Positions 1 to 64,000 of a stretch of 64,000 nucleotides of DNA are shown in pieces (the stretch's first letter is position 1; each line of letters starts with the position of its first letter). The notes under the pieces are model-generated. The model was not told the origin of the DNA. It made no database searches and was given only the letters and a program-made list of their open reading frames with translations. The position numbers were made by a program, and so were the translations under genes. This DNA comes from Seison nebaliae. Taxonomy: Eukaryota. The DNA lies in NCBI GenBank assembly GCA_023231475.1, contig JALJEE010002061.1:1-64000 (forward strand), written 5' to 3'.

Positions 1-160
1 AATAATTTCCCGGATTGGGTACATTGTATGAGATCTTCTCACCTTCCCTCACTCCTTTCTTACTACACTCTCTTTCCATATCTGATAAGAATTTATTGTC
101 ATCGAACGTTATTTTTACTCTCACGTCTTCTTCACTACAATGTTCTACCTACAATACCTA

Positions 161-820
161 CTACTTTCCTTTCCACCACCACCACCACCACAACCACTGG
201 CTTCCGCACTGGCTCATTCTTCTCACCATTACATCATAAACCGTTTTCAGATTTTTTGATAAGACTGCGAGGATGACTATATCATCAGCATATGCAAGAA
301 CTGCGGGATAATTATAGTTTTCCAATCTAAACGAGAATCGGTTGTTACACGGAATTATTACATCATCAAGTATTTTCCCAAAGATCCAAGGGGCGAGGAT
401 GGAACCTTGACATACGCCTTTATTAATTGCATATTCGTTTCCAATGTGCCCATTGATTTTTAATCGTTGTGGATTGATTATGTGTTTGATGTCATTGATT
501 TGTGGATTATTTGGTCGAAGATTTAACCAGAAACGTTTACAGTCATAATTCATAATAAAGGAGTTAAAGATCGTAGAGAGATTTTCTCTAATCAGTGATC
601 GAACTGCTCGTCTAAATACTTTCCTCTCTTTCGCAAGTTCATTATAATTTTCGGATGTATTCGATTGTCGGTGTTTCCTATTCGATATCCTCACTTTTTC
701 CTTGAGATGACGAATAGCATCAAAATTATAGATGTTCCTTCTTCTTCGATTTTCAGATCGTGATGTAAAGTAACCTGCAACAGACAGGTTTTGATTCAAC
801 GATGTAAAATTCTCATACAA
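161..820 (-). mobile_element. Degenerate, internally deleted non-LTR retrotransposon (LINE) reverse transcriptase fragment
   Basis: ORF contains RT motifs GVCQGSILAPWIF and LAYADDIVIL, preceded by a basic helical linker (ERKVFRRAVR...KRFWLNLR) resembling the endonuclease-RT linker of APE-type LINEs. The N-terminal RT subdomains between them are missing and the ORF ends in an (ACC)n microsatellite. Confidence 0.8.
172..197 (+). repeat. (CCA/ACC)n microsatellite
   Basis: ccaccaccaccaccaccacaaccac seen directly. Confidence 0.85.
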
Positions 821-1165
821 ATATATTGGTTAATATAATTAATTTTTTATTTCTCATTTCGAATACTTCCAAATAACGGTACTATTGAGGAAGTCGACAA
901 ATGACAAATTGGAATGAATACTATTTCAAGATTTTACTTCATTTTATTTGTATAATGTATCCAAATCATATTTAATTATAGAAATGGTATAGAAAATGTT
1001 ATATAGTTTTGAATAAGGTTTTACTTTTAAAGAATAACAAAATTTGAAAAAAATTATTTCTTGTACCGAAATATCAAATTTTTATTATATTATTATTATT
1101 AAAAATATTATACAAAAATGTCATTTTCGTAGATTGTTTTGTTACACTATACCGTTTTTGTCACA

Positions 1166-2040
1166 TCATTCATTCCTCTCGATTTGAGAGTTCCCACTAG
1201 CATCAGTATTTTCTTCATCATCTGTTCCACTTAATCGTTTTTCTTTAGTTCGCCGATTTTGAAACCAAACTTTAACCTAGGAAGAATAAAATAAAAAAAT
1301 ATTTGGATAAAATTAAAATAAACTTGTGTTTCACTTAAATTTAATTCTTGCGCTAATAGTTTTCGTTCTTGACCGACAACATAATGGTTTTCCTCGAAAG
1401 CTTTCTCTAAATCGATCAATTGACTAGGAGAGAAAGCGGTTCGAATTCTTTTAGGTTTTCGATAAGAAATTGCAACCGCTGCGATAGAAGCTTGACATAA
1501 CATTGCTGTTGTCAATAATCGAGTGGCAGCTTCGGACGAGAATGTTTTTGTTGAATTGTTAATCAAATTATAAAACTCATTTGATTGCCCTAATGTGGTT
1601 GTGATTGAAGTTGACGATGATGATGATGGTAATGGTAATGATGGTAATGATGATCTTAAAGTATCATTATTATTTTTGTATATTGAGTTAGCTGCTTGTT
1701 GAAGAACTTGTCCGAAAATTTGATTTGAGATATCCGTCGATCCTTCCGACGAATGATGACGGAGATTTTTCGAATTTTTATTCTCTAATTCAAATTGATT
1801 GGAATGGATTATTTCATTGAAATATTTCGGTTTCTTTGTTTCTCCATAATTCGATAACGCTAAAGTTGAGGAACGTTTCAATCTTTCTTGTTTGATGGTG
1901 TTTGTTGATAATTGATGACGAAGTAAATTCTCATTTTTAGATGACGTATAAGAACATCGATTCTGTTCACATTTTCTCACGTCGATATTCTCGCTATTTT
2001 TCTCATCAACAATCAAAGAATCGATAAGAAAACCAGCCAT
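1166..2040 (-). CDS. Emx: Emx/empty spiracles homeobox transcription factor; 2 exons (intron 1277-1323)
   Basis: Spliced homeodomain [61 protein letters not shown]-terminal eh1-like motif FLIDSLI; a 47-nt GTTTAT...CTAG intron restores helix 3. Confidence 0.93.
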
Positions 2041-5000
2041 TCTCGTTCCAATAACGATGGATTGTTTTTTCGCGAAAAAAAAGAAAAGGAAATGTAACAG
2101 TCAAATTGAATGAGAAGTTAAATTGGAAGAGAAGAAAATGAAATCTGTTCTGTAGATTGGAAAGTTAATTAAAGAATTTTTTATGACAAAATTGAAAGCA
2201 ATCAAGATTAATCGTTTCAGTAAATTTTATGAGTTGGCACTCGTCTCATATTTTCATGTGTGAAAGACGTTATGTAACCAATTTACTTATTTCCAATAAA
2301 ATTTTCTTCATGAACGAATCTATGAGTGAGATTCCATCGACTTAAATGACCGGAAAAAGGTAATTGGAATTGATGGATATATCGTACGTAGATTGGATTT
2401 CTTCTTCACCGCAATCATAAACCAATCAGATTCTTAAACGATTTGACATTAACGAAATTTGCGAGAAATCGTATTTGTCATTTTCCATTAATTCCTATCA
2501 ATTTCTACGAAATCACTTCGGTTAAAACAAATAACAATTACAACCATCATCAGCAATAATGATGATACTATTATCATTTCAATGGAATGTCTCCAATTGA
2601 TGGTTGATTGAAAATAAAAGACAACTCTTCAATTCTCTCTAATCTACTAATTCCGTCGTCTGAGTCTCGTTCACCACAACCGTTCTTTTATCGATCGATA
2701 GGAATGGGAAAATAATTGAAATTAATTTTATCTGAACGAAAGAATTCGAGAGAGAAATACATCTACCATCACAATATCTGGTAATTAGTTGATTGAGAAG
2801 TGAAACGGTGAAATTTCGTTGAGGGATCATCGAGATTTCTAGCTATTTCCACGACACATATTGGTATACTAATTGCAAATTATAATTGTGGAACATTAAT
2901 CCGTAAATAAATAAAATTGATTCACTTCTCGTGGACGTTAAGTGAAAGTGATGATAAATGGAATTGGAAGAAAAGAGAATGGACATTTGTGAATTGAGCA
3001 TCGATTAATTGGAGGAACGTGAAGAAATATGAATTATAAAAGAGATTAAGTTACTTTCATGAGACTCATCTAACTATCCATTTTCGTTCAACTTTCTCGC
3101 TTCTCCCTACGATATCGATGAAGAAGATGATGATGATGTATTCGATTACAAGAGAAGAATGAGATTCTTTTTTATTAACTGATAAGGTATTGTTCATAGA
3201 TTATCCATTATTCGTGACTATTCAATTTGACTATTCGTTTAAAAATTTTCTTAAAAACTTTGTAATGGATAACAATTATCATCATCACTTTCTCGTTTCA
3301 ATTGCCAATTAATCTAATCAATTGTATATATGTAGATTAAGGAAGTTAAATCCACAATTCAACATTTATTCAATCGGAACATTGGAACAAGTCTCTTTGA
3401 CAGATCATTTCTATTCATTCGGCTCATTACTATTTCGACTTGAAATGGAGATAGACAAATAATTAGGGATAATAATTAGTTAGCTGCCTTGTTACTAATA
3501 ACGATTCGATGAATGATAACATTTCTTTTCAAGAAGCAAAACGACAGTAGTCGGACGATGAAGAAATGTAATTGATGAAAATTCCTGTTATTTACCAAGT
3601 ACAACTCATTAAAGATCAAAGTTTTCTTTCTCTCAAAGAAAATATTCACATTTGCCGCTCACTTCCAAATTTCCATTCCAACGACAACGTTAATAAATGA
3701 TAATATGGTTAATTGACAAGAACGATCGTGCCAAATTGGAAGAATCGAATGAGGAGAAATAGAATTAAATTAATGCGAATTCTTCCTTTAACACATTCAT
3801 ATTCTGCACCGAAACTGCACAATTTCGTCGTTAGATTAGTTCGTTCTCGTTAGTTGATATCTATATGTTTGAACGATCATTTATAATTGAAGTCTGTTGC
3901 AATTAATACTTTTTAAAGAGAATTCTGATTGAATGTGGATTGAGTAGGTAGGCAGAGAAACTATAGCAACTAATAAGATGATAATGACAATCTCTCTTTG
4001 AAATGGATAAATATGCATTAAATATCGAATGAACGATTGCTGCACGTTATTTGTTAGTAAAATGATGTGCAAATATCAATTAATCGAAAGAATAAAGTTA
4101 GGAGGAAAATTCTTTTTTACTTCTATCACTTCCGATACGTTGTGTCATGTTCCCAATACAATTATTATTATTATTCATTCATAAAATGACGAGAAAAAAA
4201 TTGTTTCGATAAATCATTTATTATAAAGTTGCAATAGTCTTTTATTAGATAGAATCCATCAATTAGACCAGAGAATGTCGAGTTCGTGTTCCTTAATCTG
4301 CCACTTTTCTTTTGATTCTATAACGATTTTGGGTAACTCTCCGGGCCACATATCTCACTTTCCCAATATTCTCTACTTGTCATTCATTCTTCAAATTAAT
4401 GTCGTTCTAAATAGAAACAATGTAAAAATAATTTCATATATCTGATTTGTTTGAATATTATTCTAACAAAATTCTCTTGATCAGGTACCTGCTTGAAAAA
4501 CCTGATCATAAGAACTTATCAAAACAATTTAACATTCTCCACACTTTTCCATTACTAACAGAACGTGGAGAATAAAATGAATTGAATTTTGAACTTAACC
4601 AAATTAATACCCACAATAACAACAATTAAAGAACTTGTTATTGAATACCGATGATAAAGTATGATGAATGTCATTTGATGGTGTACAAATTCCTCCAAGA
4701 TAGAGTCTCGAATTGAACTGAAAAATTTTATTTAAAAATTATAATTTAAAAAAAATTTTAAAGAATGGTAACTTCTTTTTTTTCAATGAATTATTAATGA
4801 TTATTAAGAATTATCATTCTAAAAGAATGTTCATTAAATATTAGTCTTATCCAAGCTTCCATCAAACAATATACCATAACACTTAATTTACTACTTATTT
4901 TACTTACTTTGTTAGTAAAAAAAGAGGTATGTAATTTTCATTTTATTTCCTTGAAACTTTCAATTGACTGAAGTTGATGAAGTGCTTGAGAAGTAATGAA

Positions 5001-5241
5001 CATTATTAGTAATAAGGACATCACATACATATCGGACTCAAATTATTAAATGTGTTCCAGAATAAATGTTTTCTATTTCCTATATTTGAAATATTTTAAC
5101 GAAATCTTCAACTAAATTTAGTTATGGAAGAATTTATGAAATATTGAAAGTGAGCGCATATATAGTTGAATTGTGTACAATCAGATAACAAAAATTGTAT
5201 TTTGAAGGACGAAAGTGTCGATTTAAAGTTGAGCTTTTCAA

Positions 5242-8200
5242 ATGAGTTTATTCTTTTTAATTTTCTTCATTTTTCCTGCAGCTTCCAATGCCCTGACGTC
5301 GGACATTCGACTCTGCTCTTCGTTTCGCAGTCGACATCATGTGTCAAAGGAGAAGATGGAACTTTATTCAAAGTGCAAGATAATTTACGGAGATGTTTTC
5401 ATCTTTTTCCATAGTCAATCGTCGAAAGCCACGACTAAATTATCTTTCACAAATCTTCAAATTGTCACTGGATATATTTTTGTTTATCGGGCGAGAAATA
5501 TTGAGAATTTACGCGACGTCTTCCCCAAACTCCGAGTAATTCGCGGCGAGTCATTAATCAAAGAAGCATCTTTATTGATTATCGATTGTGAGGATTTAAG
5601 ATCGTTGACACTCTCGTCGTTAATTAGAATTGAACGTGGAAATGTTGTGATCTTACACAACAATAATTTATGTCTCTCTAATCAAATCGATTGGGAAATG
5701 ATAATTGACGAAAATTATCGATCACATTTCCAATTTAACGGACATGGTACGACTTGTTTCCAGAAATGTTCAACGAATTTTTGTTTGGAAAGACGAGAAT
5801 CGACGAAAGAGAAATTTCATTTGAAAAATGAAAAATTATTATGTTGGAATGAGAATGAATGTCAATCCATTTGTAACATCAATTCCTGTACGAGAAAAGA
5901 TTATGAGAAGGACAATTGTTTGATTAAGAGTGGTGAATGTTTATGTCATTCTCAATGTCGATATGGTTGTTATGAGAAAGATTCTCCTTTGAATTGTGTA
6001 GAATGTGAAAATGTTTCTTTTAACTTCTTTTTTTTTTCTAATTCTTATTCTATTTTCAGGTTTTCGATGAAGAAATCGGATGTGTCGACAAATGTCCAAC
6101 GAATAAATTGAATTTAAATGGAATTTGTATCGAGAAAGAATTATGCGGAAATTTATCGAAAGATTATGAATTCGCTTTTGAACTCAATTCGACTCAAATG
6201 AAAATATTCGAAGATCGATGTGTCGATAAATGTCCGTTGAATTATCATTCGATGAATGACGACACATTTTGTCGGAAATGTTCCGAAGATGATTGTCTCA
6301 ATGATTGTAGTAAGAGTAATCATTCACCCATCATAACGACGATGCAAGAATTAGAATTATTGAAGGATTGTGAAATAGTGAGTGAGATTCATATTCGATT
6401 GAAATCTATCGATGAAACGAATTTGATGGAAGAATTGAGAAGGAATTTGAGAAATGTGAGAATTGTGAAAAATTTTATTTACATCGAAAATTCAAATATT
6501 AATTCAATCGACTTCCTACCAAATCTTCAACGAATCGAAGGAATTGAAACGATGGAAACATTCTCATTTTATCTTTATTCAAATTTGAAATTGAAATCAC
6601 TCGAACGGAAATCGAACAATCGATTAAAAATCAATGGTGAAATTTTCATCGGTTATAATCGATTGTTATGTATGGACGAAATCGAACGATTTTTCAATTC
6701 CACAAATAAAAAGTTCGATCGGAATAAATATCTTATGAATGGAGATGAAGCGATATGTCATCAGATCAATCTCAACATTTCCCTCACTCAATTATTCGAC
6801 AAACAATTCTCTCATCGATATTCGAACGAGAATGAACTACATGATAAATTGGAGGAGTTGAATGAAATTTATGAGAAATATAAAGAAGTTATTCCATCAT
6901 CAATTCTCAGTGAATCATCAAAAACGGATTTTTATCGTAAAATTTTAATTCGATGGAAAAAATTATCAGGGAATTATTCAATTCATTCAATTCTCGCTTA
7001 TCAATTCCATTATTGTAAAGTGGATGATAACTTAGATGAGAACGAATGGAACGTTCTCTATCTAATTGATGATTATGGTGATGACGAATATTATCAGTTT
7101 ATTCTCAATGAACAACATTTTCAAACGAACAAAATCTATCGATATTATTTACGATCAATCATGTACAATTTAACGACCGAATCATTCGTTAGTGAAACAA
7201 ACAAATTTTCCATTCATTCACATCATCCCACTATTTATTCGACGATTCCCGTTGAAGCGACAAGTCTCGACCATCAAACCATATCGATAAATTGGAAGAA
7301 TTTGTTCTTGTATTCCATCCCTACACATTTCTATCTCATCCAATGGCAATCAATTCCGATCGATATTGATAATTCTCATAATTTCTGTAAATCAAAATTA
7401 AATTTGAATCAAATTCTCGACGTCTCCTCAAATTATTCGACGAAAGAAGAAAAATTTCCATTGTCAGATACATGTATAAAAACATCGAAGAAGAATGAAC
7501 GATCGTTCTCTTCCATTAATCTTAGGAGGTCGATTATCGAACATGCAGGAAATGAGGCATTTGGTCGAAATTCCAAAAAAAATGATTATTGGAAAGAATT
7601 CGTTGAAGTGAACGAGACACGAATTGATGATTATAACAAATTCGATTGGAATCAATTTTTCTCCGACGACGACGACGACGATGACGAGACATTACGCGTT
7701 CGAAAAAGTTTATCGAATGGAAATGAAATAATTTATTCATTAATGAAACTAAAAAGTAATCAGTTCCAAATCATTAAAAATGAAAATATCGATCGATTAT
7801 CTCGCAATCTTACCAATTTGTCATATGAACATCCAATTCTTATTAAGTTAAGTGTTTGCTTCCAACAATCCAATCATTTCATTAATACCATCAATGATTA
7901 TTTAATGGAAGAATATTTAAATTTAAATAAATCATCCATTTCCGTTCCTCAATATTTTTCTGAACGTACCAAATATTTCCGACCGTTAGAGGAATCGTGT
8001 AACGAGATTTCAGTAATGAAAATGATGACGAAATCGAAAGAGAATGTCGATCAAATCGACAAATTGAGTGGAAAGAGAATTTTTGTGAAAAATCGAAATC
8101 TCATCGAATTGACATTCGAACAACCGGAAAAACCGAACGGAATGATCTTCTTTTATCAAATCCGTTATCGAAGAATTAGTAAAAATGATGACGAATATCA

Positions 8201-9818
8201 TTGGCAGTATTATTGTATCAATCATCAGAATAGTAGTTCAATTTCCATCAATTTAACGAATATTCTCAGTTCATCATTATATGGAATAAGTGTGAGTGGA
8301 CGGTCGTTGAATGAGAAAGAATATTGGTCAAAAATGATTTATGTAGAAATACCATCAATCCAATCGACAATGATGAGAAAGATGATTATTTCACTTCTCA
8401 TTCTCTTCCTTTTCTTTATCGTCCTCTTCTCTTCCTTGATGATTATTCGAAGGAGAAGAAAAATGAAATCAAAATGGATTCCACAAACTAATCTCCAATT
8501 TTATGTTTCAAGTGAACATTGTGATTTCGTGAAGAATTGTCTCATTCCACAACAAGTCATTTATCGAACAAATGTGACGGTAGGTGTTGGATATTTTAGT
8601 AACGTTTATCTCGGTATCATTCCATCTCCATCATTCTATAGGAATGATAAATTAGCAACGAATAGAAAAGATTTTTTGGAAAAATTCAAATCCGATCCAA
8701 ATGGATGTCAATGGAATAAAGTCGCTATTAAATGTCTATCCAATAAAATTGATGAATTATCTTATAAGAAAATTTTGGTAGAAGCGATTCAAATGAGACA
8801 ATTAATGTCTTCTCATATCATCTCATTTTATGGAATTACTCGAATGAATGACGAGAATAATGAAGAGGAATCGGATCATATTCAATTTCATAATAATCAA
8901 ATTCTTCCATCACCAACAGCCATCGTAATGGAATTTATGTCGTTAGGTGATTTGAATACTCTCATCAAATCATTCACAATTGAAACGGAGAATCTTCAAG
9001 TTCTTCTCAAACAATTCTGTGGTGAGATTGCCGATGGAATGTTATTCCTTCATTCTAAACGATTCATTCATCGAGATCTCGCCACTAGAAACATTTTAGT
9101 TAATGAGAATTTAATAGCAAAAATTGGAGATTTCGGTCTAGCTAAAGATCTTTATAGTCGCGACTATTATTCATGGTCATCAAAAAAATCGGAAATTCCA
9201 ATTCGATGGATGTCACCAGAAGCGTTGGATGGACGTGCTTCTTATCCGGCTGATGTTTGGAGTTATGGAATTGTTCTCTGGGAAATATTCACGTTAGGAC
9301 GAGTGCCATATGATTTCTTCAACGACAACATTCAAGTTATAACATTCATCAAATGTAAAGGTACATTACCATCACCTGATAATTCGCCATCCATCATAAA
9401 TAATCTGATAAAGAATTGTCTTAAATTCAAGGGAATTGAACGTCCAACATTTCATGACATCTTAACTCAATTGTTACCATATCAGAAAAGTAAATTCCCA
9501 TATTATTCCTATTTCCATAATGGATACTCACCAAACGCTTGTCAACTCCAACGACAAATGTTCACATTACCAGAACGATTCAATCTTCGATATCAACATC
9601 GCAGCGACGACGAATCTGATGTAACGAAAATTTCAGAAATCTCGCCCGAACATTCAACGAAAAAGACTCCGTCCACTAAATTCTCTAGATTGTCCACGTT
9701 AACAAATGACAAAATTTTTCATTGTGATACGGACAGTGATTTCGATCATCCAGCCAACGAAGAAGTCAATCATCTCTTGAATGTGATCGAAGAGAATATT
9801 GACAAAGTCTTTCATTAA
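5242..9818 (+). CDS. InR: Insulin/IGF receptor-family receptor tyrosine kinase; 2 exons (intron 6013-6059)
   Basis: Signal peptide; L1 domain (LRDVFPKLRVIRGESL); furin-like Cys-rich region; L2; FnIII (PEKPNGMIFFYQI); TM helix; kinase with VAIK, HRDLATRN and DFGLAKDLYSRDYY. A 47-nt intron joins ORFs 5242 and 6108 in frame. Confidence 0.93.
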
Positions 9819-9932
9819 CTTCATTCTTGTTTCCTGAAATTCAGTTTAGTTTTTTTTTTACATTTCAATATTTTCTACTGCAGCTCTTTTTCAATAAAAT
9901 TCTTTCACCATGATAACAAATTTATCTAATTA

Positions 9933-10252
9933 CCGTCTTGTGGGGCAAAGTGAGACACTTCGTACCAAGCTTCTTTTTATTAGTCCTAAATAATTTTCCT
10001 AATATGTAAATTTCTTTTAAAATAGTTTTATAGGTTTAAAACATCGATCAACATCATAATCAAAAATATTTTAAAATGGATGCAACTTTTTTCTTATTTA
10101 AAATCCGATAAAAATGAATTCATATTATGAAAGTACATATTTTATTGAACCTATAAAACTATTATAAAATAAATTGACATCTTATTAAAATTATTCAGGG
10201 CTAATAAAAAGAAGCTTAGTACGAAGTGTCTCATTTTGCACCCACAAGACGG
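9933..10252. mobile_element. MITE (non-autonomous Tc1/mariner-superfamily-like element), 320 bp, ~105-bp imperfect terminal inverted repeats, TA target duplication
   Basis: Left end TA|CCGTCTTGTGGGGCAAAGTGAGACACTTCGTACCAAGCTTCTTTTTATTAG is nearly the reverse complement of the right end CTAATAAAAAGAAGCTTAGTACGAAGTGTCTCATTTTGCACCCACAAGACGG|TA; no coding capacity. Confidence 0.88.
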
Positions 10253-10498
10253 TAAATCAATATCACTGAAATATTATTAAATATTAAATTATATTAAAAC
10301 TAACTGAAATTCGAAAGAACCAATAAGAGAAAAGGGAAAAATTTTATAATTAGTAATTGACATTTTTTAAACTGGAGATTGTTAACAGTTCAAAATTAAA
10401 TTTTATGATAAAAATTGCACGTAAATAATTCTGGAAGAATATCAGACTTTTAACGAATTCAATTTAATGAATTTAAATAATTTAATGAGAATTGATAG

Positions 10499-12508
10499 TT
10501 ATCCAAGTATTTCATGGATCTTCTTCAAAGCGATTGGATGTAAACATTTTTCGATATCCTTTAAAATTTTCATTGCTCGATTTCTTCCTTTTCCTTCATC
10601 AAATTGAGCCATTGCTCGAAATAGAGAAAGTGAATATTTCATTCTCCCTTGTTGACGAACCATCTCCTCCCCCATATCCATTGCCACACTCACATCATTA
10701 TTCAATCCGACAATAATCCAATTAAAACGGATTTCTGAATTTCGATTTGACTCTAAATCGAACGATTTATTCATTCTTAAATATTTCATTTGACCAAACT
10801 TACTTCCAGCTTTCACTAATAAATGAGTCAACAAAATTTTCTGTGAAGTCATCAATGATTTGAATTGAGATGTGAATGAATCGATTTCTTTCTCACTTTC
10901 ACAATTCATCAAATCCGTCAACAATGTTTGACATTGTGCTTCCAATACTAAATTTAATTTTAATAGATCAATTTTAAAATGACCTTCTCTTTCAATAATT
11001 TCACATAATTCTTCGATCTGTTTCTTCTTTTTCTGATCAGTTTCTGGAAAGTGATGTAATAAAGCATTCACGAATTTCTCAGAAAACATATAACGATCAT
11101 GATAATCTGCTTTCAGAAATGATCCTTTTAAAAACTCCAAGAACAATTTATAATTATTTTCAAATAATTCTTGTTCTAACAATCGGAGGAATAATTGACC
11201 TTTTTCGTAGGGAACTGGCGAGACGGTATCATCCGGATCGATATTTTTCACATCGATTTTCAATTTCGTCAATAAACTTTTCTCCTTTTTCAACTTCTCA
11301 TCCGATTCACTATCCACCGTTCTTTTGATAAATAGATCGAGAATGTGATATCCATCATATGTCAAGAAATCACGAACTTGTTGGAAATTATGATTCGGAT
11401 AATTTTCACAAAACACTTTAGATACCACAATATTCTCGATATATCTCGTAACACCTTCATTCAACCAGAAATGTTCCCAATTAATATTCGTCATATAATT
11501 ACCGGACCATGAATGAGCAATTTCATGAGCAACGACTGACATTAATGATTTGTCTTCAGCGAATATGGTGGGAGTAAGAAATGAAAGACATGGATTCTCC
11601 ATACCACCATATGGAAATGATGGTGGTAATACTACCACATCATATCGTCCCCATGGATATTTAATTAATAAACTCTCAGCTGTATCTAAATAATTTGGGA
11701 GAACTGTCAATTCCTTAGCATATTTCTCCACCAGATCCGGTTCTGCCCAAACTTTCGATCGATAACTAATTTCTATCGATTTCATTTCACCAGCAACTGC
11801 CGCTAATAAATATGATGGAGTTGGTTGTGGTAATTGAAAATAAGAGATATTTTTCATATTTTTATGAATCGTATTCTCGATGGAATTGGACGGAAATAAA
11901 CCGATAATTGATTTCATCAAATTTTCATCTTCTTCAATTGCTGCCATCAAAATCTTTATATTTTCATCAGGACAACTCATTCGACCGAAAATCTTTTCAA
12001 TCTTCGATCCCGGACTATCCATACAAGGAACAATTGATCTGGCATGGATCGCTTGACATTGCGTGTACATAAACGGAGATTTTTTGAATGATGTTTGTTC
12101 ACTTGTCATCCAATTGATGGCTGATGAATCATCATGAATTTCATAATCGATTCGAATATTTATTGGTTTATTATCTTCATCTAATTGAATCGATAAACTA
12201 TTTCCCATAAAATCAGGAGTAATGGATGTCACTTTATATTCTAAGTCTCGACCATTCACCAAATTGGAGATACGATGGATCTTCTGATTCTCCATATCCA
12301 TCACAATTTGCTGATTATTCGACTCAGCTGTCCTTCGACTGAAATCGTAATAAGCTGACGCTTGAATACATTTTTTATTTAGATCAATATTCCAATCCAA
12401 AAATAAAGTTTTAATTGAGAAATTTTCATAATTACTGGTTGTACTCGGATCGATCATCGTTCTAATAGAGAAACTTCTTCTAAGGACTTTTAATAGAGAA
12501 ATATACAT
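10499..12508 (-). CDS. LTA4H: Leukotriene A4 hydrolase / M1 aminopeptidase, intronless
   Basis: YTQCQAIHARS, PPSFPYGGMENP, zinc motif HEIAHSW...WLNEG, VPYEKG, C-terminal QGRMKY. Confidence 0.92.
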   Translation of the reverse strand: MYISLLKVLRRSFSIRTMIDPSTTSNYENFSIKTLFLDWNIDLNKKCIQASAYYDFSRRTAESNNQQIVMDMENQKIHRISNLVNGRDLEYKVTSITPDFMGNSLSIQLDEDNKPINIRIDYEIHDDSSAINWMTSEQTSFKKSPFMYTQCQAIHARSIVPCMDSPGSKIEKIFGRMSCPDENIKILMAAIEEDENLMKSIIGLFPSNSIENTIHKNMKNISYFQLPQPTPSYLLAAVAGEMKSIEISYRSKVWAEPDLVEKYAKELTVLPNYLDTAESLLIKYPWGRYDVVVLPPSFPYGGMENPCLSFLTPTIFAEDKSLMSVVAHEIAHSWSGNYMTNINWEHFWLNEGVTRYIENIVVSKVFCENYPNHNFQQVRDFLTYDGYHILDLFIKRTVDSESDEKLKKEKSLLTKLKIDVKNIDPDDTVSPVPYEKGQLFLRLLEQELFENNYKLFLEFLKGSFLKADYHDRYMFSEKFVNALLHHFPETDQKKKKQIEELCEIIEREGHFKIDLLKLNLVLEAQCQTLLTDLMNCESEKEIDSFTSQFKSLMTSQKILLTHLLVKAGSKFGQMKYLRMNKSFDLESNRNSEIRFNWIIVGLNNDVSVAMDMGEEMVRQQGRMKYSLSLFRAMAQFDEGKGRNRAMKILKDIEKCLHPIALKKIHEILG

Positions 12509-13669
12509 AAAATTCTAGATAATTATCAAAATAAAATATCCATTAAAATAATACATAAAATCATTTTTATGGTGTTTTCAAAAATTAACATAATATCGAT
12601 ATTTAATACAATTTGTTTTATATTAAAAAATTTTAATAATCATCCACAAAAATGAAAGACATGAAAAGGTTCTGATGCGTCTTTCTAAAAGTTTTGTATT
12701 TCAATACGTTCATAATGAACATTTATCGTATTCCTTGATTGAATAAAATGAGAAATATTTTTATTCTGCAATAAACTTGAATTTTATGTATGACGAGATA
12801 GCGAAAATTTAAATTCTTACAACTTACATGCAATTTTCACCTTCTAAAAACTAAGGTTTCTAAATTTTAGCCTGCATGTTACTTGATAAAATCTGCATGT
12901 CAAAACTACCACTAGAAAGAATTTACAAGTGTAATTCTTATAATGAAAACTAAAATTGCAATTATATATCGAATTAAATGTTTGACCATTTTTTTCTACT
13001 ATTAATCTTCTGTTATATAAATTTTACTAATACGATATCGCTATTTCAAATAAGATGCTATTATTATATATAGAATTTAAGAATAAAACTTTTAATTAAT
13101 ACGTTTAAAGTTTAAACTCCATATTGTAATTTCGATTAAAACCTTTCTAAAGCTTAAGTTCAACTATCATCATCAATTTTTTCGTTATTTCGAAAATAAA
13201 TTGATTTTTTTAATAAGTTTTTTCTTTATGATTTATTCGACGAGAATTCGATCAGAATAAATTAATAAACAATAAAATAAAATATTGAAAAAAACTGATT
13301 ATTATTAATTTTTTCCCAATTTTCATTTAATAAAAAAGCAGTTAATGTCGATTTTCGAAATTGGGAAATTTCAAGTTTAGAAGAATTAAGTAGAAGAAAC
13401 GTCTGTGTTAATTGAAGCTATTAATAAAATTTGAATTGTAAGTTTTTCCGAAGAAAACCGGAAAATGAGAATATGATAAGTAATTTTAATATTTTCTATT
13501 TATTATTTCATTTCGATCAGTATCTATCTTTCATATATTAGAAGTATCTTTTCCCATTCTTTTCCATGATAAGATTGTTATTATTTTTGATGTTGTGTTG
13601 TGGAAGAAATGGTTAGTGGAATATAATTAATTTCGATTTGTGCAGATAGATAAATTGTGAGAAAAAAGA

Positions 13670-14296
13670 ATGCCAAAAAATAAAGGAAAAGGAGGAAAAA
13701 ATCGGAGACGTGGAAAGAATGAACACGAAAAAGACAAGAGAGAATTGATCATAAAAGAACCGGGACAGGAATACGCTCAAGTTCTAAGAATGTTGGGAAA
13801 CGGACGTTTGGAAGCATATTGTTTTGACAAAATTCAACGACTGTGTCACATTCGAGGGAAATTGAGAAAGAAGGTTTGGATCAATAATAACGATGTTATT
13901 CTATTAGGATTACGTGAATTTCAAAATGATAAAGCTGATGTTATTATGAAATATACACCGGATGAAGTGAAAACATTACAGAAGATGGAAGAGATTCCCG
14001 ATAATATTAACGTGATCGATGCAACAACTGACGGAGCACAAACGAAAACAACAAGTGATATCATTTTTGATGAGAAACCGGAAGATGATGTCGACGATGA
14101 AGACGTTCTCCAACAATCACTCGATGATTATATCGGTCATGGAAATATTCCATCCGATGATGATTCTGATGAAAGTGATGAAAGCGAAGATGAAGATGAA
14201 GAGTTCAATTTCATCGGAAAGAATTATGAAGAGCCAAGTTGTGAGAAGCGAAATCGAGGAGGAAAACGAACTGAAATGATCGATATAGATATATGA
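13670..14296 (+). CDS. eIF1A: Eukaryotic translation initiation factor 1A with extended acidic C-terminus
   Basis: [54 protein letters not shown], terminal DIDI. Confidence 0.97.
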
Positions 14297-14558
14297 ATCA
14301 ATCAATTCTTTAATGAAGAAACTTCTTGAAAAATAGAAATTTAATTGTTTTTAATGAAATAAAAAAAATTTCTCAATTCTCCTTTTCTTTTTACCTACTT
14401 AATTCTCCTGAAGAAATATTCTTGACTTTCCTATATTATACTAATATTAAAATAAGACTAACATTCATAGTATTCAGACAAGAAATATATATATAAAAAA
14501 TGTTTTAATATATTTTTATTTGATTTTAAGATTAATTTAATTTTAATTTTTGAAAAGA

Positions 14559-17500
14559 TTAAATGATATTTTTGAAGTCATCCCAATTGGCAGGTTCTCG
14601 AATTTCCTTTTCCTTTTCCCATAAAATTGTAGCGAATCTCCTTCTGATATGATTCTTCATTTGACGATAAACTGTTTGAATATAATTAGAAATATAGAAA
14701 AAGAAGAAAAGTAGAAACGTCTTCTTTGCTCCCTTAACGTAGATTCTCCCTCTCGAACTGGTAATCGTTCATGCATTTGTTGTAAATTCAGCATGTCAAC
14801 ACTAGATTCTCGATCATCTATTGGGATTTCTCCGAAAAAGTTCTGTTTCTCATTCCATAACCACAGATCTAAAACATACTAGATTTAACGTTGACAATTT
14901 CGGAAAGTTTCAATCAAGATGAAAATTGAACTAACAGTAGCACAAAAGAGATGTTTGTATAATCGTTGAAATAAGAAATAAGTTCGATTAATTTTTGTTA
15001 GAATACTTTCTAATTCTAAACGATTGAACAACATTCGTGAATGACCCGGTTTCTTTAAAAATAGTTTAATTTTTTTTAATATTATACAATTATAACATCG
15101 ACGCAATATTGGAAAACGTAGTCTCTTACGACCTCATTCAAATCGTCGATATTATTCGATCCATTTTCTATTAAGAATTTATATGTTTGAGGAAAACTAA
15201 CAAATTGTGAGAATTATTAGACTAACTGATATTAGTCAAATGAATAGTGTACATCATTTTTAAGAGAACTAATATCTTATCACAATTCATGCACCATCGT
15301 TTAGCAAAATCCATTATATTCTCCAATAAGATACAAGTCTGATCAACTTTTACTTCTGATAATTCACTAAAATGAAGAAATTTCGACAATAATCTATTTT
15401 CATTATTTTGAATTAATCGTTTGAATATTGAATATCGTCACTAAACTTCTTTCTTTTACTTTTATCTGGTTCGTTTAATAAAGTATTGACAGTTTCTCTC
15501 GTTATACCTGTCCTAATTAATACAAAATTACACTTATTATTCATATCGCTCAAGTTAATAAATTAAAACTTTATGTAAGTATCATCACTATCTCGAGCGT
15601 CCTAGAACAATGAAAAAGTTAAGTGAGATAGTGAAAGAGGAAACTTTTTCGAATTTCCCTTCTAAGGAAAAAGTACATCCATGAACACCAAATTTCTTTT
15701 CAAAGAATGCCATGTCAAACGCATAGGCAGTCGGTTCAAGATTGGGTAAGACCATTGACGGAAAAAACAAGCGTTTAAGAATAAAATCATATTCTTCGAT
15801 TGTTGATTCCATCAGCACTTCAATGATATCCGGATCTACCTTTTAATTTAATAAGTGAAATTTCCTGATGGAAATTGGAAGGAAATCAACTTCTTTTCTT
15901 TTTAAAACTTTCACTATTTGTGTAGGAGATCCATTGATTAGAATGTCCAATTCGAGCGCATTCGGCCGTAATGGAAGTGTGACAATTCGTTTAACATGTG
16001 GCCTCCCATAATAAACTTCATTCAAGAGATATTTTATTGGCGTTTGATGTTGTTCGGTGGCGATCAATGTGTTGTATTGAACACAATCTTCATAAATAAT
16101 TCGATTTTCACAAGTAATACCATCAATACGAAACAGACTAGATGTGGTTCGTACTTCTAACATAGGAACACGACTATAAATAGTTTGAGCTATTTCTATC
16201 GGAATAAATCCCAGATCAATTTCTAATTCGGATTTTTCCAAGATAGGAACGTCCGCTAAAGTTATTTCAATTTGCTGAACATTAGGAGGTGTGATCGGTT
16301 TGACAACTTTATTTCCATCAACCGATTTATATTTACTGGGAACAGGTTCTTCATTCAATGCCTTATTCAAATGAGTGTTCACCCAATCATCTTCACTTTC
16401 TCTTGTTCCTTCTGAATCGGTTTTTTTATGCGAAGGAGCAATTGTCCGTTTCTTCGATCGTTTCTTCTTATCAACACCTGATGATGATTTACTTTGCATT
16501 TTCGACGTACTAATTTCCTCTATTTCACTCTTGATTTTTTTCATTAACCGTTTCTTAATATTCGCCACATTAGTACCGTCGGGATCGAGATTTTGTTCAT
16601 CTAGAATTTCCGGTACCATATCCATTAATTTCTGCTCAATATTAGTACGGAAATCATCATCTTCTAACAATTCCGATAATAATTGTTTTTTACTTTTCTT
16701 ATTCTTTTTACCAAACGTCTCCTCCCAATATTCGATAACCGTATCGAGTGCTACTTGTTCCGGTATGGAATGACGTCGAAGAATTGTCTTTATTTTCTTT
16801 TTATATTCATCCTTATTCTTCTTCAATTCTTCTAAACCTTCATCCAATCCTTCTTTCTGGAACGAATTGAGAACAATATTATGTATCTCATTTGCCGTCT
16901 CGTTTATTTCTTCATCAGTTGGACTGATCAATTTAGAAAGTTTTTCTGCCGCCTCACTTAATTCATCTCTTAAAATCAGACTATGAATAGATTTGACGGC
17001 TTGTTTCCGAGTGGGAGTTATACTGCTCGGACTTTTGTTTAGGCTCGTTGCAAATAAGTTTTGGAAACCTTCGGAATCTAACGATTTGGCCCTCTCAACT
17101 AAATCTGCGGCGAAATGTTGTGAACTTCTCGCAGAAATTCTTCGAAACATTTTTTTCAAATGATTATCTTCTTTTACAACTTTCGATAACTCTTCGGAAC
17201 GGAGCAATTGAGCAAAATCACTTTTTTCTTCTTCTGTAAATATTTCAGAAAGACTATACTCTTCATCCTCTTCCACATAATCTTCTCCGATCTCTTTCAA
17301 TAATTTATTGACCATATCTTTCTTCCTTTTAGTCAGAGCAGTTTGTATCTTCTCAGCTTCAACTTCTTTCCGTTTCTCTTCAACTTTCGCTTCTTCTTCT
17401 TCTTCTTTTTTTGCTTGTCCTTCGATTAAACTTGATGTACCTTGATCTTTCGTCTTTTGTTTCATGATAACATCTCCGTCTTCAACTTTCAGATTTGGAA

Positions 17501-19736
17501 ACAAAGTTGCAAATTTACCATATTCCATTTCACCTTTCAACAAGCTCTCTAAATCGGGTTGATTAGTAACGCCTAATTTCTCATAGAAATCCGTTAAAGT
17601 TTCCTTATCGTAATATTGATTTTTTGTTATTTCGAACAATTCGCGTGTAATCTGCTTTTCATCGAATGCTTGCTTCTCATATTTTGAGAAAGGAAAAAAC
17701 TTTTTGAATTTCTTTTGAAACATTCCAAATTCTTCGATCGAATCGATTAATTCATCGAATGTCTCAATGGATTGAATAGAAGCGGTTCGTTCATATAGGA
17801 TTCCATCCTCGTTACCCGATTTCACCATTTTCTCTTTGTTCAAAGCTAATGGATCACGCATATCAACCAAATTGGAAAAGAAGTCCCAATCCATTCGACC
17901 ACTAATCAACTTTTCTATTTCAGTTCGTGTCAATTTATTCAAATATAAATAGTTCTTTATCGTCTCGTCAGGTAGATCTCGTTTCCAAATTCCATTTTTA
18001 ATTTCTGGAGTTATTTCCCAGCCAGTTAACGCTCGTCTTAATGTATAACGATTATGATGTCGCATGTGATTCTGGAGACTTTTACCTACCGACGAATTGA
18101 TCACTCCCTCTCTCTTCAGTGCCAATAAAGTTTGATCGAAAATGTCTTTATTATCTCGATTTGCATATAATCGTTCTACATATCGTTCTAATTTCCCATA
18201 TTTTTTATCAACCGATTCGGAATTCGTTTGATTTTTGAGAGTTTTCTCAAAATTTACTGGAATCGGTTCAAAAGCGTCAGCCAATTTCCATTCGGCCGAT
18301 TGTTCCTGATATCTATCTAAATTGTCTTCAATAAACTGTTGGACATTCAATCGAGCTTTCTGATATTTCACCGTTTCCAGATCCTTGAATTGCTCCACAT
18401 CATAATATAATTCGAAAAATTTTTGACTGATAATTGTGATGATTTCTTCCGAGAACAACTTCGCCAAATCATTATCACCGATATTCAATAGATTGCCACG
18501 ATCTTCAAATAATTTGAATAACGGTTTATTTTTACCCCATTCCGGCACATGCTCATTCAATCTCTTCAATTGTTGGAACGTTAATGGCTCATTAATATCA
18601 AAACGAATTGGTCCGTCTTCTTCCGTACTTTCTGTTACCACTTTTTGTGTTCCGATTTTTTGTGCTTCCGGTTTTTTTGTTTTCAGAAATTCGGCGAAAA
18701 GTTTCTTATCTTTCAATTTCATCGAATATTGTAAATCGACTTTCTTACTTTTTAAAAACTCATCAAAATACATCTTTTTATTCATCTTATCGTCATCACT
18801 AGTTCTCGGTTGTTTGGAAATGGTTGTTATGGTAACGCAACAATTGTAGCCGGATGGGAAAACGCCTTGCACACAACCACATTTCGTTTTGTTTACTTTG
18901 TATCTGATACGATTGCGATTGATGGTTGTGTTATTTTGATTCGTATTATCGGTAATCGATTCATCTAATTCATTCATGTTATTATTCTTGTTCGTAATAC
19001 CATCATTCATTTGATTTTGATTCTCATTTAATGGTTCTTGAAAAAAGTCGAGTCCTTTCTGATGACAATCGAATCTCAAATTCTTCTGAATACAATTATA
19101 TTCGAGATTGAGATATGAACGAAATTCTTCAATATACGCTTTAAAATTCTGCACAATATATTTATCATAAATGATGGTTTGCCAATGAAGTATCTTCCCC
19201 AATTCATATGAAGTAATTTCAGCTTCATTTATCAATTGAGCCAATGTGGCATTCTCAACGTTACACTCATTGAAATAAAGCCAAAGTAATCGTGGTGGCC
19301 ATTTGCGTCGAATGATATGTTCAATGAAACAATTCACTGTCGCTATTAATCGAATGTCAATAAATCGGCTTTTAGTTTCATCAGATAATTGATTATAATT
19401 CATTGGCAATGCAGCACCAACTACCAGACTTCGTTCCTCCTTGTTTAAATAAGCAGTTTGATCCAGAAAATTATTGACGAAAGACGTCATCATCAAATGG
19501 ATCTGTTTGAAGAAACCATCAATATTTGAAGTGATGGAAATGTCGGTGGATAATGTGTTGACGGATATATCGTCAGTATCAGATTGTGTAACTTTTCCAT
19601 TCGATTCGAAATTTGATTCAATTGGTGTTATTTCGGTTAATTTTTCACTTTCAAAATATTCGTACGAACTGAGATTATCAAAATCGAAGGAATTTGCATT
19701 CGATATCGTCGTACTTTCATTATCATCATAACTCAT
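14559..19736 (-). CDS. Large charged/coiled-coil protein with a C-terminal CFAP119/CCDC189-like (flagellar C1a-32/CLAMP) domain; 9 predicted exons
   Basis: The 1297-aa ORF continues in frame through 8 GTT..AG introns (15840-15890, 15602-15644, 15513-15569, 15394-15446, 15168-15226, 15053-15096, 14879-14935, 14672-14718). The spliced tail TGITRETVNTLL...CILLENIMDFAK...KPGHSRMLFNRLELESILTKINRTYFLFQRLYKHLFCATYVLDL resembles the C1a-32 family from memory. Confidence 0.6.
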
Positions 19737-19918
19737 TTTTTATTCAAATTACAGAAATACGATATTGAAAAATTCGAATAGTATTGACTTTCCTTATAAG
19801 ATAAAAATATTAAAAGAAGAATAAACCGTTAAAAACGATATTATAAATATGACAAATTTGTTTTTTCTACAGTTATTCTGAATGAGAAAAATTTTAATTT
19901 TTTAATGAAAATTCAAAA
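19737..19918. promoter_or_regulatory. Putative compact bidirectional promoter region
   Basis: Only 182 bp between the head-to-head start codons at 19736 (-) and 19919 (+); includes a possible 5'UTR intron 19828-19871 (GTT...CAG). Confidence 0.45.
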
Positions 19919-22603
19919 ATGATCTTATTGATCTTGATCATGTTAATTATCAGGAAGACAACACTACAACATAATGACGATTGCGCAATGTTATTCGATA
20001 TGCATGACGAAGCGTTGCTTAACAATCGAATGTTGAATTGTTGGAATTCGCCGGATGTGGAAGATAATGATGATTTCTTGAGAAAATATTATTGTTATCC
20101 AATTGGAATCGATATTAAATTTCAGGATATGGATCGGCCAGCCTTAATATCCATCAACCAACCATATACTGTCTCGTTTACGGTTGAAATCAAATTAGAT
20201 TTCATATTGAGCGTCATTCACAATTCGAATAATTGTGGACTTAAGGAATTTAGTGATTATAAGCTTTATCAGTTATTACGAGCATGTTCCACCAAGAGTA
20301 CGGCGGATCATTTCGTTGAGAATAAATATGTATTCGCACTAAATAATTCATTGGGAAGTTATTTTGAGCTAGGAAATAAAGCGGCAGATCGAACAAACAC
20401 TGATACCGATCCGATATTATTTCACGAATGTAAATTCCTAGCGAAATTGAAAGTGTGTGAAATAAATGTTCATTCTCGATACTGCTTACCTTGGTATACA
20501 TCAGTATATGAAACTGATTGGGTAGATTTACCAGCCAATGGATGGAAATATGAAAGTCAACTAACTTTGAACACTCTCAATCCGATCGATATGATAGCAG
20601 TCGTAACATTTGGACGAGAAAATGAACATAATTTAGTGATTGCTATGCATGCTCCATTTCCCGTCATCGTATTCGATAGTTGTGGTAATGATAATTGTGA
20701 GAGAGAATATAAAGAGAATTGTACGTCGTGCGAACGCGATTGTGGAAAATGTCATTTCCGAGTTGTTGAAATCGTCTCAATTTCCATGACGATTATTCAT
20801 TTCATTATTTTCTTTTGTTGTTTCTCAGGGAAATTGTATACTTTCCGTTCGAAATATGTTTGGGATGATTCGTGGTTGATACGAACGAACGAAGTTCTCC
20901 AAGTACGAACTAAACCTTATCGACCAACTGAGAAGGATGTGAAAAAATTCCAAATCGATTGGACTGAACAACTAACGGAAGAGGCACATGTCTCTTTATA
21001 TGAATTGACAGTGAAAACTGGAAATTTGGCGAAAGGTGAAATTGTTCGATGTAAATTAGCTGAAATTCGATCGACTATCGTCACCGTCCATTATGTGACA
21101 CATCCATCGGATTTTAAATTGGATAAGAAATTGATGGAAGATATAACGAATATAACGAAAATTCATCATTTGAATTTGAACACTCTCATCGGAATTCGAA
21201 ACCATCCGACCGATCAAGATTTCGTTATATTGTGGGAATATCAATCATTGGGCTCTTTGTCTGATCTTATCCAACGAGATGAATCGACATTTAATTGGGA
21301 TATAAAATTATCTTTCATTACTGACGTTTGTCGAGGATTGAAAGAATTACATGGATTAGGTATCATTCATGGACGATTAACTCCCAGGAAATGTATAGTC
21401 ACTCAGAGATTTATCGTAAAAATTTCCGATTATGGTTTAGATGAAATTAAATATAATACATCATTAGAAGTAAGATTGAAACGGATTTATGATCCCATTA
21501 AAATAATTTGTACGGCACCCGAACTATTTCAAGAGCCACCAATTCGTCAACTGTCTAATGATATTTATTCGTTCGCTTTCATCATGTACGTTGTGTTAAT
21601 GAAACGACCAATTTGGACATCAACCAAAGTATTACCATGTCCGGGATATCAACCTGATCTTCCAACATTCCAAGAAGTAGTGGCGGACGATGAGTTTACT
21701 TCTTATACTAGTGAATATATCAGACCGGATGGTTTGTATTTAGTAAATTTAATGAGTCAATGTTGGGTCCCGAATTATGATGATCGACCAAACATCGAAT
21801 ATATTCATGATCAACTTTTCCACATCCTCCCCGTCACATCAGCAATGGAGAATGTTGTGACGAGGTTAGGTAAGAAATGTGATTTGTTGGAAGAAGAACA
21901 TTTATTGATGTTACAACAATATCTGCCAACTACCGTACTTGTAAGGTCATTAAAATTGAATGAAAAAGTTTATCCAGTCACCATTACCAATTTGCCAATA
22001 GCCGTTTTCCAGATTACTGGAATATACAATGGAACGGAAAGTCGTAATTCTGATCAGATTATGAGAAGATTAAAATTATTTCATTTGGAAGTACTGAAAA
22101 CCGTGTCAAAATACAAAAGTGTTTTCAGATTTCATGCGGAAGCTGATCGCGTATTTCTATGTTCGGGAATTAAAGATATTTATTCAGATGATAATATTAC
22201 CGTTCGCTCCAAAACTACTGGTAATACTCTCCAGAATGATATTGAGTCAATGTTATTGAGTGAACGTTCGTCAGAAACGAAGAATTTAACGTTTACATTT
22301 CCGTCAGACGCCGTTTCTTTCTATTCACAAACATTGTACAACGTTTTGAAAGAGATTGCAGATCTCTTCAACAAATTTCAAGTCATCCCTTTACTTTATT
22401 CTATGAAACATATTCCACATTTCTCATATCGCGCTCTACTTCATAACGGACGAGTAATATCGATATTACACGACGAATTAGTGCCCAAACTCATTTTTTT
22501 GGGTTCTGCCGTAGAGAAATTAGAAACACTTATATATGAAACTGAAGATTATACCATCAAAATTACTGATGATGCAAAAAGGTACACGCAGTTAAATCCT
22601 TAA
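19919..22603 (+). CDS. Receptor guanylyl cyclase-like protein (Cys-rich ectodomain, TM, kinase-homology domain, degenerate cyclase domain); coding region intronless
   Basis: Signal peptide; CGNDNCEREYKENCTSCERDCGKC before the TM helix; kinase-homology domain (GSLSDLI, FNWDIKLSFITDVCRGLKELH, HGRL, VKISDYGL, DIYSFA, CW..RP); LLMLQQYLP linker then a cyclase-like C-terminus. Confidence 0.8.
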   Translation: MILLILIMLIIRKTTLQHNDDCAMLFDMHDEALLNNRMLNCWNSPDVEDNDDFLRKYYCYPIGIDIKFQDMDRPALISINQPYTVSFTVEIKLDFILSVIHNSNNCGLKEFSDYKLYQLLRACSTKSTADHFVENKYVFALNNSLGSYFELGNKAADRTNTDTDPILFHECKFLAKLKVCEINVHSRYCLPWYTSVYETDWVDLPANGWKYESQLTLNTLNPIDMIAVVTFGRENEHNLVIAMHAPFPVIVFDSCGNDNCEREYKENCTSCERDCGKCHFRVVEIVSISMTIIHFIIFFCCFSGKLYTFRSKYVWDDSWLIRTNEVLQVRTKPYRPTEKDVKKFQIDWTEQLTEEAHVSLYELTVKTGNLAKGEIVRCKLAEIRSTIVTVHYVTHPSDFKLDKKLMEDITNITKIHHLNLNTLIGIRNHPTDQDFVILWEYQSLGSLSDLIQRDESTFNWDIKLSFITDVCRGLKELHGLGIIHGRLTPRKCIVTQRFIVKISDYGLDEIKYNTSLEVRLKRIYDPIKIICTAPELFQEPPIRQLSNDIYSFAFIMYVVLMKRPIWTSTKVLPCPGYQPDLPTFQEVVADDEFTSYTSEYIRPDGLYLVNLMSQCWVPNYDDRPNIEYIHDQLFHILPVTSAMENVVTRLGKKCDLLEEEHLLMLQQYLPTTVLVRSLKLNEKVYPVTITNLPIAVFQITGIYNGTESRNSDQIMRRLKLFHLEVLKTVSKYKSVFRFHAEADRVFLCSGIKDIYSDDNITVRSKTTGNTLQNDIESMLLSERSSETKNLTFTFPSDAVSFYSQTLYNVLKEIADLFNKFQVIPLLYSMKHIPHFSYRALLHNGRVISILHDELVPKLIFLGSAVEKLETLIYETEDYTIKITDDAKRYTQLNP

Positions 22604-22930
22604 AAATTAATAATTTCTTTTTTTTCATTCTTACAATTATTATGACAATTTTTATAATTCTTCTTCTTATTTTCAAATTTATTTTGACAAATAAAAAACA
22701 AATAAATTGGTTTATGAATAAAAAATTAGTTTTCTTCACACTTATCAGAATGATATTCGCAAGATATTTTTATCAGAAATTTTATTTTAGTATAATGTTT
22801 TTTTTTGTAATTAAAACTAAAAAATTTTGAAAATAAAAAAGGAAAGAAATTTATTCCGAAACTTTCTTCATTTAATTTTAATCAAATCATTGAAACACAA
22901 AAAAAAATCATTATTATTTTTCTAAAGAAA

Positions 22931-23621
22931 TTAATCGAATTGGGGTACATCGAGATATGGTCGGAAACGACGCATATACCAGTCTTTCCGTCTTTCTGCT
23001 TTATCGTCACGGAATTCATCGTAGCAATAAGTGGAGCTAAGTTTCCATTCCATTTCTTCCTTTAAGTCCACCCGACGTTGACTTTCAATTCTTTTGAACG
23101 AGTCCATTAAATTGTCATATCGTTTCAATAATTTTGCACAATAAGTTTGATAATCTAGAAATGTTATGGAACTATTAAGTGATATATAATTCGAACCTCG
23201 ACAATCCATTTTACGGTATTTCACTCGGAATTTCTCAATGCGACGATATGTACGATACGTATCTTCATCTTTAAATTTGGCGTACATCGCTCTCAATAAA
23301 TTATCAAGAAAGAAATTGCATTCCAAAACTTTCGTTTTTTCACTTATAACTAGAAAAGAGGGAATATTATTTGTTGAATAAACAGAAATATCGTTAACCA
23401 TCAGTAGTACTCATATCTTTCACATATCCCAAATAATCTTTAGTAGCTTTCGTCTTATCCCAAAATGGATTGTAATTATTAATTGCTACAGATAAATTCT
23501 GTCGAGCAGCTCTAGCTTGGTCACCTTTCGATAAATCGTATGTGGCCACCCATGGAGTTGCGGCTTCGATAAAACTCACAAAAAAAAAGAAATTAATAAT
23601 AATTAAAGTAAAACTAAACAT
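22931..23621 (-). CDS. Uncharacterised secreted protein; 2 exons (intron 23350-23398)
   Basis: Signal peptide MFSFTLIIINFFFFVSFIEAA; a 49-nt GTT..AG intron joins the two overlapping ORFs in frame (STTD-V-ISEK). Confidence 0.65.
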
Positions 23622-24201
23622 ATTTAGTTATAATTTCTCCTTAACCAAGTCATCGAATTTATATCGACACATAATTCATAACAGATACATGATGACATAC
23701 CATAAAGGAACTTGAATTTTTTAAATTCTAATTACCGTAATCTTTTTGCTTCTTTCACAAACAACAATTTTCTTTCGCAGAACAATGAGAAAATTTTTTA
23801 TGAAATATTTGACGTTTTCCTTATAAGTATTTTATTATCACTTCTCTTTAAAAATTTTCCAACTTCATTCGCATCCTTTCAATTATCATTCATTTAACGA
23901 AAAATCTATCGTTTCTATAATAATTGCCTAATAATAAATTCCTTAACATTTCTGTGACGTTTGAAGAATTTACTATAAAAATTAATAAAGTTTAAAAAAA
24001 GTTAAATTTAAAACTTGGGTAAATGTTAAAATGAATAAAGATTTTTGATAAAATTAACGTCAAATAGGAATATGATTTAATGAGAGTGAAAATAGAGCAC
24101 TAATTTGAATGGGAAGCGTTTTACACGTAAAATAGAAGAATTTGAATTGTCGGACAACTTGGAATTGATTCGAAGTCGACCTTTGTTATGAATATAGGAC
24201 A

Positions 24202-26715
24202 ATGACAGATGTCAGACAGAGGAAAGTTCATAAAAATCGAAGTAAATCTCAAAATAATTCAAAGAAGATAAAAAATGGATGGACATTTTTTGCTTATAGA
24301 AAATTGATTCGATTCATTCGAATCACATCGATAATCTTTATCATTTCTTTCATTTGTCTATTTATTTATTATTCATACATCCTCCAAATTTTGAGACAAC
24401 GTCGCGTTCTAACACCGTTTTCTGTCAATGATGATGGTATTTCGGAGAATTATGTTCGTATGGAAAACGAAGAGAATTCTGAGAATTTTTGGGGATTATA
24501 TCGAAGTAATTTATATTTTGGAGTGAAATCAACTTTCCCAAATGGATTGAACACGGGATTGATGTGGATCACGTGGAAGAATCAGCAACTTCTTCTCCGT
24601 CATTGGGCGCAAGACAGTGATGGATTGAAATCATATAAATTCCATCGACATGATACTCAATTTGCTCAACAAGAAATTTATGATGAAACTAATTTTCTTA
24701 ATTTGTCATTTGTCAAAGATTTGTCCATACGGAAGAAATATGGAAAATCATCAGGAGTTTGGACAAAAAGGATTCATGGGAAATGTCTTCAAAAAATGTC
24801 AATTCTTCTTTATGTCGCAATTGATCGACCAGTTGATGAATCGATCGCTTATCTCCAAGTTGATCGAGATCCGACTACGAAGGAATTGATAGTTCGTGGG
24901 AAATCGCCTGAAATTTCTATATCGAACGGAATTGATGAGACATCAAATCTAATGGAAATTCGTTTTCGTGTTAAAGAGAATTTTGAGAAATGGAGAATTT
25001 CTATGATTCGTTCAAATATTGATGGTCTATTGAATGTGGACGAGACGATAAAGAATAATATTCGAGGAAGGAAAACGAAAGAGAATATGCAAATTCCTGT
25101 ACTCTCCGAATCGATCGATGTTATTGGAGATAAGAAGAAAACGAATTTTGTCGCTATTATGTTCTATTTGGCTATTCCAAGAAATGAAATTCAAATCGAC
25201 ATGTCATTTGTACCGAGATCATTAAACTTAAAAAAAATGTTAATCGGTAATGAATTTACAAAACAATTAGAATGGAATATTCGAGAATTTGATAAAAAAT
25301 TCAATAAAACTTTCCCACTCGTCAATTATGATAATTTCCATCCAGATAAACATTTCCATGATTTCTCCAAATATCTTCTCAGTAATTTGTTGGGTGGTGT
25401 TGGTTATTTTTCGGGTCGAATGATTGTCAAATCGACAATTCCAAATTATTCGGAAATTCCAACAAATTATTTTTTTACCAATTTATTGACGGCAGTACCA
25501 TCACGATCATTCTTTCCTAGAGGATTTCTTTGGGATGAAGGATTCCATTCTCTGATTTATGGAAAATGGAATCGTTTACTTCAAAAACAGATTTTGATGC
25601 ATTGGTTCAAATTGATGAATGGTGAAGGTTGGATACCAAGAGAAGTGATTTTAGGACAAGAAGCATTAAGTAAAGTACCAAATGAATTTATAGTTCAAAA
25701 TCATTTAAGTGGAAATCCACCAACATTCCTTCTCGTTATCGACCAATTATTAAAAGAAGATAATAATAACGATTTTCTTTTGGCAATTCGTCCTTATATT
25801 TATGGATGGATCAATTGGTATGACACACATCAAAGAAGTAATAGTAAAGAATTATTGACAACATATCGATGGAATGTCCGTGATAAGAATTCGGATGAAT
25901 TGATTCTTAATCCGAAATCGTTGGCATCTGGTTTAGATGATTATCCACGATCGTCACATGTCACTGAATTTGATCGTCATGTCGATCTGCATTGTTGGAT
26001 GATATTAGCGATGAGAATAATTTTAAATGTTGATGAAAAATTGAAATTGAATGATGAATTAACGAAAGAAATAAAAGAAAAATATTCTAGTTTGAATGAT
26101 TGGAATAATTTGAATCGATTATTCTGGTGGAATGAAAAAAAACGTTTCGCCGATTATGGTTATCATTCGACACGTTGTCGTCTAGTTCGTGTAAGGAAAG
26201 ATGATAATTTTGTGACGAAAAGAATTTGTCAAGATAAACCGAAATATCAATTTGTGGATGCGGAAGGATATGTGTCATTATTTCCATTTTTATTCCAATT
26301 AATTCCTCCCGACAATCAACAACTCAATTTTATTTTAGATAGTTTAATTAATCCAAAAATCTTCTGGACATCTTATGGAATTCGATCATTATCGACGAAA
26401 GCTCCATTATATCAGAAGAGAAATACGGAACATGATCCTCCATATTGGAGAGGTGCCATTTGGATAAATTTCAATTATCTAATTTTAAGATCACTCAATT
26501 ATTATTCAAATGAAAAGAATTGTATAGAACGTGAAAAAGTGAGAAAGATTTATCATCAATTACGAAATAATTTAATAAAGAACGTCTATGATCAATATCT
26601 TCGAACTAATTATGTTTGGGAGAATTACAACGATGATGATGGTAAAGGTCGTGGAACTCATCCGTTCACCGGTTGGACGTCATTGATATTATTAGTCATT
26701 AGTGAGAAATATTAA
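24202..26715 (+). CDS. MOGS: Mannosyl-oligosaccharide glucosidase (glucosidase I, GH63), intronless
   Basis: Type II TM; FWGLYRSNLYFG, TAVPSRSFFPRGFLWDEGFH, GWIPREVILG, LASGLDDYPRS, YWRGAIWIN, HPFTGWT. Confidence 0.96.
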   Translation: MTDVRQRKVHKNRSKSQNNSKKIKNGWTFFAYRKLIRFIRITSIIFIISFICLFIYYSYILQILRQRRVLTPFSVNDDGISENYVRMENEENSENFWGLYRSNLYFGVKSTFPNGLNTGLMWITWKNQQLLLRHWAQDSDGLKSYKFHRHDTQFAQQEIYDETNFLNLSFVKDLSIRKKYGKSSGVWTKRIHGKCLQKMSILLYVAIDRPVDESIAYLQVDRDPTTKELIVRGKSPEISISNGIDETSNLMEIRFRVKENFEKWRISMIRSNIDGLLNVDETIKNNIRGRKTKENMQIPVLSESIDVIGDKKKTNFVAIMFYLAIPRNEIQIDMSFVPRSLNLKKMLIGNEFTKQLEWNIREFDKKFNKTFPLVNYDNFHPDKHFHDFSKYLLSNLLGGVGYFSGRMIVKSTIPNYSEIPTNYFFTNLLTAVPSRSFFPRGFLWDEGFHSLIYGKWNRLLQKQILMHWFKLMNGEGWIPREVILGQEALSKVPNEFIVQNHLSGNPPTFLLVIDQLLKEDNNNDFLLAIRPYIYGWINWYDTHQRSNSKELLTTYRWNVRDKNSDELILNPKSLASGLDDYPRSSHVTEFDRHVDLHCWMILAMRIILNVDEKLKLNDELTKEIKEKYSSLNDWNNLNRLFWWNEKKRFADYGYHSTRCRLVRVRKDDNFVTKRICQDKPKYQFVDAEGYVSLFPFLFQLIPPDNQQLNFILDSLINPKIFWTSYGIRSLSTKAPLYQKRNTEHDPPYWRGAIWINFNYLILRSLNYYSNEKNCIEREKVRKIYHQLRNNLIKNVYDQYLRTNYVWENYNDDDGKGRGTHPFTGWTSLILLVISEKY

Positions 26716-26845
26716 GAGAGATTGTTCTGATAAAATTTTTATTTTTACTCGTCCAAATACTTCTTTTCCTTTGTCAAATTATAGTTTGGTGTCAAATTAA
26801 AATAATTTTTTTGTCAAATAAAACTTCTTAAATTTCTCTCAATTT

Positions 26846-27946
26846 TTATCTTTTGCTAAATTTTTGTATTAATTCCACTGGCAACGGAACGATTAATGTA
26901 TGATTCCGTTTGGCTGACATTGTTGTTAGAGATTGAAGATAACGTAACTGGACTGAAATGGGAGATCCACTTAAAGCAGCTGCTGCTTCACTCAACGCTT
27001 TCGACGCTTCTTTTTCTCCTTCAGCTTCGATGGTTTTCGCTTTCGCCTTTCTTACTGTTTGTGCTTCAATAGCTAAAGCATTCTTAATACTCTCCGGTAA
27101 ATGAATCGATTTACTAATTTAAAAATTATAAATTAAACATTATATTCGATAGAAATACCAACATTTCTACTCGTGTCACTTCAACTCCCCAAGCATTTGT
27201 AGGCTCGTCAAGGAAAGTCTAAAAAAATTAAAGGAAATTTATTTACAGTTAATTATTAAATATTAACTCGAAGTTCTTCTTTCATTTCAGAACGATCAGT
27301 GAGAATTTGTGCCAATGTTCGAGTACTGAGAGTATCGCGAAGAGCACTACTTGCTAAAAGGATTGTACTTTCTTTCGCATCTGACGCTTTCATCAAATAT
27401 AATTCCGAATCGAACGTTCGTTGATAGACTACTGCATCGACCAAAATTGAAACGGAATCATTTGTTATGATCTATAATTTTTTTTAGTTTTGAAAAATTA
27501 TTTCAGAATAAAACTTCCTGTGATGGAATATCAATAGTTTTGTCTCTCATATCAATCGTTTCAATTTTGTCACAACATGGCGCTGCACAGAAACAACCCG
27601 GTTTTACACTACCTCGACTCTTACCACATCGGAATATGACGGCTTCCTCATAACTAAATACCACTTTCGCCATTTTAAATATTAACGGAGGCCAAATCAC
27701 ACAGATAAGAAGATGACAAAAGAATAAACATACATCTTCACATCCGTTTCTTTTACCTCTAGTTGGTGAGACTGATAAAGAATTATATAATCACTTGTAA
27801 GGAAGATAGAACATTCGTCATGTTGAGGTTCGTTCTTCGAATTTATTGCAATTGCACTCTTCTAAAACAATTTGTTGTATTATCAAATAATTAGAAGTTG
27901 AAACTTCCGATTTTGAACAAAGTTCAATGTCTTCTTCCCGTTCCAT
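26846..27946 (-). CDS. Stomatin/MEC-2-like (band 7) protein, divergent paralogue; 6 exons
   Basis: Introns 27862-27904, 27772-27812, 27472-27514, 27219-27267, 27114-27162. Spliced product has YEEAVIFRCG, IDMRDKTIDIPSQE|IITNDSVSILVDAVVYQR, EAEGEKEASKALSEAA, QLRYLQSL. Confidence 0.88.
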
Positions 27947-28597
27947 TAGATCGTCGATTGAATTCGTTTTGACGGAAAAATAATTTCTTAAGAAAATGGT
28001 AAGAGAGATTACGAAATGTCGAATAATTTCACTATAGCAACGAAATTATTTTATTATTTTAGTCGCCAAGCGATCACCGATGAAGAAATAAATAATAAAT
28101 CAAATGAAATAATGTTCAAGGAGAACGAAGTATTCAGAAAATGCAAACGGATATTTTTCTAACAAATAATTTTTCTAACTCTGTCGTCAGTCGAAATATT
28201 AAAAATATCAAATATTATTGGGAGTGGAAAAATTTCAATTAAAGAAGTCATGCAATAATTGTTATTATATATTCATGATATATCGCTATATGTATTAATT
28301 GTCATTAGGAACGATACTTGAAATATTGGAAAAATCGAGGATAATCACTATTATCATAAAAATTCCATAAATTACTATTATTATTGTTCATTAAGATTAA
28401 TTAGATAAAGTTTGAATAAGGTAAAATTTGATAAGTTTTCATAGAATTTATTTTTTAATTTCAGTATTAAATGTATCTATAATATCAGTATGCAAAGATA
28501 AGTCAACTAATAAAATTTATTGAATGAAATACTTAGGTTTTTTGGAGGAAAATGTCGATGAAAATAATAAAGATTAATGATTGAATAATTCGTAGAT

Positions 28598-29550
28598 TTA
28601 TTTTGCGATTCCTCTCAACAATTCGACAGGTATTGGGAATACGATCGTTGAATTCTTCTCCGCACTAATAGTCGTTAGTGTTTGCAAATATCTCAATTGG
28701 AGGGCAGTGGGCGATTGACTAATAGTATCAGCAGCTTCTTTCAAAGCCTTCGATGCTTTTTGTTCTCCTTCAGCCGAAATGACTTTTGCTTTCGCATCAC
28801 GGGTTGCTTCCGCCTCCGATGCCATAGCTCGTTGTAACTGTGGAGGTAATTTGACGTCTTTGCTAAAATTGGAGGAGAATAAAATTATAAAATATTTAAA
28901 ATTAAAAATCGGAACATTTCAACTCGATCAACTGTAACACCCCAACGATCAGTAGCTTCGTCAACTAATTCTTTCAATTGTTCAGCTATTTCATTTCTTT
29001 CCACCAAAATCTGTTGAAGACTCTTTGTTCCTAAGACGTTTCTGAGTGCACATGATGCCAACAAAAGTGTACTGTTCGATGCGTTAGTTGCGTTGCACAC
29101 ATAACTTTGTGGATTGAAGACTGTTTGATAGATGACAGCATCTACAGAAATGGTGACAGAATCTTTCGTCAAAATCTATTAAAAGAAAATTATTTTTGAA
29201 AAATGAAAAAAAAAACTGAACTTCTTGTGGAGGGATATCAATTGTGATAGTTCGCATATCAACAAAGACGAATTTGTCCGTACATGGAATGATACAGAAA
29301 CATCCAGGTCCTTTAATTCCACGACTGACACCAGTTCGGAACATTACGGCTCTCTTATAATCATTAACGACTTTAATCGAGAAGGGTATGGCCAAAGGAA
29401 AGAAGATGATAATCAGAAATATCGACACAATCGTCGCCATTATTCCACAACATCCCAAACTTCCCTCTAAAATGATAAATGAAAATTATGTTTTTCAGAA
29501 AAGAATTGAAAACGTTTTATTTCATTAGGATCATCTTTTTGTTTGTCCAT
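28598..29550 (-). CDS. Stomatin/MEC-2-like (band 7) protein; 4 exons
   Basis: Introns 29467-29513, 29176-29221, 28863-28915. Motifs [91 protein letters not shown]. Confidence 0.93.
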
Positions 29551-30209
29551 TTTCAATGAAATTTCTCTAACGGGTTTTGTGAATAAAATAAAAATTTATC
29601 AAAGTAAATTTCTTTCGATATTTTCTATGCTTGAATTACGTAAGAATTCCCATAGTAATGAAGGACAAACATTATTAATGAAATTTTTTATGCATGCTAA
29701 ACCGTACAATTTTATTAATTTATTTTCATCAACTATTTTCTTTACGGATTATGACCATTGCATTGGCATGGACTAAAAATAAATGCAACAATGTCATAAC
29801 ATATTTACCCACTTCATTATCGCTTAGCAACGGGACCAAGAACAAAAATATAAATGACTGGGGGACGAATGATCAAATAATTCTTTCAAGATTTCTTTCA
29901 TGATGCCACTTTATTAACACCATTTACTGTCATGCAAAATGAATATTAATTTTTTTCTAATATTTTATACTTATTGATTTTCTAGACGAAATTTGATAGA
30001 CTCTTTAAATTCCATTTTTCTCTAATTTCCTTTAGGAGACGGTTTCTATTATGAATAATAATATTAATGAATATTTGAGTTTACGGGGGTGGTAAGTCTA
30101 GGCCTTGAAACTCTGAAAAAGAATATTATTTGAGAAAAATTTAGAGAAATTTGAAATTTTAAAATTTAAGATTTTCTGAAAATATTTTAAATTAATTTCC
30201 TTAAAAAGA

Positions 30210-30898
30210 ATGAAAGGAAAATGCGAAATGATGATCGTATTAGGATCAGGTATAATTTCCTCTTCCATTTCTGCAATTGTAATTTCATTGAATTGAATTT
30301 TTCTGTTTTCAGGAGGTCATACAACTGAAATGTTAAAGATAATGAAAGGATTTAATAAAGACAAATATTCGCCACGGCATTACGTGGTGGCCGATTCGGA
30401 TATAAATAGTCAAGAGAAATGTTTAGAATTCGAAAATGAATTTTCAGATGTTGGAATTTATTTGAAACGAATTAATGATGAGTTGGATGGAACAGTATGA
30501 AATTATCAGTATTCCAAGAAGTCGCAAAGTATTCCAATCTTATTTCACTTCATTCTTCACTACAATCTATGCTATTTTATATGTCATTCCTCTCATTTAT
30601 TATTCACAACCGAAAATTGTTTTTTTTTCTTCAATTTTTTTCTTTCATTTTCTTCTTCAAGTTCTTAAGTAACGGTCCTGGAACCGCTATTCCATTGGTC
30701 TTCATTGTGAATTTGTTGAGATTCTTTCGAATAATTAGAAAATGTGAAATAATTTTTGTGGAGAGTTTCGCTCGTGTTCACACGCTCTCATTAACCGGCA
30801 AATTAATGTATTATTTATTTGCACATTATACGATCGTGCAATGGGAAGAATTGCGTAGAAATTACAAAAAATCGAAATATTTGGGACGTTTATTATGA
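30210..30898 (+). CDS. ALG14: UDP-N-acetylglucosamine transferase subunit ALG14; 4 exons
   Basis: Introns 30250-30312 (GTA donor), 30450-30495, 30619-30661. Motifs IVLGSGGHTTEM, YSPRHYVVADSD, IPRSRKVFQSY, NGPGT, IFVESFARV, VQWEEL. Confidence 0.93.
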
Positions 30899-31016
30899 AA
30901 TAAAAAATTGAACTTTTTTTGGAAGAAATATAAAAAAATTTTCCATAACAAATGATTTCTAAAAAAATATAAAGGAAAATCTTCACCGGATAAATTGAGT
31001 GATTGAGATTGAGAAT

Positions 31017-32505
31017 TTAGGGATTATAATGAATGATTTTTCTATGACTAATCTCATCGATACATCCATATTTCTCCGTAAGAATATCCGTCGATCGGAT
31101 ACATGTTCCACATTTCAATCCTGTGACGTCAGGTTTGCAACTGCATTTTCCTGTCATCTGATTACAATCGTTTCGAACGGATCCATATGAATTACAATTG
31201 CATGCTAAAAAAAAATGAAAATGGAAAAAAGAAGAAATGAAAAGATACTAAACGAATACAACCGATGGAATCGTGTGATTTGTAGATGGTGGAGAGTTTG
31301 AGTCCCCAATAGCCGAGATAACATCGTTGACATCGATCGCCGATCACACCTGATTTGCATTGACAAACACCAGTGTTCGGATCACATTTACTATGTGTCT
31401 TCGTTCCGAATGGATGACAATTACATGTTTTGGGAGTGAAGATATTCGATGATGTCAATTTGGAGAAATGATATTGACGACTTCCCATATCGTGATGATT
31501 TAACGATTTGTAAATAGTGGATGAATTAAAATGGATACAAGTTGAATTATATGCGACATAAATCTTCTTCTTTTTCTCGCAAGAACTTTTCTCTAATTCA
31601 CAACGATTGCGATAAGTATAACGATCAGTACCACAAACGGGTGAATGGATCTGTTGAAAATTTAAATTTTAAGAGGAATTAAAGAAATTAAACTTCCGGA
31701 CAACGATTACGACATTCACACGCATAATAGTAAGTATAATAATCATCGCTGTCATTCTGATTTGTACGATCGACATAAACGGAGGTTGAACTGGTTTTGA
31801 AAAGTTGTTTTACTTTCAATTCTTGATTGATATGATCTAAATGAATTTGACGAAAAAATCGGAGAACTCGACGACGACAATGTGCATAATATTTACAATT
31901 TCTCATGTTCTTCTTAACTCGACGTCGATCTTTTATTGAACATTCGTCACATGGAGAATAATAATTGATGGTGAGAGATACTCGCTGTTCGGTACAAGCA
32001 ACGCGTTGCAAATGACATGGACTGTCATATGTTCGTCCATCACTCCCACAAACTTTCGTACTAATAATCGTACTATATTCCTCTTTACATAAGGGACATG
32101 CACAAATTATCAGTTTCCTCTCAGCGTCCAATTCGATTGATGTACTTTTAAAATAACTGTTGTAAACGAGTTTATTATGATGTTGAATTCGCTTATAATA
32201 ATCGATTAAGGATAATTGTGTAAAATAATAGATGTGACTATATTTCTTTATATTCTTCCCACCTATCGTATAAGTTTCTTTGAATAGATCGAAATCGAAA
32301 TTCTTATGAGAAATACATTTGGAATTCGGATACAGTTGACATACTGATGGATGCATTTCATTACAAACATCATTATTCCGATATTCTTTAGAGAGAATTT
32401 CAAATTAAAATAAAGTTGTAAGAAAAATGACTAACCATCGAGTAGAAGGAAGAATAAACACAAATTTATAAAACTTGTTATTAGCCATTGAATCAGATCG
32501 AACAT
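31017..32505 (-). CDS. Short agrin-like secreted protein: 2 follistatin/Kazal + 2 laminin-EGF domains; 4 exons
   Basis: Introns 32386-32435, 31651-31693, 31205-31253. Kazal motifs [15 protein letters not shown] and [17 protein letters not shown] domains CNCHPFG...[11 protein letters not shown] and [32 protein letters not shown]; hydrophobic N-terminus. Confidence 0.78.
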
Positions 32506-35500
32506 TGTCTTCTTTTATACATTGCTTCTTTATTCTTCATCTATTCGAAATGTTTCGAGATGTGGAAGAGGAGAAAATCGGTTTGAAAAAGAAGAATACG
32601 AATCGGAGAGTTTATAGATCCGAATGACATGGAATGCAGCTCTATTATGAAGAATTGGTGATTTACTTTTCGTAATTAGTGTAAGGAATAATCAAAAAAG
32701 GAGAAGAGGAATGGAATAGTTTCATTCCAATGGATTTGTTGAAAGATGTCCGTTAAATATGAGAAGATTAATTTGGAAAGTTTTGCAGCTGTTCTCATCT
32801 AATGATTCATTATGCTCAATTGGAATGGAGAACGGAATTTATTCAATCGTTATTCTTTAACACAGATATATTCGCTATTCGATGAAAGTATTGTTCGTAT
32901 GAAGATTGCTCTTCATTCAATCATTGCTGTTCATCATTTCACATTTATAGATCGACGAAATAATTTGTGTGAATCGATTAAAGGAATTGTTGATATTAAC
33001 GATTGTTTACAAGTTCTGCATACTCACAGTGATTTGGGAGAGTGGGGAGAATGTGGCGAGATTTTTTCCTACCATTCATTGTGTGTTCGGGTTCATCGAA
33101 CGGTTAATTGATGGAGGCGGGACAGCGGTGCGCTTCGGAATAAATATGGAAGGGAATTCTTTCCGACAAATCAGCTGTGGTAGTTCGGAGAAAGGAAAGA
33201 ATGAATAAAGTAAAGACACATATGGAGAAGGACGATAACTGATAAGAATCGGAAGGAAGAAAATAGTTTGTTTGAATAAATTCCATTTATTTCTCCCGAT
33301 TCCTTCCCGAGAGTTGGAAGAGAAGATATTGTAGAAATAAATCAATACAATATCATCATATGAATCGATGAGGAAAAATTAAATAGATCAATTTAGAACT
33401 GGCACAATCGCTTGATGTAGAGACTCGATATAATACATTGAGAATGCACGTAACACACTCACAACACAACCATACACATGGGCAGTTTAATAAACAGTGT
33501 ATTGATCGTTGAAGAGATGGAAAGGAGGGAACAAGGATTAAAAAGTCTAGGACTTCTCCGAGGTGTGCTAGATGACTGTGTGAATTCTTCAACTAGATAA
33601 AAGGAAATATTGAATATAATAGTGTAAAAGGGAAGAATGGGAAAAGGGGGACAGAAGAAGAGGAAAGAAACCTACAAAGAAAGAAAAACAGGCGAATAAT
33701 CAAACATATACGTCACGATAGATATTCCTCGTCGTAGTTCAGGATGAGCATTTGAAACACAGACAATTATAGACGATTCTTCGAATGGAAAGAAAGAAAA
33801 CTATATTAGAACTATCACCAATTCGTTGGCAAATGGGAAAGTTGTTTGTGCGTCCGGATTCTTTCTTCCCACCCACCCATCCCATTTATCCATCCATCCA
33901 TTCAACATCCAAAGAACATTTGTGAATATTTATAATTAAATGCAAATTACAATTTATATTATCGAATTACCTCAACAAAGTTGAATGATTCACGATAATA
34001 AGTAAACGAAGAACTCTTCCTACTAATAATAGAATTAAATGGCGAATAGTAAATAAATTTTTCGTCTTCTTTTCCAAATGAGTATATCGAAGAGAAGAAT
34101 CGATCAATTATTCATTTAATTCCATTAAACCCGAAAAAAAACGTATAATATTTATAAGAATAATGAAAATTTTCGTTTAAACTCAAACAATCCAAATATA
34201 CGAAAGCAATAATAGTATGAAAAAAGAACAAATAACTCAAACAACAATAACAACAATAACAACATCAACATGAATAAAGATAACTTCTATTATCGAATAA
34301 ATTTCATTTCCCTATCACTTCATCGGATCGATATTAAAATTAAATTGTTGATTAGAAAAAGAAAGAAGGAAATTTTTGTCAATAAAATTTGTTTTTTGGG
34401 ATAAATGTAAATATTGGATTGATTTGTAAGATTAATTTTTCATTAATGATGATTGATGGAATGGAGGAGGAAGTGGAAGAAGAGAATCATCAGAGAATTA
34501 ACTATGAGGTGAATAATCGAAAATATTTATCTTAACTTTACGATAATTTCACTTCACCTGTGTTTACTTCCCACTCCCAGCTACGAAACATCCAATCGCT
34601 CACCAATCTTATAATTTCTCTACTTCATTTCATTCAATTTGCATAAACAAATTAGTTTATTCCTCCTCCTCTTTCTTTCCTCCCGAAAGTTTTCTTTTCA
34701 TTGTTGGTTTATTCTCAACAATAATATGGTATTTCGACTATGGAGAAATGATGGAAAATAATTATCATCAAATGGTGTCGCATAATTAATCGATCAATTA
34801 CAAACGAAATACCTTCCCATTGTCTATTGACCTATGCACTTTATTAATAGTATCATTTGAAAACCTGACAGAGTTCGAGGTGGAGTAGTGGAATGATTGA
34901 ATGGCTGAATGAATGAGGAGAGTGTAATGGATTGGGGAGAAGGTAGAAGGAAGGAAACCATATGATCATCTACTTCATCCTTATGTGAAGGAGCATATTC
35001 ATGACAGAATCGTCTTTTTTGTTAGCGAACGAAAAGAAGAGGCAAAAGAAACGGCAGAAGAATAGGTAAAAATTCATGGTAAAGTAAATAAGGAGAAAAT
35101 TGTGAGAGCAAATCATCGGTTCTAAGTTATGTTGATGAATTGTGACAAGATATGCAATTTCTTATGAAGAATTCTTTCTCACAAATAAATCGACTTTCAT
35201 TCCAATCAGTTGTGGAAGGAAATGCTCCTTTAGTTGATACGACCTTCATCTCACTACTACAACTGCATGAATAAGGTAAATAGAAATAAATGGAATTAAT
35301 GACAACGAACAATGATAATTGAGAAGAATTCGAGAGAGGAACAAATACCTCACAATGGATAATTTACCTCTAGTTAAACGAAATAACAAATACACAACTT
35401 CAACAATCAACTTTCTCTCCTCACGTCAGATGTCTACCGTTAAATCACGTAACATAATCTATCATCAATTTATAATATTTCCTATCTAATTCCAAACACC

Positions 35501-36615
35501 TCGTTCTCTTACTTATACATCTGTCCCGCATAACTTCTCCTGCCATTCGATCTAAAAGAGAAATGGAAGACGAATAAGCTTTATGTTTTATGCTGGAAAA
35601 GAATGAAAGATGAATATTTCTTTTAAATCACCTTTGAAGGTTATGATGGGAAAGAGCATCCAATAATTTTCATGCATTGATTTTTGACTATTTTCATCGT
35701 TCGATAGAATCCAACTAATATTTAAGTATTATTCATTCCCAATTGGTCTTATGCTTAGTCATTATTCATGAAAACAATAAACTTATTCATCATCATCAAT
35801 ATTTCACATCTTTACATTATTCTTCTTCTTCTTCTTCTCAACTGCCAATCTTTTCCTCCAAAACATCATAATATCATATTCCGTTCTATTTATCTCCAAG
35901 AACATGATCATTCTCGTCAGACAATTATGTTTCACCTACACCGAATAAATCAAATAAGCACAAAAACCTTTCAAAAGACTATAAAAATTTGAAAATAAAT
36001 TTCATGTCTCCGAACTTTATTTTTGATTAATGTTTCCTTCAATTAATAGGAATTATCATAAACCGGAAACATTTGAGAAGTTATTTAAAATGTGGAACCT
36101 CCATAATGGAGGTAATCAAAAGGAAACTATTTATGAGCGAGGACATTGATGGATATGAAATAAAAGAAGCGTTTGAATTTTGAATTGGGGGAAAGGTTTG
36201 AATGGTGAATATTCGATGTGAGAACATGGAATGCATATCATAAATGATTATGCAAATTTATATAAAGATATTGGAGAACATAGTACCAATATTCTCAAAT
36301 TTTTTTTTCAAATTTCCTTTAATATGTCTCCGATGTATCATGCACTCATAATAACTAATTATTCGATGTCAATTGAAACTCATGCAAGAAAGATGGAAGA
36401 AGCAAATGAATTTTATGTAAATTTTCTTCATAAAACTTTGTCATTGGTTCTCAATGTTAATAACATTCGTGTGCGGGAGGTACAAGATGGAAGTTATGAA
36501 ATTAATGGATTTTGAGAAAACATATGAATAAATTTGAAAGAAAGATAGACGGAAGATGGAACGTCTGACAATCATCGTTATGTCATCTAGTTGACTTTCA
36601 GCTGTCTCGTCGGTT

Positions 36616-36647
<32 letters not shown>
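36616..36647 (+). repeat. (CAT)n microsatellite
   Basis: About 10 tandem CAT units. Confidence 0.9.
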
Positions 36648-36648
<1 letters not shown>

Positions 36649-38150
36649 TGTGGAAGAAGAACATAATCATCATTAGTGATAATGATAAGTAAAGATGTGT
36701 GTAGAAGATGGATAATAGTTGGATGGATGTAATATAATAATAAATTCGTTCATAATTATTAAAATGACTTGTCGACTCGTTAGAGACAGAACTCATAAGA
36801 TGGAATAACACTTCCGCTTTCTTCCCCCATTCCATACAATAAAATATACTTGAATGAATCTTATCTCCATCAATCATCGTTCGGTTTATCTCGTCGTACG
36901 AGCTGTTACTTATCATTTGGACGAATTGAAGAAAAGAACGATAATAACTCATCTTATTTGGATGGGTGTGTGGTGGGAAGATGAGGCGTAAAAATTTATT
37001 GGAAGAGATATTATGTGATTCGAGAATTTATCACCTGAAATTAATCATGTTCAATTGAGATTGCCGAAGGTGAATGATGATGAATTGAGGAGAAATGAAG
37101 CAAATCCCATTTCTTCCATTGTAATTCGTTTGCTCATTGAAATGGGAGTGATGAGATCGATTTATTTCGAAGTCGGAAGTGAATCGATTGAAAATTTTCC
37201 TCTTTTTGTTTCGTCCATTATACTTTGATTAATTTCTCCATATCGTTATTAATTATGATGTGAGATGGAATATTTTTTACGTGAACTCTCAAATAAATCA
37301 TATTCGCACAAACGACACTCTATCCCACGTATTTAAATAACAATCATATTTATTAGATGATAAATAAAATTGAACTATAAATATTCTCCCCCTTTCCAAA
37401 TATCCTCCACGACACATTGACGAAAAGGAAATGATAGTTAGAATTGTTCATTACTAATGTAATTATTTTCTTAGCCTCTTCAATTCTTTTCTTCTCAACC
37501 AACTTTCTTTCTCAACCGCAATCGATTCTCCTTACCATCTATCTCATTCAACAAATGGATATTATTCTTCTTCTTATTGACTTGAATTTACTTTCTGTGC
37601 ACTAATTCCACAATCGTGCACAACATCAATAATGATAAAAGAACGATGATATATTCAGGTAATATTCAATGAGTGACTTAATAGAAAATGAGATAATTTC
37701 AGTAAATGATTTTCCATCCAAATTGTTTTACAATTATCTATAGGAAATGTTCGAATAAAAAGATTAGAAGAGAATATGTTGTTAGTTAAGAAGAAAAAGA
37801 AAACGATATAATTCTCCTCAAACACTTTTCTTCTTAATTTGGGAAATGGTTCTCTTAATTTTGGAAAGGAGGGATAGATGAAGGCAAAATGATTTTGTGT
37901 CAAGGTGTCCATGCAATTACCATGAATGCTTCTTACACTATTAAGTCACAATAACATCTGTTTCCTGATACGATGAGACTTATTCAATTCTCATTTGAAG
38001 TAGAATTGTCGTTTAAAGGAATGGAATTCACCTCATTTTATTTTCCGTCGAAAAATTTTGTTAATAAAATATTTTGTTGGAGGATGATAGAGAGAGAAAT
38101 ATATAAATTCTTCTGATTGAAAATAAGATGGAAATAAGATAAATTGATGT

Positions 38151-39376
38151 TTACATGAAAAAATTAATATTAATCTCTCGTCCGACGCGACGCTGATTCT
38201 GTGGGACAGCATGGAACAATTTCGCTTCTGGTTCCTCACTTAAGTCTTTAGGAAATTCTAATATTGCTGCCACATTGCCACATCGATAACAATAATTGGG
38301 AGCACTCCAAACCGTCACTAATTTTTTATCGAACATAAATTTGAATCCATCGTTCACAAGTTGATGTGCACGACAAATGAGTTGAATGTTGTTCGAATAA
38401 ATGAATTCATCCACCACATTACTCCCAAACAGCCAACCGGCACCTCTCGGTGATGAATACCAAGTGTTCACTTGAGTTTCGGGATCGGACCACATCAGAT
38501 CACAAAAGGCACCATGATGTGGAATTTCTTGATGTCGTTCGATTAATTGCATTTGATCGATCCATCGAATTTCAGGTGATAGACCACCATGAACACAGAG
38601 TATTTTGTTGTCAATTAATGCAGAAATTGTCATGTAATCAAAGAGATTACAACACAATCTCCAAATACTGGAATTACCATATTTCTGTAGACATTCATCA
38701 TAGAAACCATAAACTTGTGTTGTTTGTCTAGATTCGTGATTGCCTCTCAATAACATTATCCTTCGTGGATATAATGCTTTCAACAACAACAATTGAGTTA
38801 ATGTTTCCAAGGAGAAATAGCCGCGATCGACATAATCGCCCATAAATATATAATTATTATCAGTTGTTCTCATTTCTCCACCTGAAACGAAAAGAAATTT
38901 TCAAAATTTAATTTTGAGAATTAATTTTATTAATTTTCAATTTAAGAATTTTCAAATTAACCCGTTGTGAATAGTTGTTGCAAATCGTAATATTGACCAT
39001 GAATATCTCCGCAAACGATGACTGGTGTGCTCACTAATTGCACATTATCTTCTTGCGACAAAATATTCGTTACATACTCCACAAGTAATTTCATTTTCTT
39101 TTCTGGTAAGAAATGACAATCAAGACACGATTCGTACATCTCACTCAATGGGAGATTGGGAGCAGTGAATTGATGATTCTTCATGAAACATTTCTTCATT
39201 TCTTTCCCAATCGCATTCTCCTTCTCTTCGAAAGTGATTGTGGAGGAACCGGTCACGTCGATTTCTTCTATTTCCAGAATTGTGTTACCGTCCTGGTTAT
39301 TTTTAGTGATGACGCCATTGTCGAATTCTTCTGTTCCTTCCATCATTTGATCACCTCCATCATTCTCTACCATCAT
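38151..39376 (-). CDS. PPP6C: Ser/Thr protein phosphatase 6 catalytic subunit with N-terminal extension; 2 exons (intron 38882-38961)
   Basis: [59 protein letters not shown] are PP6-type signatures. Confidence 0.88.
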
Positions 39377-39893
39377 CTTATTAATATTTATTCGGGCGAT
39401 TAATTTCCGTTTTTGCTCATGAAAATCCTGTTGAAGAATTGTCTTCTTATTTTTCTTTCTCTTCTGAAACAGAAAATGGTCTAACGATAAACAGATTTCG
39501 TTGACATTAATTCGAATGGAGATTTGCTCGCAGGATTTCCCACAATTTACTGATAATTTCTTCTCCCGTCAGAAGAAAGAAGTAATTAATTGATAAGAGG
39601 AATTGATGAACAGGACAGGAAAGAAATGAATTGTTATTAATAAGAATGAATGAAATTGATTATTTTTTATTCTTTTTTTAATAAAACACAATTCCTTTCA
39701 GCTTTCTTTTTCAACGTTCAATCACTCCACAACTCTCACATGTATCCACTCTTTCTTTTATTGAATGAAATGAAAAGGATTTTCATAAAATAAACAAAAT
39801 ATTTCTCTCAAACACACAAACATACTCTCAAATAGCAGCACTTTATTATTATTGTTGTTGTCGTCGTCTAGTCCAAAACTATATTTCTCATGT

Positions 39894-40431
39894 CTAGCAA
39901 GCTCGTTTCACATTTTTATTTCGACATAAATTATTGTTCATATAATAATTGTATTGTTGGAGATGAAGAGACAGATCGACCGATGATTCGCTTTTCATTG
40001 ACGATTGGGCAATCTTCAACTTCTCGAACATATTCGAATATCTCTTACAAATATTTTTTATTTGTTCTAATAATTTCAAAAGAAAAACTCAATTCTGAAA
40101 TTTATGAAAATAAACTTTTTTTACAATTTTGTTGTTGTAATAAATTCTTATATCTGTCCACTTCAACTCTCGGCAACCACAAATTCTTCATCGTCTTCAA
40201 ATAACAATATTTCAATAACTTATTTATCATCCACGCACAATCATTGTTCCGTTTCGACATAAATTTCTTCCCTCTCACGTAAGTTTCGATCAGATTCAAA
40301 TTCGGTTTCACCCGACGATTTCCCGATTCCATAACATTATATATGTGGTGACTGGCTGGATAATTCTCACCATAAATCACTTCCAACATCATCAATATTA
40401 AGATAAAGAATATTTTAAAAAACATGTTCAT
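39894..40431 (-). CDS. Uncharacterised secreted Cys-containing prepropeptide; 2 exons (intron 40067-40115)
   Basis: Signal peptide MNMFFKIFFILILMMLEVIYG; dibasic sites RR, KK, KR; 6 Cys; a 49-nt GTT..AG intron joins two ORFs in frame. Confidence 0.6.
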
Positions 40432-40971
40432 TCTCTTTAATGACTAATAGGACGACTAGAACCTTCTCTCTTACAAGTTGGTTAATTTTGACAACATAAT
40501 AAAACTTCTCAAAAAATAAAAAAAACCTTTTTTTATTACTTTCTTATTCACTACATATATAACTTTTATATGTGGTTCTTCCTTACATTTTGTTAGATGG
40601 TCAATTAATTCTTTCGATGATAAAACTTAATAAATCTAATCGATTATCATTATTGATAGTTTTATAAGAAATTTTATTATTAAGTTGTTTTAACGAAGAA
40701 ATTTTAACCAATTCAATGGACATGATGTCGATAAAGGATAAACAAATTTATGGTTTTTTTCATGATTTCGATTTTCTATCATGAAAGATAGAAAAGAAGA
40801 ACAAAATTTTGTTGGTACTTGAAATTCGTTATTCATGATGATCCCCCTAATTTTAATTAGATGAATATCGATATTCAATTTGATGGAAATTCATGAATTT
40901 AAGAAGATTTAAATAATTATTTTTCAAATTCTAATTTTGAGCTAATACATTTATTCATCACTCATATTACA

Positions 40972-41613
40972 ATGAGATATTTGTTAAATGGGAAAATCAG
41001 GAAAAAGTTCCGAGAACGTAAAATCGATTATAATGATGATTCGATTGACGAAGAAGAATTGAAAGAATTATTGAATGAATCATCAAAATCAATTTTCAAT
41101 TTATTGGATGGAGCTGTAGTTGCAGGAGAGAAAGTCGAATGGAAAAATTGTGAATTGCGTCGTCGACGTCGATGTCGTTTGACGAAATTATTAGAAGAAT
41201 CTGAATACCAACGAATTATTTCCAATGTTAATGTCAATGTCGCATCAGGAAAAAGTCATCATCAAAATCCATTCCAATCCATCAATCAACAAATGATCAC
41301 AATTCTCAACGTTTTTCTCACCATTTTTGGATCTGGATTTTTCGCTTTTCATTTATCCAGATGGATTTTCGAAATTCAAACTTCCATTGCCATTATCGTG
41401 GGATTCATCGTATCATTAATTGTGGCGATGGCCGACATTTATTTCTTATTGAAATATCTCATCAATTCCGAGAATGATCAATTAAAATCGAACAATTCCA
41501 AAATTGTATTAGATGAAATTTATCAAAATGTCAATTATGAAGAACAATGTTGTCGCGAATGTTTAGATTGTGTGAACTATCAAAAACAAATTCATACCCT
41601 TAAATATTTATAA
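40972..41613 (+). CDS. TMEM199: TMEM199/Vma12 V-ATPase assembly factor
   Basis: EYQRIISNV followed by two TM helices (ITILNVFLTIFGSGFFAF; IIVGFIVSLIVAMADIYFLL). True N-terminus uncertain. Confidence 0.75.
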   Translation: MRYLLNGKIRKKFRERKIDYNDDSIDEEELKELLNESSKSIFNLLDGAVVAGEKVEWKNCELRRRRRCRLTKLLEESEYQRIISNVNVNVASGKSHHQNPFQSINQQMITILNVFLTIFGSGFFAFHLSRWIFEIQTSIAIIVGFIVSLIVAMADIYFLLKYLINSENDQLKSNNSKIVLDEIYQNVNYEEQCCRECLDCVNYQKQIHTLKYL

Positions 41614-41763
41614 TTTTCTTTAAATTTTTATTTTTTCATTTTTAAATAATTCCGAGAAAAAATTTCCAACTGAATTTTTTTCATCATAAAAAATTTCAAT
41701 TCCATTTTTTTTTCAATTTCGAAAAAAAAATGATTCCTGATTGATTTGTTTCTATTATCAGAA

Positions 41764-42157
41764 ATGTTTTTTGGGAAGAGTAAATCGGAGGAAACGATCA
41801 GAGAAGAGCAACAATCGGCTGAATTAGAAGCACAAAAAATAGCAGTTAGAAAAATATTTTCTTTTGTTGCGAAATTGTCGTGTAGTTGAAAGATTTTTTT
41901 CGTCAATACAATGAAATAACGAACATTTGTTTCAATGATTGTGTCGATTCGTTTACGAGTCGAGATGTGAAAACGAGTGAAGTTCCAATAATTTTTCGAA
42001 TTGTTAAAATAATTCTCTTCCAAAGAAAAATTGTACAGAGAATTGTTTGGATAAATACCTGAAAATCACTCAACGAATCTCACAACGATTTCAAGAACAT
42101 CAAATGTTGAGGAATGAGAATCAGATAGTAGCGGCAAAAAAAACCGGAATATTTTAA
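41764..42157 (+). CDS. TIMM9: Mitochondrial import small Tim chaperone Tim9; 3 exons, not in the ORF track
   Basis: Introns 41845-41885 and 41982-42025 give LKDFFRQYNEITNICFNDCVDSFTSRDVKTSE|KNCTENCLDKYLKITQRISQRFQEHQ with the twin CX3C motif. Confidence 0.93.
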
Positions 42158-42400
42158 ATAAATCTTTTCATTTTCTTTTCGTTTTTTGTTGTTGGATAAT
42201 TGAAAATAAATTTCTACATTTTGAGATAGACGAATAGTTCATGAATTTTACCTTGAGACTTATCATTGTTGTTTGTTTGAGTCGAATTGTTATGGTAACG
42301 AATTGATCGATTGTATTTGAGAATATGACATTTTCGGACTGAAAGGATTAAAAAAGAATTTTCTTTTAAATAAATTATTCGATTAATTGAAGAAGGAATT

Positions 42401-43598
42401 ATGACGACGACGATATTTGGTGGATCGCCTTCAATTGAGACGAGAAGACAATTCTCCAATATTTCTTCTTCCGCTCAAATTCCAGGGTTCTCCCTATCTA
42501 TTTAGATCTTTCAAACTTGAACTCTTAATTAGATATGCTGCATTTATACCTCAGTTACGATTCCGTCACGGTCATACTTATGCAAATGAAACGGAAAAGA
42601 TATCGAAAGAATATCCCTTAATGAATGGAACATTAGAAAAACAAAGATATCCGGAACCGGATCAATTAATTCGATCGAAAACTTCTATCCTATCAAATAG
42701 GAGACAACAACAATTAAATAATTCATTCAATAAACATGAGAATTCACCGTGGACGATCGATATGAAGAAACATTTGAATCAATCGTCTAAGGCACAATTA
42801 GAGAACTCGTTGAGGAGAATTGAGAATAATCGAATAAATCCAATTAAATTCGAAAGATATTCCCATTCTTTATTACCTGGATATACTGGTTAAAATTCAC
42901 TTATTGATAATCATTTATCTGGAAATTTTATATCAGGATTTATTCCACATAAACAAAAACTATTCGGTGCTACTTTCTCTTCGGAAGGTGATAAGGCTCT
43001 CGAACAATTCTCGTCGGAATGTGAACAGAAAGAAATGAAGAATTCGAGTTTTGATCAATTCAAAGAAAATAATCGGAAAAATATCATCAATAATGATGAT
43101 TTAGTAAAAACATTGAAACATGCCTCACAACCGAAAGCAGCACGTTAAATTTTTTTCGGGAAAATTTTTTAAATTTAATTGAAATTTATTAGCCGATAGG
43201 AAACAAGAAGATGAAGCACCAATTCCGGGTTATGCTGGTTTCATTCCACGAATGAACGTCACTCAAAATTCATTGGGTGTTCGTTTCAAAACAGCGAGTG
43301 AATTGTGTCTTGATGAATTTCGGTTATCATTTTGATTAAAATATGCTTCTAATAATTCTAAATGATAATCCTATCAATTCCAGACCAAGGAATAACAAAT
43401 TAGTTCCATTGACAGGAAATAATATGAGACGTTCAATATCCAAACCGAAAACAGCGATGGAAAGAACAAATGTCATTCCTTTATATACTGGCCACATTCC
43501 GAGTTATTATTTATTTACTAACGAACTAAATTTTTAATATTGGTGAAGATGTTCGCTATCGAATTGGTGAGACATTTGGAAAGACAATCGGAAAATGA
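42401..43598 (+). CDS. FAM166/UPF0605-like ciliary microtubule inner protein; 6 exons
   Basis: Introns 42487-42532, 42889-42936, 43144-43192, 43323-43383, 43503-43548. Repeated motifs IPGYAAFIP, LPGYTGFIP, IPGYAGFIP, IPLYTGHIP..RYRIGETFG. Confidence 0.8.
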
Positions 43599-43913
43599 TG
43601 ATAATTTGAGTGGAAATAAAATTTGAATGTTCTCGATTTTCAAAAGAAATTTCTTTTTTGCATAATCGTTATCAGTTAACAATTCTTATTAAAATCTGAA
43701 ATGCAAATAAATGATTTCTTCAATGTTCACCTTGAAGTTCTTAAGAATAAATTTTTGTGAATCGAATAAAATTTTGGGGGGGGAATGTTATTGTGTTGAT
43801 GAGTAAACAAAGTTCAGATGTCCTTATTCAGACGTTTACATTAAATTAGCAATTTTTTATTGAGAACTAATTTAAAGTGGTAGTGGAGGAAAAATAGTCA
43901 TAAGTGTAGAAAT

Positions 43914-46597
43914 ATGCCACGATCAAATCCCCATAATAGAGGACCGAAATTGTCTAAAGATTATTCCATTGAATCCACATTGGAATTGAATCACCACCAA
44001 CCATATAACACAAGAGAATATAGAGAATCTCATAAACGACATTATACGAATGATACTATGAACAGTAATTTCTCCAATGACTTGTATGTCATCGACCATC
44101 ATGAAGGTTATAGAAATCAAGGATATTCGGAAACATCATTCAATAATCTGCATGAAATTGAGAGTACTGGTAATAATTTCGAGACAATAAAAAACTTTGA
44201 TGAAGACGATGAGAATGAACGTGGAAATTGGGGGAATAAAGCTGATTATTTAATGGCATCGTTGGGTTATGCGGTAGGTTTGGGGAATATCTGGCGATTT
44301 CCATATTTATGTTATAGAAATGGAGGAGGTTTTTCTTTTGATTTATAATTAATTCAATTTAATAATTATTGAAGGAGCGTTTCTTATTCCATATGTCATT
44401 TTTTTATTATTTGTGGGTTTACCAATTTTTTTCTTGGAATCAGTCATTGGCCAATATACGAGTCGAGGTCCCTCTATGTGCTGGGAGATGTCTCCTGCAT
44501 TTCGAGGTATCGGAGTAGCTATGGTTCTTTGTACGTCCATGTTACTTATTTATTACAACGTAATTGTTGGATGGGCATTATATTATTTCGGTTTATCATT
44601 CAATAAAGTTTTACCTTGGAGTGGTTGTGATCCTTCTTGGGCTACTACAAGTTATTTTCATTACGGTTTGTGGCTTTATATGTCCTTTTCATTCAAAGGT
44701 TGTAAAGAAAATTATACGAGAGCGGCATTGTTGTTCAACTGTAGTGATAGTTTTATTTATAAGGAAGTAGATGGGATTTGTCGATTCAATAATAATGACT
44801 CAATTGTCGGTTATACCAATTTGACTGCACTCTTCAAATTCGACCGGCCAACTTATCCATCTGAAGATTTTTTTAAGTTTGATATTTTATTTTTGAATTA
44901 TTATTAAAATTATTATTATTATTTTCTTATAAAATTATTGCAGAAGTTCAGTCTTGAAAATGGATGATACACCAGACGAAATGCACAAATTGAAAGGACT
45001 TGTACCACTTGTTGCGGTTGCATTATTAGCCGCTTGGGTACTCGTATTTTTGGCAATGATTAAAGGAATAAAAGCAGCAGGAAAAGTTGAAAATTTTAAA
45101 GAATTCTATTTTTCTCATTCGTTTCATTAGTTAATTTGGTTCACTGCTTTATTTCCTTATCTGGTTTTGTTGATATTGGGAATTCGGGGATGGTTATTAG
45201 ATGGTGCTGGTGATGGAATTAAATATTTCATTGATCCAAAAGTCGAGAAGTTGACATCTCCGGCAATATGGAACGATGCAGCTGGTCAAATATTCTTTTC
45301 ATTGTCAACTTGTTTTGGCGGTCTAATCGCACTCTCCAGTTACAATAAATTCAACAATAATATGATGAAGTTTTTTTTTTTTAAAATTTGATTTTTTAAC
45401 TCAAATTTTAGAGATGCATTTATTGTTAGTTTCTCCAATTGTCTGACGAGTATTTTTGCCGGATTTGTCTTATTTGCCTATATTGGCCATCTCTCATTTC
45501 TGGCAGATATACCAATCGAACATGTCGTGGCAGACGGTTCAAATTAAATTAAATTGAATTATTTAGTTGAACATTTATTCCTAAATGCAGGTCCTGGATT
45601 AGCGTTCATCGTTTATCCATTTGCTGTTCTCCAAATTCAGCCTCCACAATTATGGTCGGCTATCTTCTTTTTCATGGTCATCCTTTTAGGATTAGATTCA
45701 GTTGTTTAGTAACCAATTTAAATGGTTAATAATAATTAGAAATTTTTTTAGTTCGCACTCTTGGAAACAGTGGTTACTTCAATTAAAGATTTATTCAATA
45801 TACCAAAAAAGCGAATGCCTTTCGTCATAGCTGGATGCTGTACATTTTATTTTCTCTGTGGCCTTTTCCTTACCACCAGAGTTATTTTTTTAATATTTCA
45901 TTTTAATTCTAAATAATTCTTAATTTATTTTGTATTCGAATCGAAAAGACCGGTTTATATGTGTTCGAGATATTGAACGATGCTAGTGGAGGAATTGGAA
46001 CATTAACAATCGGTGTATTCGAAGTAGTCGCAGTTATTTGGGTATATGGTTAAATTGCATATAAAGAAGAAGGTATGTTCAAATTTTTTAAATTTAGGTT
46101 GGTCGAATTTAAAAGCAGATATCGTTCTGATGTTAGGGAAAGGTTATGATACATTCTGGATGCATTGCTGGCATATAATCTGGAGATTTTTTTCACCCGG
46201 TGTTATAATAGTTTGGCAATTGTTCATTTCTATTTCTCCTCAATCTTTCATTCTTTAGGGAACTTTAGCATTCCGTTTTTATTCGTTACCATCGTTGAAA
46301 GTGAATGACTTAGAATTACCTGATTGGGCACTCTATGTTTCTTATACGTTGAGTGGTTTGATTATTTTACCAATCGTTCTCGGAATTTTCATCAGAGTTA
46401 TCACTTATATGAAAAGAAATGGCTTTTCATTTCGAGTTAAATTCTTTTTTTTCGTAAGTAAAATTTATAATAACTAAATTCTCCTAAAGTCATTCCGGGA
46501 AGCATTCCAATACACGGAAAAGTGGGGACCAGCTCACACTGGTAATCGTGACAAAGCATATCATCTCCCAAATATTGTTCCCGCAATCGACTCCTAA
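43914..46597 (+). CDS. SLC6 Na+/Cl- dependent amino-acid transporter, copy A; 12 exons
   Basis: [61 protein letters not shown]. Introns 44329-44374, 44651-44698, 44877-44943, 45086-45130, 45370-45411, 45537-45590, 45704-45751, 45881-45948, 46049-46097, 46211-46258, 46436-46489. Confidence 0.93.
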
Positions 46598-46970
46598 TTA
46601 TAAGGAGAAAAAACTTCTTATTAAATTTTGTATTTCGTCGAGGAATTTATGAATTCTAATTAACTGAATAAATTATACAAATTTCATTTCTTTTCTCCAA
46701 TTCAATGACAAGTGTACTGTTTCCGCAATAATACTTTACAATTTTGTATTAGAATTAGGACTTATCATTCTCATTTGAAGTAGCGAACTGAGAATAATCC
46801 AAATTCTTTTCTTCACTCATTTTCTCACTTCGTTATTAAATCATTTCTTTTTAACGAACATTCTAACGTTTACGTCCTAATGGGAAAAAATAAAGGAAAT
46901 TCTACAGATTTCAACAGTTTCACATTTATTTCTCATTGAAAATTTAATATCGCATTCCAATATTCCATTC

Positions 46971-49639
46971 ATGGCATCAGAAAAAAAGAGAAACGTTTCC
47001 ATTTATTCTATAAGACCTTCATAAAATCTCTTTAGCGAAAAAGGAAAGTGCCTTCACCTCAAATATGTACAGAGGATTCAATTATATTAAAATCGAAAGA
47101 ATTGAAAGATTTGGAATTGCAGAAAGTTGACCAACTTCAGAATTTGAATTTTCCTGAAGATGGTAATAATGGTGCTGACGATAGGGGACAGTGGACGAGT
47201 CAACTCGATTTTATTGTGGCTTCTTTAGCTTATGCGGTCGGACTAGGAAATATTTGGCGGTTTCCTTATTTATGTTATCGTAATGGAGGAGGTTAAATAT
47301 TATTTCGACGTTGAAAGAAATAAATTAATTTTTTAGGAGCTTTCTTAATTCCATATGTGATATTTTTGTTATTAGTTGGAATACCAATCTTCTTTCTCGA
47401 ATTGGCTATCGGTCAATATTCTTCTCGTGGTCCAATTCGTTGTTGGGAGATGTGTCCGATGTTTAAGGGTTTGGGTATCGCTATGTTCATCATAGTAAGT
47501 TATATGAACATTTATTATAACGTCATTGTTGGATGGTCTCTGTATTATTTGCGATTATCATTCTCTTATGTGCTCCCATGGAGTTTCTGCGATCCCAAAT
47601 GGGCAACTCCTAGTTATTCAATTAAAAATAAAAAATTTTAAATTTTAAAAATAATTTGAATCATTTTGAAAATATCAGATTGTGTTAATGATTTCTCGAA
47701 AGATGCACTACTTTTCAATTGTACAAATACTACTCTATATCATGAAGTAGATGGTCGTTGTTATAATGCGAGTGATGATATGATTGGTTATACTAATTTA
47801 ACTTTGAGACTACAAGACTCCCATGTCACGTTTCCGGCTCAAGAATATTTCCAGTTAGTTTTCTATTTGAAAAATTTTTGATAATTTCTATTTTTAAAAC
47901 TTTTTCCTATAATTTCTATTTATTAAACTTTTTGTGATAATTTCTATTTGGAATAACTTTGATGATTTCAAATTAAAGAAATGAATTTTTAGAGATGTCG
48001 AGTTCCATCAGTGAAACCGGTCATATAGTTCGACATATTGCGATCTCGTTAGTTATCGCTTGGATTCTTTTATTTCTGTGTATGATGAAAGGAGTAATGA
48101 ATGCGAGAAAAGTTTCGTTATAGAGTATTATTTATAATTTCTATGAAGTTCAGTTAATTTACGTTACGGTTATATTACCGTATCTGGTATTGATCGCTCT
48201 CGGAATAAGGGGATGGTTATTAGACGGTGCAAAAGAAGGTGTTCTCTTCTTCATCAAACCAGATGTGACAAAGTTGTTGAATGCGAAAATTTGGAATGAC
48301 GCCGCTTCTCAAATATTTTTCTCGTTATCGACATCTTTCGGTGGTCTGATAGCACTTGCCAGTTATAATGATTTTCATAATAATATGCTCCGGTTCTCCT
48401 CTTCACATTCTCATTCTCTTAACTTCTTCTGTTTGAATTAGAGATGCATTAGTGGTGAGTGTGGCTAATTGTTTAACGAGCATATTTGCTGGTTTTGTAA
48501 TATTTGCCTATATCGGCAATTTAGCCTTTACATCTCAATTACCCATCGAACATGTGGTTGATAGCGGTTTTAATTTTCTCCTAATTTCATTAAACAATTT
48601 CTCAGGACCGGGATTAACTTTCATAATTTATCCGTTCGCCGTATCTCAACTACCGTTCTCTCAATTGATGTCATGCATTTTCTTCTTCATGTTATCGTTA
48701 TTGGGACTGGATTCGATGGTTATTAATTGGTTGTCATGATTAATGAGAAATTTAATTTAACGCCTATTTTTAGTTTACTTATCTAGAAACGATCGTTTCA
48801 ATTATCTTAGATGAGTTTCCAAAACTAATGAAATTTCGATCACTCGTCATATTTATAGTATGTACAATCTTCTGCATAATGGGCATTCTATTTACAACAC
48901 AAGTATTTCTTTTCTCATTCAGATTAGTTAACTTTCATATCATCTGATGTACAGAGCGGTATATTCTGGGTGGAGTTGTTCAACACCTATGCAGCAGGTT
49001 GGGCCGTGTTGTTGGTGTCCGTGTGTGAATGTTACTGCATCATGTGGGTGTATGGTTTGAATATTCTCCATATTCCTTTCAATATTTCTTTGCATATTTC
49101 TCTTGTAGGTTGGAATAATTTGCGAAACGATTTGTTGTTAATGCTCGGGGATGGATATGATACGAAGTTACTTGATATTTGGTATTATATTTGGAAATAT
49201 ATATCGCCAATAATTAATATCGTTCAAATTTAAATTCTCACAATCATTTCATCACCTCCTTTTAGTGCGTCATAGTTTTCGTTTTAAGTGAAACGCCATT
49301 GTTACAAGTGAGCGGTATCGCCTTTCCTGCCTGGTCATACGCTGTTGGCAATCTAATGACAACATTCGTAGTATTAAGCGGAATCGGTTTTGCCCTAATC
49401 TTTTCAATAAGAATCTTTATGAAACATTCGGTTAATTTCATTCATTCTCCTCCTAACGTCAATATTGTGTGAAGTCCTTTGAAAAAGCCTATTCACCCAC
49501 CAAATATTGGGGACCGGCATTATCTCAAAATCGAGCGAAGGTAAAACATTTACCTAACTTCATTATGAATGTGACAAAAGATATTGAGAAAGTAACAACG
49601 TATGATAATCCTGCCCTTGAATCCGAACAAACATTATAA
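46971..49639 (+). CDS. SLC6 Na+/Cl- dependent amino-acid transporter, copy B (tandem paralogue); 13 exons
   Basis: Same motifs as copy A. Introns 46995-47035, 47292-47336, 47613-47678, 47854-47978, 48112-48153, 48393-48441, 48567-48605, 48719-48773, 48903-48954 (GTA donor), 49055-49108, 49222-49265, 49431-49474. Confidence 0.93.
47859..47968 (+). repeat. Intronic minisatellite, ~4 degenerate 25-28 bp units (TTTCTATTT..AAACTTTT..ATAA)
   Basis: Four successive tttctattt...ataa/atga units inside the SLC6-B intron 47854-47978. Confidence 0.75.
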
Positions 49640-49808
49640 TCGATCCAATTCAATGACGTTCAATCGATAATTTCTTCTTTTGTTATTTTATGCATTTTAT
49701 TTCGAATCTTTTCTCTTCCATATCATTCAATTACGATTATTACATTTCACATTTCTCCATCTTTTACGTTTGGTCGAATAAATAATATCAGTACATTCTT
49801 ATTTGAAT

Positions 49809-50376
49809 ATGATTTCTAATTTTAATACTCAAAATCTCGTTCCAAACATGGGAATCTCCCCAATGAATTATGGAGATAATTCGATGGTGTCAGTTCCACC
49901 ATTGGAATTAACTAACGCCATCCAACAACAGTCATTTATCAATAGTAAACATTCAAATGATATCATTGATAATTTGACAAATGAATCACTTCCAAATCTT
50001 CCATTGTCTCGAATAAGAACATGTGAGAATAGGAAACAATATTACGAAGAATATGGATGTGATCCTTGCGCTCAATTTACTCCAACGATCGATTCATATT
50101 ATCCTCAAATTGGACCACCAATGGAAGTTCTATTTTAACTATTTTATTCCTTTAAAACCGCCATCTCCAATTTAGATTTATCGACGTTATTATGTTCGGG
50201 AGAGACATCCATACATACTTCCTCGTCAAAATTCATCAAAATATACACCGAAAGCTCTACCAAAATATTTACAAATACGTAATCATTATCCACTCAATAA
50301 CACAGCCGATCTTATAGACAATGTTACTTACCAAATACCTGACATACATCGATCAACAAGACAAATACATATTTAA
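49809..50376 (+). CDS. Uncharacterised Pro/Tyr/Asn-rich small protein; 2 exons (intron 50127-50175)
   Basis: ORF 49803-50138 continues in frame after a 49-nt GTT..TAG intron (PPME|IYRRYYVRERHPY...IHI*); no family recognised. Confidence 0.55.
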
Positions 50377-51158
50377 TGACTAATAATTCTTATTTTATGA
50401 TCCTTTCATTTCTCAATATCATTCATGTAACACATTTTAAAATACATTACAAATATTTATATCTCTTTTCCTTATCCGATCTTCAAATTTTCTTTTGAAA
50501 CTAGTGTTAGAATTAGTGAATAATAATTAGAATTTTACCAACAATAATAACATATTTAGAGTTTATTTAGGAAACTAACCAAATGATTAGGATTGAATAA
50601 AGTTATTGAAATTTAATTCATTTGCAAAATTGATGAACGATATTGATGAGTAGAGAATTGTGGCGATGGAATTGAGTAAAAACTTCTACATTGTTCACTT
50701 CGAACAAACTGGAAATTTTTAGCTGATAATGTCTTCCAGTTGACTTCAATTGAACATTTATGGATAGAATTCTGATAATTCGTAGGAAGTATTCTTCGGA
50801 ATCATCTATGATGATTGAACGTGTTCTCTATGCATTTTTTGGCAGATTTTCTGAATACAATTAAACTATTCTTCAACAATTAATCAGATTAAGCACATAA
50901 AACCGTTATGGTTGTGAACTTTCTTTATAAAATAATTAAATTATTTAAATATAGATTAATTAGAAATAGAAACAGAAATAAAGGATTAAAATAGTGCATT
51001 AATTAAAAAAAGATCATAATAAATACCATTTTCTGGATGATCAGTGTTTTCGGAAATTTTTTTTCAATTATTATGACTTTCCAAACAGATAGCAATTGTT
51101 AATAAGTTTTGAAATTCAAATAATTAGCTTGTAAGAAAACGTGATAATAATAAGGAAC

Positions 51159-52237
51159 ATGAAAATCAAACGGGCTAAAGTCCCGATAATTGAATCACAG
51201 ACTTTACCAGAAGATAAAGAATCAGAAGAAAATGATGAAATTGTTGACGAAGATGTAAAAGAAAGTGAGGAAAATAATGACGATGAAGATGATCAATCAA
51301 TGAATTCCGATAACGAAGATGAAGATGATAACTCCGATGAATCGATGAGTTCGAATGATGATGATGATGAATTGATGCAGAAAGGCGACAAAAAATTATT
51401 TGTAAATAAAGTTAAATTTAGAATAAATTTTCAAAAAAGATATAATGTGAAATTTTAGGGGAAGTTATTGAAGAAAAGTGAAGAATTGAAATTGGATTTG
51501 GAATGGCGAGAACGATTATCGATGATATCTGAAGATCAAAATGAATCGATCGATAAATTGAAATTGAAAGATACATTGAGTGACGTAACATTGAATAGTG
51601 ATGTGAAAACGAAGAATCAATTATTTGAACAATTATTCCAGAATGACTTCCTTCTCGAAAGATATATTCAAATGATCACACACAAAGGACTTGTGAAATG
51701 TATCGAGAAAGGGAAAATCGAATCACCAAATAATCTCAAGAGACCTGACGACTATTTCGCTGAGATGTTGAAAACGGATAAGCACATGGAGAAAACGAGG
51801 AAGTTCCTCGTGGAGAAAACGGAGGAATTGACGAAACGTGACCGAATTCGACAATTACGTTTAGCGAAGAAATTAGCGAAGGAGAAAGCGAAAGAACAAC
51901 AATTGGACGAGAGGAATAAGAAACGAAATCTTCAAAAGAAGAAAGAGAAGAAATTGGAATTGAAAGATGGAAAAGTTGACAAGAGATGGAAGAGGAATAA
52001 GAATGGCAATCGAATGAAGCACGACGGAAAATTCGGATTTGGCGGACAGAAAAAACGCTCCAAATATAACACGAAAGACAGTTACGCTGATGTGAACAAT
52101 GAGAAGAAGTTGTCGAATAACAAACGTCCAGTCAAAACAAAAGTTTAATTTGTTTTCAGTTTATTTCATTTTGAATTTCGTCCACTTTCTTGTAGAGATT
52201 GGGGAAGAGTCGTCGAACGAAAAGAAACAATCATTAA
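51159..52237 (+). CDS. EBNA1BP2: rRNA-processing protein EBP2; 3 exons
   Basis: Introns 51411-51458 and 52143-52195. Motifs KRPDDYFAEMLKTDKHM, KFGFGGQKKRSKYNT, terminal RLGKSRR. Confidence 0.92.
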
Positions 52238-53276
52238 AATTTTTCAAATTTATTCGTTTTAACATTCTAACTATTTCTCCTGCTCATTTCTTATTTGTTT
52301 AAATTTGGAAGTAATATATGTAATAAACTCAACAATTTCTTAAACTATTTGGAAGAAGAAATGAATAATTTTTATAGTCAGTTAAATGTTGGAGAGGGAG
52401 GTAGGGAGGAAGTGGAAGATAAACATTTGGTGAAAGAAAGATTCAAATTGTCAAGGACGATTCATTCGAACACTTTTATCCTCCATTCTAATTTTAGCAT
52501 GAAAAAAAATTAATATTTATGTGAAAAGAAATGTCTTTGAAATTAATTAGAGAATTAATGAGAGGAGGAATGTTATAGTGAAAGTTGAAAATTTTCATGT
52601 GGAGGAATTATTCATAAATTCTCTCTTAATTTCTCTTCAATTCATTTCAACACAATAATAATTCCAGTGTTATTGATGATTAAAGGAGAGAGAGAGAGAG
52701 CGGGGAAAGATAGATGGAATGTTGATAGAATAGAAATAACAGTCGTTCTCATCATCTTCAACTATCGACTGTTGATGATTGGGGGAGAACGTGATTCGTT
52801 TGATGCGTTGCGGTTTTTAGTTTAGCAAAATGAACTTCCTCAATTTGTCTGTGTAGAGACTTAGACGATGAAGATGACGTCAAATTGTGCATAAACATCT
52901 GTGTTCTTTTCTTTTGTAAATTATTGTGTAATGTTGATGATTATGATGGTGTTGATAGATGTTGGTGAAATGGAAGAATAATTTTGGTTTATTGATGTGG
53001 GAAACATATGAGCAATTTGCACAATTTGTCTGATATTCGATTTGTGGAGAATGGATTGATGGATGGATAATTATAAGTTCGACGAACGATATTTACATCA
53101 GTATTTATCTAACTTTCTTCTAAATCCTCATTCTCCACAAACTTCTTAAAATATCCTAATATCTATTTATTTATATTCCAAATATGTGATCATTTCGATG
53201 TTGGAATCATAAAAATTAATTCTCTTCTTTTCTCTCCCTACTCGATAGAAATTGTTATTGAATTATCGTATTTTCA

Positions 53277-54141
53277 ATGAATTTTAATATACTCGATGAC
53301 TTGTTAAATAATGAGACAACGGAGAAAAAAACTGGGAAAGAACCAACATTCACAATCGATCATTTTTTTGAGGATAATCGAAATTATGTAACACCAGAAG
53401 ATGATAACGACAACGATAGAGATATGGAACAATCGCCACATTTATTAATCGATTCGATAGCGCCGAATCATCAGAGAACACGAGATATATCACTTATGAA
53501 TGATATAGAAAAAATGTTCTTATCACCCGTCGATTCGACGAGGAAACCAAAGAAAATTAATAAATATAGTCAAGACAAATCGAAGGGGAAAAGTTTGGAG
53601 GAGATTATAAACGAAAATGATCAATATCTCATTGACTTTCCAGATATGTCAGAAAATAGCAAAATGGAATCATGTCAATCTCCAGAAATCATATTGGATA
53701 ATGATTATTTTGGGATCGAAATGTTCATTTCTGATATCATTAATGAATCGTTGCAAAAACTTAATGATAATTCGTTTAATATCGAATTGAATGGAAATGA
53801 GAAAAATGATGGAAATGAATTGGATAAAATTGAAGTGGAAAATGAGTTGAAAGATTTGTTGCATGTTGACGAAACGTCGAACAACAAATCGTCTTCCGTC
53901 TCCCCGTCGATCAATGAGGAAGAAATGATTTTCAAACAAATCGATTCGACTGATAGTGAAGAATTAATTGAAGATCAACAACATGTAAATCAAACAGAAG
54001 TTCAAATTAAGAAGACAGAAGTTGAGAAAACTGGAGAAGTGCCATCTGAACAGGACTCGAAGAAGCCGCATGAAAATAGAGAAGAACTTCCAACGATTAC
54101 TTCCAACACTCGACAGCATGATCATGATGATAATGATGATG
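53277..54141 (+). CDS. Acidic low-complexity coding exon, possibly an alternative 5' exon of the downstream LIMA1/Xin-like gene
   Basis: 289-aa ORF ending at a phase-1 G|GTTAG donor compatible with the phase-1 acceptor at 61051; linkage inferred only. Confidence 0.5.
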
Positions 54142-55514
54142 GTTAGCTAATGAATATTTTATTGTTGCTTCTTGTTCGTTGTGAACATTGGAAAATTGAT
54201 AATAGAATTATCCGAGAGAAAAAAAGTTAAAGAGTGGAAGGAAGGAAGAAATTCCTCATCGCCAATTATTGGTAAGACACATCTGATTTGAATATTATTT
54301 CCTATCAGAATAATTTTTCAGTAAAAATAAATACAGATGTTCTCTTCATATGTGAGTCATATGTGAGAATTTAAATCAATAATTTCTCCCTACACAAAAC
54401 TATACGACATTAATCTTCAAATCATCAATATTTAATTGAAACTTATTCAATTGAATTGATTTGAGGTAAATAATAAGAATAAGGATGAGAATGAGAACAT
54501 TTCTCAATTTCAACAAATATCAATTAAGAATATTTCTTATTGTCCTTATTCTTTATCGATTAATCGGAAAGAAATGAAAGTTAAATTGTAGTTAGTACAC
54601 TGACTACTTACAGTAGTTAGTTTAGTTGAGCAAAGTGAATGAAGGCTAAGTATATGTATATCGACTTACCTAAAGTCAGTGAATGAAAAATAAATAATCG
54701 TTAAATCAATAATATTTTCGAAAGAAATAATCTATCTCTTTATCAAGATGTTTACTATCATTCTGATTATTTTTAGTTAGATTCATACTCAATTGTTATT
54801 ATTACATCATTATTAATAAAGAAACAATAGATGTTGATGAGAAAGTAGTAGTCCGATCGCTCTTCATTTTAAGGATGGCCAAAGTAAAATTTTGTTCGTC
54901 ATTTCATTTGACATGAATGAGGTAGTCGTTCTTAAGAATGAATGAAAGACATTCTCTCCATTTTGTACTGTCTCACCTATGAGAATGAATAAGAAGAATT
55001 GTCATCTGGTGAGCATGTTAGGACCGAAATATGTCAAGTTGTGGAGATGTCGTTTTGAATATATATGAAATTTGAATTTTACGTATGTCATCTCCGCTCG
55101 TGTGCCTGGTGACTTCTTCATTGGTTTGAAGGTCGTTTGCCACCGGAGTGAAAAACGCCTCCATTTATCTGTCCTCAATTGAACTTAAGAGATTTCCCCT
55201 TAATAATTTTCTCAATGTAAGAAGATAATCGTCAAATTGATATAATTTACGTAATAAACAATTTAACTTTTCATTCATTATCAATATTCATTAATAATTT
55301 GCTACTGATTTCTTTGAGTTATTAATAAATTTATTATTTTCTTTCACGGTCGTCGTCATTTCGCTGTTGTGATGAAATTGAAAAATTTTTTTAATGTGTG
55401 ATAATCTATTATCATACTCATTTCTCAGTCATCAAATCATTTTGAAAAAAAATTAATCAAAAAAAAAATTAGTTTATTCTTCCTAGAGGAATCATTAAGT
55501 TATATCTTCTTTGC

Positions 55515-57005
55515 ATGCGTCGTCATGACAACATGAATAAATTTAAGGAAGATTCCTCACCATCAAATCAATTTCTATCTACAACAAAAACAACGCCATT
55601 AACAACGCTGACAACCACAACAACCGAGCAATTACCTTCGAATGATGAAGGTATTTGTGATAATTCGAAAGAGACTCAGTTACTTCCTTATCAGTTAAGT
55701 AATGATCAATCTCAACTTAACCAACGTTATTCGATGTTCAGTTATCTCTCCTCACTGACATTCAATGACGCTGCTTCATATTTATTTGACGATGTATCAA
55801 ATGTAAATCGTTATTCCTCTTATCAAGATCAAGTTCTTTTATATGATGCGGCACCTGGTAAACGTGGCTCATTAATCGCATCCAATGACATGAATCAAAT
55901 TCAACCAAAACATGATCAACAACAACAGTATTATCGACCATTATCATCCATCTATCATCAGAAACAAAGTAGTTTTGATACGGAAGCGGATTATGACGAT
56001 TTGACGGTGATAACGCGAGATCGATATTCGATGGACGATCATCCTGGAGAAAAATTGAATTCAAAATCTATAGACGAATATTTTCACAATGATTCCCATT
56101 TGTTGGACGAACAATTTACTGACTCGATGAATTATCAGAATCATCATTCATCTTGTAACACTTTCTCCGAAATAAATTCTCTCCAGGATATTGTGCAGAA
56201 AATCAAAAATTTGGAAGAAGAAGCAAAACGGGAGAATTGCGAAAAAAATTTTATAAGTAATAAACGAAGAAATTCATCGGAAGATGATACGTCTTCCGTC
56301 GATCTAATGGAGAATCCAATTAAACATGATATTTATTCAAATTTATTTAATAACTCAATCAATAAAAATATGGATTATCAGTTAACGAATCCGTCGAATA
56401 AACAGCAACTCATGTTATACGACGAAGTTCCCGCTGACTCTATTTCCAGTTTCATTTCTTATGAATTGGAAAACAGTCATATTAGCGAGAAATATTTGGA
56501 AGAGTTTCGTCGGAATTCTCAAATTCCCGATATGTCGAGTCATCGATCGTTGAAACGAAATGAATCTGTTCATTTATCATCAAATCAAAAAATTAAATGT
56601 AATCCATTGCAGAAGTCTGCATCCGTCACTGTTGTGGTAAGGAAGTTAACATTATGCATTTCACCCAATCTTGAGAAAGAGGAAGTATCTCAGAATGATG
56701 AGATTGCGTCACGTCAGACGAAAGGATTCATTTTTGAGAAAAAACATTCCGATTCTTCTTCACTTCATCGGAATAAGAAGCATTTGCTCAAATCAGTCCA
56801 ATCTCATCAAAAAGATACAACAAATATTTCCACAACTACTTCCACTTCACCAACTACGAAAAAAACCAAAAAAAACGACGACATATTCATGCAATCTCTA
56901 TTGCGGAAGTTCCCATCAAATGGTTTCTGTCGACCGCTACTTGAACGATTCCATCAAAATCGTCGTTCGAAACGAAAAATGAAGATTATTTGGAATATAA
57001 GATAA
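55515..57005 (+). CDS. Uncharacterised Ser/Asn-rich 496-aa ORF (nested gene or alternative exon)
   Basis: Long ORF in AT-rich DNA; upstream pyrimidine-AG; internal GTG|GTAAGG donor candidate at 56637. Confidence 0.5.
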   Translation: MRRHDNMNKFKEDSSPSNQFLSTTKTTPLTTLTTTTTEQLPSNDEGICDNSKETQLLPYQLSNDQSQLNQRYSMFSYLSSLTFNDAASYLFDDVSNVNRYSSYQDQVLLYDAAPGKRGSLIASNDMNQIQPKHDQQQQYYRPLSSIYHQKQSSFDTEADYDDLTVITRDRYSMDDHPGEKLNSKSIDEYFHNDSHLLDEQFTDSMNYQNHHSSCNTFSEINSLQDIVQKIKNLEEEAKRENCEKNFISNKRRNSSEDDTSSVDLMENPIKHDIYSNLFNNSINKNMDYQLTNPSNKQQLMLYDEVPADSISSFISYELENSHISEKYLEEFRRNSQIPDMSSHRSLKRNESVHLSSNQKIKCNPLQKSASVTVVVRKLTLCISPNLEKEEVSQNDEIASRQTKGFIFEKKHSDSSSLHRNKKHLLKSVQSHQKDTTNISTTTSTSPTTKKTKKNDDIFMQSLLRKFPSNGFCRPLLERFHQNRRSKRKMKIIWNIR

Positions 57006-59733
57006 TCATATAAGATACGGGAAAGAAATTATATATTCCATTTCTCTTCCATTTCATATCTGCTGGATATATTAAGATCGATATATATATATAATTGAGG
57101 AAAATTGATAAATAAAAATATCTTTCTCTACTATCCGACGCCTATCGATGTTGTTCGTCTGAAAAGATTATAGAAAGAAAACATCTGGATCGACTCACAG
57201 ATAGATTCTTTCTTACGATTTCTTCTTCTTGCATTATCTCATTCCATTCCATATAACGGTTTCAGATAAAGAAGAATTATTTTATAATAATCAATTATTG
57301 ATTTACACAATTATTATCTGATTTATTCATAATTATCATTTCAAATTATTATTATTTATCTTCTGTTCGTAGAATTCGTATAAGAAAAAAAAAGAATTTT
57401 CCATTATAACAAATTCTCTTTTGGTTTTTTAAAGAAATTTATTCATAATTTTTAATCAATTCATTTATAAGATTCCATTTCGTTTGTTTCTTCTCTCATA
57501 ATCTATTCCTAATCACATGAATGACGTTGAACGAATTATCATAAACGATCACCGTTTTCTTGTTCGATTTTCCTACCTCACTTCTTGTGAATTATAAATG
57601 AAAATAAAGAAGTTTTTATGAAAATCTTCAACTTTCTAATAAACACAACATTCTCTGACATTTTTCTTCCAATGTCTGTCAGATTACTTCCAAACCATCT
57701 CATACTTCAAATAGACAATTCGTATGATTGAACTTCACAACAATCTTCATTCCTTAATTAAAAGAGAGTTCATCTCATAACTCGTGAAAGTTCGTTGCTA
57801 AGGAGAATAACTCCAAGAAAAAAATGTCTTGAATCATTTCCAATTTTATGCTCAAATAAGAAAAAGGAATTTCATTTTTTTATGACTGTTTTCTCTCACT
57901 TAAAATTAATAATATTATTATTATTATTATTATTCATAGTATGTACGTAGTAGTTTGCGTAGTTGATTTAAGTTAAGCCTCTTTTAGTGAATTATGTTTA
58001 ACTCGATATTTATTTTCTGTCAGAAGTGTACGATAAGTGGTGAAGGAAGAATCAGATTCTTTAGGATGTTGTCTGATTAAAAGAAATGTTTCAATTTTTG
58101 AAGTACGAATAATTAGAAAGGAGAGAGTTATTTATCTCATTTAAGAATACTCTCCAAAACGAGGAAGTTATTTTGAAAATTGTGTTGGTTACTTTCCATC
58201 TGGAACTCAGGTTAGGAATAGTTATTGAGATTAGATGAAAATATGTTTGTGAAGAGAGAAAGAGAGAGATGGGGAAGAAGTCTAACTGATAATCAATGAA
58301 GATAATGATAATATATCACATTTCCTTTAACACGAACGTCCGACATATGCCGGTTGGCTGTTGAATGGTTGTTGACGTAGATTCATCATTTTAGACGATT
58401 GTATACTTGAAATCGAATAAAAATGAGTTATCATCAAATAATAAAACGTTTTGCTTCTTTATGTAGAAATGAGATATTTCCACATAATAATAATTCTCAT
58501 TATATTACACGAAAATGTGATAACAATTAACTACATTTAATAAATCTGCTAACGTGGTTGAAGTACGTAGGTTTGGAATAAACATCTTTCAGAATGTGTA
58601 TCGTAAATAAGAAGATTGTATGTGCAACAATGATAATATAATGCAAAAGACGAAGTTGTGGTAGAGATGGAGGAGAGAGAAAGTAATTGAAATGCATAAG
58701 AAATCGTATTACACTAAATAATTTCAATTATTTTCCCAGTGGAATTGGGAGGGAAGGGGGAGAAGGTGGGCCGCACATTAGTGCTAGGTTTCTCCCTCAC
58801 AGATCGTACTCTGTCTAAGATATATGGCTGCAAACTATGTAGCTTCGAGGCGGAGCAAGTGAATGTTGTCTCTCCATTTCCTACACAAATTACTTCTTTT
58901 GTGAGAATGAATAGGAAAGGAATTTGTGGTCATTTTCAAGAGAATGAGAGGAATCGAACGAATGAGGATTATATTCATCAGATGCAAAAGAGAATGACGA
59001 CTAACGTTTTCGGGGTGGATGTAAGTCGATTTTGTTTTTTGATGAAGAATTTCCTAATACGACGTCGTAACTTTCTCCCTAACATCTGTCTTCTCACACT
59101 CCGAATTATCAAATGTGTCCTAATGAAATTTGTTATTTTGGTTTATTTAGACATTCTTCTTCTGAAATTGTCGACCAACTGATAGACCGAGAGAAAGTTG
59201 TTATAGATAGGAAATATAACAGTGATGATAATGGAAAGAATAACAATGTTAACATTGGCAACGATCTGTTGAAATAACCTCAATCTTCAGTTCGAATGAT
59301 AATCATAAAATGTATTAGATGTATCTCCAATTTGATGATCAGAAAAAAAATGTATTTAGATTATTCTTTCTTTCCTTCTCCATTTTTTTCTGGTCGTTTT
59401 CTTTCTAAAGAAATGTTTTTTCGAGAAAGATATGGAGGGGATGTAGTGGAGGGGATGTGGTGGAAGAAGTGAAATGGAAATTAGTCGGAGAATAGTAGTG
59501 GGAGGATAGAAATATAATTTAAGTTAAACCCATTCTGATCTTCATTCTTCTATCTTCTTTATCAGTCGGATAAAACAAACAAATCGATAGGTAAATATTC
59601 ACTTTATTCACCTCACTCATTTACCTACTCCATTATTCCGTTTCTTTTACAAATTGTGACTTATACGATGTTGTTGACGGAAGTGAATAATGATGGAGAT
59701 CAGTGAGACAGTTCACTTCTTTTATGGAATATT

Positions 59734-59765
59734 CCATCCATCCATCCATCCATCCATCCATCCAT
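59734..59765 (+). repeat. (CCAT)n microsatellite
   Basis: About 8 tandem CCAT units. Confidence 0.9.
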
Positions 59766-61051
59766 TCTATCAGTCATCTGGAAGAATAATTGGAGATGTA
59801 GAGAAATATTCTCATAATGACGATATTGATATCGATGATTGTCAACATTCTTATCGTTATCATTCTATTAATAAAGGACAAATGAAAGGGTAGAGACGAG
59901 AAGGAATCGGATAAATATCGTCTGATAACGTGTCAAAGTTAATGGAATTGAGTGTAGACTTGGAGCGAAAAGCAATTATAAGTTTTGTTTAATGAGGCAT
60001 TGATGGTATTTTTTGAGGGGTCGAAAAGTGATGGACATTTGAAAGTTCATCTTCTAGTCTTTCAGTCAGGGAATGACTCAAAAAATTCAGGCTCGCTTCT
60101 CTTATTTATTTGTTTATTAGTCGAATAATTCCACAATACTATTCCTTCCTTCCCTCCAGTACCGTTCTTCAACAATTATTATTAATTTCCATTCCTGTTT
60201 CTTATGAAACGATGTCTATTAAATGTTGAATGATGGAAACAATAATATCATCATCGTCGTCCAACAATTACAGGTACGACAGTGGAGGGAGGGCAACATG
60301 TACATAAGAAGAACATAATTATTAAGACTAATGTTTCTCCTTTTATCATTGTTGTTCTTGTTGTTGTTGCTGCTGTTTTATTTGCAATTGTATGAAAAAG
60401 TCTTAATCATTCGAATGTTTTCTTTTTGTTAGAGAACTCTCGTTCGGTCTCTGTCGAATACGTGAGTTGATATCGAATAATTATCAATTCTTTTGTTTGA
60501 TCGATTCATGAAAATTTCTTTAAAACTTTCTTCCTAATTTTCCTGTGTTTCTTTTTAGAATTCTCCTTTCTTCTTTTATTTATCATAATTTCATTATTGT
60601 TCAGTCTGAAAAACGAGTCAGAAAGGAAATTCGTTTAACTTCCAATACACTACTCTCCAAATTGGATGATGGTCAATTGTTCGAATGAGAATGACGACGT
60701 GACGGGAGAAGATTATAATTTCAGTTAATTTCTCACTTCAATCTTAAATTTATTATCATAATCCTTTCGACATTTCGACGATATTGAAGTGTCTTCGTCT
60801 CTCTCGAACCGAGATAGGATTAAATTTGGACGTGATAATTTCATTTTTAATAAAAAAACTTAATTCATTCTCTTCCATTTTGATGGAAGCACCATCTAAA
60901 AAAATTATTTCCGTAAAAAACTTCGAAAACTATTTTCCGTTCTATCTCGTTCATATCTCGAGAAGATACTATTCATATTATTTTCCTTCCATCTAATAAC
61001 AATATCAAATTAAAAATAATTCTTTTCATTTCTACTCCCCTCAACAAACAG

Positions 61052-64000
61052 TTTCCGAGGAGAATGTCGAACGTCTGAGAAACATAAAAAATCTCTTCGA
61101 GAATGGAATGGAGAAGGAAGTGCCTAAATATGAAAAGAATTTTCTTCCGAAAACAGCTGAATCGACAAAAGAAAGAATGGCGAGGTAAGAAGTTTAATCA
61201 TTCATCATTCGATATCATCACTTTTATGATTCCATTTCTTTACGCTTTTCTTGTTGATGTTGTCGTCGTTGTTGTTGTTGTTGTTTGATGTTCTCAACAT
61301 TTCTTCCGATTACGATTATCTTTCCCTCTTTTTTCTCGTCGAAGAGAATATGAAAATGGAAAAAGTTTCTTTTCATTCCATTTCTAATTTTATTAGAAAT
61401 ATTTTTATCGATTCCTGTTTGATTCCTAATCTGGTTTTGATGAATTATTATTGATTTAACTGATTGATTGTTTCCATCTTTTTTCTTCTTCTTCTTCTTC
61501 CCATTACATAATATTCCCAAATGGTTAACAATATGAAAAACGATTTCTATTCGAAATAACATATTCGGTTTAACAACAAAACTTAAATCGACTTCAAATG
61601 GAATTGTCTTCGAATGGAATAGTGATGAAGATAGTGGAACGAGTCAACCAAGTCCTGAATTGAGTAGTGAGGGAATTGTTAATTGTTCGAAATCGGCAGC
61701 ATCCATGACTTGTAGTACTAGTTCATTGATTGATCAATATCAGATACATAGTGCTCTCAACATCGATATTGTTACATCTTCATCATCAACAACGATATCA
61801 TCGCCAATTCATAATCATGTCATAGCAACGGCTGTCAATATTATCAATCGTTCGCCACCATTAGAAGCGAGACAATCAAGTAAATTCTCATCGATACTCT
61901 CCTCATCATCTCAATTATCGTCGCCACAATTGCCCCATTCCATCACATCATCAACATCTTCCATCGACATAACGAGCAGAGTAGATTCATATAATATTTG
62001 TGAACCAGAAATTTTCAACGATATGAAAGGATTGAATAGATGGAACGATCAATATTCTCCCAATTCCTCCACATCTTCTCTCACTGATTACATTATTCGC
62101 TCTTCATCAATTAATCAAAAGTTTGTTGTGGATTCTGTTTTTCTTTTTCTCCCCACTATCTAACCATTGTAGCTGAAGGACTTTCTTTCATTTTACTTTC
62201 ATTTAAAAGAAAATTTTCTTTTTTTACTTTCCTTTTTCCCCAACCGCTCCCCGAAAAAATTACCCAAATCTTTTATTAGCTAGCTTGAATTCATCTTGTT
62301 CATCGAAAATCGATCGAATTAAATTCAAATTGACATCCTTCCTTCAACTTTTCCATAGGTTGACGATGAAAAGTGAAGAATCAGAAGAGACTCCAATAGA
62401 ACGACGAAGTGAATTATATCAATTACAATCCATCTCTCAAACGGCCAAAAGACGAGAATTATTATTGAATAATAATAAAGAATTTGATGACGAAGAAGTG
62501 GAACGTCGTCCGCCCGACTTGAAGAAGATAACACCACCGAAAGATATAAAAACCGAATATGACAACGATCCTCAACAACGTTTACCCGACGTCATTCGAC
62601 ATGACGATGAATTGAATGAAGATCTAGTGTTCAATACGGCTCAATCTCGAATCGCCCAATATCAACGAACAACAGAAGAAGAGAATAATAAAATGAGAAA
62701 TACAAAGAACTTTATCGAAGGAGAATTGGTTGATGCGGCATTGACGAAAAACCGTTTGAAACAATTTGAAAATTCGAAATTTCAATCCTCTTCTCCATCC
62801 ACTCCAACATCAACTGCATTAGATGAATTGAAAGCATTGAAAGGAAAGAAAGATTTCGTATTTTCTAAAATTATACAACGTCGTGAAATTACCGAACAAC
62901 CGCCAGTAGTAGGGAGTGGAAATATTGAGGATAATGAAAATTATTTGAATGACGAAGATCGTCCACCAGAAGGAATTGCCAAAGAGAATTTGGAGAAATT
63001 TACAAATTATGAGAAACATCAATCACCTCCGAAAAAATCGATTGTGACGATTCCAGTTGCAACGAATGGTGAAAATAAATTATCATACGAATCGACACCA
63101 ATTGAACGAGATCCCACAATCATATCAGAAGAAACGAAGCCAACCGATATTATTCCTCAAAAAGGTTCAGTTTCTCTTCTATTTTTTTCTTTTTCCTAAA
63201 AAATTTTGTGTGCTTTTCGTAAAATTAATCATCTGATTATAATTTGTGTTTGACTTTATCATTTTTATTCTTTCCCCACCCGTCAATTCGACTTTAACGG
63301 AATCAGGTTTCACTAAACAATTATTATCCAAATGGAATTCGATGACTAATTTATCGTCATCGATATCGATCTCAAATTCATATCAGAAATCGAGTAGCTC
63401 GAATGAGAATGATAATAATGAAACGATAAAAACATCAAATAAAACAAATTTAGTTTCCAATAAATTATCAACGTCAACATCCGTTCTATTTAACGGGAAC
63501 AATAATAATGAGATGAATGTTCAAGAACCCAATCGACGAACATTTAAACATTCAATTGTGACACCAATGAATCCCTTGAAAATTGATCGTCGCTCCTCAC
63601 TTTATCATTACTCACAGACCACACCATTAAATGTTGTGAAGTTGAATGAGAATGAAAATGAGAATAGTCTCCCATCAACAAATGACGAAAGTGAATTACC
63701 ACCGAAAGGTACTAACTACTGTTTTTTCTTTTTGTTTCGTTCTAAATTCACTGCTAATTTTTTTCCTTTTCCTAACGAAAAAAATATTAAATTTCCCAAA
63801 AAAAATTAATTTCCTGTTGAAAACTTTCTCTATTCCTGTTGTGATGACACGTGTACGAAAACGTACGTTTGTTTTACGGTTTCATTTATTTCTTTTTCCC
63901 ATTTTATAGGTACAACCAAAAATCTACTTAACAGATTTAATCAAATTGATGATTCTTCAATCAGTTCACCTCTTTCCCCATCTGTTCCCAACAAAAGAAA
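61052..64000 (+). CDS. Partial LIMA1/Xin-like actin-binding repeat protein (continues beyond window)
   Basis: Exons 61052-61184, 62359-63164, 63307-63708 and 63910- are phase-compatible. Recurring motifs LRNIKNLFENG, AALTKNRLKQFEN, PPEGIAKENLEKF, IPQKG|FTKQLLSKW, ELPPKG|TTKNLLNRF. No LIM domain is visible in the window. Confidence 0.55.

Follow-up and report, generated by a model that had tools for sequence, protein, structure and literature searches.

Predicted introns in this DNA of the animal Seison nebaliae begin almost uniformly with GTT. Among 55 introns placed in 16 genes of the window, by which we mean the whole 64-kb stretch of DNA analysed here, 52 start with GTT, three with GTA and none with GTG or GTC, paralleling an earlier note on this DNA that had counted 59 GTT, 4 GTA and no GTG or GTC among 63 introns. 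The usual animal U2-type donor is GTRAGT, with a purine at +3 and a G at +5, a consensus that the Seison set does not follow, with T at +3 in 52/55 introns and G at +5 in only 9/55; the earlier claim that +5 G is dispensable is thus borne out. The GTT donor feature holds up as real and lies far outside what chance would give. Judged from sequence, it very probably reflects a genuine and genome-wide donor bias, and the third letter of the intron is likely read in a different way by the Seison spliceosome.

The window is gene-dense animal DNA of 31% GC, and the intron set spans the Emx-like intron at 1323-1277 on the minus strand to the intron at 63709-63909 on the plus strand (Table 1). NCBI models of S. 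nebaliae match the PP6, one SLC6 paralogue and EBP2 genes at 99-100% identity, and the deposited model of the second SLC6 paralogue maps exactly onto the neighbouring gene. Exact mapping of three deposited proteins, with no dinucleotide imposed, yielded 24 introns (23 GTT and 1 GTA), each with a single GT-AG placement; for all other placements, GT or GC and AG were imposed. The deposited models were not counted as RNA evidence, and all 55 placements are predictions from one 64-kb window. Profiles built from non-Seison homologues only, used to score all GT/GC-AG alternatives that kept the frame and lay no more than 36 nt away, ranked the deposited donor first in 23 of the 24 introns, two introns having no rival placement. 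The remaining intron, in the unconserved N-terminus of SLC6 b, gave a tie, so that this gene has 11 top-ranked introns (two without a rival) and one tie. All five stomatin introns are GTT and ranked first by profile, again with two lacking a rival placement. GC donors offered as profile variants were never favoured and drew level once, in an N-terminus that is not conserved.

Two in-frame alternatives illustrate the profile scores. In EBP2, GTT at 51411 beats an in-frame GTA at 51402 by 8.4 bits with the same acceptor, and the deposited model agrees. In SLC6 a, an in-frame GTAAGT at 46454 lies within the last intron and is not the modelled donor; it loses to GTT by only 3.8 bits, and the alternative intron of 36 nt may be too short. 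Further genes were closed by reading frame, mostly with Pfam support. We graded introns as tier A when placed by a deposited Seison model and/or a homologue-profile test and as tier B when a recognisable family had its frame restored; GTT starts 29 of the 30 tier A introns and 42 of the 44 introns of both tiers together. The two SLC6 paralogues, which share most intron positions, contribute 23 of the 55 introns. A GTT intron at 4467-4407 and, near 61185, a GTAAGA that may be a donor were left uncounted, as neither fits a verified frame.

Complementarily, we ran a gene finder that left +3 unscored and treated A and T equally in introns, with length and composition terms trained on the 24 model introns. 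It returned 54 introns, comprising 47 GTT, 1 GTA, 5 GTG and 1 GTC. Its seven non-GTT calls were judged wrong, the one in EBP2 via homology and the rest via frame reading; some of its GTT calls were likewise judged wrong and discarded. As a control for method bias, nine intron-candidate loci were inspected, six scored and five placed (L069 yielded none), and the same profile method returned GTACGT, GTATGT, GTACGT, GTGAGA and GTGCGT for five introns at four other eukaryote loci. Method bias as the source of GTT was therefore rejected, since these loci return ordinary donors. Reads from four of the seven listed runs were also aligned to 26500-33800; three runs behave as DNA, the fourth gave no alignment, and the finding that 0/9 joints coincide with placed intron ends has no bearing on expression.

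Table 1. Introns placed in the window, listed by gene in order of position.
Gene	Intron position(s)	Strand	Donor, placement and support
Emx-like homeobox gene	1277..1323	-	CAA|GTTTAT..TAG, 47 nt; restores NLSETQ^VKVWFQ; Homeodomain Pfam match ends at exon end
Insulin-receptor-like gene (presumed; name from the earlier note and from motifs)	6013..6059	+	AAT|GTTTCT..CAG, 47 nt; open 1509-aa frame
Large unnamed gene	15890-15840, 15644-15602, 15569-15513, 15446-15394, 15226-15168, 15096-15053	-	Six GTT; +3-blind finder, open 1514-aa frame
Unnamed gene	23350..23398	-	ATG|GTTAAC; +3-blind finder, frame only
Stomatin B	27514-27472, 27267-27219, 27162-27114	-	Three GTT; top by profile of 34 database stomatins; one without rival
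Stomatin A	29221-29176, 28915-28863	-	Two GTT; top by same 34-stomatin profile; one without rival
ALG14	30250-30312, 30450-30495, 30619-30661	+	CAG|GTATAA (GTA exception), GTT, GTT; 172-aa frame, LGS^GGHTTEM; Pfam Alg14
Agrin-like gene (Kazal, laminin-EGF)	32435-32386, 31693-31651, 31253-31205	-	Three GTT; open 448-aa frame; Pfam
PP6 catalytic subunit	38882..38961	-	CGG|GTTAAT..CAG, 80 nt; deposited model P0001; first of 5 by non-Seison profile
Unnamed gene	40067..40115	-	GTT; +3-blind finder, frame only
TIM9-like gene (presumed; name from twin CX3C motif)	41845-41885, 41982-42025	+	Two GTT; +3-blind finder; twin CX3C motif restored
FAM166/CMI2B-like gene	42487-42532, 42889-42936, 43144-43192, 43323-43383, 43503-43548	+	Five GTT; open 315-aa frame; weak sub-cut-off Pfam match
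SLC6 transporter a	44329..46489 (11 introns)	+	All GTT; deposited model P0123; 11/11 top by non-Seison profile
SLC6 transporter b	46995..49474 (12 introns)	+	11 GTT; 48903-48954 CAA|GTATTT (GTA exception); deposited model P0121
EBP2	51411..51458	+	AAA|GTTAAA, 48 nt; deposited model P0335 reads KLFVNK^GKLL
Last gene	63165-63306, 63709-63909	+	AAG|GTTCAG; AAG|GTACTA (GTA exception, 201 nt); open frame to window end; repeated PxKG^xTK motif

The excess of T at +3 was compared with several backgrounds. T follows GT at 2194 of the 5428 GT sites of the whole window (40%) and at 26 of 57 within intron bodies, whose T share is about 48-49%. Binomial tests gave p=2e-17 against 40% T and p=2e-13 against 48.6% T, and tier A by itself gave p=1e-8. 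For the 52 introns of up to 80 nt, we also listed the GT sites that would yield an intron of 36-80 nt with the same acceptor; the used donor accounts for 50 of 78 such GTT sites, 2 of 23 GTA, 0 of 23 GTG and 0 of 14 GTC. Coding DNA does not avoid GTT, which makes up 265 of the 737 GT sites in long frames and is the commonest valine codon (70/199), and among the 84 GT sites that compete near donors 28 are GTT, no clear depletion.

The remaining intron anatomy is plain. Introns have a median length of 49 nt, with 51 of 55 between 39 and 68 nt, an anatomy that fits the earlier suggestion of a minimal GTT plus length rule, and their bodies contain 7% G. Positions +4 to +6 are nearly free (+4 is A or T in 21 introns each, +6 is G in 8/55), and all seven varied hexamers listed earlier (GTTTAT, GTTTCT, GTTGAT, GTTAAC, GTTCCG, GTTGGT and GTTCAG) occur. 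Exon ends lean towards purines, with A in 26 and G in 18 of 55 at -1 and A in 29 at -2. The acceptor is a bare AG, preceded at -3 by T in 29, C in 14 and A in 12 introns, and no position upstream of it exceeds 0.1 bit. No branch motif stands out as fixed: YTAAY occurs at scattered distances in 25/52 introns and CTRAY in 6/52, these motif counts and the 0.1-bit figure having been obtained with three coordinates 1-2 nt off. Genes carry up to 12 introns (11-12 per SLC6 gene).

The variant +3 leaves these introns within the U2-type (major) spliceosomal class. The earlier label of a 'non-canonical' splice site goes too far, as the intron ends are canonical GT-AG and only +3 is atypical. A U12 (minor) origin was rejected: U12-type donors read GTATCC or ATATCC, and 0/55 introns start with GTATCC. 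These are short introns of U2-like GT-AG type in which the donor has been retuned, and their apparent behaviour is that of ordinary major-spliceosome intron definition with that donor transformed.

Seison nebaliae is a tiny rotifer relative living on crustaceans; its genome paper, in the text available, places this small epizoic animal within Rotifera/Syndermata and describes mRNA-seq data for the species as well as two Seison strains (PMC8351084). For comparison with a related lineage, one rotifer-like locus (L060) was available, the sole one among the 80 metagenome matches listed, with 94% identity to a protein named from Adineta ricciae and 34% GC. Its ten introns in three genes start with GTA in seven cases, GTT in two and GTC in one (Fisher p=1e-6 for the +3 difference from Seison), with G at +5 in 3/10 and at -1 in 7/10. 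The comparison with related species proposed earlier thus does not find a fixed +3U at this bdelloid-like locus, and because GTT starts only 2/10 of its introns, the fixed GTT is not rotifer-wide as far as this small one-locus sample goes. The loose +5 G is common to L060 and Seison; therefore, +3U is the Seison-specific part, and, judging from one locus, relaxation at +5 may have an earlier origin in rotifers. Within one DNA run, low-depth contigs about 83% alike lose their alignment at two of the stomatin B introns; in one case it picks up again right on the +3 T (27160), a weak hint of a diverged lineage sharing the GTT.

How might the third letter be read? Early in splicing, +3 faces nucleotide 6 of U1, whose ordinary 5' end is 5'-AUACUUACCUG and whose pseudouridine at this position normally pairs with A or G at +3. 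We tentatively place first a putative change of this nucleotide, to which we give a little less than an even chance. An A would replace the pseudouridine at nucleotide 6, giving a predicted Seison U1 5' end of 5'-AUACUAACCUG, so that GUU would pair and GUA or GUG would not. The major (U2-type) spliceosome would then define each intron across its roughly 49 nt from GUU, the bare AG and the G-poor composition, with U5 loop 1 keeping hold of the A-rich end of the exon and only minimal pairing by U6, and the rare GUA donors would survive through stronger exon-side pairing. We rank the U1 change first because it is the simplest account of absent GTG and of GTA needing help. GTG, the wobble partner of normal U1, is unused at all 23 same-acceptor sites, and the in-frame GTAAGT at 46454 and GTA at 51402 both lose to GTT in the deposited models and in the profile scores. 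The three GTA donors read CAA|GTATTT, CAG|GTATAA and AAG|GTACTA, and the exon ends in AG in two of them versus 3/52 GTT donors (p=0.02), a compensation argument that concerns three introns. The residual letters of the 52 GTT donors also fit the normal U1 register, with 102 matches versus 80 expected (p=0.003), including -2A in 26 versus 17, -1G in 16 versus 9.5 and +5G in 9 versus 3.7. Against the U1 change, a register shifted by +1 fits equally well, +6U, which normal-register U1 favours, falls below expectation (19 versus 25), and exon-end A's suit U5 pairing above either U1 register (97 versus 68 expected in the 52 GTT donors), although this A excess may partly reflect codon use. Because 29/52 GTT donors lack both -1G and +5G, U1 could form only a very weak duplex with them; no seesaw between -1G and +5G is detectable (p=0.7), and having just one letter fixed suits a single pocket as readily as duplex energy. 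The accessible text of one preprint moreover describes altered donors with unaltered U1 in yeasts, Giardia, Trichomonas, Micromonas and Thecamonas (bioRxiv 10.1101/2022.06.08.495308). The 64-kb window holds no Rfam snRNA match at gathering score or at E up to 1, and the one match to short U1/U6-like motifs, at 21739, lies inside a long coding frame and was rejected.

With an ordinary U1 nucleotide 6, +3U could instead be chosen later, by U6 or the catalytic core, through changes in the ACAGAGA region or in Prp8, U1-C, LUC7 or SNRNP27, and the contact of U(+3) with U6 would be the sole intronic letter still checked. We regard this as unlikely, albeit the most serious competitor of the U1 change. 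One fixed position among free neighbours would suit a pocket, and the literature, as far as the text at hand goes, offers several parallels: +3 faces a G of U6, and a +3C in fission yeasts adds a G:C pair and stops the second step (PMC4299874); the +3 preference moves in snrp-27 mutants (PMC11732430); and U6 ACAGA is able to pair with GUUUGU, while most odd-donor lineages retain a normal U1 (bioRxiv 10.1101/2022.06.08.495308). However, the donors show no surplus of Watson-Crick matches to U6 at +4 to +6 (47 versus 54 expected), and since other eukaryotes manage +3A with an unchanged U6, some additional change would be required. The earlier claim of retuned donor recognition stands as the best reading of a real bias, but the METTL16, m6A and SNRNP27 axis that it named is tied mainly to +4 in the part of the source available (PMC11732430); it might account for the loose +4 but offers no direct explanation of the fixed +3U.

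Slightly less probable still is that U1 pairs one base out of register genome-wide (+1G with C9, +3U with A7, -1 with U10), a rare human mode that would have turned default, perhaps aided by a change at U1 nucleotide 8. Such shifted pairing is proven for some human donors, according to the sections available (PMC4856993), and in Seison it collects as much support as the normal register: 110 summed matches versus 87 expected (p=0.002), a purine at -1 in 41/52 with A above G (25 versus 16), a purine at +5 in 31/52 (p=0.002), +6G in 8 versus 3.7 expected and GTT-NN-GT in 6/52 versus 1.8 expected. Yet GTTAAG occurs in 0/52 donors, -2C and +7U sit at background, and an unchanged U1 should keep GTA and GTG common, which together start 3/55 introns. 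That no machinery change took place, and that T-rich introns, drift and gene-model bias yield the GTT excess, is very improbable. Intron bodies are indeed 48% T, +8 and +9 are also T-rich (40/55 and 38/55), and every placement is predicted; but the excess persists against intron-body T at the p=2e-13 given above, in keeping with the earlier argument that AT-richness does not suffice, and +4 to +7 are at background composition. Non-Seison profiles and the +3-blind finder concur, the same method gives ordinary donors elsewhere, and the bdelloid-like locus differs at similar GC. Our ranking is therefore the U1 nucleotide 6 change, then a U6 or protein change, the shifted register, and composition or annotation bias.

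The pairing of the U1 5' end with GURAGU donors is among the most conserved in animals. We consider it reasonably probable that the 5' splice-site code of S. nebaliae has been rewritten genome-wide, which would make it the first such animal: its major spliceosome, serving many introns, would have abandoned the U1/U6 readout of +4 to +6 and would take little but GUU, whether by way of an altered U1 5' end or of a shifted register. As far as the literature search reaches, this is apparently the first GTT-dominated donor in an animal. The novelty suggested earlier holds for the largely open literature, where no description of the Seison consensus was found in the text available, although a supplementary logo of some large survey may have escaped this search. 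In the portions available, the Seison genome paper uses 'splice site' once, on GENSCAN, and does not use 'snRNA' (PMC8351084), the Seison lamin paper mentions splicing only as alternative splicing (PMC10125929), and a survey of donors in 30 species, 17 of them animals, displays no GTT-type consensus (PMC10599564).

Strict transformed donors elsewhere accompany intron loss and higher donor information, according to the sources in the part available, and Seison is the opposite: an intron-dense animal that holds a single atypical letter constant and releases the remainder. Its donor offers a natural experiment on the contact behind the +3 preference, be it with U1 nucleotide 6, with the G of U6 opposite +3, with U5 loop 1 or with a protein. 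The finding also matters for annotation, as our +3-blind finder misplaced the EBP2 donor at the in-frame GTA and a finder favouring GTA or GTG is expected to err more, and the GTT donor is a possible character for Seisonidea-Acanthocephala relationships.

Among known systems, Entamoeba is the one published +3U lineage found in the available text, its GUUUGU donors being matched by a compensating U1 with ACAAAC for ACUUAC (Roy and Bowser, bioRxiv 10.1101/2022.06.08.495308). Both share a near-fixed +3U in GT-AG spliceosomal introns of an AT-rich genome. In Entamoeba, however, the whole hexamer is fixed (88-90% GUUUGU) and introns are few (same source), whereas Seison is an animal that fixes +3 alone, with GTTTGT in 0/52 GTT donors and many introns per gene; since the full-hexamer test failed, its donors are not of the Entamoeba type. 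Atypical human 5' splice sites offer a second parallel, as +3U donors are there read by the major spliceosome through shifted and bulged U1 registers (Roca and Krainer 2009, via PMC4856993). By the text available, shifted sites are a minority of human donors, about 1.5% for validated registers (PMC4856993), with strong pairing further on, whereas in Seison +3U donors are the majority and GTTAAG is absent. Shifts linked to METTL16 and SNRNP27K concern mainly +4 (A to U) and mostly intron-poor yeasts, as far as the source goes (PMC11732430). Like U5-class 5' splice sites, as these are described there, Seison donors are weak at +4 to +6 and follow A-rich exon ends, but no fixed +3U is noted for U5-class or METTL16 systems in that part of the source (PMC11732430), and -1G is weak in Seison (18/55).

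Two sites that look like canonical donors occur in the window, where introns are predominantly GTT. A textbook GTAAGT lies in frame at 46454 (+), within the last intron of the SLC6 transporter a gene, where the modelled donor is another site. Splicing from it would yield an intron of 36 nt; the shortest of the 55 introns we placed measures 39 nt. The other, GAG|GTAAGA, closes what seems to be an exon at ~61185 (+); no acceptor was found for this possible donor. Together with the 201-nt GTA intron at 63709, this GTAAGA raises the question of whether longer introns retain GTA donors.

The relaxation also looks to extend from the donor to the intron 3' end, as AAG is a frequent acceptor (in 12 of the 55 window introns) and no prominent branch or pyrimidine-tract signal was found at the acceptors of these introns.

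Several intronless frames of 2-4 kb occur in the window alongside genes that carry 11-12 introns, and the insulin-receptor-like gene holds a single intron in 1509 codons. Within long coding frames, the glycine codon GGC is nearly absent (2 of 146; GGA 85, GGT 49, GGG 10). One open frame carries QGSILAP and YADD motifs and presumably resembles a reverse-transcriptase fragment of a non-LTR retroelement.

Frames of the window, and the comparison locus
Sequence	Positions	Strand	Feature
Window	161-829	-	QGSILAP/YADD frame
Window	6042-9818		intronless
Window	10499-12457		intronless
Window	15843-19739		intronless
Window	19919-22603		intronless
Window	24202-26715		intronless
L060	1600-4942		bdelloid-like locus, including PP6

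Over window 26500-33800, DNA runs X2 and X5 give low-depth contigs ~80-90% alike, covering chiefly exons and interrupted at introns; these would be a second, diverged lineage or paralogues within those runs.

At the bdelloid-like locus outside the window, whose other genes we take to be one U2AF1-like and one short-chain dehydrogenase-like, the majority of donors lack +5G and one begins GTC.
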